IMG/VR virus record: IMGVR_UViG_3300037486_000490
Span: 1 to 64,000 of that record
Length of the DNA stretch: 64,000 nucleotides
Strand: one strand, 5' to 3'
DNA from: a virus
Part shown: positions 1 through 64,000 of the stretch, in pieces
Numbering within the stretch: the stretch's first letter is position 1
Layout of the letters: the number at the start of each line of letters is the position of its first letter
Position numbers and translations under genes: made by a program
Notes under the pieces: generated by a model
The model's database searches: none
What the model saw: only the letters and a program-made list of their open reading frames with translations
Told to the model about the DNA's origin: nothing

Positions 1-9000: not shown

Positions 9001-11796
9001 CACCCAAAACCTCAATTGTTCTCGTATGATATTTCCTTTATCCAGTTTCTGCACCTGGCTTACACTCATTGTGATAACAAGTTTGCTTGGCTTACCTGCC
9101 TCAACCTCATAAGAATTGAGAAAATCGTACCAACGGAGAGCATTAGTAGCATCCCGCTTTGCTTCCATGGATGCAGTAGGATCACCATCGATCCTAAGAG
9201 CAGCTTCATGACTCCCGGTAGAGGTCTCAAATGACTCAGGTCCAACAAGTACAGTATGGCTGGCTTCCCTACCGGACGATATCACTATCTCCTCAGCAGG
9301 AGCCTCTTTAACAACCGGCTGTATGCGTTTTGTCTTGGATACTATCGGAGAAGCATCCTCACCCAGTTGCAACTCTACAGAACCGTCCGGTCTAAGAGTG
9401 ACCAGGTGACCTGTCTCAACGTTCCGGAACACCAGTCCCCTGCGTGAACGTTTGGCTATCACATACTTATTAGACAGTGGCTTCATTCCCTTAGCAGCAT
9501 CCTCTTCATCTACAGGTACCTCAGTGACGATAGGCTGATCCTTGTCGTCAAGTAAGTCTATCTCAAACTCATCGCTGATGGTCTGCTCGTGTTCTTCACC
9601 GTTGATTATGGACCGTTCCTTATGGGTATTGTTTGTAAGGATACCTTCAATCTCCTCGGATGTTTCGGGAGCACTCTCATCCGGCTTGTTCATCTCTTCA
9701 TTTAGCTTGGCTGCCTCAGCTGCCATGTTATTGAATGCTTTCTGTTGCTCGCTCTTGTTGAAGATGAGTTTCTGGGCTTTGGCAGCGTCTGCCTTGCGCC
9801 CTTCCATTATCTCTATCTGCTTGCCAAGCTTCTCGATGATAGGCTTGCTGGCTTCCGAATCCATCAGGTTCAGTCTGTCGATCTCCCCGTTCTTTTTTGT
9901 TATCTGCTCGTCATAGTACAACTGCCTGGATGCCTCGATCATCGCATTGTAATGCAGGCGCTGAATGAACTCGTTGCGCTTTGCCTTCTCCTCTGGAGTC
10001 TTGGCTTCTATCTGAAAGAAATCCTGGTTGTAGTTGGATATCTGATCGTATGTCTTCTGAAGCTTGGCTGCACGTTGTTTCCATTCACGCTTGAACTCGG
10101 CGACATCTCCTTTACCGCCCACCTTGGCTAACTGGGCAGCTGTCTTCTCTTCAAGCTCCTCAAGCTTCTGAGCCATGACTTCCATCCCACCTTCCTGCTG
10201 GAAGTAGGGTAATGCAAATCTTGTAAGCACATCGTTGGTGAGGGCGTAATACTCTTCCTTCTGACCGGTCTGTGCGTAATGGTCCAGCAGATGTGAGGTG
10301 ACCTCTTCTCCGAAGTTGTTCTTCAGTGCTGCTCCCAGCTTTGAGTAATCCGCCTTGGGAAATCCATTCTCATCTATGGCAACCGTACCGTCTTCATTGG
10401 TCTCGTACGCACCCATGAATGATGCAAGTGTACTCTCGAAGTTCTTGTTCAGCAGATCTGTGAGGTTGGCAATGCCTTTCTTCTTGGCACTCTGTTCACG
10501 GATACCTCCTACAACACCGCCCAGACCGCCCAAGAGTGCACCAAGCATCACGCTTTTCTGACCGTCGGTGGTGGTGATCATGTCTGCATACTCATCAGCC
10601 AGACCTGCTATAAGTCCGTCTTCTCCTGACCGTTCGCCCTTAGCTATGTTTGTAAATAAACTTGATGTCGCAGTTTGCGACCCCTCTTCCCAGAACCCCT
10701 CGGATACAATTGATCCTACCAGGCGTTTCATTAACTCATTGCGCGTCTCGCCTTTTGTAACAGCTCCCGCACCCTCTTTCATTACAGCCCGGGTGATTAT
10801 ATTATCCGCGGTACGTTTGCCCATAGAGAATGCTCCAAGGATATTCTTGTTCATTATGTAGTTAGGACCAAGGAGTATAGCCGCGTTAGTAAGAAACGTA
10901 TTCCGACCGGCTAATCCTATTGCTTCGTCAGCATCCTGACTGTTATAAGGCACCCCTGTTGAAGGATTTATCAATCCTTCTGCAATTGCCATCTTATAGA
11001 ATTTCTTAAGATCCTGCACAACACCACCAGCTTCAGCAGCTGCTTCAAGTACAGTATTGGTAAGCGTAGCAGCTCCCAGGTCCAGACCTGCACCAAATGC
11101 TTTAGTAGCTTTTATGCCCCTGGCAAGTTTTGCACCTATACCCAATGCTTTAACACCAGCTCCTGGTACGAGATAAGAAGCAAGAAACCCAAGTCCGTCA
11201 GCAGCATCAGTTGCCCAGAACTCCGGAGATATTAACTGACGCCATATATTTCCGTCAGCTACAGCTTTACGGGTATACACAGGAAGAATGCTTTTAAACT
11301 TTTCATCTATGGAATCCATTGCCTGAGTCCAAACATTGTCAACCATCATATCAATGTGCTCTTTCTTGAAACCCTCTTCAACTCCCCATGCAACAGCTCC
11401 TCCTACGTAACCCGGCATCTTACCTATCTCGGTAAGCGTCTGACCGATAAAGTTTGGAACAAAAGCAGCGAGCTTGGCACCTTTGCTTTGTGCCTGAGCT
11501 CTGCTCTCATTCATTGTATCAGGGTCATTGATAAAGAACTCATCGTTCTTATTGGATAAGTACTTTTTATAAGATTTAGAGTCTGGAAGCTGTGTATCGG
11601 TTGAAGAATAAAACGACTCCCCTTCAGGTTTTGTAAACCGAATGGGAGAGTAATCTCCCAACTTTTCAGTTACATCCTTTGCTACTTCAGAAAAATTAAA
11701 TTTCAATGGGGAGTAGCCTGGGGTGCCTGAGGGAGTATTGGAGTTCTTCGGATCTTCCGGGAGTTTAAATTCCGCAGAATTGTTTATTTCGCTCAT
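1..11796 (-). CDS. Giant virion RNA polymerase polyprotein (crAss-type), >3932 aa, 3' end outside the window; contains zincin metallopeptidase, two-barrel RNAP and NADAR domains
   Basis: ATG at 11794-11796 (MSEINNSAEFKLPEDP...). The same frame gives GTQFHEAYH (7036-7050 for HEAYH), EAEEFLAEEF (~6920-6945), VVKSGTDFDVDKL (DFDVD 2917-2931) and SVEHAYQTWK (~405-432). I spot-checked the frame only; its absence from the ORF track is consistent with no stop inside the window. Confidence 0.92.
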   Translation of the reverse strand, partial: MSEINNSAEFKLPEDPKNSNTPSGTPGYSPLKFNFSEVAKDVTEKLGDYSPIRFTKPEGESFYSSTDTQLPDSKSYKKYLSNKNDEFFINDPDTMNESRAQAQSKGAKLAAFVPNFIGQTLTEIGKMPGYVGGAVAWGVEEGFKKEHIDMMVDNVWTQAMDSIDEKFKSILPVYTRKAVADGNIWRQLISPEFWATDAADGLGFLASYLVPGAGVKALGIGAKLARGIKATKAFGAGLDLGAATLTNTVLEAAAEAGGVVQDLKKFYKMAIAEGLINPSTGVPYNSQDADEAIGLAGRNTFLTNAAILLGPNYIMNKNILGAFSMGKRTADNIITRAVMKEGAGAVTKGETRNELMKRLVGSIVSEGFWEEGSQTATSSLFTNIAKGERSGEDGLIAGLADEYADMITTTDGQKSVMLGALLGGLGGVVGGIREQSAKKKGIANLTDLLNKNFESTLASFMGAYETNEDGTVAIDENGFPKADYSKLGAALKNNFGEEVTSHLLDHYAQTGQKEEYYALTNDVLTRFALPYFQQEGGMEVMAQKLEELEEKTAAQLAKVGGKGDVAEFKREWKQRAAKLQKTYDQISNYNQDFFQIEAKTPEEKAKRNEFIQRLHYNAMIEASRQLYYDEQITKKNGEIDRLNLMDSEASKPIIEKLGKQIEIMEGRKADAAKAQKLIFNKSEQQKAFNNMAAEAAKLNEEMNKPDESAPETSEEIEGILTNNTHKERSIINGEEHEQTISDEFEIDLLDDKDQPIVTEVPVDEEDAAKGMKPLSNKYVIAKRSRRGLVFRNVETGHLVTLRPDGSVELQLGEDASPIVSKTKRIQPVVKEAPAEEIVISSGREASHTVLVGPESFETSTGSHEAALRIDGDPTASMEAKRDATNALRWYDFLNSYEVEAGKPSKLVITMSVSQVQKLDKGNIIREQLRFWVPTLKHSLTVDELAAQSDENQKAATEDIKLVVHNWVDDNGKELITPYTADTRIVWSSLPKANWKTDLLFDRFSVDNLKDKLYQDEVSNIHSGQEPVKGSDADLAIRKKVDGQVKEVIDEAVKVHAQRREVYHTTSQQYYIAVKQPGVRAPLPEGQTISSVVGSILTEEEIPDAEFHFTNKGKSTERFPVEVHGKTQFMQPFRVYLWNKRASSLEELHYRNLNAAEINTYIELCKALVNDVNITLNGKTHKINRVDRGDILKYLELTVSWNNKEDSPFQFHIGTKKADGTFNHIKFGDQKLTAEGLKGGPQLEALREFLTHKWHGVSYDWLNINDNFTEFKDVEGGVEAITWSREQGGYKAFILSTKDNRTAKIDSKVRPMVAADPVTNAQTPQYINPKVGFKPYGERVTKEAEPVVIELEPEVEKKKYEFFEKDHVYVVTLVRPDGQKGSWDGVTIFWDGKKFKYEGTPKEIAAARKGLNEYFTKQDDKTVEGMKKFYSDAGAKLDIVEKRIDIAQPPVTASLSNAELEQAIEEVKAETMTELGDKFNSIEFNSAVKEAKNFIEFRSNVTVDLFKAILNAKLNPNAVVHSRRRMNLPSEPLVDTTEGMKYLKDLFPEEDVQSLPLDGMTGGQVVDAMKIMMAPMAAVGTQFHEAYHMVSLAFMTKVQRDKLYNEARKRTGREMTDVEAEEFLAEEFRIFKLSNGNYKFPAGQPAKKTWFRQLLSLLTRLMHKLGLSTSIEDTFSTLDAKPYLSKDRRDAVKGTFKKKIGTLSEMATNALLENLNYEFFDVILSNENFDYDRLASDNTMLLGIYKNINLSMAEWVQNPSTDVNTAEYNMVWKTLGNWKELYQRHLQFLRQNGINVAEVNAKVSDVLEKGDENEETPESKAESRTPWDHFESHLIDVKVTMPTKVKLLLMGIPVGEKVGDKYQSTWQQGEGFEYRAMQQYNKTVDFLHNNLSGLSTFHSMVEKLKTLEASKPEMRYVIEKLRGWLDNYTPTYEEWALQTAFYVQFCKTKNVPIITYLKNSGDILFIDAVVSALEDRISTDWRNNARTEAGTAKSAYKTNSRGEILIDITKPVKIGDNKYSVEQLRTTKSLWSNLSIKENLDFLRAFGIVVSEKPEDVTNNKELAELRDQIINNATAETTLDGFYAKDGMEMNAEIKAVLKTAVNLSTDTQALQFLNADNKVQHSIALNSYITQLGNLFAESGVPAYLRPADKGGQNLSTVGSMIIDRVDKGLIPKIELLVSTKTESDENESTSSLSITDLESTSFGVVLDGRFPMMRAGDRTLENLIDLRLTQDEQKALYRMTRKEMYAYLYRCLVSEVATVFAHKDGMGKTLKNFSKNGGSLRIFNIDDIITDKDLQDYFDKQKATNGVSVSGSQSENLVAMADGFIRFNRDKVAKLFDTMITSNTEISKQRLMKSGVVQKKDDKYVPVGFSLETVEKILGQRITKMDEVQLTKIVELGTFRYMQGAIESMKLFVGDLAGYGSASEVFKRLKAASSTKKAQRNDTETRTVLTEHRPRWSGPYLENTRIHVAADDSIPLSKRSTTEYDEVLGKNNAYSRGFKIADGQTKGTLDHARQMALQEDTWNDAKERTYQWEMQTFAKRIFKLGWISENQLKGLFSTIFSRHTNGVVPEKPMFRGEVIREEDKGVIQQTKPQAYGPIANPEAAFMTSIFNLKTSVAYIFPSTLSDDSPMLKYFVSMLNNNVDLLAFDSASKMESFIPEALYDQDGNMNVITPESKILEVSYDHIGIQQDTADKVHNKATMSTQKRKLESANLFAHGKAVLDANQAPIVGTLKDEQIEFTDELSKRELNKLVKDLGLVNQEGNYVLDTDDKEAVGRLRKLLIREFECRLMPGNVIDGLKLALEDDVVLFDTLFIKKKIQQVLNSLIRNRAISLETNGDMMIQESLEGYDEPLKFYTYHKGMTQVSKMEVMVTLPMAWLPLVEKAGGLDRFNALVAKRDYKLLGLDERLFVFSANRIPAGALNALDACRIKKFFPPSMGSRIALSPAIVVKSGTDFDVDKLTCYLPNFEMVNGVPKYIELDKNKTTSEQSTAALENRLNEISMEILLKPENFRLLITPNSSATLEKFADEMTEYKTKSKYGYSDIPQWATNMEVSKALWASNEMISIAAINNVSHIVSQEAPVTIIDPAMELWFKGQETTDEKKFSMGHILDKSDREISENFAEFLSAYVDVASKKAFIFYLNTGKMGFPVYSFLNRFGVDKPESIETIAAFMIQPIVLRFVEEFEKSQSLLMKASKFREDISVNPDAGVEDIYNTLMKEFKSEGTFAGAYGGTLAKLYRDYYNEPVKSSKRAKLLDAIKAKKLELKYPKLLLKDLKDKEKSGKMNAQILDMFLVYREYSKKLDDFHRVTRPDGNYPKSVNGSIYLLHKLEMVKKAGFFSSDDVEKFLTTTELKPFYEALKENRNLFGGFFLSGKGTLSPLIDKIINIYDGMYGFDVEQILEKFEAEMMNYIVHTRGELKDKPFFPKPLNEEYERLIKGKSSVANQMVAMRKKLPNNFILQELYPIFNPAITRRKENSETENVKMFMRSYPALEVNRLVSSFEELFDSEDQEVRTFAKDLASLAIVQNGFTMTPVSFTSTIPNTIIQPIFKAIIDNYQSELRSMTVAEQSAERRHIFNSFLMTNYRDKKIVPRMSYYQMSSRAEEGRNLHTSFGLVATDSDLSSFDILTYEVDNVDAITKKKLQKEGKPVPKKLLVYQRELGAEPKRIGDKYYHRYNVAPMGKGEGMFFKEHYADKMHASILQSNAPTTSAPKAVKKDVQLSLKDEFKYAPRERGKTVAPVKAAAPKVPVVQVDKKSLNVWFGSGENAILSNLAQRPFTSTDGRKYYSVEHAYQTWKSGQFDAATYSQYTNKTTVKISGNKGTKTENNWNIKLMERIMRMSFEQNPEAVAKLVATGSTPITHVQDKGIWKKEFPRILMDLRDEFDARAPQPVSDGERMLSEMEDGYTGGDPSDIWAEEAPITSKASVTQPK

Positions 11797-11805
11797 AAAC
11801 TTATT

Positions 11806-13845
11806 TTAAAATCTTGTCCAAACTTCTGGGGTATTCATAAACAATTTCATCTGAAGGTCATTAGCGTTAGCAGCTCTTACAGGTTCTCCGGATTTATCGG
11901 TATACTGAGCAACAAAACTATTGTCTTCAGGATCAACGAGGTAAAGATTATAGACATCAGAATCCTCTTCTCGCTCATAACCGATTTCGTAAGTTTTACC
12001 ATCACGCTCAACTTCAAATCCCTGTAACTTACCATAAGCCTGTCTTCCAAATCCTGACCGTTCAACCATTGGTGCAAAAGTTACAGCAGCTGCAAGTTGG
12101 ACGCCTTGTGCCTGATTACTCTCATTGGTCTTGTCCCGTAGAAATTCTCTTGCTGCTTTTATCATATCGGCAATATAAGCAGCCTGGTCTTTGGGTGCAA
12201 TAAACACCGATTGTTTCTTGGGTGCTTTGCTCTTTTCACCACCCGGTATAGTAACTTCCAGAACTTTTTGGAAGTTGCCGTCTTTATACATAGAACTCAG
12301 ATATACTTTGTCCTTAGTAGCATCCCGTTTAAGCTCATTGAGATATTCGTTAGCCTGTAGTTCATTACCCTTGTACTGTACAGTATAATTCTCAACATTC
12401 TCCGAGAAGTTCTCAGTAGTAAATTTATTGTACTCGCCGGTAAAAGATCTCATAGCTTCAGACCCCTCGGTACCATAGAAAATGGTAGCTTCCCGTTCCG
12501 TAGAGAGTTTTTTGGTTCCCTTCTCTATTTCCTTTTTTAGCTTTTTTGTAGCTCTTCGTATTGCCGGATTATTTTCATTAACTGCATCACCAAGGACATC
12601 AGTCACTTTCATTTTGTAATCCGGATCATCATATATATTACTCACCAATATCTCCTTGAACTGTTCCCGGGTCAACGGAGCATCGCCCTTGTTGTATGTT
12701 TTATTATCTTCATACATTCGGTAATAACGATCTACAGTATCCTCAAACTCAGGTAATACCTCCTGTATCTTATAAGAAACCTCCTGTTGCACACCCCTTA
12801 ACTCCAGTTCCATATCCGCTTTTTTCTTTGGATCTGGCTCCCTGGCTATTGAGGTACGAAGTTCATCAACCTTTTTCCCATGTTCCTTAAGATTAGCAGT
12901 TCCTACGTCCAATGCAGGAGTTGTACCAGTAGATATAATAGCACCTTCTCCCATAGTTGAACCGCTCTTACTATCATCTTTCTTAGGTTTTATATAGTTC
13001 TTGAACCATGTCTTTTCAACGGCAAAATCAATTGCAGGTTTGATAATGTTAGCTTCAAAATCCACATCATCCTTAAGCAATTGCTGATTCATCTGCTCCT
13101 GTGTCATCTGTCCGCTCTTAACCTGAGCAGCATACTTCCTGCCATTGATGTCAAGCATATCCTGTTTGTAGGCAATAAGACGCGGATCGCCTTTCAAAGC
13201 TGCCGGAAGAGTATTCATGACCTCTTCTTTTGTAATGCCCGTATTGGCAGCATTCCATCCCTTTACAAGGTCGAGAGCAATAGCGTTCGCATCTGCGGTA
13301 CCTGAGTACAACCTTGATGCATATGTCTTCTTAATAGGAATACCCTTTTCATCGTACTGGACTCCCTGGTAACCCATGTTGATATCATCGATAGCCCTCT
13401 GCTGATCCTGTACGGACATGTCCGTCCTTGCACGTATGCCTGCAATATCCTTCTCGATAGCAGCACGCTCCTCAAGAGCAGGCTGAACCCTGATGGTATA
13501 ATCATTGGCAAGCTTACGTATCTCCTTGGACATGTTATGGAAATCGCCTGCCTTAGTCATTGCATCCAGTTTTGCCTGGACTGCTTTGTTATATTCGCTT
13601 ATGAGCCCTGCATCCTTCTCATGAACAGCCATAGCCACATTGCCAAGGGAGTTTCCGAGTTCATCAGCAGCTGCCTGGTTGATATCCCACCGTCCCTGCA
13701 TAGCATTGCCGGCTTCACGCATCTCACCGAGAGGAAGCTCATTGCGGAACGATACATAAGGTGTATCCTGGATATTGGCAAAAGGATTTGTGGACGAACC
13801 TGTCCAAGGTGCCCTGCGCCGGTCGTTATATCTGTTATTAGCCAT
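11806..13845 (-). CDS. Virion cargo/ejection protein (679 aa)
   Basis: Helical, K/E/Q-rich protein directly upstream of the virion RNAP, where crAss-like phages keep their cargo genes. Confidence 0.6.
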   Translation of the reverse strand: MANNRYNDRRRAPWTGSSTNPFANIQDTPYVSFRNELPLGEMREAGNAMQGRWDINQAAADELGNSLGNVAMAVHEKDAGLISEYNKAVQAKLDAMTKAGDFHNMSKEIRKLANDYTIRVQPALEERAAIEKDIAGIRARTDMSVQDQQRAIDDINMGYQGVQYDEKGIPIKKTYASRLYSGTADANAIALDLVKGWNAANTGITKEEVMNTLPAALKGDPRLIAYKQDMLDINGRKYAAQVKSGQMTQEQMNQQLLKDDVDFEANIIKPAIDFAVEKTWFKNYIKPKKDDSKSGSTMGEGAIISTGTTPALDVGTANLKEHGKKVDELRTSIAREPDPKKKADMELELRGVQQEVSYKIQEVLPEFEDTVDRYYRMYEDNKTYNKGDAPLTREQFKEILVSNIYDDPDYKMKVTDVLGDAVNENNPAIRRATKKLKKEIEKGTKKLSTEREATIFYGTEGSEAMRSFTGEYNKFTTENFSENVENYTVQYKGNELQANEYLNELKRDATKDKVYLSSMYKDGNFQKVLEVTIPGGEKSKAPKKQSVFIAPKDQAAYIADMIKAAREFLRDKTNESNQAQGVQLAAAVTFAPMVERSGFGRQAYGKLQGFEVERDGKTYEIGYEREEDSDVYNLYLVDPEDNSFVAQYTDKSGEPVRAANANDLQMKLFMNTPEVWTRF

Positions 13846-14897
13846 TACTTAACTGCTTTATTCTTCTTAATAAGTTCCATGAGTTTCGATACATTTCCAC
13901 TATCGAATGCTGCCATGACATCGCTGCTTACCGTAGGATCATACTGCTTCATAAGCAGGTCCCATTTAGTCATCTCAGAGTTACTGTCCCTGGTATCACG
14001 TATGACATTTGATGTATTTCCCAGAAGAGTGCTTGCTGCACCCTGGCGAGCGGCTATCCTATTATTGTTGAAGTCATTCAACCCATAGTTGTAAGCATTC
14101 TGCTGATAGACATTGTCAGCCATTATCTGGCTGTTCATTGCAGTTTCCGTATTCTCCATCTGAGTAGCGAAGTTCTGCTCCTTATCATAGATACCACTGA
14201 GTTGATTCAGGTAATTCACCCCGGCTTTCTGCTTAAGTGCAGTCCCTGCCTGCTGTCCTGGTATCTGGTCAGCCATACGTTCCTGGCTGATGCGGTTACG
14301 TGATACTGCATTACGCTCTGCGCCTGTGTTCAGATTCTTATTTAACCACATCATAGGAGAGCTGATAGGTTTGGGCGGAGCTTGCATCTTGCGTATGGCA
14401 GCCATCTTGGAGAAGTAGTCTAATCCATTGACAACTGTATTACCCAGCGCTGCATTCTTATTTCCTTCCTTCCAGCTGTCCAACCCGGGAGCAGTAGGAG
14501 CACCGGGAGCATTGGACGAAAATTGTCCGCCTACAATTGATTTGCTTCCCAGTGAAAGGGGAGATACTGCAGTAAGACTATCCTTCATAAGATCGCCGGT
14601 AAATGAAAAATTGTTGGCATACCGTTTGCGTGAATCAGCAAGCAGGTTACCTGAGTAATTCAATGAGAGATTCTTAAGTATGTCAAGTCCAGCACCAGCC
14701 TTGGGTAAACTATCGTTTACTTTCTCGGCAGGCTTCTGAGATTCCTGTTCAGCGAACAAGAGATTCTCGGCGTTCACCGCACGAGAGTACATCATCATTG
14801 CAGCAGTGCGCTCAGCCATATTCGGAGATTTCAAAAGCTTTTCATACTTAGCTTTCTTCCGGGCTATCTGTAATTGTGTTTCAGCAAAGGTTGCCAT
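13845..14897 (-). CDS. Virion cargo/ejection protein (350 aa)
   Basis: N/Q/A/M-rich helical protein; coupled stop/start with neighbours; cargo-module synteny. Confidence 0.55.
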   Translation of the reverse strand: MATFAETQLQIARKKAKYEKLLKSPNMAERTAAMMMYSRAVNAENLLFAEQESQKPAEKVNDSLPKAGAGLDILKNLSLNYSGNLLADSRKRYANNFSFTGDLMKDSLTAVSPLSLGSKSIVGGQFSSNAPGAPTAPGLDSWKEGNKNAALGNTVVNGLDYFSKMAAIRKMQAPPKPISSPMMWLNKNLNTGAERNAVSRNRISQERMADQIPGQQAGTALKQKAGVNYLNQLSGIYDKEQNFATQMENTETAMNSQIMADNVYQQNAYNYGLNDFNNNRIAARQGAASTLLGNTSNVIRDTRDSNSEMTKWDLLMKQYDPTVSSDVMAAFDSGNVSKLMELIKKNKAVK

Positions 14898-14899
14898 GA

Positions 14900-15595
14900 T
14901 TATAATTTTTTAAGCATTTTAGAAAAGTCCTTGGAGACTTTCAGTTTAGGATTGTCAGAGAAGATCCTGCTGCCACCGGTCATACCCACACCCTCTGAAG
15001 GATCGGTATGCTTGGCACCTTGTATAAGGCTGGTAGAGGAGTTAATGCGGTTCAATTTACCGTACTTGTCTGTGGCTGGCTGTTCACCTGGATTGTACTG
15101 GATGGTTTCTCCACCCTCGGCAAGATACTCTGCCTGGCTGGGAACTATCTTTTTATCCGTAGGGGGCACTTCTCCACCCTTGTTCATACGTGGACGATCG
15201 ATGCCTGACGTAGGATAATTCCTCAGGATACCTCTTGTAACATCATTATTTACAGCTGCTACACTCTGAAGACGTTTCTTCTCTGCCTCGGCAGCCATCT
15301 CCTCAGCCTTACGCTCCTGAGCCTTCTGAGTGAACAAACTGATGATGCCACCACCTACGGCGCCTATTGCAGTACCGATAGGTCCGAACATCGAACCCAT
15401 GCCCGCACCCTTGATTGCTCCACCAAGTACATTCATACCGGGCTTATCCTCAGGGTTAAGTGAGTTGACACCTGCACCTGCTATGTTCAAGCCGGCGCCT
15501 ATATTTTCGGAGTTTGCTGCAAACCAATCCCCATAACCCTTTTTAGGAAGGTTCAGAGGATGGTTGGAGTAATTGAATTTTCTTACGGGGTTCAT
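14900..15595 (-). CDS. Cargo/pilot-like protein (231 aa)
   Basis: Gly-rich hydrophobic hairpin GGAIKGAGMGSMFGPIGTAIGAVGGGII, then the AEGGE...GAKH...GV motif seen in crAss cargo proteins. Confidence 0.6.
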   Translation of the reverse strand: MNPVRKFNYSNHPLNLPKKGYGDWFAANSENIGAGLNIAGAGVNSLNPEDKPGMNVLGGAIKGAGMGSMFGPIGTAIGAVGGGIISLFTQKAQERKAEEMAAEAEKKRLQSVAAVNNDVTRGILRNYPTSGIDRPRMNKGGEVPPTDKKIVPSQAEYLAEGGETIQYNPGEQPATDKYGKLNRINSSTSLIQGAKHTDPSEGVGMTGGSRIFSDNPKLKVSKDFSKMLKKL

Positions 15596-15648
15596 TATAT
15601 ATACGAATTTGATACATGATCCGAAGGGCGTTGTATAAACTCTGTATA

Positions 15649-18600
15649 TTATCTGACTACCGGACGCCCTGATGTTTCCAAATCATATAAATATACTATG
15701 CCGGCATTGGTATTCGTGTGTTCAAGGCGTATGATGCAGTACGTATCTATAAACCTTTTGCGCTTGTTCCAGAGCTTGACAGAATCGACGTTTACGGGGT
15801 CTCCATTGCTATCCACAAGAAGCTCATAGTTCTCCTGGACGGGACTGTTGACAGGTGGAATAGTGCCCGTTACGGTTGTCATGTCCCTGAAATCATTGAA
15901 GTGCCAGCGACCACCAGTGAACCGTGCGTTCCTGCTGGCTCCTGCTGAGTCTATGGTTCTCCATCCACTCACCTGATGAGTGTTGTACACGCATAATCTG
16001 TCCCAGGTCTTATAAAAGTCCGGATTACCCACAGCATCCAAGAACCCACTGGTCCAACTGATAGAGGATGTAACCGATTGAGATTGGTTTTTATCAGGCA
16101 AGGTAACATCAATCCATGAGGATTCTAATGTTTGCCCCATGTAGTAACCGTTATAATGATCCTCATTGAATCTGTATACCCGGTTGATACCTAACCTTGA
16201 TCCATAGAAGTTCTTCTTTGTGTTAAAGAGAAACACCGGAAGGTAGGAATGGAAGCTTGCCCATCGCTTACTGGCTATATCGTAACTGATAGTAAATGAG
16301 TTATCGGTAAGATAGGTCGACAGTACAGCCAGTGTCTGTGGAGTGGATGTTGCTTTGTCACAGACATATCCCCCTGACAGTTTATACAATGTGTTGAAGT
16401 TGCTCTCCTGAGCTACTATTGTTGTGAAGTCACGCTTGGTTATGATCAGTCTCAGGTATCGGTCATCGAATGCTACCGCATATCCAACACCGTAAGGGGA
16501 GAACGGAGTATCCGTAAACAACGATACTCCATCATTCGTTACTAAAACTCTGTTCAGATCCTTCACAAGTTGGAACTGTAGGTTCTCTTCAAAGAAATTA
16601 CGCAGACCCGTGTTGGATATCTCCTCCAGGCTCTCACGCATCATAAACATCTTGGCAGCCTTCTCATCGATAAAAAAGTATCCTGCTTTGGAAACAATTG
16701 CAGCGTAGGGATTCCTGCATCCTGCATATCCGTTGGGGACGGTGAATATCTCCGTAGGCTCTATGTCAAATATGTCTCCCGATCCTATTACCACCGCTTC
16801 CGCATCTGTCTGCAACTGTACTTTGCCAACAGTTTTATAAAGTGAATCCTCTGTATGTATCAATAGCATCCCATTGAATCCTTCAAGGTTTGTGATAGGA
16901 CCACGATTCTTAGGCATCTCATAGTAGTCCAAAGGAAGGAACTTACGCAGCGTACCGCCGTTATCCTCAGCCTGTATAGGCTTGGAAGAGATGATGCGGT
17001 TAGGGAAATCATTAACGTTAATATCGTTACGTGCGTACGGGTAGACCATATTCAGTTCACCTGACTTGGAATAATCATCGTATACTTTCAAGTAGTTATC
17101 CACCGTATATTCGGGATCCATCACACCAGACGGAGCCGTATCGTAATCAATATACATAACAGGTGAAGTGCCGTAGGTTGATTCTGGCATAAACCTTTCC
17201 CCGTAGTCAGTGCCCTTTACTCTTAAATCAAGGTTGGAGTAGGAATAATATACAAACCCAAAGTACTGTTTCCAGACACCTCCCAGATAATTGTGGTTCT
17301 TAAAGTGATATACCTTGTTCATATAGGTATCCCCGCCGAACACCGCAGGAGAGTAACCTCCTACGCCCATAAATAGACAGTCCACACCATCTCCATCCAC
17401 TCCGGGAAAGTAAGATGCACTGTCCCTGGTGAAGAACTGCTTACCTGTTCCTACAAGCTGCTGAGAAGATAATCCCGCATAGCAGTTAACCCTATAAGAA
17501 CATATTGTAGCCGGCATCGTAAGGTAATTAGCTGCACCTATGGCAGCTGTATATGTCCAAAATCCAACCACCTTGGATTTTATTTCAATCGCAGATTCAC
17601 GATATTCATCAGGAGTAAAAGGGTCATACTCGGCAGTATTGATTGCTATGATAGGACGGTACGGTTCACTTAAGCCAGTACTTACCATTGAAGCCACTGA
17701 GAGTTCAGGCAAACTGACTACAGAATGTAGTGCAATAGTTGAATCTACCTCTATTTCTCCTTCCAGCCTGAGATAATTTGCACTTATAGCCGGCGTCTCG
17801 CCGTTCTTCTGCAAATCCGGAGCAAATATCCGCCATGTGCGTGTACTGGTGCCCAGTATAGGATTAATCATAAAACTTCCGGCATCAGTCTGGCTCGTTC
17901 GCAACAGATATGTCATGCCGTTTACAATGCTGTTGGAATAGCTCCTCTTGGCATAAAATATCTCGAATCCCTGCACAAGATCGGCTATGCTCGCCGGTAT
18001 AGGGACATTCATAAGCTTGATGCCAAGTATGATGGATTCTGAGTCTGTAGGGTTAGTTATAGGATCAACCCCATGCTCCCATAAACTGGCAAGAGTAGGG
18101 AATTTATGATGACGGATAGGAAGCCCGGCAAGATCCGGGAACCCTGTAGGATATAATTCTTCATTCTCCCAGTAGCTCATATCGCCAGCTACGGTGGAAG
18201 TATCCCGCATTTGAAAATACTTAGCCGCACCATTTACGTACAGATCCATTTCAACATCCGAAAAACTAAATCCGTTTGCTACTCCAAGTGAAATAATAGA
18301 TATGTCTTCACTGAATGCATCATTGGCTGCCCTGGGATTGATCGTGCGCTTCACCCGCCCTGGAATATGAAATGCATCGGTATATGATCCATCGTTAAGT
18401 ATCCAGGAGATGTAAAAAGCATATACCTCGCCGGGCATAAACGCCTTGTCCTTGACGCAGATGTCCCCATTTTTATAAGTAACAGAAGGAGATCCCTGAT
18501 TATTCATATAGTCATAAGTCCAGGTTACCTGGATGTCATTCGCATACTGCTGGTAGTCTGGAAAAGGAGTTGTTGTGAGACCTCCCATATACAACTTGCG

Positions 18601-19488
18601 GTTCTCATAGGTCAATGTTTTCGCTGTCGCGTAATTCGCACGGTTGATAGTAACGTCTTCCAGGAGTATGTCCGTGGTTCCGTCTATGCCCGTTATAGTA
18701 ACCTCAGTGGTTGCCTGAAGAGCGTATGAAGGAGTCTCATAAGCGGTGTACACACCGTTGGAGTAAGCTACTATGGCAACCCGGAACTTGTCGTAACGGG
18801 TATCCATGTCCGTGAGAGCAAGCTTAACCCCCTTAGCAGTAACTACACCCGGGGTACCGCCTCCCTGCCAGGCATTGTCACCTATCTCAGGGGTAAATAT
18901 CGGTATAGGGTTGCTTATAGAAAGGTAGTCCGTGACAAACCCATCAGACATCTCGTAAGCTATAGCAAAGTAGTAAGAACCTGCCAGGAGATTGCCTGAT
19001 GCTTCTGCAACGGTTATCGCCATTTCAGGCACTACAACCTCAGGAAACAGATCCATCATCGATGCATCTGCAAACGGATGATCAAAATTATATATCTTGG
19101 GAGAGATGTTATTATCGGTCCATACGATGATGCGGTCATCCCTGTAATTACGATACGAGATCATCTTGATAGGATGCTCCAGTGACAAACCGAGAGTAGC
19201 AGACGCATAGAATGTCGTATACACCTTCGTTATTTCGCTGTAGATGCCTATCTCGCCAGCAGTGGTTCCTGCAAAGTCTGTTGAGAGCACGGCAACACTG
19301 TCCGCATCAAGCATCACTGATGCAACCGGAACATATCCCGTAGGAACGGAGAAGTATGCAGATGTTCCGCCTTCAACCGCCACTGCATCTTTGAGCCGAT
19401 TAAGAACAATATTCAGCGCACGACGATAGGTGCCAGACGGCTGGTCAGCCGGCGCACAGTCCAGAAACATTCCGCCTATAGGTTTCAT
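15649..19488 (-). CDS. Tail muzzle (stabilisation/nozzle) protein, 1279 aa
   Basis: Size and position between ring and cargo genes; N-terminal GGMFLDCAPADQPSGTYRRALN, GSYYFAIAY, and C-terminal FTISYD..WASFHSY typical of crAss muzzle proteins. Confidence 0.8.
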   Translation of the reverse strand: MKPIGGMFLDCAPADQPSGTYRRALNIVLNRLKDAVAVEGGTSAYFSVPTGYVPVASVMLDADSVAVLSTDFAGTTAGEIGIYSEITKVYTTFYASATLGLSLEHPIKMISYRNYRDDRIIVWTDNNISPKIYNFDHPFADASMMDLFPEVVVPEMAITVAEASGNLLAGSYYFAIAYEMSDGFVTDYLSISNPIPIFTPEIGDNAWQGGGTPGVVTAKGVKLALTDMDTRYDKFRVAIVAYSNGVYTAYETPSYALQATTEVTITGIDGTTDILLEDVTINRANYATAKTLTYENRKLYMGGLTTTPFPDYQQYANDIQVTWTYDYMNNQGSPSVTYKNGDICVKDKAFMPGEVYAFYISWILNDGSYTDAFHIPGRVKRTINPRAANDAFSEDISIISLGVANGFSFSDVEMDLYVNGAAKYFQMRDTSTVAGDMSYWENEELYPTGFPDLAGLPIRHHKFPTLASLWEHGVDPITNPTDSESIILGIKLMNVPIPASIADLVQGFEIFYAKRSYSNSIVNGMTYLLRTSQTDAGSFMINPILGTSTRTWRIFAPDLQKNGETPAISANYLRLEGEIEVDSTIALHSVVSLPELSVASMVSTGLSEPYRPIIAINTAEYDPFTPDEYRESAIEIKSKVVGFWTYTAAIGAANYLTMPATICSYRVNCYAGLSSQQLVGTGKQFFTRDSASYFPGVDGDGVDCLFMGVGGYSPAVFGGDTYMNKVYHFKNHNYLGGVWKQYFGFVYYSYSNLDLRVKGTDYGERFMPESTYGTSPVMYIDYDTAPSGVMDPEYTVDNYLKVYDDYSKSGELNMVYPYARNDINVNDFPNRIISSKPIQAEDNGGTLRKFLPLDYYEMPKNRGPITNLEGFNGMLLIHTEDSLYKTVGKVQLQTDAEAVVIGSGDIFDIEPTEIFTVPNGYAGCRNPYAAIVSKAGYFFIDEKAAKMFMMRESLEEISNTGLRNFFEENLQFQLVKDLNRVLVTNDGVSLFTDTPFSPYGVGYAVAFDDRYLRLIITKRDFTTIVAQESNFNTLYKLSGGYVCDKATSTPQTLAVLSTYLTDNSFTISYDIASKRWASFHSYLPVFLFNTKKNFYGSRLGINRVYRFNEDHYNGYYMGQTLESSWIDVTLPDKNQSQSVTSSISWTSGFLDAVGNPDFYKTWDRLCVYNTHQVSGWRTIDSAGASRNARFTGGRWHFNDFRDMTTVTGTIPPVNSPVQENYELLVDSNGDPVNVDSVKLWNKRKRFIDTYCIIRLEHTNTNAGIVYLYDLETSGRPVVR

Positions 19489-20228
19489 CAGATGTCAGGA
19501 TCAATGTCGTAATCAAGTTCAAAATGAGCATCGGTGTTCCAATCCTCATGTGGTATAAGTCTCACCCACATCTCACGGAACCTTTCTGCCTTATCAGGTG
19601 AAGGGAACATTACATCATTTCCAGCCTGTACGCAAGCATGTTCCCATATCATCTTGGCATCGGAGAATGTGAACTGACCCACCAGGTTTCCTCCCTGAGC
19701 CATCATCATTGCAACGTACCATGAGAGTGCCTTCTTAACGTAGATGTTGTCTGGGATGAGCGGAAGCCCATCCTTGTCAATTGGGTACCGGTAGTACTTG
19801 ACTATTATGTCTCCAGTTTCAAAGGATGTCTGTATATAGTTCGGGTTAATCAGGTAATAGTCTCCAGTCCAGTGATCAGGATCTACCCTGGTAACATTGT
19901 TGGGATCGATGACATCATTCTGTGTGAGAGGAGGAGCGACCTCAATTGCAAAGTAGTTCCGGTCGTTTACAAAGTCCCCGCCGTAGGGTAAAGGTTCATC
20001 CTCATACTCCACACCTCTTAAAGTATAGAAGTTTGCAGGAAGTGCTGCCCTATGATTGTATACGGGTATCGACTCCGAATGCATCTCAAATCCGGCAGAG
20101 CATCCTATATAGTCAAGCGCTTCACCCATCCATTCGATAGCGTCTGCTTCCCATCCGGAGTAGCCGGGTTTGAAATCCCGGTATATCTTAGCCAGGACAG
20201 CTTTGCTGGATATGTTTTTGTAAACCAT
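19488..20228 (-). CDS. Tail ring (tubular) protein
   Basis: ISSKAVLAKIYRD, IEWMGEAL and D.DGLPLIPD motifs; immediately upstream of the muzzle gene. Confidence 0.75.
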   Translation of the reverse strand: MVYKNISSKAVLAKIYRDFKPGYSGWEADAIEWMGEALDYIGCSAGFEMHSESIPVYNHRAALPANFYTLRGVEYEDEPLPYGGDFVNDRNYFAIEVAPPLTQNDVIDPNNVTRVDPDHWTGDYYLINPNYIQTSFETGDIIVKYYRYPIDKDGLPLIPDNIYVKKALSWYVAMMMAQGGNLVGQFTFSDAKMIWEHACVQAGNDVMFPSPDKAERFREMWVRLIPHEDWNTDAHFELDYDIDPDI

Positions 20229-20668
20229 TATTCCTGAAAGTTTATATGTGCAAATTCATCTGTTTTAAGAGTACGTACCAACCGCTTTTTATTTCCATTT
20301 TCCCCGCCCGTAGGACGAAAGCTGTAAACACTCTTGTTAGGTATCGTACAAGTACGTTTTTCCCAGTACCAGCGGTACCAAAAATCATCAGTGAAAAATA
20401 CAAGTTTCCTTATACCTCTGGACTGAAGCTTATTGGTCTCAGCCCAATCGACCGTTTTAGTGTTGAAGTTCCTTCTGACTCTTTGGATCCTTATTTTACC
20501 CAGCCTGTTATGTAGGTTAAGCGTTTTGCCGGCAAGTATCTGCTCTACAGCTTTCTTGTTGAACAGGCTCAGTACATATTTAAACTGGGTATAGGTTACA
20601 TATGTACCGGGGTTGTTCTTGGCATAGTACTTATAAATGTCAATTGCTGTGTGGTTAAAGTTATCCAT
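20228..20668 (-). CDS. IHF/HU-like protein conserved in crAss tail modules
   Basis: Basic 146-aa protein, LNLHNRLGKIRI...VDWAETNK...WYRWYW; lies between two ring genes. Confidence 0.65.
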   Translation of the reverse strand: MDNFNHTAIDIYKYYAKNNPGTYVTYTQFKYVLSLFNKKAVEQILAGKTLNLHNRLGKIRIQRVRRNFNTKTVDWAETNKLQSRGIRKLVFFTDDFWYRWYWEKRTCTIPNKSVYSFRPTGGENGNKKRLVRTLKTDEFAHINFQE

Positions 20669-21305
20669 CTATCTTTACTTCATTCGTTTTCTGATCCTGC
20701 AGGAATTTCAACTCCCCTGAAAGCAGACCCTGGGTAATTCCCTGGATCATATCATCAGGTAAAGGAAAATCCATCTCCTCGGTATAGGCAAGCGTACCGT
20801 CAGTGCGTGTGTATTTCTCCAACTCAGTAGGGTCCTCGAACACCGCTTCAACCAGAATCTGCGAAGGCTTCTTATTTACAACATAAAGATTGCCTCTACG
20901 AAGATATACCCTTGGTATTCTCTTTGTGAATTGTGTAAACTGGACGTATTGAGCTTCCCGGGCTGAGATAATGCTGAATGGATCTATTCCATCAATAGGA
21001 CCAATGAACTCAAAAGCATCCCTACTCTTAAGTCTGACCACGGACGGGATTGCTTCTTTTGTCTTGGAGATCTCAACGCCCACCTTTACTCCCGGAATTT
21101 CGGTAGCCCTGACCACAACCATTTCGCATACAATCTGCTGGATAGCTTTGGAAGGAAGTTGCTTATTCTTCTCCTGATCCCTGCGTATGAACATTGACCG
21201 GTAATGAATATAGTTGAACCTTGCAAGTTCTATGAACTGCGGGTCATTCTCCTTCTCCATTATCTGGGCAAAACTGTATGCGAGTTGGTTGAGTGTCATT
21301 GTCAA
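20661..21305 (-). CDS. Tail ring protein
   Basis: TLNQLAY, YRSMFIRRD, VEAVFEDP and FPLPDDM motifs. Confidence 0.7.
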   Translation of the reverse strand: MTMTLNQLAYSFAQIMEKENDPQFIELARFNYIHYRSMFIRRDQEKNKQLPSKAIQQIVCEMVVVRATEIPGVKVGVEISKTKEAIPSVVRLKSRDAFEFIGPIDGIDPFSIISAREAQYVQFTQFTKRIPRVYLRRGNLYVVNKKPSQILVEAVFEDPTELEKYTRTDGTLAYTEEMDFPLPDDMIQGITQGLLSGELKFLQDQKTNEVKIDG

Positions 21306-21784
21306 TTGTTTATTATGAATTTATAAAGAGCCTCCATTACGTTAGCGTCCATTTCTCCGGGTAGATAAGCCTTTTCAAGCTGGCAGGAGTTGAACTTCAC
21401 CTTATTGTTAAGCTTTGCTTCAAATCCCTTTTGCAGTTCATCCCACTCTGCGATACTCTCCTTGTACTCTTCACGGAGCACGTTCTCCTTCTCATGTGCT
21501 TCCTTCTCACGCACTGCAAACATCTCATCCGTTTCTCCTTCTATTTTCTTAAGGGTACCATGCAGCTCATTTGCCTTCTGGTAGAACGCTTTTACTTCTT
21601 CACCCGGCTTCGGACGATCCTTTTCAAACTCGGTGAGTATCTTATATGCTCTTTCCTTATTGACAAACAAGAAGTTAAGGAACTTCCCGTGTGCTTTCAT
21701 CTTCTTTTCCATCAAGCTGTTGATGGTTGCATTGCTTGCTCCGTACAGATTGTACAGGTCATTGTAGGTAATCTCTTGTGTCAT
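21302..21784 (-). CDS. Hypothetical helical protein (possible fibre assembly chaperone)
   Basis: Charged helical ORF; ATG at 21784 preferred because a TAAGTTTG promoter element sits at 21808-21815 on the minus strand. Confidence 0.55.
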   Translation of the reverse strand: MTQEITYNDLYNLYGASNATINSLMEKKMKAHGKFLNFLFVNKERAYKILTEFEKDRPKPGEEVKAFYQKANELHGTLKKIEGETDEMFAVREKEAHEKENVLREEYKESIAEWDELQKGFEAKLNNKVKFNSCQLEKAYLPGEMDANVMEALYKFIINN

Positions 21785-21925
21785 ACTTTCGAAAGTTTGG
21801 TTATACACAAACTTACAAGGAAAAATGTCACATTATGTGGGTGAGAATCAGAACGTTAATATCTCATTCACTACAGCAAAGACTATCAACCTTTTATATA
21901 GCAGCAATTTGCTGCGTATATACCA

Positions 21926-22249
21926 TTATTCTATGCTGCGTATCTTCTTACAGAGAGGGAACAGGCTGGTAGGAATGGCTTCTGCCTTATCCAGGTTATC
22001 CACGCCCTTCTTCATAACATCCACAAATGAATCCTCAAACTCATAATTCACCATTGCTGCCTTTTCTGAGTTCCATAATATTCTTCCATCCGGAAGATCC
22101 TTCATCTGTAGTTCTTCTATCTCTTTGGGGGAGAACCTTATCTTATCTTTGATGGATGCAATAATCTCCTGCTGGATGAATCCTCCACGCTCGGGAAGTA
22201 CTGATGGTAACTCCAATCTTTCTTTAACACTTAACTCTACTGATTTCAT
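21926..22249 (-). CDS. Hypothetical protein (107 aa)
   Basis: Clean co-oriented ORF; LSVKERL.L..LP..G N-terminus common in phage tail-region small proteins. Confidence 0.6.
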   Translation of the reverse strand: MKSVELSVKERLELPSVLPERGGFIQQEIIASIKDKIRFSPKEIEELQMKDLPDGRILWNSEKAAMVNYEFEDSFVDVMKKGVDNLDKAEAIPTSLFPLCKKIRSIE

Positions 22250-22260
22250 ACTTTATATGG

Positions 22261-22560
22261 TTAATTGATTGTTTTTCTTGGACGCTTAATACACAGTTGC
22301 TTTTCTATGTTGATCAGTCTTTCCTCGTGATCTTTATAGACTCTTATCTTAAGATCACAAACATCTGTCTGCACCTCCGCAAATTTCTTGTAGAAAGGAG
22401 CCAATACTTCTGCTATAGCTGCATCCTGCCTGTCGAATAACCGCTTGATGAAGACCAGGTCGTCTACCGTAAGATGCATGTTCTTATAGTTTAACTGGTA
22501 GTCCTTATCATCGAGGATCTTGTCCAGTTTTTCGTTATTGTTCATCTTATAATTCTCCAT
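22261..22560 (-). CDS. Hypothetical coiled-coil protein
   Basis: Coupled to the upstream gene by overlapping stop/start. Confidence 0.55.
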   Translation of the reverse strand: MENYKMNNNEKLDKILDDKDYQLNYKNMHLTVDDLVFIKRLFDRQDAAIAEVLAPFYKKFAEVQTDVCDLKIRVYKDHEERLINIEKQLCIKRPRKTIN

Positions 22561-23039
22561 TATTTGTTTATCTTTCTAACTACAATACTCGGATCATACA
22601 GCTCTTGTTGCTCCGGCAAGAGATCCATCTGCTGAACTATACTTTTGTTTGTTACCAACGAAAGGTCTATCAGCTCCATCATTTTCGCCCAGTCTTTCTT
22701 GCTTACAGCAGGCGATGTCTCAATATGATAATTGAATGCTTTATTGACACCCTTTACATACATATTCACTTCTTCCACATGATTGCCTATCAACATAGTG
22801 TTTTCATTTATTCCTTCCACCTGCAAATTGATATCATCCATTCTGTTTGATAATACCTCAATACTATCCTGTATAGTTGTAAGCTGATCCTGTACCCCAT
22901 GAATTACTCTGGTCTGAGAAGCAACATTATCAATGAACTTAAATCCTCCCCACATAACAGCCACAATGCCTGAGACAGCACCAATGTATTTGCTGATGTT
23001 CAGAAGCTGAGTCATGAATGTTATCTTTGGAGTTGTCAT
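22560..23039 (-). CDS. Membrane-anchored coiled-coil protein (possibly lysis-associated)
   Basis: N-terminal TM segment IGAVSGIVAVMWGGF followed by a heptad coiled coil. Confidence 0.55.
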   Translation of the reverse strand: MTTPKITFMTQLLNISKYIGAVSGIVAVMWGGFKFIDNVASQTRVIHGVQDQLTTIQDSIEVLSNRMDDINLQVEGINENTMLIGNHVEEVNMYVKGVNKAFNYHIETSPAVSKKDWAKMMELIDLSLVTNKSIVQQMDLLPEQQELYDPSIVVRKINK

Positions 23040-23150
23040 TTACTTCTTTTATTATGTGTACGTCTCCATTTTGAAATCATTTCAATAAGCTGTAACACGT
23101 TAATTTTAATCTGCAGTCCTCCTGCTCCTATAAGTTTGCCTATACTCATC

Positions 23151-25913
23151 TTATCGTGTTATCACAACTAATTTTCCACTGTTCATTTCCAGCTTGCTAT
23201 CGTTAATCAGATATCTTGCCCCACGCTCGAAGGCACCCAAATCTGGAAGATAGCCTCGTAGGTAGCCATCTCCGTCTGTTGTCACACCCGTACCTATTAT
23301 TCCCCTGTCTTTGCAGTCAGAGGTAGATGCTAAATGGAGATATGTTAATAAAGGTAGATTACCATTTGTCTGCCTTGCTCCACTGACTCCTGTTGTATCC
23401 ACTGAGACAAAATCTGCCGATGTTACAGCCGGACCTGTTGGCATCCATGTAGCATGATATGATAGACTATCTGTTATAACATTGGTAAGTGCAGCAGTAT
23501 TAAAATTATACTGGTTCTCGACACTGATTAAATTCTTAAACACAAATGGGAGCCATTCAAATCCACTGACAAGAAATCCTCCATACCCATTATCGTAAGC
23601 CGTACTATGATAAAAATATATCAGACACTTTGCGTTGTTGGTTGCAAAACCGCTTTGCCTATTGAGAAAAGAAAGACAATTTACCACAGTACGTGCGAAC
23701 ACGGTACTATCTGCCGTGTCTGTCCTTCCTAATTTAAACCCATTGCCATCTCCTCCGGTAGTGGACTGATTTTCTCTATATCCATTATGCCATGTCCAGC
23801 ATTTATCTAAAGTAACCTGACCATCGCTATCCCAGCAATCGTATCCATCGTCTGAGTTATTCCACGAGCGACAACCCGTTAGTGTTACGGTTGATCCTGC
23901 GGCACTCTCCTCCATTCCAAAACCATCAGCATTACCGTAAGCTCCAGGTGATACGGTATAAGGATCAACGTTTGCATAAGAATCACAGTTTGTAAATGTT
24001 ATATTATCAGTAGCCCCATAAGCCGAGCCTATTCCCACGCCTCCATTGTGATGTGACACACATCTTGTAAGGGACATGTCGGTACTGTATAGTATGGCAA
24101 TCCCTTGTGCCCAATCTCCAGTAGAATGCTGTGGTACGTTTTTAACCTGTAACCCTATCAGTTCCCAATAACTGCAATTTATAAGCACTATCCCATAATG
24201 AGGAGCATCTGCTGACATTGTTGCACAATCCAGTACAGGCGTTTCGCCTGTATAATTCAACACTACTATCGGATTAACTGTCGTACCGTCATGATTATTT
24301 ACACTTACCGCCCTATAATCAGATCCAACCAGTGTCCCTGCTGATGCATAAGTGCCGCCTCTGATGTATAATGTATCTCCGGTAGTAAGCGTTTCAAACC
24401 CTTTCTGCCATGTTGCCCAAGGTGTATCAAAAGAACCATCTCCAGTAATATCATCTCCCCAGAGAGCAACATAATATCCACCAAGATCTATAGCTCGTTC
24501 AAACGCTCCAATATCACAATTACTATCCACAGAAATCCCATCATAATCTGAAGTTAGATTAAGATCAAGACCTGCGTTAATACAGGGAGAGCTTGACTGA
24601 AGATGAAAGTCTGTCGTTGAAACAAAGTCGGGATTATCATTTATCGAACTGGCTTCATCAGATATTGCAGTCTGCCATGCGGCTAATGTTACATAGAATG
24701 TCCCTTCATCCTGTTCGGCAATAGTGTCAATATCATAATACAAGTTATAATCCATATTGAATTTAATCGTACTGGTATAACCTATTAATATTGCCTTGCT
24801 TCTCGATCCGTAATATATATTATTCAAAACATCGCATCCTGTTATTATACCCGATGTTGACCATGAGATAAAATGACAGTCATTGCCATCATCAGGACGT
24901 TGGTCATAACTAAAAGAATATCCTGAATTGATACAGGTATTATTTACAAAATCAACATTAGTCAGGGTATCTGTTCCTCCTGATGTACCCGACCATGTTT
25001 CAAACGAATAATGGCAGTTTGTAATTATATTATTATTTATTAAACAGTTGGTGACTGCGTAACCATCATTCCCCTGGGGACTTATTCCAGCGTCAAAACA
25101 TTGGTTTACCTTATTCCTGCGTATAATGAAATCAGAGTTATTATTCCATAAGGAAATACCATTCCCCAATCTCCTTTGATCTGATGTGCCTGGATTAATT
25201 AACCATTCTCCCCCTACCCATGAAACATCGCATAACTCAAAGATAATATGATCGCAAGCCTCAAACTCTACTCCCGCTGCTGAACTATACCTAAAATCAA
25301 GATCTTGTATATGTATATATGATGAATTGATAAACTTAAAAATCCCCTGCGCTGCACCGTAATTGCCACAAGCCTCTATATGCGAATAGAATGTTCCAGG
25401 GTTACTTGTCGAATATAGGTATAACAAATCACCAGTCCCGTTATAAAAGAACCTCCCTTGTGCGGTGAGACTATCAATATATGCAAACTTATAACCAACG
25501 CTTGCCTCACTATTAAAAACAATGTTGCTTATGTCATTCTGCTCTGTTCCAAGCGTAGCGGTTGTTTTCCAAATATTCCCCGAATGAACCTCCCAGGCTC
25601 CCGTTGCGCTTAAATCTTTTGAGCCAAGCATCAACGGTCTATTGCCTGTTCCATAAGCACCATAAAAGATATAGTCTGATGACGTACCATCCTCGTTCTG
25701 ATAGATGCTACCCCTAAATGTGTCACCGCGTTTAAATAGAATACTATCCCCGGCGGCAAAGGTTGTGGCATGAACCTTTGCGAGTGTTGCCCATGCAAGA
25801 GCCGTTGTCAGTCCACTATCACTGTCACTCCCGTCAGAAGATGACACATAATAGGTAGCCGCTGAAACCGTCAGGCTGCATATCAGTAAAAGTATTGTTA
25901 GTGCTTTCTTCAT
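23151..25913 (-). CDS. Secreted tandem right-handed beta-helix protein (pectate-lyase/PL9-like), 920 aa
   Basis: Signal peptide MKKALTILLLICSLTVSA; two beta-helix units (TYYVSSSDGSD...GDSILFKRGDTF and YYVALWGDD...GDTLYIRGGTY); NSDDGYD and GDGNGFKLG PL9-like motifs; DIGAFE and DLGAFE caps. Confidence 0.8.
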   Translation of the reverse strand: MKKALTILLLICSLTVSAATYYVSSSDGSDSDSGLTTALAWATLAKVHATTFAAGDSILFKRGDTFRGSIYQNEDGTSSDYIFYGAYGTGNRPLMLGSKDLSATGAWEVHSGNIWKTTATLGTEQNDISNIVFNSEASVGYKFAYIDSLTAQGRFFYNGTGDLLYLYSTSNPGTFYSHIEACGNYGAAQGIFKFINSSYIHIQDLDFRYSSAAGVEFEACDHIIFELCDVSWVGGEWLINPGTSDQRRLGNGISLWNNNSDFIIRRNKVNQCFDAGISPQGNDGYAVTNCLINNNIITNCHYSFETWSGTSGGTDTLTNVDFVNNTCINSGYSFSYDQRPDDGNDCHFISWSTSGIITGCDVLNNIYYGSRSKAILIGYTSTIKFNMDYNLYYDIDTIAEQDEGTFYVTLAAWQTAISDEASSINDNPDFVSTTDFHLQSSSPCINAGLDLNLTSDYDGISVDSNCDIGAFERAIDLGGYYVALWGDDITGDGSFDTPWATWQKGFETLTTGDTLYIRGGTYASAGTLVGSDYRAVSVNNHDGTTVNPIVVLNYTGETPVLDCATMSADAPHYGIVLINCSYWELIGLQVKNVPQHSTGDWAQGIAILYSTDMSLTRCVSHHNGGVGIGSAYGATDNITFTNCDSYANVDPYTVSPGAYGNADGFGMEESAAGSTVTLTGCRSWNNSDDGYDCWDSDGQVTLDKCWTWHNGYRENQSTTGGDGNGFKLGRTDTADSTVFARTVVNCLSFLNRQSGFATNNAKCLIYFYHSTAYDNGYGGFLVSGFEWLPFVFKNLISVENQYNFNTAALTNVITDSLSYHATWMPTGPAVTSADFVSVDTTGVSGARQTNGNLPLLTYLHLASTSDCKDRGIIGTGVTTDGDGYLRGYLPDLGAFERGARYLINDSKLEMNSGKLVVITR

Positions 25914-25915
25914 GG

Positions 25916-27640
25916 TTAGTTATTTGATCTGCAAATCTCAACCCAGTCGCCTATCGTACCCTCATATAAGAGTGTGATATTATCACCAATACCTATCACC
26001 ATCTGACCCGTCAGTCGTAACCCTGCGCTGTCATCAAGCGTCAATGTATTAGTATCACTGCTACCAATGATTGTTATTATCTGCCCCGTAGTACCGTTAG
26101 CTATCTGCGGATCTACACTTATGTCTATTGCCGCCGCTGTATTGAAATACATAAACCTTGACAGCATAACCGTTGTTATACCTGTCCCTGCTACCACTGT
26201 TCCTGTACTCTCTATTGATACAATTCCATTCTCATAATCAGTAAGCAAAGGAGCGACATCTCCAAGTTCCTCAGTCTCAAAGGATACTGTATCCGCAAAT
26301 GCGGCATCTACTTCTGCTTCCCGGATGTACGGAGTAAGCATTGATGCCGTATCACTCCTTGCTATATACCGGGTTAACATAGAAGCTGTATCTCCTCTGG
26401 CTATGTATGGCGTAAGCATGGAAGTGGTGTCCGAGATATTTACCTTTAGAGCTACGTTCGCTGTTGTAGCAAGTGTTCCTGATACTGGAAGGGTTATTGC
26501 TGTTGTTCCCGTAGTAGTGGCAGTTATGCCATGTCCACCCGATAAGGTTAATGACCCTGAGTTTCTTGTATAACCCGTTACAGTAGCCGCGTTACCCGTG
26601 ATACTACCCGCAATAGCATTGGTTACTTCAAGGTCGGTGAACCATCCCTTTGTCACTCTTGTACCTGTTACTCCTATAGAGCCTGTCATAGAAAGGTTAT
26701 TTGCTCCCAGAGCTAAATCTCCTCCACCTAATGTAAGAACGTTAGAAGAATGAGTAAGCGTTATATCTCCATTATTAAAATTAACTACTCCCCCTGATGC
26801 AAGAAACAAATCGCTCCACATTACAGAGGTAGTGCCCAGGGCAGCTCCATCGTTTGTGTCAGCGGTAATAGCCGTAGCTACGGTCGGGGTTCCTGTAAAA
26901 GCAGGCGAAGTAAACATTGTTGCCTTGCTCTCATTGGTTACGTTGCCTAATGATACATCTGTTGCTGTTAAAGAAAGCGCTGTCTTAAGGTTTGCAGCAC
27001 TGAGAGCCGTTATAGTATTATCCGCATTAAACCGAGGAAAGGTAACTGCACTGGGATTAACAAGGGTAAACATGCTTTGCCCTATAGTTGTACCACCAAG
27101 ACTTGTTCTACCCGTGGCTGCTACAAGACTGGTAGTACCACCATCCCACCTTAATCTCGCAACATAAGAACTATCCCAGTTGACAGAGTTATTGGTTATA
27201 CTTGTATTCCATGCGGCACCTGTGGATAGTGCTATACCGGCGGCAGGATACAGCATTGAACCCCCGCCCCCTACAATGGTCATATCACCGGAGCCAAGGA
27301 TAGGTAAGCCATTAATTGTTTTTATAGTTACACCTGACTCCAGTGAATCTTGCTTACCATCCAATTGAGCCTGAACAGATAACAGAGTATCAATCCCTAC
27401 CAGCATGTTCATCTCTGTAGCAGTTGCCAAAACACCATCGAGTACGGCAAGTTCTTCAGCATTAAAATCATACAGTCTTAAATCATTTAACAACACAATT
27501 GCACTGTTGGTCTTTATCGCTATTGTCCTGGGAGAATCTCCTACCGCACTAATAGCTGATGGAATAACAATCGTGGGGAGCTGTCCGAAAACAATTGTCC
27601 CCACTAATATCAGTAAAAGAGAAATTAGTATTTTTTTCAT
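25916..27640 (-). CDS. Signal-peptide-bearing tail-fibre-like protein, 574 aa
   Basis: MKKILISLLLILVGTIVFG|Q; T/G/A/S-rich; IKTING..ILGSG and DVSLGNVTNESK fibre motifs; DTASML repeats. Confidence 0.7.
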   Translation of the reverse strand: MKKILISLLLILVGTIVFGQLPTIVIPSAISAVGDSPRTIAIKTNSAIVLLNDLRLYDFNAEELAVLDGVLATATEMNMLVGIDTLLSVQAQLDGKQDSLESGVTIKTINGLPILGSGDMTIVGGGGSMLYPAAGIALSTGAAWNTSITNNSVNWDSSYVARLRWDGGTTSLVAATGRTSLGGTTIGQSMFTLVNPSAVTFPRFNADNTITALSAANLKTALSLTATDVSLGNVTNESKATMFTSPAFTGTPTVATAITADTNDGAALGTTSVMWSDLFLASGGVVNFNNGDITLTHSSNVLTLGGGDLALGANNLSMTGSIGVTGTRVTKGWFTDLEVTNAIAGSITGNAATVTGYTRNSGSLTLSGGHGITATTTGTTAITLPVSGTLATTANVALKVNISDTTSMLTPYIARGDTASMLTRYIARSDTASMLTPYIREAEVDAAFADTVSFETEELGDVAPLLTDYENGIVSIESTGTVVAGTGITTVMLSRFMYFNTAAAIDISVDPQIANGTTGQIITIIGSSDTNTLTLDDSAGLRLTGQMVIGIGDNITLLYEGTIGDWVEICRSNN

Positions 27641-28422
27641 GTCAGTGCCTTTTTATCAAGCAGTTTGTCACTTCCTTCCTGTACAGGATGCTGTGTAAAT
27701 TCTTTATTTGGCAGGTACAGACTCATCATTTCAAACCATTGCCGATACGTTAAGTCCCGGTGGAGTGTCTGTGCCCAATAGTAAGTGAAAATTCCACCAC
27801 CACTGGTGCCTATCTGGGCTTCTGTGGCAGTTTCGTTCTCTGCACAGGCACTTACCACTATCCGATTCAATCCTGGTTCTACGACCCTGCGAATGCGCTT
27901 ATGAGTGATTAATTCCTTACCCTCCGCAGGTGGCATAAACCTTGCCTTGTGGTAATGGGGATTATGCAGTTCCTTTGTAGCTGATCCTGAGTGGCAACTA
28001 TCAAGCACTACCACGAGTGTAACGCCTTCAGGTACATTCTCACATGCTGTATTAAGGTCATCGTCTATAAGGTTACCGTCATACAAGTACAGCGTTTCAT
28101 CGTACCCGTCAATCTCATCCCCGGATACATCTCGTACATAACTCCCGTGTCCGCTGTAGTGAAGATATATTACATCGCCTGCTATGGAATGCTCAATAGC
28201 GTAGCGCAGCTGGTCAATGAAGTTCTTCTTTGTTACCTGCCAATCAATGAATTCCCGTATCTGAAAGTCTGGCATCTTGGCTTTCATACGGTTGATGTCT
28301 TCATTACAGTAACGTAAATCGTTGCTGCTGCCCGGATAATTATTAATCCAGAACAGCAGCGCGATTTTACTATTATGTTCCCAGTTGGTTTTCACCGACT
28401 TTCGTTTGAAGCACATCATCAA
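27637..28422 (-). CDS. Metacaspase (peptidase C14 family)
   Basis: Catalytic dyad motifs LHYSGHGS and VLDSCHSG; INNYPG...LRYC.ED, DEIDGYDE, SACAENE. Confidence 0.9.
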   Translation of the reverse strand: MMMCFKRKSVKTNWEHNSKIALLFWINNYPGSSNDLRYCNEDINRMKAKMPDFQIREFIDWQVTKKNFIDQLRYAIEHSIAGDVIYLHYSGHGSYVRDVSGDEIDGYDETLYLYDGNLIDDDLNTACENVPEGVTLVVVLDSCHSGSATKELHNPHYHKARFMPPAEGKELITHKRIRRVVEPGLNRIVVSACAENETATEAQIGTSGGGIFTYYWAQTLHRDLTYRQWFEMMSLYLPNKEFTQHPVQEGSDKLLDKKALT

Positions 28423-28426
28423 ATTG

Positions 28427-28915
28427 TTAGAATGTTACAGTAGGACCCCAGCCAATATACCAGTTAGCTTTGGCGGGATTGTTCTTTACAAAATCATAGC
28501 CGGCTACCATACTCAGCGAAAGTCCTTTTACATCGAGTACCGATGCTGAAAGAGCAACACCTGCATAAGGTTGTTCGACGGTTGCCACACTTATCATAGC
28601 TGCAAATGAGTAATCATTATAAGGTTTGTCACTCACAAGCTTGTAATGGGAATAGCTTAAGCCGAATCCTGCGCGTGATACGAACGTGCTTTCAAACTGC
28701 AAGAACTCACCAAGCTCATTATAAGACGACTTCACCACTTGAGCCATTATCAGCATCTCAGGACGGAACAGGAACGAGCTTACTGCATCTTTGGATCCGC
28801 TTACACTCTGGATACGTTCAACCGTTACCGGTTCAAGAAATCCTTTAAAGAGACCCTGGGCGTTAGCCATTGTCATAGACAACAGCAGAACTGCGAGAAA
28901 TAGAAGTTTTTTCAT
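28427..28915 (-). CDS. Secreted small beta-rich protein, possibly an outer-membrane beta-barrel
   Basis: Signal peptide ...TMANA|Q; amphipathic strands; C-terminal YIGWGPTVTF ending in Phe. Confidence 0.55.
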   Translation of the reverse strand: MKKLLFLAVLLLSMTMANAQGLFKGFLEPVTVERIQSVSGSKDAVSSFLFRPEMLIMAQVVKSSYNELGEFLQFESTFVSRAGFGLSYSHYKLVSDKPYNDYSFAAMISVATVEQPYAGVALSASVLDVKGLSLSMVAGYDFVKNNPAKANWYIGWGPTVTF

Positions 28916-28916
28916 G

Positions 28917-29276
28917 TTACTTTCCTTTATTAATTATTTGTTTTTCACGGTACATCCTGGTGTTAATCTCCTTGGATTTAACTACATCGACTTTCTTGAA
29001 CAGGAACTTCATTACCGTATTCACAAGCCAGGCTACCATAGATCCTTCTTTGATCTTGCCTGTCTGACCGAGCCATGTCTCAATAGGTATGAGAATTACC
29101 AGAGCAACCATTGCCCAGTTGGCTTTCACAAGTCCCAGGAGAAACTGGAACATATCATTGAATGTCATGCCTTGATGCACAACCGTGCTGTCCACTGGTG
29201 TGGAATCAACAACCTGTCCCGATACGACCATAGCCGTAATCAGGAGTACTGTCATAAGTAAAATACTCTTTTTCAT
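28917..29276 (-). CDS. Membrane protein with signal peptide (holin-like)
   Basis: Signal peptide ...VVSG|Q, one further TM segment, basic C-terminus. Confidence 0.5.
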   Translation of the reverse strand: MKKSILLMTVLLITAMVVSGQVVDSTPVDSTVVHQGMTFNDMFQFLLGLVKANWAMVALVILIPIETWLGQTGKIKEGSMVAWLVNTVMKFLFKKVDVVKSKEINTRMYREKQIINKGK

Positions 29277-29298
29277 GTTTAATTATTATTTAAGTGAT

Positions 29299-29406
29299 TC
29301 AAATACAATACTCTACAAAAATGTAGCTGCCAAAAGCTATGCAACCCAGAAGTCCAAGTTCTATGACTCTCATTGCAATGACGATTAATACTACTGCTGT
29401 TCTCAT
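29299..29406 (-). CDS. Possible 35-aa hydrophobic peptide
   Basis: Hand translation MRTAVVLIVIAMRVIELGLLGCIAFGSYIFVEYCI*; fills an intergenic gap. Confidence 0.35.
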   Translation of the reverse strand: MRTAVVLIVIAMRVIELGLLGCIAFGSYIFVEYCI

Positions 29407-29473
29407 GGATATTACTTTTTAGCAAGTTAATTCCATGAATATTCAACCGACACCAGACTGCCGGAAAGGGTTA

Positions 29474-29509
29474 TTATATCTATAACCCTTTTACAAGGAA
29501 AGGTTTATA
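29474..29509. repeat. 36-bp intergenic direct repeat, copy 1 (imperfect hairpin)
   Basis: TTATATCTATAACCCTTTTACAAGGAAAGGTTTATA; 34/36 identical to 37746-37781. Confidence 0.9.
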
Positions 29510-29517
29510 AGATGCGT

Positions 29518-29820
29518 TTAGGGAAGAGGCGGAAAAGTATTCGGTACCCAGGGCATCAGTTCTGCAACAAGTTGAACGAATATCCATCCGAGTATGCCTG
29601 CTGCGTTCCATGCCATATCCCAGGCACTGATAAATTCTTTATCATGATATTTATCCCATAATTCTTTACCCACAGCAACCAGCCCTGCAATTCCCATTGC
29701 AAGCAACCTGGGAATAAGTGTCTGCCAATATTCATTTCCGCCTATAGAAGGCGAGAGAAAATTGTACGTTACATCTGTTATGAAGTAACATGCCAGAAAA
29801 TGTAAGAGTGCTTCTATCAT
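29518..29820 (-). CDS. Small multi-TM membrane protein (VanZ/YfiM-like pattern)
   Basis: LHF...; GKELWD...D..WNAAG pattern with three hydrophobic segments. Confidence 0.55.
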   Translation of the reverse strand: MIEALLHFLACYFITDVTYNFLSPSIGGNEYWQTLIPRLLAMGIAGLVAVGKELWDKYHDKEFISAWDMAWNAAGILGWIFVQLVAELMPWVPNTFPPLP

Positions 29821-29830
29821 CTTTTATTAT

Positions 29831-30922
29831 TTAATTACCATCCCATCCAGCAATTCTTGCAAGCATCCACCACATAGCTTTACCAAGTCTTAATTCTCCA
29901 GCAGCAGAAATATGCCCTTCTATTTCTGGATCATTATTTGTATTTGTTATAGAAGGATAAGTATGTCCATCCCATGTTGTAGTAGTGGGTGTCCCGTTGT
30001 CATCATAACATAAAATATCAGCATAATCAAAAAGTATTACACTCTCTTGAGAATCAACCCAATCTCTAAGGTGTTCATACTTGAGATAAGCCTGGTACAT
30101 ATTTTCAGCGTTGAGATTTCCATTATAATTATCTACTGGTCCTGTTGTGAAAAATACTTTTGTAGGAATACTATTGGTAGTACAATAATCAACATATTCT
30201 TGTGTGACACTTATATATGTATCCATACTCACACCATTGCCTGTAATTGAAAAATCAGAAGCATCTAATCCCCATGCTCTGTCACCATTTGGACCACTAA
30301 CAGAAGAACCCCACCAATGAACTCCATAAATAGGATCAGCAGTTTCAGTAGCACCAGTTCCCATTGGATCCCAACACCATCCAAATCCAATAGCTGAAAC
30401 AGTCAGATTGTTTGCATAACAATAAGAGATACTTGCTTTTGTTCTTGTAATAGCAGTAGCATTGGTCCACCAATCTTCTTCACCATGCCAATATATCCAA
30501 CCTGTAGTATTATCATAATCGCCCCATCTTGCCCCACTTGCTCTTAGATGAGAAGTAGTATATGCTTCTGGGTTTGGATCTGTACCTACCCAGGGAATTC
30601 CATCAGTAACATTAACTGCAAACTTAGCATCCAATGCCTGTAATAAAATTAATCCATATCTTACTCCATAAGAATGCGATTCTCCTGCATTTACCATCCA
30701 CATTTTTTTTACCTCATTAATGTACACCTGTGGAATATCGTTATATAAATTTACTACAGTATGATCAGCTATTATCTTAGGAGACGTTGATTGTTGTTCA
30801 ACTGTATAATTAATAGGAGTAAATCCGCCATTATTAATAGGAATTCCATTATGGACTAACAGTGATTGTGCAGATATACCGAAGCTAACTAATAATAATA
30901 TTATTGTAATATTTTTCTTCAT
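29831..30922 (-). CDS. Secreted alpha/beta protein, SGNH-hydrolase-like
   Basis: Signal peptide ...FGISA|Q; GESHS, LFDYADI and GHIS...G.LRLGKAMWWMLARIAGW. Confidence 0.55.
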   Translation of the reverse strand: MKKNITIILLLVSFGISAQSLLVHNGIPINNGGFTPINYTVEQQSTSPKIIADHTVVNLYNDIPQVYINEVKKMWMVNAGESHSYGVRYGLILLQALDAKFAVNVTDGIPWVGTDPNPEAYTTSHLRASGARWGDYDNTTGWIYWHGEEDWWTNATAITRTKASISYCYANNLTVSAIGFGWCWDPMGTGATETADPIYGVHWWGSSVSGPNGDRAWGLDASDFSITGNGVSMDTYISVTQEYVDYCTTNSIPTKVFFTTGPVDNYNGNLNAENMYQAYLKYEHLRDWVDSQESVILFDYADILCYDDNGTPTTTTWDGHTYPSITNTNNDPEIEGHISAAGELRLGKAMWWMLARIAGWDGN

Positions 30923-30924
30923 AG

Positions 30925-32460
30925 CTATTTTACTGGTATTCCTTGATATATTATAAGTTTACTTCCGTTTACTATTGGCAATACTATATTACTATCCCCA
31001 CTTTCATACCATCCAAGATCAGGAGCAGAGCCATTATAAATAATCCCAAGACTTGACATATTATCATCAGTTACACCTCCATCAATCAAATCTGATGTTG
31101 GATCAAGTTTTCCAAAATCAACATCAGGCAATGAACCATCTGTCTTTCTTGATGCTAAAAGTTCATTAACATCCAAACTTATAAAATCATCAGCTGTAAC
31201 AGTAAATGAAGGATTGTCTTGCCAAAAAGGACTGCTACCATAACTTTGGAAAGTATTATGGTCCAGCGTAAAAACCCAACTCATATTATCTTGAGCCCAA
31301 GGAATATTAAACCAAGGGTAATCAGAATCAAGATAAGATATATTATTTCTATAAATACACCATGAAGCTGCAAGTGGACTTTCAGTACAATTCTGTACAA
31401 GATATCCTATTTTATTATTATATGATATGTTATTATATGTCCAAGCTCTCGTCCATTCATCTCCTAAAGCATTATTAGGATCATAACTAAATCCCATATT
31501 ATTAGCAGATATATTATTATGTGTAATTCTTGAAATATAATCTGGTGTATGAGGAGGAGGATCACCTATCTTAAATCCATTACCCTCTGATGCTGATAAT
31601 GTTGGATCGCCATTATTAAATGCCCAACAGTTACGCATTACTGTAAGACATAATTGATCTAAATTAATACCATCATCAGCATTACCCCATGCTCTACATC
31701 CTTCTAATAATCCATAATTTGTAGTAAAATCATCATACTGTTGTAGAAAAAATCCATCTGCTCCATTACCAGCTTGTCTTAACCATGTCACACCAAGGTC
31801 AAGTGTATAGGTACTAAGACTATCAGCATTATCATAAGCATCACAATTTATCCACATACTTGTATCTACTATTGATAAATTATAATTGAATATGTTAAAT
31901 CCAGCACCACCATTATGATGTGAATGACATCTATCAAAGATTAAATTTGTGCAATCACTACTTGTCCATCCAGGAGTTTTATGACCATATTCTCCATAAT
32001 TTACCAAGTCTATACTTCTTTGGTCTTGTCTTACATTACATATAGTTAATCCAACAAACTTGACATAATTACAATTAGAAAATTCTAATCCATTATTATA
32101 TCCTTGAGGTGATGCAACTTGATATCTGCAATCAAGAACAGCGGAATCTCCTACAGCAAGTTCTGGCGGATACAGTGAAATAACCAATGGAGCTGCACGT
32201 GAAGATGTCATACCATCTAAATAAACATACGCTGATCTTGTGGTTTCATTTGCTGGTGTATATCTTCCTGCTCTAATATATAACGTATCACCAGCTGATA
32301 ACATTTCTACCCCATGCTTCCATGTTGCCCATGGTGTTGAAATACTTTGTGCTTGAGTTGTAGTTCTACTATCATTACCATTTGTTGCAACATAGTACGT
32401 AGTAGCTGATACATTTAATGATATTAAAATCAATAATAATATAATAAATCTTTTTATCAT
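30925..32460 (-). CDS. Secreted right-handed beta-helix protein (PL9/pectate lyase L-like)
   Basis: Signal peptide ...LNVSA; TYYVATNGND, AGDTLYIRAG, GNADDG, EGNGFK, NGSAPDLGWYE. Confidence 0.8.
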   Translation of the reverse strand: MIKRFIILLLILISLNVSATTYYVATNGNDSRTTTQAQSISTPWATWKHGVEMLSAGDTLYIRAGRYTPANETTRSAYVYLDGMTSSRAAPLVISLYPPELAVGDSAVLDCRYQVASPQGYNNGLEFSNCNYVKFVGLTICNVRQDQRSIDLVNYGEYGHKTPGWTSSDCTNLIFDRCHSHHNGGAGFNIFNYNLSIVDTSMWINCDAYDNADSLSTYTLDLGVTWLRQAGNGADGFFLQQYDDFTTNYGLLEGCRAWGNADDGINLDQLCLTVMRNCWAFNNGDPTLSASEGNGFKIGDPPPHTPDYISRITHNNISANNMGFSYDPNNALGDEWTRAWTYNNISYNNKIGYLVQNCTESPLAASWCIYRNNISYLDSDYPWFNIPWAQDNMSWVFTLDHNTFQSYGSSPFWQDNPSFTVTADDFISLDVNELLASRKTDGSLPDVDFGKLDPTSDLIDGGVTDDNMSSLGIIYNGSAPDLGWYESGDSNIVLPIVNGSKLIIYQGIPVK

Positions 32461-33344
32461 GGGATTATTCCTTTACTATTTGAATCCATATATGCTTCAA
32501 AATTATCTACAATAGCATCTCTCATTGCAGTAGTGATATGTTCAGCAACAAAAGCAAGTGATACTTGTGCTACTGAATAAAATTCCCTTGTATAATTTTT
32601 TCTTGCCAATATGTTAAATTCCATTGTAGGTAGTCCAACGCTATTGGCTGTGGCAGGATCAGAAGTACTGGTTGTTTTATTTTTATATAAGATCACAGCA
32701 CTTGAACTTGTTCTTGTTGTTATCCATAATGCAGCGTGTGCATTACTTGTAGTTTCAGTATAACTTACTGTAACATCATTAAGAGAAAAAACAATCTCCC
32801 CAGACGAATAAGGTTGCAAACAAGTATTTTGAACGCCATCAGATACACCAAGATAACATCCTTCATTTGCTGGGTTTGCAGCCGTTCTGGAGTAGACGCC
32901 TATTGCTCCACTATTCTGAGTAAAATTAACTCCATCAGTGGATGGTACAAAATCAGTGCTAATATATTGAGATGTTCCATTACCAGTAAATCCTTCAAGT
33001 GTAGTAAATGATGCACTATAGTTTGTACAATCATGATCTCTCTCAACTGCATTTCTTAAAGATGACTCTGATGTCTCATTTGCAAGAATATACATTGCAT
33101 CAAATACATCAGATAGATTAGTAATACCTAAGTCACTTTTAAGATCGGTAAAGAATGTATTTAACTTATCGAGTTGTCCACTACTTAATTCAGTAGTAAG
33201 ACCATTAATATACGTTTCAAGATCAGAGTCATATCCTCCCCCTTGCTCTGTAGCAACAGGAACATGAAACGGATGTCTTGCAATCTGCCCCTGGACTGGC
33301 AGAAGTAGTAAAACAAGTAGCCATATTGAAAATAGTCTTCTCAT
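32457..33344 (-). CDS. Secreted protein with a lectin/LamG-like beta-sandwich
   Basis: Signal peptide ...PVQG|Q; GFTGNGTSQYIST, GVYSRT, beta-rich. Confidence 0.55.
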   Translation of the reverse strand: MRRLFSIWLLVLLLLPVQGQIARHPFHVPVATEQGGGYDSDLETYINGLTTELSSGQLDKLNTFFTDLKSDLGITNLSDVFDAMYILANETSESSLRNAVERDHDCTNYSASFTTLEGFTGNGTSQYISTDFVPSTDGVNFTQNSGAIGVYSRTAANPANEGCYLGVSDGVQNTCLQPYSSGEIVFSLNDVTVSYTETTSNAHAALWITTRTSSSAVILYKNKTTSTSDPATANSVGLPTMEFNILARKNYTREFYSVAQVSLAFVAEHITTAMRDAIVDNFEAYMDSNSKGIIP

Positions 33345-35467
33345 TACCAGTTCCTTATTTTATAACCAGACATTGTTAAACTTAGCAAACTTGGTTTATT
33401 GCCAGCCGATACTGCTGAAATAGTACACCATACCCAGACATTAGGTGGTATTTCATTATTTGTAAAACTCGTATCTTCATCGCCAGTAGTAATACTGGTT
33501 ATAGTATAAGCCGCAGAATTGAGGTTTGTGGCAGAACCACTCTTAAATGTACCATGCCAACTGATCTGAACCCCGACTGTTTCTGTTCCAGACCCTTCAG
33601 CTAAAACTCCCCTTATAGAAGTGATATGAAGTGTATCAGCGCCAGCATTATAAAATGCTCCTGAGATAGCATTATTATTAAATACTACTGTATCTGCCGA
33701 TATTCCAGAGCCAAGTCCAAATATGAATATTGGAATGGTATCTATATTAAGTCTGGCATTAAGTGTAATTAAATCTTCAACATCCTCTTCTGTTACTGTT
33801 CCCGTTCCTCCATAGGTTCTTGCGTAAGATTGTGTAGCTAATGTATCTGTTGTACTAACTTTTTGAACTCCAGTGAAAGTTGGATTTGCAAGTGGAGCAT
33901 AAGTTGACGAAACCTCAGAACTAAGTATATAGTGAGTTAACATTGAGGTAGTATCAGATACGTTTACTTTGTTAGTTAAGCCGGTTGTTAGATCATAATT
34001 TGAAGCATAATGCCCTGGACCAGCCGTGCTATCGGCAAGCATAACTGCAATATCAGATATTTCTAATCCTGCTCCTATCCTTGCATCAAGACTATCATTA
34101 ATATTTTGTGTGGTGGAAAGAGTCCCGGATGTTGGCAGAGTTACAGTTGTAGATGCTATGGTTGTAAAGGTTAGTGCATCAGCACCCGAAAGCGTTAATG
34201 ATCCACTGGCAGGGGTGAAACCCGTCACTGTTGCAGCAGTCTCACTATCCAATAAATAATTACCCAACATAGAAGCCGTATCTGCCACCTCTATATAAAG
34301 AGGTCGTAAAACATTCAGACTATCAGCAATTTCATCCCTGACATCTCCTATTGTTACTGTACCAATACCGCCATAAGATCTTGCATAAGACTGGGTAGCA
34401 AGTGTATCAGTTGTACTATATTTAGGAAGAACACCCGTGAAAGTCGGAGATGTAAACATTGTTGCCTTACTTTCGTTGGTAACATTTCCTAAACTTACAT
34501 CAGACGATGTCAATGAGAGAGCAGTCTTGAAGTTTGCTGCACTTAAAGCATCTACGGTGTTATTTGCATTTACACGAAGAAAGGTTATTGCCGATGGATT
34601 TGTGAGAGTTAACAGGTTTGAACCAACTGTTGACTGAGCAACAAACCCCATGTTTCCATACTCGTCAATATTCAATAAATTCGTGGTTCCAGCAGAAGGT
34701 AGTGCAGCTATCGGAAGTCGATAACTCCGATTTGCAGTTGGAGCTCCTCCTTGTAGTGCTGTCCAAAATCCATTACTTCCATAAAAATAAAGTAGGCTTC
34801 CTCCATCAGATGTACCATCAAAATAAGGCGCAGCAGTACCATTACCCACAAGACCAGCTCTATCCCATACTGTTGAGTTATTGGTTATTGTAGTTCCCCA
34901 TGATGATCCGCTTGTTACAATAGGTATTCCTGAACCACTTGGATAAACCATTGAAGCTCCTTCTCCAACTTCCGTTAACAAAGCATACGTACTAAGCATT
35001 GTGGCTGTATCTGCTACGGCTACATATAAAGGTCGAAATACATTAAGACTGTCAGCAATCTCATCACGAACATCTCCAATAGCCACCCCTCCTGATCCAC
35101 CAACAAGTCTTGCATAAGCTCTTGTAGCAATAGTATCAGTTCCTATCCCCACAAGTTTGTTAAGCTCTGTATATGTGACCAGGGCTCCATCAAGGACATT
35201 TAATTCCTGACCGTTTGATGTTATCGTCACCGCATTGACCCTCCATGTAACAGGAAGTGATACCGTACCAGTGAATGTAGGTGATGCCAAAGGAGCTTTA
35301 GCTGTTTGTAAAATAGTTATTGAATCACTCGCTATCTCATCGTTAGCATTAATTATAGTTCTTGCCGTAGTCCATGTTCCTCCTGCGGGAATTGTGGTAA
35401 TAGTCTGTGCCATCAAACCTACTGAGAGTAAGACTACACCGAATATTATAAGTAATATTTTTTTCAT
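33344..35467 (-). CDS. Signal-peptide-bearing tail-fibre-like repeat protein, 707 aa
   Basis: MKKILLIIFGVVLLSVGLMA|Q; APLASPTFTG x2, TDTLATQSYAR x3, IGDVRDEIADSLNV x2. Confidence 0.7.
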   Translation of the reverse strand: MKKILLIIFGVVLLSVGLMAQTITTIPAGGTWTTARTIINANDEIASDSITILQTAKAPLASPTFTGTVSLPVTWRVNAVTITSNGQELNVLDGALVTYTELNKLVGIGTDTIATRAYARLVGGSGGVAIGDVRDEIADSLNVFRPLYVAVADTATMLSTYALLTEVGEGASMVYPSGSGIPIVTSGSSWGTTITNNSTVWDRAGLVGNGTAAPYFDGTSDGGSLLYFYGSNGFWTALQGGAPTANRSYRLPIAALPSAGTTNLLNIDEYGNMGFVAQSTVGSNLLTLTNPSAITFLRVNANNTVDALSAANFKTALSLTSSDVSLGNVTNESKATMFTSPTFTGVLPKYSTTDTLATQSYARSYGGIGTVTIGDVRDEIADSLNVLRPLYIEVADTASMLGNYLLDSETAATVTGFTPASGSLTLSGADALTFTTIASTTVTLPTSGTLSTTQNINDSLDARIGAGLEISDIAVMLADSTAGPGHYASNYDLTTGLTNKVNVSDTTSMLTHYILSSEVSSTYAPLANPTFTGVQKVSTTDTLATQSYARTYGGTGTVTEEDVEDLITLNARLNIDTIPIFIFGLGSGISADTVVFNNNAISGAFYNAGADTLHITSIRGVLAEGSGTETVGVQISWHGTFKSGSATNLNSAAYTITSITTGDEDTSFTNNEIPPNVWVWCTISAVSAGNKPSLLSLTMSGYKIRNW

Positions 35468-35527
35468 CGTATTATTTCTTTATTATCGTTATTCGTATAG
35501 TGTGTTTTATATTACCTAATTTCACAA

Positions 35528-36682
35528 CTACCCATATACATTAGACCAATCATTATTATAAGCACACAATGCACCACTACTTAATGCTGCCCATGCTGCA
35601 GTATTTGTAACTTCAGGTATGGCATCTCCATTGCGATACTTAGTTTCACATAAATTATCTGCCAACCACTCCTGTGTACCTATACAAATAGTTCTATATA
35701 TTCTTCCATCATTCCCCACATATACTCCATATTGACCATGTGCTAGAGTAGTGCTATTTTTTACAAACCTAATTGGTAATCCACTTTTTAGTGTATGATA
35801 TTGTGAATCTTCTATAACAAAATCCTCAAATATTACATTAATTGCTGCATGATAAGGATGAGTAGTATTTATGAGTGTTGCTGACCAATAATCGTATTCT
35901 ATCTGGAAGGCATCAAATACCCCTTCCTTTGTCCTGTAACCAGCTCCAATAGCGTTAAACCCAAGTTCATTTGTTCCTTCATTAGTAGTCCAATAATCAA
36001 GTCCCATAGTCCTTAATTTAAAACATCCATTAGGGTTTATATAGTCTCTCTTAATTACTATATCATTATATGTTGGCACATGCCATCCATTAGATGCAAT
36101 ATTTCTTGCATCATTTACAACATACCAATTATAGAAAAGTCCATACAAAGGAGGATCAGTTTCAACAAACGTCCTATTATCCTTCATGTACCCGGACTCC
36201 ATCATTGTTTCACCCCAATATTGAACCCATAACTTAAAGAACTTATTTAAAACTACTTTATCTGATTCTGTGAGAACTTCACCGGTTTTAAGAATACCTA
36301 TTGCCGATACATCATAAGGTTCGAAATCGGCATATTTGATAAATGTCCTGGTTGTAGTACTAATAATAAGGTTGGCATGTGTCTTCTGCTGAAGCACTCC
36401 GGCACCATTGAACCACCAGTCATCTGTACCATCTGCTGCCAGATAGGTTGCATTATCAGGTACAGCAAAGGTTGCCTCAGTATCAGGAGGGATATATTTT
36501 GTACTCCAGTTCTTTCCTGTAACAGTTATGACAGAAGAATCAAGATCAGAAAGCAAATCATCCCCGTCATACTTGCCGGTCCATAGGAATAGGAACTTGG
36601 CTTTTAATGCCGCAGGCAAGCCATGACTCCTGTTATAGTTGGGAGTGACCAGATTGCAACGACCTAATCCATTAAATCCCAT
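35528..36682 (-). CDS. Protein with a FISUMP (Fib_succ_major, C-type-lectin fold) domain, circularly permuted
   Basis: YGLFYNWY, GWHVPT, GFNAIGAGYR, YWS, IRFVK, then YRTICIGTQEWLADNL...YRNGDAIP. Confidence 0.8.
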   Translation of the reverse strand: MGFNGLGRCNLVTPNYNRSHGLPAALKAKFLFLWTGKYDGDDLLSDLDSSVITVTGKNWSTKYIPPDTEATFAVPDNATYLAADGTDDWWFNGAGVLQQKTHANLIISTTTRTFIKYADFEPYDVSAIGILKTGEVLTESDKVVLNKFFKLWVQYWGETMMESGYMKDNRTFVETDPPLYGLFYNWYVVNDARNIASNGWHVPTYNDIVIKRDYINPNGCFKLRTMGLDYWTTNEGTNELGFNAIGAGYRTKEGVFDAFQIEYDYWSATLINTTHPYHAAINVIFEDFVIEDSQYHTLKSGLPIRFVKNSTTLAHGQYGVYVGNDGRIYRTICIGTQEWLADNLCETKYRNGDAIPEVTNTAAWAALSSGALCAYNNDWSNVYG

Positions 36683-36690
36683 AACTTTAG

Positions 36691-37002
36691 TTAAACTTCA
36701 AACACATTGAATACCGTACAAATATTTGCAATACCACCAAGTACCGCAACTTTATCTCCAATAACTACAGGAAGCCAAAGCTCCCCACCGGATGGTATAA
36801 AAATAGATGTAGCAAGTGCAGTAGGATTAACTCCTGTAAGCACACGGATATCTGCATCTGTTGCCACAATACGCACAAGGTTTCCTGCAATTGCAGCACT
36901 CTGAACAGATGCAGCTGTACCATTTACATCCTGTGATGCTGTAAGTCCCATTACGGGAATTGGATTACCATTGGCATCCATCAACATAACTGCCTTCGAC
37001 AT
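36691..37002 (-). CDS. Small beta-rich hypothetical protein
   Basis: Co-oriented 103-aa ORF. Confidence 0.6.
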   Translation of the reverse strand: MSKAVMLMDANGNPIPVMGLTASQDVNGTAASVQSAAIAGNLVRIVATDADIRVLTGVNPTALATSIFIPSGGELWLPVVIGDKVAVLGGIANICTVFNVFEV

Positions 37003-37022
37003 TGTAATTTATTTTAGTATTG

Positions 37023-37661
37023 TTAATAGGTAATGTAGGTGATGTAAACTCTCCACTCACCGTTGGTTGTGGTAGCCCAGTTTTGATCCGGATCAAATGA
37101 CAACCATACTTTTGTAGCAGCAGTGTAACTCATTACAACAGCCACTGGAAGGGCAGGGTTTATAACTCCTACCACCTCGTTCTGAGTATCACATGATGCA
37201 GCTACAATAAATTGTGCGCCTGCGGAAGCATTGCCGGCTGCTATGGTAATATCGGAAGCTCCAGCAGAGTTGACAAAGTCGTTTGAAGCAACGATCTGAA
37301 TGTCAAGAACTTTTGATCTTGCAGGTATAATTGCTCCCAAATCCAGGTTATATGCAGTATGATTGGCAGCTGCAACAGGAAGGTAAAAGTCATACCCTAC
37401 GGCATACCCTAAAAGTGCAATACCTTTCTGGATGGTATATATTCCAGCCATACTAACCCCATTCACTTCCGGAGTAACCGTAAGCAGATCAGGAGCTGCA
37501 AGTTGGGAATATACAGACTGAAAATTTTGATTGGTAACCCTCATAGCAGTACCAAGCCCATCACCGCCTGAGCCATTACGACCTTTACCGGGATTAAGAA
37601 GTACCTGACCATATCCTGAGAGTGAGAGGATGCAGAACAATAAAACAAGAAGTTTTTTCAT
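37023..37661 (-). CDS. Signal-peptide-bearing fibre/decoration-like protein
   Basis: MKKLLVLLFCILSLSGYG|Q, followed by GSGGDGLGTAMRVTNQNF (related to the DDGTGD.LR.AF..VN fibre anchor); beta-sandwich C-terminus. Confidence 0.65.
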   Translation of the reverse strand: MKKLLVLLFCILSLSGYGQVLLNPGKGRNGSGGDGLGTAMRVTNQNFQSVYSQLAAPDLLTVTPEVNGVSMAGIYTIQKGIALLGYAVGYDFYLPVAAANHTAYNLDLGAIIPARSKVLDIQIVASNDFVNSAGASDITIAAGNASAGAQFIVAASCDTQNEVVGVINPALPVAVVMSYTAATKVWLSFDPDQNWATTTNGEWRVYITYITY

Positions 37662-37745
37662 GATTTTATGATTTAAATGATATAATGTGCAACACTAAAT
37701 TAAGCCATGTCATTCTGGATAGTAAAAATATACGTACCAGAAACG

Positions 37746-37781
37746 TTATATCTATAACCCTTTTACCAGAAAAGGTTTATA
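37746..37781. repeat. 36-bp intergenic direct repeat, copy 2
   Basis: TTATATCTATAACCCTTTTACCAGAAAAGGTTTATA. Confidence 0.9.
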
Positions 37782-37792
37782 GTGACGATTAG

Positions 37793-38800
37793 TTATAAAT
37801 CCGGGTCGGTCTTTGTCACATCTATACTATACACACCACCCCCATGAACCAGGGAACTGCTACAAGATATGTTTAAGTTAATCTGATCACCATCTTTTGA
37901 AGACGTACTAACCCAACTGGTAGAGCCATCTACATGCCAGATTCTTACCCATACATAAACATCGTAAGCACCAAGTCCGGTATCAATCCTGAATGTTATA
38001 TGCTGAGATGTTGCTGAGTCAGTCAAAACTGTTGATGCATAGTTGGAAAAAGTTAATCCTGAACTATCGTAATCATTAAAATAATAGGATATTGAGGAAG
38101 AACTTGCCTGCGTTACCTCTATTGTTCTTCCGAATGAGTTATCGCTTGTAAATACCCATACTGTATCAGTACGAGATGCTCCACTATTAATTGCGTTTGG
38201 TACCAGGCGTAGTTCATCACCATCAACATAGTCTCCGGTATTCACCTGAATACCGCCTCGATAAACGCTCGGAGTAATCCAACTTGGATAACTATCAATG
38301 ATCCATGCGGATGCACTCGTTGAAATTATTGATCCCATGTAGGTATATCCACTACTTGTAAACGCCATGCTTACAACTGAAGGGTTCAGATAATCAGCAA
38401 CTACAAATGACCCAGAATTAATATACACTACTCCATCTATAGTAGCATTGGGGAGTTTATATACTGTTCCCGGTTGACTCGTAGACCATGTAAGACATTG
38501 TGTGCTGCATATAATTAACTCATATTGAAAGGTTCCTATTCCAAACGGACAATCTACATACTGATTATCTTCAAACTGAACATCAATTATAACACTTATA
38601 GCTAATGATTCATCTTGCCTGTAGCTTAATGTCTCTGCACTTGTCTTATAAAACCATGTGCCTACACCACCAGGTCTTCTTAAACGTACCCCAAAGTAAT
38701 AAGAACCCAGACCCATATCCTCCGGTCTTACCCTATCCGCAGTACCTGCATATGCAAAGTACTTGAATACTACTTGGTAAGGTGTTGTTCGTGGTGCCAT
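37793..38800 (-). CDS. Tail-associated beta-sandwich protein with a BACON-like domain
   Basis: W.I...PSWIT...N.GASRTDTV...TIEVTQA pattern. Confidence 0.6.
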   Translation of the reverse strand: MAPRTTPYQVVFKYFAYAGTADRVRPEDMGLGSYYFGVRLRRPGGVGTWFYKTSAETLSYRQDESLAISVIIDVQFEDNQYVDCPFGIGTFQYELIICSTQCLTWSTSQPGTVYKLPNATIDGVVYINSGSFVVADYLNPSVVSMAFTSSGYTYMGSIISTSASAWIIDSYPSWITPSVYRGGIQVNTGDYVDGDELRLVPNAINSGASRTDTVWVFTSDNSFGRTIEVTQASSSSISYYFNDYDSSGLTFSNYASTVLTDSATSQHITFRIDTGLGAYDVYVWVRIWHVDGSTSWVSTSSKDGDQINLNISCSSSLVHGGGVYSIDVTKTDPDL

Positions 38801-38802
38801 AA

Positions 38803-39189
38803 TTACGCTAAATATTCATTATCTACAGGATATAAAGTGGCAGGTATTGTACTTCCACCAGTACCTGAAAAAGTATAAATTGGCGGCTTTAACGTAGAGT
38901 CATGGTTATATCCTCTGAAATCTCCAAGTCTGTAATTACTAATAGGTTTAGTATATCCCCAAATAGTAGGAGAATATACACCACCTGCAAGTTCAGGTAG
39001 TGCAAAGCCACACATCCCATCCGATCCCTTCCAGAAAGTAGAAACCCCATCTGCACCTCTTGTAGGTTTAAATCTACTCCACATATTCACAAGAGTAGAA
39101 ATACACAACTCAGAGACCTGGTTGATATCCTCACCAAGAGTATTCTTAATGAGCGTAGTGGTTATATCTGTAGTTCCCAATGCTGCCAT
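38803..39189 (-). CDS. Tail-associated protein (128 aa)
   Basis: LC.S..VNMWSRFKP and YRLGDFRGYNH motifs, common in Bacteroidota phage tail genes. Confidence 0.65.
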   Translation of the reverse strand: MAALGTTDITTTLIKNTLGEDINQVSELCISTLVNMWSRFKPTRGADGVSTFWKGSDGMCGFALPELAGGVYSPTIWGYTKPISNYRLGDFRGYNHDSTLKPPIYTFSGTGGSTIPATLYPVDNEYLA

Positions 39190-39191
39190 AT

Positions 39192-41252
39192 CTACGGTGT
39201 TCCGAATGCTGCTATATCATTAGCAGCTGTTAATAATCCTGCGGAGCTTAAGCTTGCAATAATGGTAGTTCCATACTTAAATACAAGTTTTCCGCTTTCT
39301 TGCATTATGGTAAAGTTTGTCATATTAAGTTCAGCATGCGTATGTGCCAGTAAACTATACCTTAAATCTCCACGCGCATCTGTATGATATATTGTATGAT
39401 CGTCATCGAGCAATCCTGTCAATGAACCATGGTCAGTAAGTATCGGAGCAGTGCCTGATAACTGTGGATTGCCCCTGAGATCCTGAGCCTCAGCGTATGT
39501 TCCACTTGAAGAGGTAGCATCGACTATTACCTTGTATAATACCTTGAACTCCGGAGAGGGCAATGTTCCAAAAGACAATCCCGAGTATGTTGCTGCCCTT
39601 GCTGCAGCTAATGTGCCATATGCAGCCTGACCCATAAGTGAAATAATAGGTGACACCGTATCATTGGTTGCTACCAGGTAATACACCCCATATTCATTCG
39701 ATGCAAGCTCTGCCAGCGTTCCGGCATTATCATACTGGGGTCTTCCACCAGTTCCTGCTTTCCACCAACTATTTTGAAGTGAAGTCCATAACCAATTGAG
39801 ACTTACATCCCTGTAAACAACTGATACCTGGTATGGATTTGCTCCCGTAATGCTGTAAAAAAGATCCTCATCCGCATACTGTCCACCTAAAAGGTTAATG
39901 GATGTGTCAGCAAAAGCTGCTGTAAGCCCTGAGATATATGCTGTACCCCTTGTAAGATGCAGATAAGCATGCGTAGAAGAAGTCATGTTAGTCCCGTGAC
40001 GCTCGTCATATAACCGGTAATTCGCACCGTTCTTGTAAACAATGCATATAGGAACTGCGGTAAATATGCTCCAGGATACTTGCAGTCTTGTTAGTACTCC
40101 CGAACTATTATAGTACACATACCATATTCCATTAGCAGATGCAGAAAAATCTAACGTCTGCGTTGTCTTGGCATATGCTGTTCCCTTATACCATGCAGTA
40201 TGTACCCCTGTAATATTCAATACTCCTGCAACAACAGACAATGTAGGAGTGGGATACAATCCCGTAGGCTCCTCTATAGCATCAACAGGGTTATTTGTTA
40301 TATTATCCCAGTGAACCTGAGCAGATCCTGAGGTCTGTACCTCTGTTTTGGTGTATACGCTTGTTGCAGCTGCATAACCGGCGGATGCATGGTTGCCCCA
40401 TCCATAAGCGGTATTCCAGTTAGCTGAGTTATTTGTTATTGATGTTCCCCATCCAAGTCCTGTAGAAAGTCCAATCCCTGCCCCGGGATATACCATACTC
40501 ACAGAACCACCTCCAGCCGGTTGCCAGGTACCGTCCTCACGAAGAAACAACGTAGCGCCGGTACCGAGTATAATACCACCCATAACAGTCGGCGTGGCAA
40601 CAGGCATGCTTTCCCAGATAGTAGGAGGAAGCCATCCGGTAGAAGACCATGCCTGGATTTCATAATCACCGGCAAAAGACTTCTTGCATCTCAAATATTC
40701 ATTCGGGAGACCGGAATTCATAATCTCAAACCAGTCACTGACATCTGTTCCACCAGAAGTAGCAGGTATCCATGACCTGACGCCTGCCGTAGTAGAACTT
40801 AAGACATATCCACTCACAGCGGGGTTGCCAAGAACAGGCTCATATACTCCGGCATGCGTATGTGCAACAGGAGAATAGACTCCCGTATGAGTATGCGCCA
40901 GCAGAGAATAACGTGCATCCCCGCGTGTCTGGTTATAATATATCGTATGATCGTCCACCCCAAGATCAAGCAGATCTCCATGGGATACGATAGCACTATC
41001 GGTATCTATCACCAACTCCCAGTTGACAGCCTGGTATGCCCCGGTAGAGTCCGCGGTACAAACGTATAGTTTACCAGTAGTGAGGTAAAGGTCGTTAATG
41101 AAGTAAGGATGAGTGGGTTCTGAGTAAAATACCTGTGCCCTGGAATTCTGCAGGTCTACCAGGCTATTATTTACATGAATGAATGCATCACGGAGCAGAT
41201 CCCCTGTACCGTCATCAGCTGCAAGTCCAACATTTATAAGTTCTATAGCCAT
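39192..41252 (-). CDS. Tail fibre protein (686 aa, no signal peptide)
   Basis: N-terminal DDGTGDLLRDAF anchor; HG.L..L..DDHTIY x2; HTH metal-knot repeats; FLREDGTW. Confidence 0.8.
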   Translation of the reverse strand: MAIELINVGLAADDGTGDLLRDAFIHVNNSLVDLQNSRAQVFYSEPTHPYFINDLYLTTGKLYVCTADSTGAYQAVNWELVIDTDSAIVSHGDLLDLGVDDHTIYYNQTRGDARYSLLAHTHTGVYSPVAHTHAGVYEPVLGNPAVSGYVLSSTTAGVRSWIPATSGGTDVSDWFEIMNSGLPNEYLRCKKSFAGDYEIQAWSSTGWLPPTIWESMPVATPTVMGGIILGTGATLFLREDGTWQPAGGGSVSMVYPGAGIGLSTGLGWGTSITNNSANWNTAYGWGNHASAGYAAATSVYTKTEVQTSGSAQVHWDNITNNPVDAIEEPTGLYPTPTLSVVAGVLNITGVHTAWYKGTAYAKTTQTLDFSASANGIWYVYYNSSGVLTRLQVSWSIFTAVPICIVYKNGANYRLYDERHGTNMTSSTHAYLHLTRGTAYISGLTAAFADTSINLLGGQYADEDLFYSITGANPYQVSVVYRDVSLNWLWTSLQNSWWKAGTGGRPQYDNAGTLAELASNEYGVYYLVATNDTVSPIISLMGQAAYGTLAAARAATYSGLSFGTLPSPEFKVLYKVIVDATSSSGTYAEAQDLRGNPQLSGTAPILTDHGSLTGLLDDDHTIYHTDARGDLRYSLLAHTHAELNMTNFTIMQESGKLVFKYGTTIIASLSSAGLLTAANDIAAFGTP

Positions 41253-41536
41253 CAGATCTGTATTGCATCAGAAGATATAAAAGTCATGTCTGCTGTTAGA
41301 GGAATGGTAACAGGTATTGTTGATCCCGGGGTGGTAAGACTGCTTGCGTCATAGTCCACTTCATAGACAAAACGAAGCAGATATTCCTCAAGCACATCCT
41401 GAAAGATATTCTCATGCTCAATACCCAAAGCCATAGCGGTTGCCATAAGCTGGCATTTATGACTTATTGAACTATCGAGGGCAACGATAAAATCGGTGAC
41501 ACTTGGATAGTCAAGGTAATTGAGCGAGAATGGCAT
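41252..41536 (-). CDS. Small tail hub-like protein
   Basis: Coupled ORF between hub and fibre genes. Confidence 0.5.
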   Translation of the reverse strand: MPFSLNYLDYPSVTDFIVALDSSISHKCQLMATAMALGIEHENIFQDVLEEYLLRFVYEVDYDASSLTTPGSTIPVTIPLTADMTFISSDAIQI

Positions 41537-42240
41537 TAGTGTCCGGGTTTAAAAATATAAATACCAGTATCAACAATGGACTTAAGCGCTATGGCTTTCT
41601 CGTTTGCATTCGAGAAATACCCGTAGTCAAAGTCATATCTTATACCATATTGGATAATCATAAGCTTAAGAACGCTGTCCTTAAGGATATCAACATCCTG
41701 TTTATAAGCAGTCTCATCTGCCTTCAATTCAAGATAGGCAGTTATCGATGTGGATAAATACTCATCAGATACCTTTGTAGTAAGTAACCTACAGGTATAG
41801 TTCACCGCTACGGCTCCCGGATTGGTATCCCCGTTAGTTACAATCTTGTAAACGCCGTCTGGGAACGTGACATAATCAAACGCCAGGGCAACACCATCGG
41901 CATCCGTATATGTGAACTTGGCTGCGTTTGCCGCCAGTTTGATATCATCCACCGACAGGTGCAGAAATTTGTCTGCAATATCCGTGTCATATCCCCACTT
42001 TACCATGTCTACCAATAGATTGGTAGCATAATATGCTGTAAGTTTTGTTGCTATTTCATCTATTCTTATATAGTACGGATCGATAAAGAACGTACTCTTA
42101 ATGGTAAGAATGGACAGATCCGGAAATGTAATTACAAAAGCATCGGGATCGGCTGTAAAATCAGTATACACCCCGGTTGATAGTATCTGAAGCACCAGGG
42201 CTTCGCCTTTACGTATTACAGTTTTTGCTATTACAGCCAT
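41536..42240 (-). CDS. Tail hub-like protein
   Basis: FPDGVY motif plus helical C-terminus, as in crAss tail hub proteins; synteny. Confidence 0.55.
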   Translation of the reverse strand: MAVIAKTVIRKGEALVLQILSTGVYTDFTADPDAFVITFPDLSILTIKSTFFIDPYYIRIDEIATKLTAYYATNLLVDMVKWGYDTDIADKFLHLSVDDIKLAANAAKFTYTDADGVALAFDYVTFPDGVYKIVTNGDTNPGAVAVNYTCRLLTTKVSDEYLSTSITAYLELKADETAYKQDVDILKDSVLKLMIIQYGIRYDFDYGYFSNANEKAIALKSIVDTGIYIFKPGH

Positions 42241-42253
42241 GGCATAATAAGAT

Positions 42254-42284
42254 AAAAGAAAGGGGAGGTGAATTCTCCCCTTTC
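42254..42284 (-). terminator. Intrinsic terminator
   Basis: GAAAGGGGAG/CTCCCCTTTC stem followed by TTTT on the minus strand. Confidence 0.75.
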
Positions 42285-42294
42285 AAGTGACTAA

Positions 42295-43209
42295 TTAAAT
42301 ACCCAGGTTAGTGGGGAAAGCGGCTTTCAGAAGATCGCCGAAAGAGTTTGTTGCACCGGCAGTCTCAACGATGTACAGTTTCAGCGGGTTATTAGCCTGC
42401 ATCTTGCTACCGTCAACGGGACTAAATGGATTAGCAATCTCAAGAATGTACTGGTCGAAGGTGGTCTGCGAAGGCTGCATTTTTGAAGGAGCAGTCTTGG
42501 GGAAGAGAACCTTGTTGTACACACCATACTGATAAGAATTGCACTCCTGTTCCAGAGCAGTGATCTTAGCGAGAGTTCCGGTTGACGGAATCATCTTGGT
42601 TGTAAGAACGGTTGTAAAGACAGATGCAAGATCATCAGTTGCAGTTGCAAGAGTATAATCCTTACTGAGTGTAAGTATCAGGGTAGTTGTACCTGTAGCA
42701 ACAACAAAACTGAAATCTTCGTCAGCATTGATCAGAGTCCTGAATGCATCCATGACCGTGGTGGTCGTGAAATCAGTACCAACATGAACAACCTGGAACG
42801 TCTTGCGAAGCATCGGCTGTGTACCGGTTGTAAGATCGATCAGTTTGATCGAATAGACATCACCTGTGTACTGAGTGGCAGGAAGGACTGGGGTGATCGT
42901 GGTAACCTGTGCGGTACCTGCGCTGTACGGTACGTAAGAGTACTTGGTGATCTGTGAAAGACTGAATGCCGGTGAGCAATAGAAGTTCAGATCAGTGGAT
43001 GATCTCCTTGTAACAAGTTTGAACTTAAGTGCTTCAAGGGAAGGATCAGTAGCGCCACCTACACCGATATACCCAGTCAAGTCAGTTGTAAAACCGTCAG
43101 TTGAGATCATGGAAGAAGTTGCAGGGACTATGCCCCACTCTGCTGCAGCAAGAGTGCTAAGAGCGCCCGCTGTGCCCCTGGTTATGCCAGGAAAATAACA
43201 TTGTTTCAT
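42295..43209 (-). CDS. Auxiliary capsid/portal-vertex structural protein
   Basis: Thr-rich 304-aa protein in the conserved crAss position downstream of the first ring gene. Confidence 0.6.
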   Translation of the reverse strand: MKQCYFPGITRGTAGALSTLAAAEWGIVPATSSMISTDGFTTDLTGYIGVGGATDPSLEALKFKLVTRRSSTDLNFYCSPAFSLSQITKYSYVPYSAGTAQVTTITPVLPATQYTGDVYSIKLIDLTTGTQPMLRKTFQVVHVGTDFTTTTVMDAFRTLINADEDFSFVVATGTTTLILTLSKDYTLATATDDLASVFTTVLTTKMIPSTGTLAKITALEQECNSYQYGVYNKVLFPKTAPSKMQPSQTTFDQYILEIANPFSPVDGSKMQANNPLKLYIVETAGATNSFGDLLKAAFPTNLGI

Positions 43210-43230
43210 TTTTTTGTTTTTTAAAGGTTA

Positions 43231-44271
43231 TTATTCGTTTTTGAGTGATTCCTGATTAGAGCTTTGATACCTTTGACTTTCTATAACCTCTAAAATGCGG
43301 TTGACAACTGAATCTACTATCTCCAAATGTGTATGCTCAGGTAGTTCACAATTCAACAACGAAGTTATACTCACCGCCCTTGGTTTGCGAATGTACGTCA
43401 TGAATAGGTCTTTTAATATAAGCCTTTCACTGTGAAGCACCCTCAATGAGTTCTCACGGACAACTGCCAGAGGGGATCTTTCGGTGGATTTTGCAAATGG
43501 ATTTGTTTGATCCCTGAAGACATCTTCGTGCTCGCTTACCCTTACTGGAGAGTTATATACCGGGAAATTGAAAACGGGTAGGGCTCTTATTGACCATGCC
43601 GATCCATCATAGTACAGGATATTGTTCCTGGTAGGGGAAAGAGCAAAGTTTGTGTATGAACCGGTGGTATTGGCAATATAGAAATCGCCTCTTACAGGCG
43701 TGGGAGTTGCCGGGTTGGTAGTTGTAACAGCCATTCCCAGGTAACGCGTGGTGATCCCCTGCTCAATTGCAAGCGGTTTAGCATTCACTACCAGGTTTAT
43801 ACGCGAGGATACATGTATGAAATAGTCATACAGCGTTACAGTTCCTGTACCGGTACCAGCAGCAGAAGCGATGAACACCGTTCCTACCTCGTTATTGGGA
43901 GCGCCAATTGTCGTAAAAGTAGTATTACCTACGGATACTATCTGGTATAATGAACCGGCAGCAGCTGCTGTAACAAGTATGGGAGTAGCCGATCCGAGCA
44001 GATACCTGCGATAATCCGGATTGGTATTGTCTATTACGGGAAGAAGACTGACTTCCTTTACAATACTCTGCAAATCGGCAAGCCGCTTTGAAGTATCCTC
44101 AAACCCCCGGCGTTTCGGATTTGAATCCGGGTAAAGCCGCTGCTTGATGAATGTCTCCTGAGCCTCGTTGATGAACAGGTCGATCTCTTCGGGCTGGAAG
44201 TTCTCAAATACATAGGAGTTTAAGTTCTGAAGCTTCTGCTCTATGGCAGTATGCATATTTTGTATGGTCAT
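43231..44271 (-). CDS. Tail ring protein 1 (head-tail connector) with an internal insertion
   Basis: PEEIDLFINEAQ, GFEDTSKR..DL, YIRKP, CELPEHTHLEIVD motifs. Confidence 0.8.
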   Translation of the reverse strand: MTIQNMHTAIEQKLQNLNSYVFENFQPEEIDLFINEAQETFIKQRLYPDSNPKRRGFEDTSKRLADLQSIVKEVSLLPVIDNTNPDYRRYLLGSATPILVTAAAAGSLYQIVSVGNTTFTTIGAPNNEVGTVFIASAAGTGTGTVTLYDYFIHVSSRINLVVNAKPLAIEQGITTRYLGMAVTTTNPATPTPVRGDFYIANTTGSYTNFALSPTRNNILYYDGSAWSIRALPVFNFPVYNSPVRVSEHEDVFRDQTNPFAKSTERSPLAVVRENSLRVLHSERLILKDLFMTYIRKPRAVSITSLLNCELPEHTHLEIVDSVVNRILEVIESQRYQSSNQESLKNE

Positions 44272-44282
44272 TGCCGCTTGTA

Positions 44283-44876
44283 TTAAATTATGCCTTCGAC
44301 TTTAAGGATCCCCAATATGTGCATATTTGCAACACGTTGCCGGAACCCGCTGGTCATCATCATCCTGCATTCCTCTTCATTATCGTAGAAGAAGTTCTCC
44401 GTGAGTATTGCCGGACAGATGGTATTTTTCAATATGGTGAAATTGGCTTCCTTATGTGGTTCATTCACCGATGTCCCCACCCTCATATGGCTCTCAGGAA
44501 ACTCCTTACAGGCTTCTGCAAAGAACACCTTGGCTACCCTGTCAGCTGCACTTATGGCAGAACTTACTGCGGTCCATACTTCCCAACCATGTCCTCCTCC
44601 CGCGTTAGCGTGAATGCTTACGAGAATAGAATTGAAATTGGTCTTCACCAGCGTATTCACGCGTTCAACCCTTTCCGAAAGGCTGATATCATTTTCCTCG
44701 GGTACCAGCACATGGAAACGTATGTCGTTTCTACAACTCAAGGTATATGCTATTCTGTCTACTATGTCACGATTGAACTCCCATTCAAAGAGCTGGGAAC
44801 CATCTGACCACACCGGAGAACGTTTTCCGGGAGTATTGTTCCCATGCCCGTTGTCCAATATCCATAGTCTGTTCAT
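44283..44876 (-). CDS. N-acetylmuramoyl-L-alanine amidase (Amidase_3), endolysin
   Basis: ILDNGHG...PGKRSP, E.EFNR, VSIHANA, AILTENFF zinc/catalytic motifs. Confidence 0.92.
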   Translation of the reverse strand: MNRLWILDNGHGNNTPGKRSPVWSDGSQLFEWEFNRDIVDRIAYTLSCRNDIRFHVLVPEENDISLSERVERVNTLVKTNFNSILVSIHANAGGGHGWEVWTAVSSAISAADRVAKVFFAEACKEFPESHMRVGTSVNEPHKEANFTILKNTICPAILTENFFYDNEEECRMMMTSGFRQRVANMHILGILKVEGII

Positions 44877-44884
44877 CCTTATGT

Positions 44885-44908
44885 AAAAGTACCGGGTTGC
44901 CCCGGTAC
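44885..44908 (-). terminator. Intrinsic terminator
   Basis: GTACCGGG/CCCGGTAC stem plus TTTT on the minus strand. Confidence 0.65.
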
Positions 44909-44914
44909 CCTTAT

Positions 44915-45724
44915 TTATGATTTGAACTCAGAAAGTCTTGCCTTCAAGACAGTCACAGTCTCGCTGTGAGTTTTATCCTTGAAGTACTCTATCGCTTCAT
45001 CGATTGTCCCGCCCAGGCGCTCGTCCCCGTTCAGGATCGATGTACCCACCCGGCGAAGTACGCTGTGACGTACGCAATTTTCAATGAACGCCTTGTGTTC
45101 AAGATTAGGATCCTTAAGGATTGCAATAAACTTAGCAGGGTTGTCAACGACGAATTTCTCCATCTGAAGTTCCCTGGTCTTCTCATCCATCTTGGAAGAG
45201 TCTATGCCGCAGACATTCATGACCATTGTCAACTTGTCCTCATTGGCACTGAGTTTGATGAACTCCTTATAAGCATCCTTCTTACCCTTGAGCTGTTCAA
45301 AGTCAGCTTCCAACTTGGCAGTGGCATCATGTATGAAAAACATGTACTTAACACTTCCGCTGCTTGCTTCGTCGGGAGCAACTTCGGGGTTCTTTGCACA
45401 AAACTTATACTTTAACCAGTCATTCAGATTTAATGGTTCACCTTCCTCGTCCAATCCTACCTCAAGTGATGTGCCTGCTGCAAGTACTTCTACTGTCAGA
45501 TTGGCAAAATATTCTTTAACCAGCTTGTGATAAGTAACGTCCGAGGCGGTTATTCCAAGAATCCGTGGCATGTACTTACGCTCTTCCTCGATGGTAAGCC
45601 CGCTGCCTATGTCTCCCGTGGGAGTGAAATATGAACCGATTTTTTTCTTGCTTTCTTCGTAAAGGTTTGCAGGGATGTTCGATGTATTCCTGCGACGTTT
45701 GATTGCTACAATCTTAGAACTCAT
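44915..45724 (-). CDS. Conserved crAss capsid-module protein downstream of the major capsid gene
   Basis: Synteny; GLT.EEE..YMP.ILG and PLNL.DW..YKFC..NP.VA motifs. Confidence 0.7.
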   Translation of the reverse strand: MSSKIVAIKRRRNTSNIPANLYEESKKKIGSYFTPTGDIGSGLTIEEERKYMPRILGITASDVTYHKLVKEYFANLTVEVLAAGTSLEVGLDEEGEPLNLNDWLKYKFCAKNPEVAPDEASSGSVKYMFFIHDATAKLEADFEQLKGKKDAYKEFIKLSANEDKLTMVMNVCGIDSSKMDEKTRELQMEKFVVDNPAKFIAILKDPNLEHKAFIENCVRHSVLRRVGTSILNGDERLGGTIDEAIEYFKDKTHSETVTVLKARLSEFKS

Positions 45725-45750
45725 ACTTTTATCTTATATAGTTAATAATG

Positions 45751-45788
45751 AAAAGGAAGAGAGGTCACAATCTGTGACCTCTTCTCCT
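45751..45788 (-). terminator. Intrinsic terminator after the major capsid gene
   Basis: AGAGGTCACA/TGTGACCTCT core stem, U-tract on the minus strand. Confidence 0.8.
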
Positions 45789-45795
45789 CTTTTAT

Positions 45796-47250
45796 TTACG
45801 ATGCAACACAACGCAGGTGAACGCAATTGGTAGCACGTTTGATCTGTATACCGCCGGTCTTCATGAAATGAACTGAAGCTCCGTCGATGTCATTTGCCCT
45901 GAGAGCGTTTCCGGAGAATCCCGGAGGAACTGTAGCACCCGCAACAGCCCATCTGAGCATATCGCGTCCGGTCTGTACAACCATCTGGATGTTAGGTTCG
46001 CCATCATAGACTGAATGATCAAGGAAGAACATCCTGTATGATTCCAGGGGTAAGCCTGTGCGTGGATGTTTCGCTGAGTTGAGTGCACGAGCACCCGTGT
46101 CAAGAAGCGGGAGATGTCTTACGGTGATCGTATGACCATCAATGTGCTTGTAGGAAGTGAAGAATCCGCCAAACGTCATCGAGTTTCCTGAACCGGTTAT
46201 GAATGAACTCGGGTCTGTGTTCTTGATGTATGAGCCAACGCTGATCTCAGATTTGATAGCATTGTCAAACTCTTCAAGCCCACCGAGTCCTGTGTACAGG
46301 ATGATGTTCATTGACTGTGCATCCGAAGCTCCGTAGAGTGCATCGCGAACGATGTTCTTCAGTTTGGATGTAGTCAGGACCGTGTAAGAATCTACGTTAG
46401 GAATCTGCTCCATAACGCCGGATCCCATTGGGATAGGTTTGCCGTTCTCATCGCGCAGGTTGATAACGCCATTGGCGTCCCTGTTATATTTCGAGAACCA
46501 CAGAAGGTATTCAGCTTCCTCTTTCCAGCGGAGTGAATGCTGATACTCTTCGAAGTCATACCACAGCTTGGTCATCTTGCCGTTGACATTGAATTCAACG
46601 TTGACAACTTTATTGGGCATGTTACCTTCATACCTGTAAGACTTACGGATCTGTGTGATCTGGTTGCGCAACCTCGAGGGTGCTACCCAGTTCGACTCGT
46701 TTCCGCGTGATCCGGAAGCAGCAACAGGAGCAAACAACTGAACGAACAACTTATTAAGCAGGTCGGTTGTGCTAACTGTAGCAGCAGGATCGGTGGTGAT
46801 CAGGTGGGTGGTATAAGTCCATGCACCACTTGCTGTTTCAAAACCATCGTCATCAATACGGAACTGTGTTCCATCGGGTGATTCGATGATGTACTGACGG
46901 TTGAACCACTTTTCAGTGAACGTCAGTTTAATAGGTGCAAAGCCTGCACCAAGGGTAACACCGGCAGTTGTGCCTGTGTTAACCGCAGTACACATAACAG
47001 CCTTGTTGAGTCTTCCCATCACGGGATAATCAAATTCGAACCCATTGATGTAACGGGTGTTTCCAAGACCTTCAGTTAAGAAAGACAGTGGAAATCTTTT
47101 GTCTTCACGCCCCGCGAGGTGTGTAAGAACCGGTGAGAGAACATCTGGCTGTGTAAGCAGCGCGTTAGCCAACGAGTTCTCGTCGGTCATCCCCTGCGGG
47201 TTCCAGATGTCTGCATATAACCGGAGTTTTGAAATGTTGTCAGCAGCCAT
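45796..47250 (-). CDS. Major capsid protein (crAss-type HK97 fold)
   Basis: 484 aa; MTDENSL, FPLSFLTEG, RNQITQIRKS, GSGVMEQI, YTGLGG, HPRTGLPLESYRM; follows portal and scaffold. Confidence 0.9.
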   Translation of the reverse strand: MAADNISKLRLYADIWNPQGMTDENSLANALLTQPDVLSPVLTHLAGREDKRFPLSFLTEGLGNTRYINGFEFDYPVMGRLNKAVMCTAVNTGTTAGVTLGAGFAPIKLTFTEKWFNRQYIIESPDGTQFRIDDDGFETASGAWTYTTHLITTDPAATVSTTDLLNKLFVQLFAPVAASGSRGNESNWVAPSRLRNQITQIRKSYRYEGNMPNKVVNVEFNVNGKMTKLWYDFEEYQHSLRWKEEAEYLLWFSKYNRDANGVINLRDENGKPIPMGSGVMEQIPNVDSYTVLTTSKLKNIVRDALYGASDAQSMNIILYTGLGGLEEFDNAIKSEISVGSYIKNTDPSSFITGSGNSMTFGGFFTSYKHIDGHTITVRHLPLLDTGARALNSAKHPRTGLPLESYRMFFLDHSVYDGEPNIQMVVQTGRDMLRWAVAGATVPPGFSGNALRANDIDGASVHFMKTGGIQIKRATNCVHLRCVAS

Positions 47251-47351
47251 TTTTAATTGGTTTTAGTTAAGACAATTGATTTTATGTCCTTCATCCGAAG
47301 GGCGTACTTTGCTCCTGACATTACTGTAATATGCTTTATAATACTGCGGGT

Positions 47352-48386
47352 CTATAAAAGGTCTTTAAAACTTGGCAGCGTATCCGGCTTGCGTGCCGGT
47401 GCGGTGCCTGTACCACTCAGTTTTTTACTCGACGTACTTCCGGCAAGTCTTTCCCTAAGCTCTTTAGCCTGGAGAGTGTTGGCTTTTGCCATTACCAGTT
47501 TGCCAAGATCGAAGTTCTTGTAGAGAAGGTACTCAAGAGCTACTATGGATTCGGTATCCATTTTTTCCCTTGCGATCTCTCTTGCAGACCTTCCCTGCTT
47601 GTCCACCGGCTTCGCCATCCACTCAAAAAATTTCTTCTTTTCAGCTTCCGGAACCTGTATGCCCCTGATCACACCTGTTGTAATGGTGGTCTCGACATCG
47701 TTCCATAGCTTCCTTGTATCTTCCATCTCCTTGTCCTTGAGCTTCTGCGTGTCTGCGATCACTCTTTGATGCTCGGCTTCGGAGTATTTTGTAAGTTTTG
47801 TCTGTGCAGATTTTGCCTGCTTGAACAGAAGACCAGTGTTAGCGTAGTCATCTATCATCTCTGTAATCTCGGCTTCCTCAAACCCCTGTTTAACCAGGAA
47901 CTTGTTAACAACCGCCCTCTGTGTGGCTTCATCATCTTCCTTGAGAACGACCTTTTCTATCGTTCCTCCGGACACTGCCTCGAAGTATTTTGCCGGATCA
48001 CCACCGTTTATGCGATACCTGGCAAACTCTTCCACCTCGGGGAACTGTCCGAAGAACTCGAGCAGCTGTGCGCCCGCCATCTTCTCGGTGGCTTTTGTCA
48101 CAAAGGACTTCAAGCCGTCTTCATCATCGGGGTATTCCTCACCCTCTTCAAAAGTGTACCCAAGGCTCTCTGCAATGCTTGTGATTATCCTTGGTTCGTC
48201 TGCTTCAGTCTTTTCTTCCGGTGCAGCTTCAGGTTCTTTAACCTCTTCAGGTTCCGGCTTTGCCTGCTCTTTAACAGGAGCCTCTTCTTTCTTTTCTACT
48301 TCAGGAACTTGTTCCTGGACTTCTTCAACTGTTTCCGGAGTCTCACCGAGTAAATCCGTAAACTTCAGGTTTTTCAAATCTATCAT
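47352..48386 (-). CDS. Putative scaffolding protein
   Basis: Acidic E/P-rich N-terminus, helical; between portal and capsid genes; ATG at 48386 preferred over the track start. Confidence 0.7.
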   Translation of the reverse strand: MIDLKNLKFTDLLGETPETVEEVQEQVPEVEKKEEAPVKEQAKPEPEEVKEPEAAPEEKTEADEPRIITSIAESLGYTFEEGEEYPDDEDGLKSFVTKATEKMAGAQLLEFFGQFPEVEEFARYRINGGDPAKYFEAVSGGTIEKVVLKEDDEATQRAVVNKFLVKQGFEEAEITEMIDDYANTGLLFKQAKSAQTKLTKYSEAEHQRVIADTQKLKDKEMEDTRKLWNDVETTITTGVIRGIQVPEAEKKKFFEWMAKPVDKQGRSAREIAREKMDTESIVALEYLLYKNFDLGKLVMAKANTLQAKELRERLAGSTSSKKLSGTGTAPARKPDTLPSFKDLL

Positions 48387-48451
48387 ACTGTACAAATTTA
48401 ATTTCTCACTTATGTATCCTAATTCACTATGCTATAGTGTTATTATATCAA

Positions 48452-50815
48452 CTATTTCTTCTTTGCAGCAGGCTTCTTGGCTGCTTTTGCCTTAATACGG
48501 TCAACCACGAGCTTCTTCTCAGCTACCCTTAGTTTATCTTTTTCAATGCGTTCCTTGGATGCCAGTTCACTCTGCCGCAACTCAATATCGGCTACCCGTG
48601 CAGCACGTTGCTCAGCCAGGGAAGAGTAATGCTTTTCACGGTCCAGGTCAAGCTTCTCCAGTTCTACTGAGTTGTCCTCAGGAGCTTCCACGCTCTCAAC
48701 AGCCATGGACTCTGCGTTGAGTTTGAGGAGCAGAAGTTTTTCATCGGCAAGTCTCTGGAGTTCGTTCTGTTCTGCAGTGAATGCCTGGTTGTCTTCACGC
48801 TCGTTTATCTTGTTCTGCAACTCCATGGCTTTCATCTCCTGTTCAGCCTGACTCATCTGCTGTTCCATTTGAGCAGCTGCCGTCTCAACCTCACCAAGTT
48901 TCATCTTGATCTTGGAGAAACTGTTGCTGTCCAATATTTCTGCAATAGTAGACGGGTTGGCTTTATTCTGTGCAAATTCAAGGGCAAGCGATTTAAGTGC
49001 CTGGAGTTTGTCCTGCTCTTCACCACTCTTCATCACAAATACACCAAAGTCAGAATTGCAGTACATCTCCGGATTTATCTGCAGATATGCCTGGCGGTAG
49101 TCACTGGCGATGTAGGTAGCTTTTTTACCATTAACCCATGCTATCTGGGAGATATCCAGCAGACCCTGCAGGTCACGTTGTTCGACGGTTTCGAACTTGC
49201 GGAACATATCCTCAGTCATGATGGCGCTCTGGTATACAGCCCTTTCAGTTGTACCCTGACCGTCGGATGCCATCACGTTGCCTTTCCTCTGGCGACTGAT
49301 GCCCAGCATCTCTTCCCATTCAGTCTTTACTGCTACAAGCAGTTCGAACTGAGCAGCTATGTATTGACCCAGCGACATATCCAGAACCTGGTAGTTGTTG
49401 AAGGTCACACGCTCCTTGTCCTTGCCTTCGGCAGTGGAATCGATAAATGCAAACCCGTTAGCATCGGCATGGTACATGAATTTCTCCTCGTCCCATCCGT
49501 GACGCTTGGGTATGGTATTGATCTCAATGAGCGCAATCTTGTCCTTGTTCTTTGCTATTGAGAGCTCAAGGCGATAATGGAAGATATTGTACAGGACCTG
49601 GTAGGGAATGCCTAATGAGACAATGCTCACCGGATCGGAGTTTCGGTTTGAATATACTCTTCCATTGTATGGGAGTTTGCAGATGGACGGATTGTTCATC
49701 CTGTTACGCTGCTCCACGATGGGTTTTATGCCCAGATAAATATCCTTGTCAATGCGGTATCCTTCATAGACCTCGTTGATCCAGAACCACTCCACCCATT
49801 CACCAGCATCGGTGTCAGGTTTGTAGATATCGGATACCCTTGTTTCTTCTTCCTGTCCTGTCTGTGGATCCTGGTAATGCAGGATGCCTTCTCTCTTGAA
49901 GGACTTCCACACACCATGATAAACATCTATTAGTTCGCCTGGGAGAGAATTCTGCCCAGCCCTGTTAAGGAAAAAACCATCGGTAGTCCCAGTGTAGAAC
50001 CCACTGCCGGGGCTCTCGAGGTAATCGATTTGCGAGGGTGTGAGCTCATCGTAGAACTTATCCACGATGTCATTGGCGGTCATTGACGATTTCCTCACGC
50101 ATGAGGGAAGATCCTCAATGAACCGTACGTTAGGTACATCCGGGTAGGACAGGTCCATCGGATTGACAATCTCGTAATACGGCTCCTCATGATCTATCGC
50201 CTTATAGGTACAGACTACTCCGGTGACCAGCCAGTCAAAGAATGCAGTCATCAGGTTGTCCGGTATCTCCAGGTAGGACATCATGTACTCCAGAGCTTCA
50301 CCGCCCATAACAGCACGCATGTCCCTGTAGTTCTGCTGGAACTCCTCCTGCACTTTGGCAGGATCCTGCGTCTCTTCGCTCGGATTGCCTGTTGGCAAGC
50401 CTGCTTCATTAAGCTGGTTGATAAACTGCTGCTTGAGGGTTCCCATAACAGCCTGCTGCATCTCTTCTTCTTTCTGGGTGACGGCATCCGCATTCTTTAC
50501 CACAACATGGTAATTCAGCGGACGCTTCGTCTTTTCACCCAGCAGCAGATCAATGATAGGACGTATGATATTGTAATTTCTTACCCTCGAAGGGAGTTTG
50601 TATGTTTTGTTGGTGTTTTTATAGGGGTCTGTAACGTACTTGTATTCAGACGGATCAAGTATTCCATTGTATGAGTCGTAGTATGTTTTGTATGCCGTGT
50701 AGTTGGCAGTGGTTACAAAAGCTGCCGCTATGACTGCATCCAGTGAATCAATACCCCAGTTCTTATCCTTGGAGCCCCTGGATAATTTCTGTTTTGGAAA
50801 ATTTGGAATACTCAT
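48452..50815 (-). CDS. Portal protein
   Basis: 787 aa; FPKQKL, RNYNII.P.IDLLLGE..KRP, KLPYNGR, GISRQRKG; follows TerL. Confidence 0.9.
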   Translation of the reverse strand: MSIPNFPKQKLSRGSKDKNWGIDSLDAVIAAAFVTTANYTAYKTYYDSYNGILDPSEYKYVTDPYKNTNKTYKLPSRVRNYNIIRPIIDLLLGEKTKRPLNYHVVVKNADAVTQKEEEMQQAVMGTLKQQFINQLNEAGLPTGNPSEETQDPAKVQEEFQQNYRDMRAVMGGEALEYMMSYLEIPDNLMTAFFDWLVTGVVCTYKAIDHEEPYYEIVNPMDLSYPDVPNVRFIEDLPSCVRKSSMTANDIVDKFYDELTPSQIDYLESPGSGFYTGTTDGFFLNRAGQNSLPGELIDVYHGVWKSFKREGILHYQDPQTGQEEETRVSDIYKPDTDAGEWVEWFWINEVYEGYRIDKDIYLGIKPIVEQRNRMNNPSICKLPYNGRVYSNRNSDPVSIVSLGIPYQVLYNIFHYRLELSIAKNKDKIALIEINTIPKRHGWDEEKFMYHADANGFAFIDSTAEGKDKERVTFNNYQVLDMSLGQYIAAQFELLVAVKTEWEEMLGISRQRKGNVMASDGQGTTERAVYQSAIMTEDMFRKFETVEQRDLQGLLDISQIAWVNGKKATYIASDYRQAYLQINPEMYCNSDFGVFVMKSGEEQDKLQALKSLALEFAQNKANPSTIAEILDSNSFSKIKMKLGEVETAAAQMEQQMSQAEQEMKAMELQNKINEREDNQAFTAEQNELQRLADEKLLLLKLNAESMAVESVEAPEDNSVELEKLDLDREKHYSSLAEQRAARVADIELRQSELASKERIEKDKLRVAEKKLVVDRIKAKAAKKPAAKKK

Positions 50816-50820
50816 AGGTA

Positions 50821-50828
50821 CAAATTTA
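50821..50828 (-). promoter_or_regulatory. Bacteroidota sigma70 -7 element (TAAATTTG) just upstream of the portal gene
   Basis: Matches TAnnTTTG; the same element is at 48393-48400 (scaffold), 21808-21815 and 57882-57889 on the minus strand. Confidence 0.5.
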
Positions 50829-50882
50829 TCGTTGACAAAGGGGGATCGGCTGTAAGTGCATATACCTTATATTATATACTAT

Positions 50883-52928
50883 TTAGAAGAAGCTTCTGTC
50901 CCAGAATGATCCTTCGGATGTCTCCTGGGCTTCGATCACCTGTTTTTTATACAAATCCTTCATATGGTACATTCCCACTATCATAGCGGAAACCCTGTCG
51001 AAGTTTCCTTCGCCGTAACGTATCAGTTCGTCCAGCAGCTGTAGGTCGTAGATATAATGCAGGTTCAACTTGTCCTTGCCATCATCGCCCTTTCCGCGGT
51101 GCATTATCAACCAGTCCCTGAGATAAATCTGTCCCTGACCCTTGCGCTCCTTGTTTGAGATGCTCATGCCGTAGGTACGTCCGAGCTTGCGAATGTTGAT
51201 GTTTTCCCGCTTGTCTATTATCTCCACCTCTTCCAGCAGCCAGCGCAGCTTATGCGTGCGCTTGGCATACTCCACCACGTTACCACGGTCATTTTCAAAT
51301 CCTATGCGTGCGTTGTAATACTCAGCCAGCATAAAGAGTACTTCGTTGTACTCGTCCTGCGACCCGGGTCTACCCACCCATGAGGCGACTATCATATCGT
51401 CAGGCTTGGATAGGGGGTTAATACGCTTTAAGACATACGCTGCACCGAGGGAGTTGCCACCGGAATCATCCTGTGCATAAGGGTCGCAGCATATAATGTA
51501 CATGTTATCGGGGATAACTCCGTCTGAGGAATAGAAGGGAGCCTGGTACACGGTCACGCATCCATGGATATTGTCTCCCTTTTCATGGGGGAACTTGGCT
51601 ACGGGACGAGCACTGTCCGAAGGTTTAAAGATCGTCTTGGCTTCAACACTCGTAGTAAGGAATCCGTTGACAGCCACGTTCTTATACAGCCCATGGGTAA
51701 AAATGTGGTTACGCCATTCAGAGATTGCCACCGTGGGGAATATATTCCCCGTTGTCCGAAGAAATGCTTCCCGAGGGGAGAAGGGACGTTCGGTAACATA
51801 CTTGTCAAGGATCGCCGGTGACTTGGCGGTAGTGCGTATATTCTCACGTTTTGCTTCTTCATATTCGCGCGCTGTCTGCCTATTGGAGTTTCCGTTGGAG
51901 TCTATGAACCCCTTTTTGTTTTGGTAATCAGGAAAGAAGAACCCGCAGTAAGTGCCGCGCGCATCATCGTCCCATATGTTCTCAACCGGGTAAAGGTTGT
52001 AAGGCTCGGGGTTATAGAACATCGACTCGAAGTCAATGGTACCACCTTCCATGTCACCACCAGTACCGTACAGCAGTATCTGACCGGTGATCAGCGCCCC
52101 ATCTTCTACAGCTGACTGGGTCGCCAGGTAAGAAGCCTTAAGGTTGTTGAATTTACCGCACTCCTCAAATAGGATGAGAGATGCATCCTTACCACGGGCG
52201 GCGTCCGGGTTATCAGCGAATGTGGTAGCGATTATCTGCGACCGGTAGCCTTTTTCGACATAGATCCCATTTATTTGTTCCAGATATGATGCCTTCACAT
52301 GCTCCATACGGTTGGTCACACCCCGGCGCTTTGTCCAGGCGGTATGCTCGTTCATGAAGTTCAGGTTGTCCACGATCATGCTCATGGTACCGTTGGGATA
52401 GAGGTACTTCTTATCGAATGCACCCACGAGCGTTATGGAGTCCCTGATAGTGTTGTACTTATTGGCTGCCTTGTCCGCATTCTTATAGGAATATCCTTTT
52501 CTTCGTGCCTTGCCGCAGATGACATGGTGACCACCATCTATCCACAGGGGTTTCTGATCCAGCAGTAATGCCTTAAGCTTTTCAGGGTCAATGCCCTTTT
52601 CCGCTATCTCGATGTGCCAGTAGTACTCATAATCTCCGTCCCAGAAGTCCGGGAAAGTCACGGTCTTTGTCTTGTACCGGGTCTTGCGCTTGGTAACTCC
52701 CGGAATCTCATCCACATCTTCGGTGAGTTTGATCTGCCCGAAGTTCAGGTAATGGTAATGATCGCCTGTAATCTGTTTTCCACCCGAGCTGTATCCATTA
52801 ATACACCGGCGCAGCTGCTCGTTCCAATATTCCATGTAACCCATGGAACTTGGAGGATCGTCGCAGTATCGCCCGTATTTGAGGAAAGTCTTGGCTTCCT
52901 CACGGAACATCTCGGTGTTAACCCACAT
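50883..52928 (-). CDS. terL: Terminase large subunit
   Basis: Walker A GKARRKGYS, Walker B LILFEECG, YGTGG, nuclease DPY and NFDRVSA. Confidence 0.93.
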   Translation of the reverse strand: MWVNTEMFREEAKTFLKYGRYCDDPPSSMGYMEYWNEQLRRCINGYSSGGKQITGDHYHYLNFGQIKLTEDVDEIPGVTKRKTRYKTKTVTFPDFWDGDYEYYWHIEIAEKGIDPEKLKALLLDQKPLWIDGGHHVICGKARRKGYSYKNADKAANKYNTIRDSITLVGAFDKKYLYPNGTMSMIVDNLNFMNEHTAWTKRRGVTNRMEHVKASYLEQINGIYVEKGYRSQIIATTFADNPDAARGKDASLILFEECGKFNNLKASYLATQSAVEDGALITGQILLYGTGGDMEGGTIDFESMFYNPEPYNLYPVENIWDDDARGTYCGFFFPDYQNKKGFIDSNGNSNRQTAREYEEAKRENIRTTAKSPAILDKYVTERPFSPREAFLRTTGNIFPTVAISEWRNHIFTHGLYKNVAVNGFLTTSVEAKTIFKPSDSARPVAKFPHEKGDNIHGCVTVYQAPFYSSDGVIPDNMYIICCDPYAQDDSGGNSLGAAYVLKRINPLSKPDDMIVASWVGRPGSQDEYNEVLFMLAEYYNARIGFENDRGNVVEYAKRTHKLRWLLEEVEIIDKRENINIRKLGRTYGMSISNKERKGQGQIYLRDWLIMHRGKGDDGKDKLNLHYIYDLQLLDELIRYGEGNFDRVSAMIVGMYHMKDLYKKQVIEAQETSEGSFWDRSFF

Positions 52929-53890
52929 TACAGAGTGATAACTTGTCTTTTCTGTGATTCGGGCGTATAAAGGACCTCATGGAACGCATAACGCCCGTCT
53001 GCAAAAATATCCACATATCCGTACCCCCAATGAACTACTTTCGACATGCGCAGAGATCCATACTTGGTCATAGCCCCTTGCAGGGCAGGAAGCACCACCG
53101 CTGTCCGGAACCCGTCATCTATACGAATGAACGTATGGGTATGAGAACGGACTACTATGTCAGCGGTAGGGTTGTTCTCCAGCTGCGCCCAGAGGTCGCT
53201 CCAGAGAGCATCCTTAAGCAAAGGAGTTGCAGCTCCGTAAGGTGTTGAAGACCCTCCGGTATGATGCTTTACGTTGAAGATCACCCCGCCTATACTCAGC
53301 AGGTTCTCAGCATTAAGCATTGCACCAGTCTGCTGGGCAATGTTATACTCAAAAGCTTCCCCATCACCCGTATGATACGGAGTGCCATAGGTGATAACAT
53401 TGATCTTGGCTCCTACGGTGTCTATCACCTTAACAGCCATATCCACCTGGATATTCCGGTCAGTGGTAAGCAGTTCCGTACCTTTGCTCTTCTTACCGTC
53501 CCCGTCAATGAGATCGCCGTTGAAGATCGCATGTGTAAACGGTCTAAGACTATCGATGGATGCCGTAAAGAAGTCCCAGGACTCCCTTTCGAATTCTGCA
53601 AAGATCTTGTCTACTGCAGAATCCAGCGGAAGCTGGTACCCCTGTGGGGTGAGACCTGCCTTATGCCCGCAGTGAAAATCACCGGCAAGCAGTACCCTGT
53701 ACTTGGGTCGCTCCCTCAGTGCCTCCCTCATTGGCTCCTCGTTCAGAAGAACAAAGTTGAGCATGGTGGCTTCCCTGAGGGAAATGCCAAGCAGTTTAAT
53801 CAGTTCAGGATTACCTGCCTTAGGATGCATCCTTTTATAAGCGAATATTTTTGCCAATTCAATCGACGAGTATTTCCTTGGTATAGCCAT
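52928..53890 (-). CDS. Calcineurin-like metallophosphoesterase
   Basis: GDFHCG, NGDLIDG, GTPYH, KHH, SHTH. Confidence 0.85.
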   Translation of the reverse strand: MAIPRKYSSIELAKIFAYKRMHPKAGNPELIKLLGISLREATMLNFVLLNEEPMREALRERPKYRVLLAGDFHCGHKAGLTPQGYQLPLDSAVDKIFAEFERESWDFFTASIDSLRPFTHAIFNGDLIDGDGKKSKGTELLTTDRNIQVDMAVKVIDTVGAKINVITYGTPYHTGDGEAFEYNIAQQTGAMLNAENLLSIGGVIFNVKHHTGGSSTPYGAATPLLKDALWSDLWAQLENNPTADIVVRSHTHTFIRIDDGFRTAVVLPALQGAMTKYGSLRMSKVVHWGYGYVDIFADGRYAFHEVLYTPESQKRQVITL

Positions 53891-53892
53891 AA

Positions 53893-54489
53893 TTAGTTTT
53901 CAAATGAATTAATATCACCACCGCCACGGATCTTGCGTCCGTTGCTCTGTTCCATTTTTACCTTTTCCTCAAGGTCCTCAAGCGTGCCTATTGCCTTTGG
54001 CAGCTTATCGGCAAGCACCAGGAGACTGGAAACAGACTGCACAATACTGTTAATCTCTTCTATATCGGATTCATCCTCACCTTCTGCAGGCGGAGTATTG
54101 AATGCAACCAGGCGATCCTCGATGCGCGAGCGCAGTGTTTCTATAACCTTGGTTGATGTCATCAGCGATTCGCGAATTGCGATAAGGGTACTGATGGAAG
54201 GGGTACGCTGTAGCTCGTCGTACTTGAGCTGAGCATCTATTACACCCTTGTCCGGTGTCCAGTCGGGGGACAGACCAAGCTCCCGCTTGACCCTCTGGAT
54301 GCGTTCGTCCTTGGGATAGATGATATACGGAGACTTGTAGTCAGTGACGAAGTAGATGAATGCAAGTTCCTGGAACGAGCGTTTCTTCTCCGGGGTCTTA
54401 TCTCTGCGAATAAGAGCAGCAAACTCCGGGATCACCTTGACCTCCGGAGCTATGACTATTTGGTGGTTTTCTTCTGAGAAGACTCCCAT
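53893..54489 (-). CDS. Conserved crAss protein upstream of TerL (terminase small subunit candidate)
   Basis: RRDK..EK....ELAFIYF..DYKSPY and C-terminal IRGG; synteny. Confidence 0.6.
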   Translation of the reverse strand: MGVFSEENHQIVIAPEVKVIPEFAALIRRDKTPEKKRSFQELAFIYFVTDYKSPYIIYPKDERIQRVKRELGLSPDWTPDKGVIDAQLKYDELQRTPSISTLIAIRESLMTSTKVIETLRSRIEDRLVAFNTPPAEGEDESDIEEINSIVQSVSSLLVLADKLPKAIGTLEDLEEKVKMEQSNGRKIRGGGDINSFEN

Positions 54490-54737
54490 GTCTGAGTTTG
54501 TTCATCCAGCCGACGATTAGCCATCGACTCATTAAGCTTCTTAAGCCTACCAGGTTTCACATGGAACTTCCCGAGGTACGGGAGACTGACGGTCTCAAAG
54601 CCGCTGTGTTCCATCATGTAAGTTGTATACTTGCTCTGGGTGCGCACGATGGACATTATCTCTTCCACAGGTGCACCTATCTCTTTACTGATCTCCCTGC
54701 ATATCTGCACTTCAAGATCACTCTTGGGGTATGCCAT
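54456..54737 (-). CDS. IHF/HU-like DNA-binding protein
   Basis: 93 aa; V.LPYLGKF.VK HU-type arm motif. Confidence 0.75.
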   Translation of the reverse strand: MAYPKSDLEVQICREISKEIGAPVEEIMSIVRTQSKYTTYMMEHSGFETVSLPYLGKFHVKPGRLKKLNESMANRRLDEQTQTWESSQKKTTK

Positions 54738-55069
54738 CAGCGCTTAATGAACTTAAAGCAAAGACCATTGCGAAAGTTTTCGGGATCAAGCACCGGGTTA
54801 TAGGAGTAGAGCCCTATGCCGTTTACCAGGAGAACGCCCTTATCCTTGAACTTCTTAATGTAGTTGTTCAGAACTGCGACATTCTTCATTGCGCATTTTT
54901 TCACAACCGCTTCCTTGAACTCATGCGTACAAGGATCGGTAGTGGATGTCTGGAGAAACGCCTCCAGCACCTTAAGTTCTTTGTTTGAAAGTTTCAGAAG
55001 CCCGTTCAGGACTTCAAGGTAGGAGCTGATAAAAGTCTCCTCATGTACCTGGATGTTCAGTGTCTTCAT
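54737..55069 (-). CDS. Winged-helix DNA-binding protein
   Basis: LSNKELKVL...LNNYIKKFKDKGVL...YNP. Confidence 0.65.
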   Translation of the reverse strand: MKTLNIQVHEETFISSYLEVLNGLLKLSNKELKVLEAFLQTSTTDPCTHEFKEAVVKKCAMKNVAVLNNYIKKFKDKGVLLVNGIGLYSYNPVLDPENFRNGLCFKFIKR

Positions 55070-55343
55070 TATGCTGTTTTACATTTTGTACTTTGCGTGC
55101 GAGTCGCTTCTTCAGAAGCCGTCTGATGCTTTTAAGAAGGAAGATGGTGTTCTGGTTCTCTGCCGAGTACCTTACCTTCTGCAGGTGGTAGAAGCGCTCG
55201 ATCATCATGTCGATCACTTCTTCGTTGGTAGTACCGTTGCTGTAGCCGCCGGCGGGTAGTTTCTCCGTAAATCTCAATTGTTGTGAACTGTCCCCGTTAA
55301 AGTTGAGTAGTTCGAACTCTGCACCCTCTTTAATTACTTTCAT
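55041..55343 (-). CDS. Tad1/Acb2-like small helical-hairpin protein (putative immune-signal sponge)
   Basis: ATG at 55343: MKVIKEGAEFELLNF...QLRF..K...NGTTNEEVIDMMIERFYHLQ...S.EN; pattern resembles Tad1-family proteins. Confidence 0.6.
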   Translation of the reverse strand: MKVIKEGAEFELLNFNGDSSQQLRFTEKLPAGGYSNGTTNEEVIDMMIERFYHLQKVRYSAENQNTIFLLKSIRRLLKKRLARKVQNVKQHNEDTEHPGT

Positions 55344-55345
55344 AG

Positions 55346-55488
55346 TAACAGAATAATATATCGTATATGCAACAAATATATTACTCAATGCAAATATAAT
55401 CAGAATAATGTTCTGTTTAACCGCTGGTATATAGACTTTTTGTATTTAGTTATCAACTTCTTACGTCAAACGGAATATTATGTAACTT
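55346..55488. promoter_or_regulatory. Divergent promoter region with three operator-like 21-mers
   Basis: TATATTTG x2 on the minus strand (55373-55380, 55391-55398) and TAACTTTG on the plus strand (55483-55490); AACAGAATAAT-type sites at 55346, 55398 and 55468. Confidence 0.55.
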
Positions 55489-55522
55489 TGGGTAAACAAA
55501 ATGTCCCCCGAGAGGGGGTCAT

Positions 55523-55733
55523 CCGTACTTCTTCCGTACTCGTAATGTACTTTGTTCTCGTAACTTGTTGATAATCAATCTAAGCGGCGGTGCGGACGGG
55601 ACTCGAACCCGCGACCCTCGCAGCGATTTTGAAGGGTATAACCTTAAATTCTTCTCCAAAGTATCAGGGTATACCTTTATAAAGTTCCGAATAAAAGTTT
55701 TCCGAGTACGGATCAAGTACGGGAAGCCGTACT
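55523..55733. mobile_element. attP-like attachment site with a tRNA-Asp 3'-end core and arm-type repeats
   Basis: 55587-55617 reverse complement GGGTCGCGGGTTCGAGTCCCGTCCGCACCGC (T-arm and 3' acceptor strand only); CCGTACT at 55523, 55534 and 55727; AGTACGG at 55705 and 55716; directly upstream of the integrase. Confidence 0.8.
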
Positions 55734-55752
55734 CCAATCTAAAATCTAAACC

Positions 55753-56949
55753 ATGCCCAGCATTAAAGTCAGAAAGTATGGAAACTCGGTTTACGTGATC
55801 TATGTTCATCGTAACCAAAAACTGAAAGTTTACACCGGGGTAAAGGTCGATGACCTGCATTGGAACCTGTCTGTCCCGAGGAAGAGCTGTCCCAACTACG
55901 ACAATGTGCTTGCCCAAATTAACCAGATGGAAACACGCCTTCTGAACGCTTCCATGAAGGTACGTACGATGGGTATAGACCCGACAGTTGACAGGGTGAG
56001 GATGGAGCTTAAAGCACAGGAGGTGGTAAAGGAAGCGGAGAAACCCTTCTGGGAAATATACAACACCTATCTCCTTACGCGCACCTTCAAACCTCCGACA
56101 CGCCAAAAGGTGGAGATCCATAAGAAGATGCTGCAGTTCTTCTGCACCTGGTCGGGCTATGAGTTCGATATAAAGACCTGGGACAAGCTCGCCTTTGGCA
56201 GGTTGATACAATACCTATTGTTCACACAGAAGATGGCAGACTCAACTATAGACCGGTTGGTAAGAGGTGTGAAAGCTTTTCTCCGGTTTGCTTATCCTAC
56301 GGTTGACCTGTCGTGGATGAAGTACAAACTCCTGAGTACTGAAGAGACCGTGGTGGCACTTTCGGATGGGGAGCTTAAGTATCTTATCGACGCTGACCTC
56401 GGCGGTTACCTGGAGAAGACCAGGGACCTATTCGTGTTCCTCGCCACTACCGGTATGCGCTTTTCAGATAGCCAGCTGTTCAATCCGACCTGGGTAACCG
56501 AGGAACAGATACTGGAATTCAACCAGCATAAGACCGGCGGGAAAGCTTATCCTCCCTTATACGAGGTATCCCGCAGGATCCTCTCCAAGTACAACGGTAT
56601 ACCTCCCCAGATCTCCAACCAGAAGTTCAATGATTACCTGAAAGTCCTGTTTGAGGAGCTTAAGTTCTCCAGATCCATTACCTCTAACATCGTCCGCAAT
56701 AAGGTTGTATTCACCTCAGTTGCCCCATTAAGTGAGGTAATCTCCTCACATACAGCGCGTCGTACATTTATTTCTCTCTGCCTGTCCCATGGAATACCGA
56801 TCCAGGATGTGATGAAAATGTCTGGTCACGCCGATTATAAGTCCATGAGACCCTATATCCGAGTCACCCGTCAGCACCTTCGTACAGTAGCCGATAGGTG
56901 GAATCCCGGGGCAACTGTAGAAGGATCAGGAAGTTCGGGAGGTTTGTAA
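55753..56949 (+). CDS. int: Tyrosine integrase (Bacteroidota type with arm-binding and SAM-like domains)
   Basis: RDLFVFLATTGMRFSD, ISNQKFNDYLK, SSHTARRTF, MSGH, PY catalytic R-H-R-H-Y set. Confidence 0.93.
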   Translation: MPSIKVRKYGNSVYVIYVHRNQKLKVYTGVKVDDLHWNLSVPRKSCPNYDNVLAQINQMETRLLNASMKVRTMGIDPTVDRVRMELKAQEVVKEAEKPFWEIYNTYLLTRTFKPPTRQKVEIHKKMLQFFCTWSGYEFDIKTWDKLAFGRLIQYLLFTQKMADSTIDRLVRGVKAFLRFAYPTVDLSWMKYKLLSTEETVVALSDGELKYLIDADLGGYLEKTRDLFVFLATTGMRFSDSQLFNPTWVTEEQILEFNQHKTGGKAYPPLYEVSRRILSKYNGIPPQISNQKFNDYLKVLFEELKFSRSITSNIVRNKVVFTSVAPLSEVISSHTARRTFISLCLSHGIPIQDVMKMSGHADYKSMRPYIRVTRQHLRTVADRWNPGATVEGSGSSGGL

Positions 56950-57074
56950 AAGTTAATATCATTGTTAATAAATATAAGGTAAAATGCTTGTTATTCAAAT
57001 TTTTTTTTATGTCAATGTATATTAACTAATATATGAATATATCTATACCTTATGATGTACAAATGTACATGTCT

Positions 57075-57515
57075 CTAATCCTCCTCGTCCTCCTCAAAAT
57101 CTTCTTCATCATCATCATCGAAAGGTTCCTCAGGCTCACATCCGGGTATAGTATCCAGGCGGGACAAGTCTATATATCGGGGATTGGTAATCTGGAATCC
57201 GCCGGATATCTCATCGATTTTCATCATCGTTGAGAGTATGGTGATAGGGGAGAAGATGATTATGGGAAAGGTGAGCAGAGTACGGTTCTTATCTCTTATT
57301 ACGCTATAGATGGCATCTTCCTTAATGAATGGGGCTGGAAAGTAGGGTAAGGAAGAGGATACCCAGTCCAGGATAGAATCGTCAGGTCTGCCATTACGCA
57401 TCAGCTGATCCTTGATAGTCTTACCCATATTACGAGAAACCTGGATAGCTATCGTAAAGTTCTTACGATTGAGGATATCCTGCGCATTCGCCATCACAAT
57501 CTTACTTGCTCGCAT
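57075..57515 (-). CDS. Hypothetical protein with an acidic C-terminal tail
   Basis: 146 aa ending DDDDEEDFEEDEED; overlaps the upstream gene. Confidence 0.6.
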   Translation of the reverse strand: MRASKIVMANAQDILNRKNFTIAIQVSRNMGKTIKDQLMRNGRPDDSILDWVSSSLPYFPAPFIKEDAIYSVIRDKNRTLLTFPIIIFSPITILSTMMKIDEISGGFQITNPRYIDLSRLDTIPGCEPEEPFDDDDEEDFEEDEED

Positions 57516-57903
57516 CTGTTATAGAGAATTTACCAAAAGGTTTTTCCAAATAGTATTTCAACTTATACTCAAAGGCTTTCCGGTCCTTATTGACGTAATA
57601 CCGCTCAAGTATTATCGGGATATCCGCGATGCTATAGTCTAACCTTCCTACAAGGATTATAAGCCCCGCGCGCGTGAGGCGGTCAAGGGACTTGTCCAAC
57701 GTCCTTCTCCCCAGTCTCAACTCCCTCTCCAGCGCTCTCTTGCACAGGGAGATCCTGTTCTTTCTACTCCTTCCTACCAGCAGCAGCATCTTCTCAAATA
57801 CTGCTGCATCATCGAGCGTCCATTGAGATTGAACATGCTGAAGCTCACTGAAAGCTATAGACAAATTTAAGCTTTTATGCATAATATTATGTTGAATAAA
57901 CAA
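57502..57903 (-). CDS. Winged-helix DNA-binding protein (regulator candidate); start uncertain
   Basis: LERELRLGRRTLDKSLDRLTRAGLI HTH-like segment. Confidence 0.55.
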   Translation of the reverse strand: MFIQHNIMHKSLNLSIAFSELQHVQSQWTLDDAAVFEKMLLLVGRSRKNRISLCKRALERELRLGRRTLDKSLDRLTRAGLIILVGRLDYSIADIPIILERYYVNKDRKAFEYKLKYYLEKPFGKFSITDASK

Positions 57904-57928
57904 CCATTGTTGATAACTAACGCAATTT

Positions 57929-57973
57929 AAACAGAATAATATTTGGTTTGTATAAACCTATCGTATATATTTG
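57929..57973 (+). promoter_or_regulatory. Bacteroidota sigma70 promoter overlapped by an operator-like palindrome
   Basis: TTTG (57942-57945), 20-nt spacer, TATATTTG (57966-57973); AAACAGAATAATATTTGGTTT at 57929-57949. Confidence 0.65.
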
Positions 57974-57991
57974 CAACGTAAAAATTGATGA

Positions 57992-58240
57992 ATGGACATA
58001 CCAATTAAAGAAAAAAGAAACAGTCTCCTGGTGATAAGACTCACCGAGAGCGAAATGCAAATAGTACGAGCTTTTAAAAAGTCCAATCAGTTGATCAATA
58101 TATCTCATATTGTTCGTGAACATCTGCTTAAGGTAATTGCCGAGTGTACAAATGTACAACTTTCCGAAGAGAAATCCTCAACAGGAAATTCCAAGGACTG
58201 GATATGGATCAATCCTATCGAGGTAGTAGCCAATAAGTAG
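57992..58240 (+). CDS. Ribbon-helix-helix transcriptional regulator
   Basis: KRNSLLVIRLTESE...NISHIVRE RHH pattern; first gene of the rightward operon. Confidence 0.65.
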   Translation: MDIPIKEKRNSLLVIRLTESEMQIVRAFKKSNQLINISHIVREHLLKVIAECTNVQLSEEKSSTGNSKDWIWINPIEVVANK

Positions 58241-58273
58241 AAGTACGGTTGCCATTCAGTTCTTTGACATGTG

Positions 58274-58365
58274 GGTATCGGTTGTCTCGCTCTTGAGTGA
58301 GCGAGGGGACCAGGAGGACAAACCGGTGCGAAGACCACCGCAGCGCAAATAGGGCGAAACCCTTC
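58274..58365 (+). ncRNA. Candidate structured RNA
   Basis: Nested stems GTATCGGTTGTC/GACAAACCGGTGC, CTCGCTC/GAGCGAG, AGGG-CGAAA-CCCT; preceded by boxA-like GTTCTTTGACAT. Confidence 0.4.
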
Positions 58366-58404
58366 AATACCGAACGATGATGCTAATTAACGAAAATTTA
58401 TACA

Positions 58405-58434
58405 AGAGAGGGGGTTAACTCCCCCCTCTTCTTT
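58405..58434 (+). terminator. Intrinsic terminator
   Basis: AGAGAGGGGG/CCCCCCTCT stem followed by TCTTT. Confidence 0.65.
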
Positions 58435-58445
58435 AAAAGATTCTG

Positions 58446-58718
58446 ATGGTAAAAACCTTATTGACAATAGGCAACCGGGTCATGGTAACCTGGGGACAAC
58501 CCCACTTCGATTACCTGGAACCAAACAAACTTAAGGACCTTAAGCCGGAGCTGGTAGGGAAGGTTGGAACTATTCTGGACTTTCACCCTATGAAGGGGTA
58601 CAAGGTGCTGATAGACACTTCTCTTCCGATAGCAGGCAATAACCTCTTCTGGTTCAACGCGAACTGTATACGTCGACTCTCCTTCATAGAGAGCGTTATC
58701 GACTGGATAAAAAACTAA
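58446..58718 (+). CDS. Small SH3/KOW-like hypothetical protein
   Basis: IGNRVMV...GKVGTI...YKVLID. Confidence 0.6.
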   Translation: MVKTLLTIGNRVMVTWGQPHFDYLEPNKLKDLKPELVGKVGTILDFHPMKGYKVLIDTSLPIAGNNLFWFNANCIRRLSFIESVIDWIKN

Positions 58719-58727
58719 ATCAATACA

Positions 58728-58997
58728 ATGACTGAAGATGCATTTACAAAACCCCGGGTCATCATCTTCCCGGGGATCCCCGATAAGACCGGCGGATACC
58801 GAACCTTGAACAACAAGCCTCTTGCGCACAGGACGGCTTTTTATTGCAAGGTCATAAAAGGTGATGAGAACATGGGCGAAGTGTTCACTCCCGAAGAGAT
58901 AGACTATATCATTAAGGACTATGTAGTGAACAAGCTCAACAAGGAATTGGTGAGTAAATCTTTGAGGGATATTATCGTCCATATAAACAACTCATGA
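58728..58997 (+). CDS. Hypothetical protein
   Basis: A-rich translation initiation region; coupled operon. Confidence 0.6.
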   Translation: MTEDAFTKPRVIIFPGIPDKTGGYRTLNNKPLAHRTAFYCKVIKGDENMGEVFTPEEIDYIIKDYVVNKLNKELVSKSLRDIIVHINNS

Positions 58998-59263
58998 GTA
59001 TCAAACATCTTATGAAAGATCTACTTCCTTCCGACCTTCCTTTTCCAAAAAAAGCTGACGACCTCATTGGGCGGGTTATTCCATGTCCCCACCCCAATTG
59101 TGGTACGATGCTGGATATAGGAAGCGGAGGAGTAGAACATTTTGGACATCGTCACATATTCAAGATGAGTCTGGAGGAGCTGTTTCAGATGACCTTATGG
59201 GGTAATAAGATAGATCGCCTGCTATGGTTTGGCAATAAAACACAATCTCATAATAACACTTAA
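58994..59263 (+). CDS. Hypothetical zinc-binding protein
   Basis: CPHPNC...H..H; ATGA overlap with upstream gene. Confidence 0.6.
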   Translation: MSIKHLMKDLLPSDLPFPKKADDLIGRVIPCPHPNCGTMLDIGSGGVEHFGHRHIFKMSLEELFQMTLWGNKIDRLLWFGNKTQSHNNT

Positions 59264-59322
59264 AGATGGCAAAGAAAACAAAAGGCAAGGGTAAAGGCAA
59301 AAGTTGCTGACCCTTTGGTAAA

Positions 59323-59396
59323 TGCGGGGTGGTAGTAGTGGTTAACTCGCGAGCCCCATAAGCTCGAGATCGTAGATTCGAATTCTACCCCCGCAA
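59323..59396 (+). tRNA. tRNA-Met(CAT), initiator-like but atypical
   Basis: TGCGGGG/CCCCGCA acceptor stem, CGAGC-CCCATAA-GCTCG anticodon arm, GTAGA-TTCGAAT-TCTAC T-arm. Confidence 0.8.
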
Positions 59397-59411
59397 CTAA
59401 GATAAATATGT

Positions 59412-59915
59412 ATGAGTAAACGAGCAGCAAAAATAGCAATAGAAAAAGGATTTTACATTGATGATGCTGGGGAGGTATGGATCAATGGACGTCCTAAAGT
59501 CACTTCCCTTCGTAAAGGGTATAAGCGATTTACTATTAGGGATGCAGAAAGCAGAATGATTCCAGTTTTAGTACATCAACTACAAGCACTCCAGACGTAC
59601 GGAGATGAGTACTTAAAACTTGGTGTTGTAGCCAGACATCTTGATAATAATCCTCTTAACAATTTTAAAGCAAATATTGCCATTGGCACTGCCCACGATA
59701 ATGCAATGGATAATCCAAAGGAGGATAGGATAGCCCGGGCAACTCATGCTGCGTCTTTTAATAGGGCATTCACTGATAGCATAGTTGCTGATATCAAACG
59801 GGATAGAATAGACGGTATGACCTACAGACAACTCATCTTGAAGTACAATACTTCAAAGGGTACGTTGTCTTTCCTGTTTAACTTTTCAAGTTACTACAAA
59901 CGAATAGAAGTATAA
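59412..59915 (+). CDS. HNH homing endonuclease with C-terminal HTH
   Basis: GYKRF, VHQLQA, ARHLDNNPLNN...NI..GT..DN. Confidence 0.85.
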   Translation: MSKRAAKIAIEKGFYIDDAGEVWINGRPKVTSLRKGYKRFTIRDAESRMIPVLVHQLQALQTYGDEYLKLGVVARHLDNNPLNNFKANIAIGTAHDNAMDNPKEDRIARATHAASFNRAFTDSIVADIKRDRIDGMTYRQLILKYNTSKGTLSFLFNFSSYYKRIEV

Positions 59916-59920
59916 TGGTG

Positions 59921-59988
59921 ACCCTCTTAGTTTAATGGTAGAATCCCGGTTTAGCTGGGAGATGCGAGTCCGACTCTCGCAGAGGGTT
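59921..59988 (+). tRNA. tRNA-like gene with a shrunken anticodon loop (identity undetermined)
   Basis: ACCCTCT/AGAGGGT acceptor stem, TAGTTTAATGGTAGAA D-arm, CCCGG-TTTAG-CTGGG arm, GCGAG-TCCGACT-CTCGC T-arm. Confidence 0.6.
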
Positions 59989-60006
59989 CTAACTAAATCA
60001 ACAAAA

Positions 60007-60543
60007 ATGCAAATTTTACTTGACATGGATGGAGTCCTCTCGGACTTTACATCCGGCGCACTTGATGCGCTGAATAAGAAATACAACAAGCGCCATACAA
60101 TTGTCTCCTACGCTGCTGATTATGGCAAGTGGGACATAGCATCGCTATACGGTATAACGGACAAAGAGTTATGGTCAGTTATTAAACAGACCGAGGGGTT
60201 CTGGATGAGCTTAAAGCCACTTCCATGGTTCAGGGAGCTCTACGCTGCTCTTGCAGAGAGGGGAGAGGTGACCATACTCACTACCCCGTCCTGGGATCCT
60301 GATTGTGCTAAACAGAAGCTCCAGTGGTTGAAGATGTATCTGGGAGTGAACTCTGAGGCGGTGATGATGGGTGCTCGCAAGGAGCTACTGGCTGGTAATG
60401 GGTTACTGATAGATGACAGCGAGGCTAACTTCAAAAGGTTCATCATTGCCGGTGGTGATGCGGTGTTGGTACCGAGCAACTGGAACACGATAGAGATAAG
60501 TTTCCTTGATGTGTGGAACGAGATTGAAAGGGTGATGGGATGA
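60007..60543 (+). CDS. HAD-family 5'(3')-deoxyribonucleotidase (NT5C-like)
   Basis: ILLDMDGVLSDF, ILT, K..WL, LLIDD; start moved to ATG 60007 because the track's extension overlaps the tRNA-like gene. Confidence 0.88.
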   Translation: MQILLDMDGVLSDFTSGALDALNKKYNKRHTIVSYAADYGKWDIASLYGITDKELWSVIKQTEGFWMSLKPLPWFRELYAALAERGEVTILTTPSWDPDCAKQKLQWLKMYLGVNSEAVMMGARKELLAGNGLLIDDSEANFKRFIIAGGDAVLVPSNWNTIEISFLDVWNEIERVMG

Positions 60544-60830
60544 GCGCAGAATTATACAGACCTATAGAATTAACTTTTCCAGGGTATCGTGATCCTATTA
60601 CCGGATTGTGCTACACCTTGGATGGTAAGAGACAATTGACTCCTGGAACTAACAAGTACACTTTGTATTTTGGAGAAGGCATAGTGCTATCTCCGGAGGA
60701 GACGAGTTTCCTTGTTAAAAAGGTAACAAGACTTGAATCGCACTACAGAGCTATAAATCATGACGTTCAGAGACTCGCAACATTATTGCGGGATAATGAA
60801 TATAACGGTATGAGGGATATTTTGCTATGA
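60540..60830 (+). CDS. Hypothetical protein
   Basis: ATGA-coupled ORF. Confidence 0.6.
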   Translation: MSAELYRPIELTFPGYRDPITGLCYTLDGKRQLTPGTNKYTLYFGEGIVLSPEETSFLVKKVTRLESHYRAINHDVQRLATLLRDNEYNGMRDILL

Positions 60831-61072
60831 GCTGGTTCATTATTACTACCGACACTGGTACGATATATATGGGTGAGGAGAACATGAGATTGTTTGATAA
60901 GGCTTGTAAAGAGTATGTTGCTCAATTAAAACAAGAAGAGGAGATGAAGAACTATACAGGAGTGAAGCAGAAAGCAGAGTTGGAGAAGATGATAAGAGAG
61001 TACGGTCAGTCTGCCTGGTATAGAAGGTTATGGAGATATATTCAAATGAGTTTAAAAATACACAAGATATGA
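60827..61072 (+). CDS. Hypothetical protein
   Basis: ATGA-coupled ORF. Confidence 0.6.
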   Translation: MSWFIITTDTGTIYMGEENMRLFDKACKEYVAQLKQEEEMKNYTGVKQKAELEKMIREYGQSAWYRRLWRYIQMSLKIHKI

Positions 61073-61308
61073 GCACAGTAGAAGAATTAAAGCGGGAGTA
61101 TGTAGAAGATCTGATAAGTAGACCGCATACAGCGATAGAGTACAGGGTAGCTCTGGACGATCTGCTGCATAAGCTGCTCCCGAACTCTCAGGAGACTGAG
61201 GAGTTTGCACGGAAGAGATATCCTGCGGGAGCAAGTATGTATATGTTAGGCAAGCAGGTAGGTATTATGAGGGGAGCCTCATGGATACGGGAAAAGATAT
61301 TCGGTTAG
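61069..61308 (+). CDS. Hypothetical protein
   Basis: ATGA-coupled start MSTVEELKRE. Confidence 0.6.
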   Translation: MSTVEELKREYVEDLISRPHTAIEYRVALDDLLHKLLPNSQETEEFARKRYPAGASMYMLGKQVGIMRGASWIREKIFG

Positions 61309-61331
61309 TTTCATAGTTGTTGATTAGTTGG

Positions 61332-61361
61332 AAAGCGCCCTCAGAGATGGGGGCGTTTTTT
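61332..61361 (+). terminator. Intrinsic terminator
   Basis: AAAGCGCCCTC/GGGGGCGTTTT stem plus T-tract. Confidence 0.8.
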
Positions 61362-61637
61362 ATCTTCATTTGTCACGTTATTGATGACAGAAACGTGACA
61401 TTCATGATGCAGAATGTAGTTTACAAAGTGTTATACCCGAAGTGGTATAAGTGTGGGGGATTGTGGAAAATCTATACCCGATCGGGTGAGGTGGTGGAAA
61501 AAATTATCCGGAAAATTTTTAGTGGAAAAATTTGTAGTCGGGGAGTGTGTTGAGAGGGTACCTCCTTCCCGACTCCCCCCCTTTAGTTTGAGAGCGGATA
61601 CCCCGTCCTCATTCTAAACCACGCTAAAATTACGACC

Positions 61638-61916
61638 ATGTCAAAAATCTATTCAGTTATTCAGATTGAAGCTGCACGCAGCTTTGAAAACGGTTCAATG
61701 CAGAGAGCTATCCTTATGGATGCAGAAGGCAACACCACGCATAAGTACTATCCTGAAGGCACACGCACTGTAGGAGAGATAGTCATGCTGCAGGATAGCA
61801 CATACGAAGGAGCACCATGCTTAAAGCACGTTGCAGTCGTTGATGCCGCTCTGCTCACAGCTATGAAGGCTGCCAAGGGTAACCTGACCAAGACAGCAGC
61901 ACAGCTCGTCTTCTAA
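61638..61916 (+). CDS. Small beta-rich protein (OB-fold-like), probable first early gene
   Basis: Clean 92-aa ORF after the compositional switch, followed by a long hairpin at 61922-61963. Confidence 0.6.
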   Translation: MSKIYSVIQIEAARSFENGSMQRAILMDAEGNTTHKYYPEGTRTVGEIVMLQDSTYEGAPCLKHVAVVDAALLTAMKAAKGNLTKTAAQLVF

Positions 61917-62083
61917 CATACAGCACACAAAGCAAGCGCTTCGCGCTTGCCTTGCTGTGTGCTACACCATACCACTAATCACATATGGAACGCTGGATCA
62001 TTTACCTCGGACTTTACATGACATGGGCAGATTATCTGCTCTGGGACAGAACTTAGCTGAGTGTTTGAGTAACGCTCTGTAAC

Positions 62084-62166
62084 AAATGGGAGACACACCG
62101 CAACCGGGCGACGGATGGGTGTGACCGAGTGGTGCGCAGGTCTGGACAACCTGTGTTCTCCCATTT
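62084..62166 (+). ncRNA. Candidate multi-stem structured RNA
   Basis: AAATGGGAGA/TCTCCCATTT closing stem with CACACC/GGTGTG and CAGGT/ACCTG inner stems. Confidence 0.45.
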
Positions 62167-62327
62167 TATATTACCAGTCCAAACATCACATATTTATATC
62201 ACTCTAATACTATTTTATCCAATTATGTCAAAATAGTATCATTGATAACCGTACAGTCGGTACACCCTGGGTGAAGAGCTTGAGCCACTTATCAATGTTT
62301 CCTTTGCAACCAACTAAATCAACTAAT

Positions 62328-62549
62328 ATGATAAAGTTCTTAAAAATAACACTTGTAGTATTAATTGTAGCTCTGATACTGCTTACAATTAATATGCTGG
62401 TAACAATTCTCAATCCCAGCAATTACCAGCGTATAGAAGCAGCCAAGAAAGATGGACGCTGGGAGAAATTTGAAACATGTATTGAGTATCATCCAAGCGA
62501 CTACGTATGTGACAGCTGTTGGAATGCTATCATACTCCAAAAGAAATAA
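62328..62549 (+). CDS. Small membrane protein with a C-terminal Cys motif
   Basis: MIKFLKITLVVLIVALILL TM segment; C...CDSC. Confidence 0.6.
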   Translation: MIKFLKITLVVLIVALILLTINMLVTILNPSNYQRIEAAKKDGRWEKFETCIEYHPSDYVCDSCWNAIILQKK

Positions 62550-62551
62550 TC

Positions 62552-62677
62552 ATGGAAGAGATTAAGTCACAGTTAACCCACCTAACAGTAGGGGAGCTTG
62601 AAGAGCTTGTAAAGTTTATCAACAAAATGCTCATAGCTCGTATCTTCCAAAGACAATCGCCCTTGCATCAGCTCTAA
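62552..62677 (+). CDS. 41-aa helical hypothetical protein
   Basis: Hand translation MEEIKSQLTHLTVGELEELVKFINKMLIARIFQRQSPLHQL*. Confidence 0.5.
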   Translation: MEEIKSQLTHLTVGELEELVKFINKMLIARIFQRQSPLHQL

Positions 62678-62772
62678 TGCGTCACGCGTAGTGATAGCCA
62701 CTGTCTGGTGTAGGGCATTTATACCAGGTCGATGGGCTCATAACCATTGTAATGACGAGATCCTGGTAACAT

Positions 62773-62906
62773 GTTGAGATGGCGAAATAGGGAACCGCTA
62801 ATAATGATGTATGTCAGACCCAGGACAAGGTGATAGCTTGAACTCATTATTAATTATCTGAAAGTCTTAAAGATAAATGCAGGTTCGAATCCTGCTCTCA
62901 ACACCA
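62773..62906 (+). ncRNA. 134-nt tRNA-like RNA (Leu-type scaffold) with an expanded anticodon arm
   Basis: GTTGAGA/TCTCAAC+A+CCA; GCG..CGC D-arm; TAATAATGA/TCATTATTA stem closing 36 nt; TTATCT/AGATAA variable arm; GCAGG-TTCGAAT-CCTGC T-arm. Confidence 0.75.
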
Positions 62907-62926
62907 ACTAACTAAACTAATATGCG

Positions 62927-63091
62927 ATGGAAAAAGAAGTAATCAAGCTTGTCACCATATCCCTGTGTGACAGCTGCACCAAGAGTGAAATATGTGCACT
63001 CACACCTGAACAGCAGGAATTAATACCAGTACGTACATGCTCATCACATGTAGCAATACCTGAAATTGATGATGATACTGTTAAATTATAA
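62927..63091 (+). CDS. 54-aa Cys-containing hypothetical protein
   Basis: Hand translation MEKEVIKLVTISLCDSCTKSEICALTPEQQELIPVRTCSSH...*. Confidence 0.5.
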   Translation: MEKEVIKLVTISLCDSCTKSEICALTPEQQELIPVRTCSSHVAIPEIDDDTVKL

Positions 63092-63431
63092 TTGCCATCC
63101 GACAGCCGGAACTGAAGTAAGTCGTATACTCGTATTCATCAAGAGTTTCACACTCGCTGGCAATTTACTTGGATTATTGCGAGTAATGCCTATGCTTCAA
63201 TAGCATACGGTATAGATCATAATCCTCTTTGACCACCTTGAGCTGGTGGTATATAAATAAGCTCCCAAATACGGAATGAATACCTGCCGAAATACGGATT
63301 TGTTCTGCTTATACCAGGGTAGCCTTGATATCAATGAACGGCGTTGACGTTGAAGCTTAATCTATCCCTGGTTATTTTATACCGATGCTTTAGCCATTGG
63401 TATTTTTGCTCATAGGTTAGGTTTAGGTTGG

Positions 63432-63467
63432 GGCATCGCATCTCCTTAGTGAGGTGCGATGCTTTTT
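63432..63467 (+). terminator. Intrinsic terminator
   Basis: GCATCGCATCTC/GAGGTGCGATGC stem plus TTTTT. Confidence 0.8.
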
Positions 63468-63491
63468 GAAACTCATTAAACTCATATATAA

Positions 63492-63902
63492 ATGAAAAAA
63501 ATATTACTGATCGTAATGCTGGTTACGGTAACACTTGTTACAATAGCTCAACCCAAATATTTCATGGCAAATAATATCCGTGTATGGGATGGCGATACTA
63601 ATAAGGGTTACACCGAACTTCTACAGACTCTCGTCATCGAATTAGACGTAGCCAATTCCACAATTAAATTCCTTAATCAAAACTGGTATGAAGGCTATAG
63701 TGTACTCGGTACCCGGGACAGCTATGATATTACTGATGAAGAAGATGGTACTACCGGTCAGGTGTTTACCTATATAACTACAGATCTTCAATCATCAGTA
63801 TGTACCGTTGAATTTGTCTATTACTCAGACGACTCAATCTATATGTTCTGTGAAAAGATCAAAGAGTGCAGACGCTGGGCTTATAAACTAACAGAATTAT
63901 GA
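63492..63902 (+). CDS. Secreted beta-rich hypothetical protein
   Basis: Signal peptide MKKILLIVMLVTVTLVTIA|Q. Confidence 0.65.
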   Translation: MKKILLIVMLVTVTLVTIAQPKYFMANNIRVWDGDTNKGYTELLQTLVIELDVANSTIKFLNQNWYEGYSVLGTRDSYDITDEEDGTTGQVFTYITTDLQSSVCTVEFVYYSDDSIYMFCEKIKECRRWAYKLTEL

Positions 63903-64000
63903 AAAAAGCATTTCTCCTATCCCTTCTAACAGTCTTATTCACATTCTCCTGTGATAAACCTGCCATTATCTGCTATCACTGTAGAATCTATGTAATAAAA
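63899..64000 (+). CDS. Lipoprotein, partial (runs off the right edge)
   Basis: MKKAFLLSLLTVLFTFS|CDK lipobox; ATGA overlap. Confidence 0.55.
   Translation, partial: MKKAFLLSLLTVLFTFSCDKPAIICYHCRIYVIK

Follow-up and report, generated by a model that had tools for sequence, protein, structure and literature searches.

To our knowledge, the fibres of all known tailed phages assemble in the cytoplasm and lack signal peptides. We know of no described tailed phage that exports such fibre-type proteins to the periplasm, and of no precedent for a tailed-phage virion being built from periplasmic parts. Several described systems resemble the locus analysed here in one respect or another. The swappable fibre modules of Crassvirales and of podoviruses occupy the same slot and share SPxFTG repeats, a proximal fibre with HxH motifs, variable distal ends, and cassette exchange with it; known fibres are signal-less, whereas the distal fibre homologues described here almost always carry an SPase I site followed by Gln, or a lipobox. 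Exposure of Gln at position +1 by the SPase I cut is the Q-rule of Bacteroidota (PMC5837995), and prophages of P. gingivalis carry five scattered Q-rule genes of unknown function that were read as Sec-using and possibly envelope-altering (Matrishin et al. 2023, PMC10367356). Those prophages and our phage are both Bacteroidota phages in which a predicted SPase I cut exposes Gln, but here, as far as a comparison by description goes, the genes form a conserved multi-gene module of fibre homologues, glycanases, and lectins in the structural region.

The lom and bor genes of phage lambda are morons in the tail-fibre region, and Lom is a small outer-membrane barrel. Llp of phage T5 is a superinfection-exclusion lipoprotein encoded next to the receptor-binding gene (PMC9586334). 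Together with Cor, these are exported phage proteins from within or beside the tail-fibre region, as are the ones described here, among which the product of gene 28427 may be a Lom-like small outer-membrane barrel. However, they are single, small, self-regulated proteins unrelated to fibres, whereas our locus encodes seven large glycan-directed proteins with no promoter found, and a Pfam search detected no homology to Llp, Cor, or Lom. A right-handed Pel9A-like beta-helix, a fibre-adjacent position, and presumed polysaccharide degradation are shared with the tailspike depolymerases of P22, K1F, and Klebsiella phages and with soluble phage depolymerases, but classical tailspikes are signal-less and carry a particle-binding domain at the N-terminus, while here the helix runs from the cleavage site and the proteins are Cys-rich and similar to T9SS cargo. 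Bacterial T9SS beta-helix enzymes (Bacteroidota, FCB group) have in common with the phage copies a signal and a 'TYYV..G.D....PW.TW' start, at up to 53% identity, but the phage copies lack the Ig-like spacers and the PF18962 sorting domain. Lastly, Bacteroidota O-glycosylate exported proteins at the motif D-S/T-A/I/L/V/M/T (PMC8550257); these proteins are Sec-exported and motif-rich, as are the fibres described below, for which glycosylation is predicted from the motif. In the literature searched, we found no report of O-glycosylation of this Bacteroidota D-S/T-A/I/L/V/M/T type on a phage protein.

Signal peptides in the tail-fibre region of a Crassvirales phage

The window, that is, the whole 64,000-nt stretch of DNA that was analysed, belongs to a divergent Crassvirales phage from sediment. 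It encodes a crAss-type major capsid, portal, and terminase (phrog_11589, E 3e-97; phrog_6547, E 9e-123), the capsid being ~34% identical to those of cr8_1 and crAss002, as well as a giant virion RNA-polymerase-like ORF of >3932 aa that extends beyond the window end. The phage is probably temperate; a tyrosine integrase is encoded by it and by two other carriers of the module described below, and an integrase search in a further carrier (G008) gave no match. A cassette of genes outside the phage core gene set, many with signal peptides, follows the capsid, ring, and proximal-fibre genes and precedes lysis-like genes. The genes are listed below and named by their lower coordinate; "exported" stands for predicted export, and a slash marks the predicted cut.

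37023..37661, minus strand: exported 212-aa protein (GYG/Q), signal peptide followed by a fibre-type N-terminal motif (GDGLGTAMRVTNQNF)
36691..37002, minus strand: conserved signal-less protein of ~104 aa, immediately preceding the adaptor gene in every phage that bears the module
35528..36682, minus strand: signal-less protein with an N-terminal ~175-aa domain and a Fib_succ_major lectin-like domain
33344..35467, minus strand: exported fibre, 707 aa (LMA/Q), fibre repeats and 14 O-glycosylation sequons
32457..33344, minus strand: exported ConA-like lectin/jelly-roll protein, 295 aa (VQG/Q)
30925..32460, minus strand: exported Pel9A-like beta-helix (Pfam), 511 aa (VSA/T), 11 Cys
29831..30922, minus strand: exported 363-aa protein (ISA/Q), 44% identical to the C-terminal extension of an 866-aa beta-helix protein of G007
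29518..29820, minus strand: hydrophobic membrane protein, 100 aa, weak DUF2279 match
29298..29405, minus strand: unannotated, strongly hydrophobic 36-aa ORF within a 241-nt gap
28917..29276, minus strand: 119-aa protein (VSG/Q) with two DST sequons, a second hydrophobic segment, and a basic tail
28427..28915, minus strand: exported small beta-barrel-like protein, 162 aa (ANA/Q), ending in ...TVTF
27637..28422, minus strand: caspase-like cysteine protease (Peptidase_C14), no signal peptide, Pfam 79.5 bits against a cut-off of 21.4
25916..27640, minus strand: exported paralogue of fibre 33344, 574 aa (VFG/Q), differing distal end
23151..25913, minus strand: exported 920-aa protein (VSA/A), 21 Cys, C-terminal half a Pel9A-like beta-helix paralogous to 30925

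An earlier note on this DNA had pointed to nine ORFs with Sec-type N-termini, and all nine exist, on the minus strand with their starts at the higher coordinate, as 9 of the 14 consecutive minus-strand genes at 23151-37661. Each begins with M-(K/R)(K/R), a hydrophobic core of 11-17 residues, and a small/neutral (-3,-1) site. The note had also counted Gln at +1 in seven of them, which we confirm for 37023, 33344, 32457, 29831, 28917, 28427, and 25916; the two beta-helix ORFs have Thr or Ala at this position. The best 9-residue Kyte-Doolittle mean of the nine cores is 3.0-4.0, and for the other 32 ORFs in the 11.8-55.4 kb region it stays at 2.2 or lower. Signals were called by a heuristic of hydrophobicity, charge, and cleavage site, together with conservation across homologues. 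Genome-wide, ~15 of 121 ORFs are signal-peptide-like, and the 14 neighbouring genes account for nine of these (hypergeometric p ~7e-7).

Fibre 33344 typifies a family of >440 proteins, nearly all of which have a signal peptide or lipobox. About 105 of its best 120 homologues (30-45% identical) carry a signal, which is an SPase I site with Gln in about 74 and a lipobox in 31, and the 15 signal-less ones include at least nine with truncated signal peptides and five fragments. A signal peptide is likewise present in 89/120 beta-helix homologues. As the fibre N-termini are conserved across a large, divergent family while switching between SPase I plus Gln and a lipobox, they behave as export signals, and this interchange is sensible only for envelope targeting. 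The predicted export of the cassette proteins is well supported by the signals and their family-wide conservation, and fibre-like and glycan-directed products that are normally cytoplasmic would thus seemingly be sent to the periplasm.

Cassette borders and recurrence of the module

The borders of the cassette are marked by two copies of a 36-nt element, and the flanking genes belong to the phage backbone.

39192..41252, minus strand: signal-less tail fibre, 686 aa, with the N-terminal motif 'NVG..DDGTGD.LR.AF..VN' and HxH motifs
37793..39189, minus strand: pair of genes without signals (128 aa and 335 aa) that immediately follows the proximal fibre, the backbone end before the cassette
37746..37781, minus strand: 36-nt element, copy 1, hairpin AACCTTTT/AAAAGGGTT, 12 nt past the stop of gene 37793, the point at which contigs of the source sample break
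29474..29509, minus strand: 36-nt element, copy 2, 94% identical to copy 1, 9 nt past the stop of gene 29518
22560..23039, minus strand: 159-aa coiled-coil protein with a membrane segment at its N-terminus, conserved in G001, downstream backbone marker

These direct repeats are confined to the two borders and enclose 8.27 kb. Contigs of the source sample show assembly-graph breaks and depth steps at the repeat, and the two sub-clusters of signal genes are unequal in depth and borders. The GC content of the cassette is 0.34-0.36, compared with 0.45. The closest relative (91% capsid identity) lacks the cassette and has signal-less genes at the equivalent slot, and in relatives G001-G005 the slot is filled by signal-less fibre genes, with content that is hypervariable between close relatives. 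Because of its low GC, the bracketing repeats, its absence from the 91%-identical relative, and the graph breaks, we regard the cassette as a mosaic that was swapped in. Its genes are tightly spaced and co-oriented with the late genes; a search with one simple promoter consensus (TAnnTTTG) gave no match in the two gaps and four matches elsewhere in intergenic late DNA. The hairpin repeats sit directly behind the upstream stop codons and have no T-run.

A search of other phages for the same signal-peptide cluster recovered a module that recurs in unrelated complete phages. It consists, in order, of the ~104-aa protein, the ~175-aa signal-less domain, and three exported proteins (a fibre, a ConA-like lectin, and a beta-helix), followed by a small membrane protein, and in G007 the order also includes the caspase; the carriers share no core genes. 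The ~175-aa domain is 60-68% identical across unrelated phages. Eight loci have sequence downstream of this candidate tail-borne adaptor, and in seven of them (G000, G007, G008, L091, L095, L116, and L117; the exception is L118) an exported fibre comes as the next large gene, also at loci whose adaptor lacks its own distal domain. In the tail region of G007, every protein >400 aa carries a signal. A fibre profile had no match in 401 sampled Bacteroidia-class genomes, and searches of 50,697 deposited phage records and of PHROGs gave no homologue of the exported distal fibres. The proposal that these genes make up a dedicated exported apparatus is therefore favoured by the recurrence of the module in several unrelated phages, but not in the form of a single native system, as the cassette is a mosaic. 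Judged from its genes, it is a swappable set of predicted fibre-like, sugar-cutting, and sugar-binding proteins at the tail-fibre site.

Proteins of the cassette and its lysis-side neighbours

Three of the signal-bearing ORFs had been called tail-fibre-like, which holds for 33344 and 25916, with their repeats and homology to 39192; 37023 has only the N-terminal fibre motif. Fibres 33344 and 25916 are paralogues (35% over 478 aa), both with SPxFTG-type repeats and with shaft segments (36-53 aa) that are 51-67% identical to parts of the signal-less fibre 39192. Once the signal is removed, the mature N-termini of the exported fibres match the N-terminal motif of signal-less fibres. Neither 33344 nor 25916 has a sequence match in Pfam, PHROG, or PDB. 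Fibre 39192 is probably a virion-borne proximal fibre, and in the unrelated phages G007 and G008 its last ~54 aa (ending in AFGTP) show 63% conservation.

The O-glycosylation motif D[ST][AILVMT] occurs 14 times in 33344 (4.2 expected), seven times in 25916 (4.0 expected), and 1614 times in the fibre family (440 expected; 2.1 sites per 100 aa; O/E 3.5-4.1). The relatedness of family members means that such enrichment and conservation statistics overstate independence; among 35 representatives <50% identical to each other, the O/E is 3.49, with 32/35 above 2. Permuted control motifs gave an O/E of 0.86-1.21 in the same family, and signal-less fibres and late proteins 0.5-0.9. Among the cassette proteins the enrichment is found only in the fibre family (beta-helix 1.35, lectin 0.3-0.9, barrel 0.59), and it could be a fold-intrinsic repeat instead of a glycosylation signature.

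The two ORFs previously described as beta-helix polysaccharide-lyase-like match PF22842/PF13229 (E 3e-22 and 2e-11), at 79.5 bits for 23151 and 44 bits for 30925 against a cut-off of 25.2. The helix of 30925 begins right at the cleavage site, residues 1-140 of 23151 resemble the start of the beta-helix proteins of G008, and neither these proteins nor the lectin have a particle-binding domain behind the signal peptide. The mature beta-helices contain 11 and 21 Cys, as against one per exported fibre, and the genome encodes no signal-less twin of them. Their best non-phage match is a bacterial T9SS cargo (53% identical) with PF18962, and the nearest predicted structures to 29831 are bacterial T9SS-sorted proteins; both 29831 and the beta-helix proteins have the appearance of extracellular enzymes captured from bacteria. 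As the earlier note had observed, the nine ORFs have no T9SS C-terminal domain (none at E up to 5). Lacking PF18962, the phage beta-helices would not use the T9SS and would remain periplasmic until lysis. The ConA-like domain of the lectin is found elsewhere in phages as a signal-less fusion to tail-tube domains or to the 175-aa adaptor, and thus appears to have two delivery formats.

The beta-barrel 28427 had been suggested as a possible anchor, a role that does not fit its relatives, as it forms a separate family with 28917 and is elsewhere part of one protein beside holin/endolysin-like genes, fused behind a membrane domain. Since this family adjoins such genes in other phages, 28917 and 28427 look like lysis or envelope proteins and probably stand outside the exported glycan-directed set. 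The C-terminus ends in Phe in 48/67 representatives of the 28427 family, consistent with a signal peptide combined with an aromatic beta-signal. The AF2 model of 28427 (pLDDT 89) has six long strands; a Foldseek search with it returned nothing below 1e-3, and the VIA-align scores to OmpW (Z 5.5), OprF-N (5.4), PagL (4.8), and NspA (4.5) all lie under the caution line of Z 8.

Possible destinations of the exported proteins

We tentatively favour, at a probability of roughly 0.4, a horizontally mobile, glycan-directed cassette at the tail-fibre/lysis junction of a phage with a Bacteroidota host, whose products are exported and freed at lysis, with the fibres docking on virions. The cassette genes would be transcribed alongside the late structural genes, and Sec would translocate the fibre homologues, the ConA-like lectin, the two beta-helix glycanases, and the 363-aa accessory protein. 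SPase I would then expose Gln, which host glutaminyl cyclase could convert to pyroglutamate, and the proteins would fold in the periplasm, where disulfides could form in the Cys-rich beta-helices and the many D-S/T-hydrophobic sites of the fibres could receive O-glycans. Lysis would release the periplasmic proteins, so a T9SS domain would be unneeded. The fibres may dock through their conserved N-terminal domain onto signal-less tail-borne partners, namely the 175-aa domain of 35528 and the conserved end of 39192, while the enzymes and lectin may act free or loosely attached. Actual export, cleavage, glycosylation, and late timing are what we infer from these features, and docking on virions after lysis most weakly; release and docking are our best guess for the destination. 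The missing particle-binding domains of the beta-helices and lectin count against virion loading, and about a quarter of the fibre homologues are lipoproteins, which would be membrane-tethered and fit such loading poorly unless a protease frees them.

That lipobox in 31/120 fibre homologues leads to a possible, though doubtful, alternative, in which the proteins are exported, never enter virions, and act on the envelope of the producing cell. The beta-helix enzymes would destroy nascent capsule or O-antigen receptor, and soluble or lipid-anchored fibres and lectin would mask receptors, so that superinfecting phages are excluded and progeny kept off debris, a scaled-up receptor-destroying or Llp-type function. 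T5 Llp (PMC9586334) and the P. gingivalis prophage Q-rule proteins (PMC10367356) are precedents, no anchor domain separates the signal peptide from the start of the beta-helices and lectin, receptor-binding candidates without a signal remain (39192, and 35528 with its lectin domain), and the closest relative does without the cassette. On the other hand, many glycosylation-type sites and proteins of 500-900 aa seem excessive for one late period, the mature N-termini keep a fibre attachment-type motif, stand-alone 175-aa adaptors require a partner, the G007 tail-region proteins >400 aa all bear signals, and no signal-less beta-helix twin is encoded. If the cassette were instead a lysogenic-conversion moron, with prophage-expressed adhesins and glycanases that alter the surface, nutrition, or adhesion of the lysogen, this would agree with the integrases of this phage and two module carriers, the foreign composition, the terminator-like hairpin repeats behind the upstream stops, and the presence of an OMP-like barrel, as in lom. 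We give this little credence, as the TAnnTTTG search gave no Bacteroidota-type promoter in either gap, packing is tight and orientation shared with the late genes, G008 has the module but no integrase match, the sampled Bacteroidia-class genomes lack the fibre profile, and the family has tail-fibre repeats and N-termini.

Fibre-gene position, fibre repeats, and fibre N-terminal motifs after the hydrophobic segment would also suit ordinary cytoplasmic virion fibres and spikes, with uncleaved N-termini serving for inner-membrane tethering, trimer nucleation, or tail burial. The complete three-part signals with their (-3,-1) sites and a Gln at +1, the SPase I/lipobox interchange, and the descent of the Cys-rich beta-helix proteins from secreted bacterial enzymes make this improbable. 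It is similarly hard to credit a reading without any single system, in which genes were acquired independently at a recombination hotspot (captured exoenzymes of the host whose signals are vestigial, lysis proteins, and a protease for defence or counter-defence) and the signal peptides cluster as a by-product. The unequal sub-clusters, the hypervariable content, the grouping of 28917/28427 with lysis genes, and the match of caspase 27637 to a defence-library model point that way, but the same gene order recurs in phages without common core genes, and signals are kept across hundreds of divergent homologues.

Several neighbouring genes also have counterparts in these phages. A 33% identical copy of the caspase lies within the G007 module, and the corresponding place in G001 is taken by a papain-like protease. 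Gene 28917 corresponds to the N-terminal half of 258-299 aa proteins of G001 and G008. Likened by position alone, a ~107-aa membrane protein of G007 and G008 matches 29518, and 134- and 324-aa genes of G001 match the 128- and 335-aa pair. The 159-aa protein 22560 appears holin- or i-spanin-like.

Signal peptides in the fibre cassette

The window belongs to a 92.5-kb sediment contig of IMG/VR, and every gene between ~11.8 and 55.4 kb lies on the minus strand. Its capsid and portal genes, together with the giant ORF, mark it as a crAss-like phage, with a capsid only ~34% identical to those of cultured or named Crassvirales. A MAG contig of Prolixibacteraceae (L002, DMFR01000207) carries a capsid gene at 69% identity.

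Landmark genes in the window
45796-47250, minus strand: major capsid protein (phrog_11589, E 3e-97)
48452-50815, minus strand: portal protein (phrog_6547, E 9e-123)
50883-52928, minus strand: 681-aa ORF upstream of the portal gene, probably the terminase, which aligns with the large ORF that takes this position in the unrelated phage G008
Window start: giant ORF of more than 3932 aa

An earlier note had read nine ORFs at 23151-37661 as carrying Sec signal peptides, and our analysis, which counts 14 consecutive genes there, bears this out. Each opens with M-(K/R)(K/R), followed by a hydrophobic core of 11-17 residues and a (-3,-1) site, and Gln occupies +1 in seven of the nine, as claimed; the other two are beta-helix proteins with Ala or Thr there. 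These calls rest on a heuristic combining charge, hydrophobicity and cleavage site with a 9-residue Kyte-Doolittle scan, in which the nine ORFs score 3.0-4.0 against at most 2.2 in all 32 other late ORFs. Signal-like ORFs number about 15 genome-wide, nine of them inside this 14-gene neighbourhood (p ~7e-7). Pfam matched the two proteins called beta-helices (30925 and 23151, both Pel9A-like) and found a T9SS domain in none of the nine, again as the note had stated; with the sorting domain absent, T9SS secretion of the cassette proteins was ruled out. The suggestion of three tail-fibre-like proteins held for 33344 and 25916, which are paralogous fibres, and for the exported 212-aa protein 37023 the likeness consists of the fibre N-terminal motif after its cleavage site. 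PHROGs and Pfam gave no match for seven of the nine signal-bearing proteins.

The fibre 33344 (707 aa) has 443 homologues at E <1e-5, every one of them metagenomic. In the best 120 the signal is of the SPase I type with Gln next to the site in ~74 and of the lipobox type in 31. The other 15 lack one: at least nine of these sequences open partway through a signal peptide that has been cut short, five more are fragments, and only P0115 has a genuine signal-less fibre N-terminus. Overall identity is 30-45%, and at this distance the hydrophobic cores differ in sequence but not in character. Such conservation across the family indicates that the signals are functional, and the interchange of SPase I and SPase II sites between homologues makes sense only if they serve envelope targeting. 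On these sequence grounds we consider export of the cassette proteins well supported, with a probability of about 0.85.

The exported fibres can be compared directly with fibres that lack a signal. The N-terminus of 39192, a signal-less fibre, is MAIELINVGLAADDGTGDLLRDAF, while the cleavage sites (marked by a slash) read YGQ/LSQINVGTSANDGTGESLRSAF in the 33344 homologue P0057 and GQ/...GSGGDGLGTAMRVTNQNF in 37023. The motif downstream of the cleavage site in exported fibres is thus the extreme N-terminal motif of signal-less ones, which suggests that a signal has been placed ahead of a complete fibre. Signal-less fibres of this kind are found in the window (39192-41252) and in the unrelated phages G007 (38932-39948) and G008 (85850-87571). 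Like T4-type fibre tips, 39192 has HxH motifs in repeated copies. Its last ~54 aa, with AFGTP at the very end, show 63% conservation between phages that have no core genes in common, and this segment may be a docking knob. Single-protein locus scans of viral and genome contigs with 39192 and 37793 recovered zero relatives, and a PDB sequence search with 39192 and with the fibre profile A2 gave no match.

Bacteroidota O-glycosylate exported proteins at D-(S/T)-(A/I/L/V/M/T) (PMC8550257). This motif occurs at 14 sites in 33344 against 4.2 expected, and at 1614 sites against 440 expected in 119 homologues (O/E 3.67). Among 35 representatives below 50% identity the ratio is 3.49, exceeding 2 in 32 of them, and it stands at 4.14 in the lipobox subfamily and 3.50 in the SPase I subfamily. 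In the fibre N-terminal domain the site stays DSI, DSL, DSM or DST as its neighbours change. Control motifs (reversed, permuted, or E- or N-substituted) gave 0.86-1.21, late proteins of relatives 0.85, and signal-less fibres with common shaft segments ~0.5-1.0 (39192, 3 sites against 3.1 expected; the 1016-aa fibre of the closest relative, G001, 2 against 4.2; G007_38932, 0 against 1.4). The enrichment is restricted to the fibre family, with beta-helix proteins at 1.35 and the lectin and barrel below 1. These statistics are drawn from related sequences, and a fold-intrinsic repeat could also account for the enrichment.

A swappable module in unrelated phages

The earlier note had proposed a single dedicated apparatus. 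What we found instead is a swappable module outside the core equipment of the phage, in a slot whose contents differ between relatives. In G001, whose capsid is 91% identical, the same slot holds six genes, one of them signal-bearing; in the more distant relatives G002-G005 it holds signal-less fibres, and a signal-like ORF of at least 120 aa is present in only 2 of 81 related capsid loci. GC content at 30-34 kb is 0.34-0.36, compared with ~0.45 elsewhere. A 36-nt hairpin element occurs in exactly two copies within the window (37746-37781 and 29474-29509), which bracket 8.27 kb and sit 9-12 nt past the stop codons of 37793 and 29518, and is absent from all other fetched loci. In the probable source run, contigs end inside the upstream copy (37760-37782), and contig depth steps from 14.8 upstream to 8.4 in the cassette, while the intervals 27.0-29.9 kb and 22.9-26.9 kb stand at 12.7 and 8.2. 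These breaks and depth steps suggest co-existing phage variants that differ at the cassette locus, a hint only, as the run is possibly the record's own source; runs X2 and X3 contain only short and diverged matches. Separately, summed contig depth is two- to three-fold higher over the 3' part of 29831 (29830-30400), a 363-aa exported protein, and three sediment runs show short 'skips' of 96-176 nt there, as if this domain were common to other organisms or variable in length. The 241-nt gap separating the sub-clusters contains an unannotated, very hydrophobic 36-aa ORF (29298-29405, minus strand).

The note had also suggested a search of other phages for the signal-peptide cluster, and the cluster does recur. 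It is carried by G007 (71.6 kb, terminal repeats), whose core has no similarity to that of the window's phage, by G008 (99.9 kb, terminal repeats, capsid 24% identical), and by the fragments L091, L095, L116 and L117. The module starts with a ~104-aa protein like 36691 and a ~175-aa signal-less domain corresponding to the N-half of the adaptor 35528. Next is the fibre, either exported or a lipoprotein, and behind it follow an exported protein of 177-308 aa resembling 32457, a beta-helix that is likewise exported and, last, a small membrane protein. The ~175-aa domain is by far the best conserved part, at 60-68% identity between carriers. The module families had zero matches among 50,697 deposited phage genomes or PHROGs, and profile A2 matched 0 of 401 Bacteroidia-class genomes in a sample that had no positive control. 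G007 also contains a giant ORF of 3911 aa. A common 'ISGIYQIKS'-type N-terminus opens at least four of its ORFs (8172-8870, 21832-22515, 36919-37704 and 58819-59535), which, judged by eye, may be GIY-YIG homing endonucleases.

Enzymes, lectin, protease and a candidate envelope pair

A beta-helix family of more than 1390 members, mostly bacterial, takes in 30925 and the C-half of 23151. Many of its members are T9SS cargo with PF18962, including an 838-aa protein that is 53% identical. The phage members retain the signal and the 'TYYV..G.D...PW.TW' start and are missing the sorting domain; 30925 and 23151 have 11 and 21 Cys, against one per fibre. The closest predicted structures to 29831 are likewise T9SS-sorted proteins (TM 0.75, a lead only), and in G007 a 29831-type domain is fused behind a beta-helix. 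The confident model of 32457 (pLDDT 87) is a helix followed by a ConA-like jelly roll, which resembles the trans-sialidase lectin domain and CBM40. Distant relatives of 32457 are signal-less fusions with tail-tube domains or with the 175-aa adaptor domain, so this glycan-binding domain appears to exist in two formats, virion-fused and exported. In 35528 the adaptor domain is joined to a Fib_succ_major lectin-like domain; the adaptor domain had no usable match in the ESM Atlas.

The sole PADLOC match was the caspase 27637. A signal-less cysteine protease occupies this spot in the window (27637-28422), G007 (51141-52058) and L083 (4476-5441), being caspase-like C14 in the window and G007 (33% identical) and papain-like C1 in G001; fibre maturation, lysis and counter-defence are candidate roles. 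Lipobox-type fibres keep an R/K-A-I-D/N-P-T site aligned with the SPase I mature end, and a cytoplasmic protease of the 27637 type might free lipid-tethered fibres by cutting there. An analogy with type V pili, which have lipoprotein precursors and a clan-CD protease, was rejected, as the cassette showed no homology to pilins and its protease is signal-less.

The putative barrel 28427 (ANA/Q, C-terminus ...TVTF) had been proposed as a fibre anchor, together with membrane proteins, and this was not borne out. Phe is the terminal residue in 48 of 67 family representatives. The family takes two forms, an exported protein of ~155 aa on its own and a longer one of 230-300 aa in which a membrane domain comes first; the 299-aa protein of G008 is 28917 and 28427 joined. 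The gene adjoins holin-, spanin- or endolysin-like genes in G001, G007, G008 and L117, and given this neighbourhood we rejected an anchor role for 28427 and 28917. The model of 28427 has long antiparallel strands (pLDDT 89); structural alignment gave OmpW, OprF, PagL and NspA at Z only 4.5-5.5, and Foldseek no significant match. We read the pair as a candidate envelope-disruption device, probably outside the fibre set. A membrane N-domain with a Phe-ending, OMP-like barrel is encoded in the window (28427-29276, split), L083 (3679-4455), G008 (82929-83828) and G007 (52157-52945), always beside genes of holin or endolysin type, and this family could be a one-piece inner-to-outer-membrane lysis protein, a spanin substitute, of Bacteroidota phages.

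Possible destinations of the exported proteins

The cassette genes run close together with those of the late operon. A TAnnTTTG promoter is missing from both cassette gaps, although the remainder of the late region has four intergenic ones, and the cassette is therefore likely to be expressed late. The fibres would be Sec-exported, capped with pyroglutamate or parked by a lipid, and coated with host O-glycan in the periplasm, where the Cys-rich, T9SS-cargo-related enzymes would mature alongside these sequon-rich fibres, both being proteins that evolved for a life outside the cell. The lytic burst would release the exported proteins, making a T9SS signal unnecessary, and the fibres would first meet the virion at lysis, docking on the conserved signal-less adaptor. 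We tentatively favour release at lysis and docking over an envelope role, as mature fibre N-termini equal signal-less ones and the genes lie where fibre genes belong. A 175-aa adaptor that stands alone also needs a partner, unrelated carriers conserve the tip of 39192, and every protein above 400 aa in the tail region of G007 bears a signal. That some tailed phages of Bacteroidota build their distal host-recognition parts outside the cytoplasm in all of these respects (exported, pyroGlu-capped or lipid-anchored, host-glycosylated and docked at lysis) is a more doubtful proposition.

Similarly doubtful is an envelope-resident, non-virion role in receptor destruction or masking. It would suit the quarter of fibres that are lipoproteins and the existence of signal-less receptor-binding candidates, the enzymes and lectin have no anchor domain, and T5 Llp offers a precedent (PMC9586334); the fibre N-termini and the adaptor speak for docking. 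Lysogenic conversion appears improbable for a cassette with likely late expression, in a phage that does encode a tyrosine integrase. We give equally little credence to classical fibres with uncleaved N-termini, each of the nine ORFs having a cleavage site, and to there being no system at all, with the same gene order recurring in unrelated phages.

In textbook phage biology, tail fibres and depolymerases fold and join the particle in the cytoplasm, and annotation pipelines treat the absence of a signal peptide as a sign that a protein comes from a phage. A paper on diversity-generating retroelements of phages explicitly made the same assumption, that phage proteins typically have none (PMC6199706). 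The only published precedent we found is that of P. gingivalis prophages, which encode five Q-rule proteins of unknown function (PMC10367356), and our literature search found no paper joining 'Crassvirales' with 'signal peptide'. Given such scarce precedent, we regard the module as a new variation on phage fibre and accessory cassettes: a large, phage-restricted family of fibre homologues has a nearly universal signal peptide or lipobox, and its genes move as a module between unrelated phages. Docking or glycosylation, if true, would be a new assembly route, and a host O-glycan coat would make this the first host-glycosylated phage fibre. Should the proteins reach the virion, particles could bear host-type glycans and pyroGlu caps, which would matter for the stability of Bacteroidota phages, gut crAss-like phages among them, for their escape from immunity or proteases, and for predicting their host range; should they stay in the envelope, they would represent new, large-scale receptor destruction or masking. 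For either destination the 175-aa adaptor, the fibre N-domain and the sequons are concrete experimental targets, and genuine receptor-binding genes of phages will be lost to filters on signal peptides.

ARAGORN placed a suppressor-type tRNA (anticodon TTA, reading TAA) and an adjoining tRNA-Met at 59921-59989 and 59323-59397; despite the suppressor-type tRNA, the late genes examined are open in the standard code. Three small plus-strand early ORFs with signal-peptide or lipobox N-termini, at 63492-63902 in the window (136 aa) and at 63899-64174 (91 aa) and 64372-64791 (139 aa) in locus G000, are candidates for classical exclusion or conversion proteins, distinct from the fibre cassette. Capsid proteins with predicted signal peptides have been described in P. 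gingivalis phages (PMC10367356). A 457-460 aa protein with a strongly hydrophobic N-terminal segment occupies the expected capsid-gene position, behind a Ser/Ala-rich scaffold-like gene, in G007 (34495-35877) and L092 (3517-4890).

Follow-up and report, generated by a model that had tools for sequence, protein, structure and literature searches.

Very probably, a branch of a phage group generally regarded as non-integrating forms true prophages, since an intact tyrosine integrase lies beside a tRNA-Asp end in one of its members and a close relative is inserted at that very gene of a Bacteroidales chromosome. The DNA analysed, referred to below as the window, is a stretch of 64,000 nucleotides and corresponds to positions 1 to 64,000 of the 92,500-bp IMG/VR record IMGVR_UViG_3300037486_000490 (G000), which was recovered from a sediment metagenome. 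With considerable confidence G000 can be regarded as a temperate crAss-like phage in the sense of Campbell, whose integrase and attP are directed at the tRNA-Asp(GTC) gene of a Bacteroidota host.

The attP core

The core of the attachment site lies at 55587-55620 on the minus strand and was recognised as the 3′ part of a tRNA-Asp(GTC) gene from exact matches to host genes and from the att repeats of the relative G001. The 31-mer GGGTCGCGGGTTCGAGTCCCGTCCGCACCGC, which occupies 55587-55617 on the minus strand, corresponds in tRNA-Asp(GTC) to the variable loop, the T-arm, the 3′ acceptor strand, the discriminator G and one further base. It is present as a single copy, and none of 100 shuffles gave a match. 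An exact-match scan of GTDB genomes, with one genome per species, located the 31-mer at a minimum of 120 host loci, all of them tRNA-Asp genes with anticodon GTC and mostly from Bacteroidales. An earlier note on this DNA had read the 31 bp as the T-arm and 3′ acceptor strand of tRNA-Asp, and the identity with these host 3′ ends bears the assignment out; the second copy of the core that it had named as grounds for refutation occurs neither elsewhere in the window nor in the complete 92,500-bp record.

Of the at least 120 loci, the 80 listed belonged for the most part to metagenome-assembled genomes (MAGs) of Bacteroidales and other Bacteroidota, and 11 of them were from Enterobacterales sharing this tRNA-Asp end. 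Among the matches listed, the identity between core and host gene extended by at most three extra bases on the 5′ side and at most two on the 3′ side (one or two bases beyond the core in some hosts), giving a common block of 31-36 bp according to the host. In hosts with the anticodon stem GCCGA (ending CGA) the block measures 34 bp (55587-55620) and consists of the last three bases of the anticodon stem, the variable loop, the T-arm, the 3′ strand of the acceptor stem, the discriminator and the base following it. Neither ARAGORN nor Rfam called a tRNA at the core; therefore the 5′ half of the tRNA is absent, as the earlier note had stated, and the 3′ part stands alone. Because an identical core is found across many Bacteroidales families and in some Enterobacterales, taken alone it indicates Bacteroidota without singling out a host or species, so that the earlier expectation that it could help to identify the host holds at the level of the phylum only.

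Arms of attP and flanking non-coding DNA

The window contains 15 copies of the heptamer CCGTACT, where 4.4 would be expected, and five of the 15 fall within 55523-55733, around the core. Two direct copies 11 bp apart (55523 and 55534) make up the left (P) arm at 55523-55540 on the plus strand, whereas the right (P′) arm at 55705-55733 contains three, inverted at 55705 and 55716 and direct at 55727. The attP reconstructed from G001 contains the left-arm block CATCCGTACTTCTTCCGTACT without any change, and the right-arm block GTACGGATCAAGTACGGG.AGCCGTACTCC is kept there, G001 being its one match in an exact-pattern scan of IMG/VR; the same type of scan gave no IMG/VR match for the junction between the left arm and the core of G000. 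From the motif count and this conservation we infer that the CCGTACT repeats are arm-type integrase sites, and their arrangement would fit the layout of arm sites expected by analogy with a lambda-like attP.

A further non-coding block of 22 bp, TTTGAAGGGTATAACCTTAAAT, adjoins the core at 55628-55649 (plus strand) and is identical in G000 and G001, the latter being the sole other IMG/VR contig that carries the 22-mer in an exact-pattern scan. Near this block the sequence GGGTATA(A)CC repeats again at 55668-55676, and the 22-bp element is possibly a site for an accessory protein or for the integrase. Over the 360-bp attP region the two phages are 79% identical, and both the arm motifs and the 22-bp block are unchanged. 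In the part derived from the anticodon loop and stem, the attP of G000 differs from that of G001 by four substitutions (AATCGCTGCGA versus AGTCACGCCGA), owing to which the identity of G000 with tRNA-Asp amounts to 34 bp and not 41; these substitutions could reflect drift. Since the att sites of the two phages share only the 34-bp block, the simplest reading is that strand exchange takes place inside it, on the 3′ side of the anticodon loop.

The integrase

The integrase gene occupies 55753-56949 on the plus strand and encodes a protein of 398 amino acids. The open reading frame is complete and starts 133 bp after the 34-bp core, in agreement with the complete tyrosine integrase that had been placed about 135 bp from the core. 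The protein was assigned through PF00589 (E 1.8e-8, 34.8 bits against a cut-off of 27.1) and the integrase family phrog_1 (3e-22), and all six residues of the catalytic set R-K-H-R-H/W-Y were located (R236, K260, H333, R336, H359 and Y368). In 24 homologues five of these positions are invariant or nearly so and H333 is the majority residue, and the HxxR...GH...Y block aligns with the XerA structure 4a8e. The integrases of G000 and G001 are 80% identical, with dN 0.14, dS 1.57 and dN/dS 0.09. The enzyme is intact and under purifying selection.

Of the domains of this protein family PF00589 alone passes its threshold in the window integrase, the N-terminal arm-binding domain PF17293 and the SAM-like domain PF13102 remaining below it, and NCBIfam returned weak matches of the XerA/C/D type. 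Annotations of PF13102 and PF17293 exist for many homologues of 30-64% identity, and also for the integrases of the more distant relatives G376:C25 and L174 described below. Integrases with 61-63% identity to that of the window are encoded on the metagenome contigs L147-L152, at a distance of 1-2 kb from complete tRNA-Asp genes, and over stretches of up to 10 kb no homologues of the queried late-module (portal to orf115) or early-gene proteins were found; the integrase family therefore seems tied to tRNA-Asp beyond the phage group itself. One homologue of 56% identity lies near a tRNA-Lys gene. Some members of the family are recorded on long contigs, namely P0003 (165,400 bp), P0027 (380,048 bp) and P0032 (855,175 bp).

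Genome organization and crAss-like affiliation

To the left of the attachment site lie the genes of the large terminase (TerL), the portal and the major capsid protein (MCP), and to the right the early genes and two tRNA genes, the latter 3.7 kb away. This is the configuration of an unintegrated attP with phage genes on both sides, as had been proposed before. Bases 1-126 of the record recur at 92361-92486, followed by 14 unmatched bases, and this overlap of the ends points to a circularly closed assembly; when the ends are joined, they map to a continuous stretch of G001. CheckV gave a completeness of 66%, which is probably too low a figure in view of the 126-bp overlap and of the collinearity with G001, the genome being probably complete at about 92.4 kb. 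Logan contigs from three runs break at the core (at 55616 and 55591), and their loose ends are ordinary host tRNA-Asp genes. G000 has been seen in its free form only.

The head and packaging module, encoded on the minus strand, is of the crAss type. The TerL gene (50883-52928) matched phrog_6681 (1e-137), and the genes of the MCP (45796-47250) and portal (48452-50815), which together span 45796-50815, were identified through PDB and GenBank phage matches. In the PDB the MCP matched PhiCrAss001 gp32 only (E 1e-14) and the portal PhiCrAss001 gp20 only (E 3e-71), and all GenBank phage matches of the MCP (115 of 115) and of TerL (161 of 161) were crAss-like phages or the Flavobacterium phage genus Fipvunavirus. 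The top MCP identities were 33-34%, to Obtuvirinae of the family Intestiviridae; for TerL the best value was 40% (Fipvunavirus), and identities to the four ICTV families were 26-34%. One part of a giant open reading frame of more than 3,900 amino acids matches g067 of phi14:2, and in its queried part residues of about 2411-2978 resemble proteins annotated as 'putative RNA polymerase' in cr111_1, cr112_1 and PhiCrAssBcn25 (E 1e-7 to 1e-15); for this protein no RNA polymerase match was obtained in PDB or PHROGs, and the two giant open reading frames had no PDB matches.

In the TerL tree G000, G001, G376:C25, L172, L170 and L174 form one group with a support of 93/97. The tree, built without an outgroup, resolves no further than a four-way split between this clade, Steigviridae with Suoliviridae, Crevaviridae with Intestiviridae, and Fipvunavirus with L175, and on TerL the clade of G000 appears as deep as the ICTV families. 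The designation crAss-like is therefore well supported in its broad sense by the MCP, portal and TerL matches. As to the earlier assignment to Crassvirales, this broad affiliation stands and a placement within the order does not follow, the TerL phylogeny called for in the note having returned a supported clade and, relative to the ICTV families, the four-way split.

Relatives in the integrated state

The closest relative, G001 (IMGVR_UViG_3300002220_000740; 92,245 bp, CheckV 100%), is collinear with G000, with about 71% nucleotide identity over 55% of the genome in a whole-genome BLASTN comparison. The lone break in collinearity falls at the core: window positions 52937-55620 correspond to G001 positions 89393-92082, at the end of that contig, and positions 55587-56904 to G001 positions 125-1440, at its start. 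A genome that is collinear save for a sole break exactly at the core is a genome of the G000 type opened at attP. G001 contains two copies of the core, both on the minus strand, at 125-155 and 92049-92079. The right-hand copy belongs to a complete tRNA-Asp(gtc) gene (92049-92124), which is followed by 121 bp of unrelated DNA, whereas the left-hand one lies in a partial tRNA that comprises the anticodon GTC and everything 3′ of it, next to the integrase gene and preceded by 124 bp of unrelated DNA including a terminator-like hairpin. The direct repeat measures 41 bp, and its two copies enclose the whole phage of 91.9 kb.

The empty site predicted for G001 was constructed by fusing the right flank to the tRNA and this to the left flank, which gave a sequence of 321 bp. 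Positions 52-297 of the 321 gave one alignment of 246 bp, at 89.5% identity, to the Bacteroidales MAG L034 (CAVTAA010000004.1), which carries no phage at the matching tRNA-Asp site and so offers an empty attB. The attL and attR junctions that the earlier note had recommended searching for were accordingly found in this relative, and with an integrase 80% identical to that of G001 the proposal that the lineage integrates at host tRNA-Asp is supported. The G001 integrase protein P0003 is also recorded on the above contig of 165,400 bp, which is longer than phages of the G000 and G001 type.

A TerL search of 401 Bacteroidales genomes yielded G376:C25, a contig of 96,369 bp that is syntenic with G000 in the head, tail, giant-protein and replication modules, with protein identities of 22-65% (MCP 65%). 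This contig contains an exact direct repeat of 36 bp at 8091-8126 and 90511-90546; a complete tRNA-Pro(ggg) gene has the second copy as its 3′ end. Beyond the repeats there are bacterial genes, over 8.1 kb on one side and 5.8 kb on the other. Those outside the left repeat encode a DbpA-type DEAD-box helicase, a pyridine-nucleotide disulphide oxidoreductase (thioredoxin-reductase-like), a GNAT protein, a hydrolase and a methyltransferase, and those outside the right repeat a Cthe_2159 protein as well as one that bears a T9SS sorting domain. Immediately within the left repeat lies an integrase gene whose product is 27-31% identical to that of the window and contains PF00589 and PF13102; it is followed by homologues of the window genes at 55041-55388, 54737-55069, 54456-54737 and 53893-54489, and then by TerL. 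In 39 genomes of the same bacterial family the left flank is diverged (65-69%), and tRNA-Pro is not beside the flank gene. Judged by its repeats and flanks, G376:C25 appears as an insertion at tRNA-Pro in a Bacteroidales chromosome, effected with a different integrase that holds the same genome position as in G000. The same sample of Bacteroidales contained a second TerL match, in G306, at 26% identity.

As far as assembled sequences can tell, two relatives have been caught in the integrated state, G001 at tRNA-Asp with an orthologous integrase and G376:C25 at tRNA-Pro with a different one, and such comparative support for the temperate reading may be considered close to a natural experiment. 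The IMG/VR relatives L170, L171 and L174, whose TerL proteins are 59-60% identical, likewise have an integrase at the matching position, with 37-42% identity to that of the window. In L174, where the value is 37%, a tRNA-Asp 3′ fragment of about 50 bp is present some 150 bp upstream of the integrase gene; the contig probably represents a free phage, as the 7 kb to the left of this site consist of ORFans. The clade thus seems to keep a cassette, with the tRNA fragment on one strand and the integrase on the other, which occupies a fixed place in either orientation and whose integrases appear exchangeable. It is tempting to speculate, tentatively and at somewhat less than even likelihood, that this environmental crAss-like clade, of the depth of a family, is temperate as a rule and carries, with early genes on one side and the packaging operon on the other, a swappable cassette of tRNA 3′ fragment and integrase, which employs non-orthologous integrases and different tRNAs (Asp in G000, G001 and L174, Pro in G376:C25).

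Candidate lysogeny genes

No CI-like repressor, HTH_3 or AsnC-type protein or excisionase was recognised in the G000 record by Pfam, PHROGs and family searches; G001 carries an HTH_3 gene. The leftward operon at 57075-58159 and the rightward open reading frames at 58446-59263 had no Pfam or PHROG matches, and for an open reading frame of 80 amino acids nothing was found in the Atlas. A candidate regulator is the product of 133 amino acids encoded at 57502-57903 on the minus strand, downstream of the integrase, within the leftward operon that diverges from the rightward early genes; its DNA is conserved with G001. Language-model features place this protein at 0.96 to HTH_36 and MarR-like clusters, and a mediocre Atlas model resembles winged-helix and RepL-type folds. 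A winged-helix regulator may be suggested on these grounds as a lead only.

Proposed integration and alternative explanations

In the proposed scheme, the window would represent about two-thirds of a phage genome that is complete, unintegrated and roughly 92.4 kb long. The integrase encoded at 55753-56949 would recombine attP (about 55523-55733) with the 3′ part of the host tRNA-Asp(GTC) gene, which would place the whole phage between attL and attR. At attL the tRNA-Asp would be complete, its 3′ part being re-supplied from the phage copy, and attR would contain the displaced partial 3′ copy adjoining the integrase gene. The host of G000 is a member of the Bacteroidota, most likely of the order Bacteroidales.

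We further infer that G000 itself still integrates. It could be argued that the lineage was once temperate and that G000 has lost integration and now leads a lytic, carrier-state or plasmid-like life while its integrase and attP decay. The four att-site substitutions relative to G001 in the anticodon part would agree with such a relic, as would the lack of a recognised repressor or excisionase in the record and the sole observation of the free form. The gene and the arms usually decay first, yet here the integrase is full-length with every catalytic residue and the dN/dS given above, the arm motifs are perfectly conserved and host tRNA-Asp still matches the 34-bp core exactly, so that a relic is an improbable reading. 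Rather less probable still is an artefact of assembly, in which G001 and G376:C25 would be chimeras created by an assembler that entered a free circular phage from a host tRNA gene by way of the 36-41 bp common to both and then left it again. The att repeats are indeed short, host DNA outside the att sites of G001 extends over just 124 and 121 bp, and Logan unitigs of the source run break at the core. Such an error would nevertheless have had to produce the exact Campbell topology twice, at different tRNAs and with different integrases, and in G376:C25 with kilobases of bacterial genes on both sides; moreover, the G001 integrase is recorded on the 165,400-bp contig as well, and the short flanks of G001 would fit the trimming of proviruses in IMG/VR.

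The integrase might finally belong to a small separate mobile element, or be a Xer-like resolvase, the tRNA fragment being a leftover of a phage tRNA. This idea draws on the phage tRNA genes 3.7 kb away, on the occurrence of the integrase family in elements devoid of crAss genes and on the weak XerA/C/D-type matches in NCBIfam. It has to contend with a fragment that is host tRNA-Asp and not phage tRNA, with the lack of a second core copy that could bound such an element, and with the repeats of G001, which enclose the entire phage of 91.9 kb; in G000, G001 and L174 the fragment also lies where it would canonically be expected, some 135 bp upstream of the integrase gene. We give this nested element the least credence of all.

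Comparison with known systems

The mechanism is that of the textbook, and the interest lies in the identity of the carrier. G000 resembles the classical prophages and islands that target tRNA genes (the Campbell model, lambda attP, and P4, P22 and HP1) in having a tyrosine recombinase with the RKHRHY set, an attP beside int with a tRNA 3′ copy that restores the gene, repeats on both arms and, in the integrated relative, attL and attR as direct repeats. Here, by contrast, the carrier is a crAss-like podophage, some 92 kb in size, that encodes a giant virion protein and brings its own replication module; no xis or cI homologues were recognised in G000, and the placement of the crossover is putative. 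Among the Bacteroides elements NBU1, NBU2 and CTnDOT, with the integrases IntN1, IntN2 and IntDOT, NBU1 inserts at the 3′ end of tRNA-Leu and NBU2 at that of tRNA-Ser. These elements share with G000 the host phylum and insertion at a tRNA 3′ end, and the PF13102 and PF17293 domains present in homologues of the window integrase are those typical of the IntDOT/NBU group. Unlike in these elements, the window integrase passes PF00589 only, and the cargo is a phage and not a mobilisable element.

The sole homologues of the MCP, portal, TerL and part of the giant protein are found in Crassvirales (PhiCrAss001 of the Steigviridae; cr8_1 and cr271_1 of the Obtuvirinae, Intestiviridae) and in Fipvunavirus, and G000 also shares the genome size and the two opposed gene blocks of Crassvirales. 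It is set apart from them by identities of 26-40%, by a separate deep TerL branch and by the integration module, which is missing in cultured members (PMC6235969, PMC10983915). PhiCrAss001 was described as being without obvious lysogeny genes (PMC6235969), Carjivirus communis does not integrate and lysogeny in Crassvirales was put at 'very low rates' (PMC10983915), and crAss-like prophages were undetected in RefSeq Bacteroidales (PMC7511551). The statement in the earlier note that crAss-like phages are non-integrating thus stands for cultured gut members. It does not extend to the group at large, as PMC7511551 and PMC11923282, citing Yutin 2018, refer to lysogeny modules predicted in silico for some crAss-like contigs, and in a mouse catalogue of 2026 some Crassvirales groups are enriched in integrase annotations, no att sites being given (PMC13503771). 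For this reason the present finding is less unprecedented than the note implied.

In Yutin 2021 crAss-like prophages are a subject of speculation only (PMC7886860), and a full-text literature search found no description of attP, attL or attR of a crAss-like phage. The nearest parallel is provided by the epsilon crAss-like phages, for which a repressor, anti-repressors and related incomplete prophages in Parabacteroides were reported and no integrase or att sites were found (PMC11054128). For these too a temperate life has been proposed, and Bacteroidales chromosomes contain prophage-like relatives of theirs; the difference is that integrase, attP, attL, attR and an empty attB were identified here and a repressor was not.

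Biological significance

The persistence of crAss-like phages without lysogeny is a standing puzzle, and the present data add a crAss-like lineage in which attP, attB, attL, attR and the integrase are resolved to the base. They would also link an uncultured sediment phage to a host among the Bacteroidales, a link that ends at the level of phylum and order, and the int-attP pair may serve as a tool for integration at tRNA-Asp of Bacteroidota, in the manner of vectors based on NBU2. The crAss virion and replication chassis is thereby shown to be compatible with ordinary lysogeny, and if the temperate state should prove ancestral, the non-integrating Crassvirales of the gut would be a derived branch without the integrase.

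Genome ends and gene content

An exact repeat was found in the whole 92,500-bp record (G000), in which positions 1-126 of the window recur as 92361-92486, near the record end, and are followed by 14 unmatched bases up to the end. The end-to-end junction of G000 is collinear with G001, the related phage integrated at tRNA-Asp. Because of the 126-base end repeat and this collinearity across the junction, the sequence indicates that the G000 genome is complete and closes into a circle of about 92.4 kb, despite its entry as linear in IMG/VR and a CheckV completeness of 66%.

An RIIA-like and an RIIB-like gene (PHROG E 3e-67 and 3e-36, respectively) lie side by side at G000 79599-83233 (15599-19233 of sub-stretch L165), within the replication block; this phage carries an integration module as well. 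The integrated relative encodes a 73-aa HTH_3 protein (E 2e-11; G001 10069-10230, sub-stretch L169), for which no counterpart was detectable in G000.

A phage tRNA at 59921-59989 (+), with a score of 41.8 bits against the Rfam tRNA model, was assigned the anticodon TTA by ARAGORN and shares bases with the NT5C-like ORF 59935-60543 at that ORF's annotated start. Such an anticodon would decode the stop codon UAA; read with the standard code, the long ORFs of the phage are open.

The integrase and its site

Immediately left of the attP arm, at 55349-55420, the motif CAGAATAAT(A/G)T.. occurs twice, 52 bp apart, and the second copy with its flank (CAGAATAATGTTCTGTTTAAC) is unchanged in G001. The repeat may be a late-operon promoter or operator.

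The integrase family of the window also occurs in other integrative elements. The integrases of metagenome contigs L147-L152 are 61-63% identical to it and have complete tRNA-Asp(gtc) genes 1-2 kb away, and no homologues of the queried window proteins were found within up to 10 kb of them. Another, in L153 (56% identity), lies near tRNA-Lys(ttt).

Within the relatives, the integrases of the Bacteroidales contig G376:C25 (stretch 8091-10210, L142) and of the IMG/VR relatives L170 (44-703) and L174 (7080-8456) occupy the same genome position, are non-orthologous to that of the window (27-42% identity) and have the opposite orientation with respect to TerL. In G376:C25, where the target is tRNA-Pro(ggg), a pair of integrase-like ORFs lies in tandem (8196-9434 and 9431-10210), and a tRNA-Asp 3' fragment is present again in L174. 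The occurrence of differing integrases at one position across relatives suggests that cassettes have been exchanged at a fixed site.

Follow-up and report, generated by a model that had tools for sequence, protein, structure and literature searches.

The phage element at 62773-62906 (+) is built on the frame of a leucine tRNA and is not a decoding tRNA. Our results lean towards a gene for a non-decoding, tRNA-shaped RNA, a putative member of a family of leucine-type phage shells of the same kind as RNA1 of phage T5. The earlier note on this DNA had proposed a non-decoding tRNA mimic; the absence of a canonical anticodon loop bears this out, as does the fit to a model of anticodon-less leucine-type phage shells. 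The window analysed (positions 1-64,000, one strand, of IMG/VR record IMGVR_UViG_3300037486_000490) is part of a 92.5-kb phage record whose capsid, portal and terminase all have matches among phage families. The capsid protein shares 33-34% identity with those of crAss002 and other crAss-like phages of Bacteroidota, and DNA of this stretch is found in sediment and freshwater-sediment metagenomes. The carrier is probably, on these matches, a distant crAss-like phage from sediment, and its host is probably a member of the Bacteroidota.

Architecture of the element

Read directly from the letters, the element is a class II cloverleaf of 134 nt with the following parts (source of each assignment in brackets).

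62773-62779 (+): 5' strand of the acceptor stem, GTTGAGA, pairing 7/7 Watson-Crick with 62896-62902 (sequence and RNAfold)
62780-62798 (+): U8, G9 and a leucine-type D arm (sequence, family D-arm pattern and high posterior on covariance model R1)
62799-62853 (+): replacement for the anticodon arm (sequence and RNAfold)
62854-62878 (+): long variable arm, followed by A and U48 (sequence and RNAfold)
62879-62895 (+): T arm, GCAGG / TTCGAAT / CCTGC (sequence, RNAfold and model R1)
62896-62906 (+): 3' strand of the acceptor stem, TCTCAAC (62896-62902), A73 (62903) and encoded CCA (62904-62906) (sequence)

The features of a canonical tRNA that are present are the 7-bp acceptor stem, the discriminator, a T loop of the GTTCRANYC type and a D arm that carries A14 and G18G19. 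The D arm reads GCG / AAATAGGGAAC / CGC at 62782-62798, with a 3-bp stem and an 11-nt loop; the loop holds A14, A15, G18, G19, A20a and A21, U8 is also in place, and U48 can make a Levitt pair with A15. The variable arm consists of a 6-bp stem, TTATCT/AGATAA, and an 11-nt loop (62854-62876). The minimum-energy fold of the 134 nt by RNAfold is this cloverleaf with all four shell helices perfect, and the whole-element fold has a z of -1.94 against shuffles. A pattern of D arm plus T loop has one match in the window and 0.00 in shuffled sequences. The first description of the element, which listed an acceptor stem, a discriminator A, CCA, a T arm, a variable arm and a long stem at these positions, is correct by both sequence and RNAfold.

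At the position of the anticodon arm there is no 7-nt loop; an 8-10-bp stem around 31-36 nt is found there instead. From its 5' end the replacement arm comprises T26, an 8-bp A/T-rich stem, a bulged U, 2 bp, about 31 nt closed by these pairs and, at the end, AA. The stem pairs 62800-62807 with 62844-62851 (8 bp, all A/T) and encloses 62808-62843 (36 nt); it is 9 bp long when T62799-A62852 (T26-A44) is counted, and RNAfold adds two pairs beyond the bulged U. The insert had been described as structured. An inner TGTC/GACA pairing (62812-62815 with 62824-62827) does exist within the enclosed 36 nt, as does another weak inner hairpin, AGGU/GCUU, but the description has no statistical backing, as the arm (60 nt) does not exceed shuffled sequences in stability (z of -0.49). 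None of the K-turn, hammerhead, box C/D and Ro-binding motifs fits the insert on inspection by eye, and in the rest of the 92.5-kb genome the insert recurs only as 10-13-mers at chance level. The insert also contains a 9-codon ORF (AUGAUG...UGA), which we treat as due to chance.

These features bear on whether the element is simply a dead tRNA-Leu gene, that is, a functionless gene with a recent insertion or replacement in its anticodon arm that has not yet decayed. We consider this doubtful. The lack of significant structure in the insert is in keeping with such a gene. However, every helix of the shell is perfectly Watson-Crick paired and the bases of the tertiary contacts are all intact; no leftover of a leucine anticodon loop lies beside the insert; and both lower arms are atypical, with a stem of 8-10 bp made up of A/T only and a variable loop of 11 nt.

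Decoding, splicing and the tRNA gene region

Standard searches pass over the element. ARAGORN in default mode does not call it in the window, where it does call a tRNA-Met (59323) and a tRNA with anticodon UUA (59921). Rfam gives no RF00005 match on 62773-62906 even at E<=10 (gathering score of 29 bits), and the same two tRNAs score 39-42 bits in that run. Neither ARAGORN in tmRNA mode nor Rfam finds a tmRNA on the element, and Rfam reports no ribozyme or intron family there, RF00028 included. The catalytic core of a group I intron needs about 200 nt or more, and the statement of the earlier note that the 36-nt insert is too small to be a group I intron or a tmRNA holds.

A decoding tRNA with a short spliced intron, such as the GUC model with 37 nt predicted by ARAGORN, is highly improbable and is the least likely of the rival explanations. 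It has in its favour that the intron option of ARAGORN returns a model at all and that one family member, L038, resembles a tRNA-Leu(UAA) split exactly between U34 and A35. The intron option had been put forward as a check on the element; when run, it returns two conflicting, non-canonical models for a single element, namely Asp GUC with a 37-nt intron in genomic context, in which nucleotide 26 is dropped and the intron lies within the anticodon, versus Met CAU with a 38-nt intron for the excised element. When T62799 is taken as position 26 (the standard register), any excision leaves G or A at position 33 and never U33. The insert also falls short of group I length and, as noted, matches no ribozyme or intron family in Rfam. 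Protein-spliced introns of archaeal and eukaryal tRNAs have a bulge-helix-bulge at the exon-intron borders and involve a splicing endonuclease and a ligase. A bulge-helix-bulge was sought in the fold of the element and only single-base bulges were seen, and the EndA, RtcB and RNA ligase families had no match among the phage genes of the 92.5-kb record. Across the family described below, intron mode gives about 20 scattered 'anticodons', with Leu called in only 9/60. The suggestion of an unusual spliced tRNA therefore finds no support, for want of a bulge-helix-bulge, of a splicing or ligase gene in the record and of a U33 after any excision in the standard register.

The element is the only one of the four tRNA-type genes of this phage to encode CCA; the other three do not. 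Several observations concern these neighbouring genes. The tRNA with anticodon UUA at 59921-59989 (+), which scores 41.8 bits as an Rfam tRNA, would decode UAA, a stop codon. In the sister phage, a different tRNA(UUA) immediately follows the DNA ligase gene, at the place of tRNA-Tyr(GUA) in the phage carrying the element (loci compared: 59921-59989 (+), G000 67057-67131 and L023:11219-11293). The long ORFs of the phage end in all three stop codons, and wholesale recoding is not evident; to our knowledge, the published recodings in crAss-like phages use TAG and TGA and not suppressors that read TAA. An HNH endonuclease gene (59412-59915 (+)) lies between tRNA-Met and tRNA(UUA); phage tRNA regions are a usual place for homing endonucleases. 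Just upstream of tRNA-Met, at 58882-59100 (-), there is a sub-threshold match to a group I intron (16.9 bits, E of 0.7, gathering score of 50). A tyrosine integrase gene (55753-56949 (+)) adjoins a T-arm-like fragment at 55596-55612 (-), which scores 13.3 bits on the shell model, and in the sister phage G001 the same fragment is present near both contig ends (134-150 and 92058-92074). This arrangement would fit a temperate crAss-like phage with an attachment site in a tRNA gene of the host.

Relatives and the family of anticodon-less shells

The closest phage in IMG/VR, the sister phage G001 (92,245 bp, rated complete), has about 70-78% DNA identity around the slot of the element and is syntenic on both sides, with a 33-nt block upstream and a homologous small ORF downstream. 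In the slot itself there are 112 nt of unrelated sequence and no shell, and a search of the whole of G001 detected no shell gene (best match, 16.6 bits). Exact patterns for the 3' half and D arm of the element had 0 matches in IMG/VR; a D-loop-plus-T-loop pattern had one match, which was false, in JGI metagenomes; and among 185,579 species-representative genomes the 3' half had 0 matches and a 19-mer from the D arm had 4 chance matches that were not tRNAs. A blastn search of GenBank phages with the element gave generic T-arm matches only, and relatives fetched through the integrase and DNA ligase contained no copy of it. Near-identical strains are present in two freshwater-sediment DNA runs, in fragmented contigs that do not span 62202-63139; among the sequencing runs found to contain the stretch there is no RNA run. 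This copy, as judged by sequence searches, is a singleton among the collections searched.

A singleton that is absent from the sister phage is also what a dead tRNA-Leu gene may look like, and in a related phage (L025) there is a normal tRNA-Leu(UAA) whose acceptor stem is similar and whose ACCA is encoded. Against this stands the finding, set out below, that over 100 further phages preserve this design and that their shells are perfect.

The 33-nt block upstream of the slot (62672-62704) is 91% identical to that of the sister phage, within flanks of about 70-78%. In both phages it lies inside a hairpin (62658-62718 (+); L002:7392-7456) whose outer stem differs in sequence and still pairs (z of -2.9 and -2.2). 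The hairpin, which lies just upstream of the tRNA-like slot, may be conserved as an RNA or protein-binding structure.

To define the family, IMG/VR was scanned for a leucine-type D arm (motif TGGCGRAAT.GG.A..CGC) with a T loop 60-90 nt later; in an ordinary tRNA-Leu, about 37 nt separate the two. The scan gave at least 111 loci, with more than 100 leucine-type phage shells that have no anticodon arm, and only 3 of the loci listed were ordinary tRNAs (beside another tRNA). There were 97 unique sequences among the matches listed; 83/97 have 7/7 acceptor pairing, with 47 different acceptor strands among them, and 67/83 of these listed shells with a full acceptor stem have a discriminator A. An encoded CCA, as in the element, is present in only 7/83. 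The middles, from D stem to T stem, range from 57 to 87 nt (median of 72; 80 in the element) and are mutually unrelated. An Infernal-type check for covariation, which the earlier note had envisaged across homologues, was carried out on the shell family and not on close homologues: in a 65-member alignment, all 7 acceptor pairs and 3 T-stem pairs change on both sides. As these 65 shells were selected for full acceptor pairing, their paired percentage is partly by construction, and 83/97 is the unbiased figure.

A covariance model, R1, was built from the 65 shells with the element left out. On this model the element reaches 67.5 bits (E of 4e-15) and T5 RNA1 52.6 bits, compared with 30-40 bits for ordinary tRNA-Leu genes from related phages and 24 bits or less for all other tRNAs. 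By frame and architecture, so far as sequence can place it, the element belongs to the leucine-type shell family. Its D loop is a variant (AAATAGGGAAC versus GGAATTGGTAGAC in the family), and its cargo has no similarity to that of any of 227 other shells. No shared neighbour protein was found across 108 shell loci, where the biggest cluster comprises 13 loci, all from near-identical phages. For 93 unique cargos, antisense matches of a cargo to its own locus are no more frequent than same-sense matches. One shell of the AGTCAGG type, a very short query, had no blastn match in GenBank phages at E 1e-3. The occurrence of the same design with perfect shells in more than 100 phages points to a maintained class rather than to accidents; the shells could have arisen repeatedly from tRNA-Leu.

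Two further observations concern individual shells. The shell at L038:2870-3005 (+) retains the stem of a leucine anticodon arm and both halves of the loop, CTT and AAAA, with about 51 nt between U34 and A35. This split site is the position of the group I intron in cyanobacterial tRNA-Leu; an insert of about 51 nt is too short for such an intron. Shells L043 and L048 and near-identical loci have different acceptor stems and a common cargo plan of three helices, which differ in sequence yet still pair (GAGTA/TACTC; ACCC/GGGT versus ACG/CGT; GAGCTTT/AAAGCTC versus TGTAAT/ATTACA). This suggests, at the level of sequence, that their cargo is a conserved pseudoknotted module.

As a control, viral contigs of IMG/VR were scanned for the commonest class I D arm with a gap of 48-78 nt. 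At least 116 elements were obtained, and in 89 of the 116 listed the acceptor stem is intact and no ordinary tRNA is called. In viral DNA, tRNA frames with inserts are hence not confined to leucine ones. The class I shells (loci L146-L260, for example L163, L173, L209 and L219) have a replaced anticodon region, and many of those listed carry a recurrent cargo of one hairpin followed by ACAGCAA. Some class I matches are tRNA-Tyr genes of giant viruses with short eukaryote-style introns after GACTGTAG.

Among known RNAs the nearest likeness is to RNA1 (NC_005859, 30501-30644) and RNA2 of phage T5, both annotated as 'tRNA-like stable RNA with unknown functions'. Like the element, they are phage encoded, are situated among tRNA genes and combine a leucine-type D arm, T arm and acceptor stem with a long hairpin in place of the anticodon arm and a 6-bp variable arm. 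However, T5 RNA1 has no encoded CCA, has one unpaired position in the acceptor stem and shares no lower-arm sequence similarity with the element, and T5 infects E. coli whereas the element is carried by a distant crAss-like phage from sediment. RNAC and RNAD of phage T4 may resemble the element in shape as well. As with the element, these are small phage RNAs from a tRNA gene region; they are detected on Northern blots and their role is unknown (PMC3014915, PMC9697503).

The element shares with bacterial class II tRNA-Leu (RF00005) the acceptor stem, A73, CCA, the D/T elbow, A15-U48 and the long variable arm, but it lacks a 5-bp stem closing a 7-nt loop and has neither U33 nor an anticodon. 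The tRNA-like domain of tmRNA also joins a chargeable top half to other RNA in place of the anticodon arm. However, tmRNA has no D stem, an alanine-type G3-U70 pair, pseudoknots and a tag reading frame within several hundred nucleotides, and the element has a D stem and no G3-U70. Y RNAs of the YrlA type (Ro60/Rsr) are likewise non-decoding, contain a tRNA-like module and are also found in phages, but their ends form the Ro-binding stem whereas those of the element pair as an acceptor stem that CCA follows; Rfam detects no Y RNA on the element and no Ro60/TROVE gene was found in the phage. In engineered tRNA scaffolds, foreign RNA takes the position of the anticodon arm, and processing and stability are provided by the frame. 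These scaffolds are man-made and resemble the element in the position of the insert; by analogy, we infer that nature may use a tRNA frame for processing and stability in the same way.

Expression, charging and possible roles

The element lies within a rightward block of small early/middle genes. A promoter motif of the Bacteroidota type, TAnnTTTG, is not present directly upstream; the nearest is at 63401, immediately past a terminator-like hairpin (63379-63403). Because the element has no promoter motif of its own, we propose that it is probably transcribed within a longer, rightward early/middle transcript, and it would therefore need to be excised. Host RNase P and 3' processing enzymes would cut it out, leaving an RNA of about 134 nt, L-shaped and stable, to build up. 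The RNA would read no codon, and its two lower arms (about 54 nt and about 23 nt) may be a lineage-specific 'cargo' displayed on the frame.

The same setting raises an alternative in which the tRNA shape serves only as a processing signal: it would recruit RNase P and the 3' enzymes so as to cut the polycistronic transcript ahead of the ORF at 62927-63091, and the excised RNA would be a by-product. We judge this unlikely. This small ORF (+ strand, 54 aa, SLCDxC and further Cys residues) starts 20 nt past the element, had no family in a PHROG search and is conserved in the sister phage (L002:7553-7690), where it lies directly downstream of the same slot. The closeness of the element to the start codon of a conserved ORF agrees with a processing signal, as do the missing promoter motif and the position of the next terminator-like hairpin, at 63379-63403. 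Plant mitochondrial 't-elements' provide a documented precedent (PMC1920247). However, in the sister phage the homologous ORF stands without a tRNA-like element, and for a mere processing signal the full leucine identity set, an encoded CCA and long lower arms would be superfluous.

If the element is, as we favour, a gene for a non-decoding shell RNA, the encoded CCA would make it ready for charging; no gene for a CCA-adding enzyme was found in the phage record. LeuRS from E. coli requires A73, A15-U48, G18G19, A20a and contacts of the D loop with the T loop, and it still charges E. coli tRNA-Leu variants from which the anticodon and variable arms are both missing (PMC9976931). Charging by LeuRS in Aquifex can likewise do without the anticodon arm (PMC2377443). 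The identity elements for LeuRS are all present in the element (A73, A15-U48, G18G19, A20a, U8-A14 and U54-A58). Because the bacterial LeuRS enzymes studied read A73 and the elbow and not the anticodon or variable arm, the host LeuRS may charge this RNA; this is a reasonable inference by analogy, made with rules from E. coli and Aquifex that may not be those of the host. An explanation that appeals only to LeuRS ignoring the anticodon is incomplete, because class I frames show the same design.

Our best guess is that the RNA would occupy a host or phage protein that recognises the tRNA shape or the acceptor end. Two more specific roles had been suggested in the earlier note. A decoy for anticodon nucleases is unlikely, as the loop that such nucleases cut is missing from the element, and the role of aminoacyl donor finds no support, as L/F-transferase and FemAB-type genes were not found in the phage record. 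The RNA may instead be a decoy for enzymes whose substrate is the acceptor end or the tRNA shape. One version of this, which we regard as a slim prospect, is that a non-decoding look-alike, leucylated by the host LeuRS, absorbs a defence enzyme of the host directed at the acceptor end or the shape of tRNAs. Candidate targets would be nucleotidyltransferase toxins of the MenT/AbiEii type, pyrophosphokinases of the CapRel type and GNAT acetyltransferase toxins.

Shells of this kind have been annotated in T5 for decades; what is new here is a single clean copy with an encoded CCA. The element thereby adds to them a crAss-like, sediment-derived case with an encoded CCA and the full known LeuRS identity set, and it keeps open the idea that shell RNAs may be charged and yet never used in translation. 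More broadly, phage genomes contain many tRNA-shaped, non-decoding genes that are missed by standard tRNA finders and Rfam. If a defence decoy is indeed their role, the hypervariable arms of the family would reflect an arms race, and the 40-year-old puzzle of T5 RNA1, and perhaps that of T4 RNAC and RNAD, would resolve into a counter-defence system.
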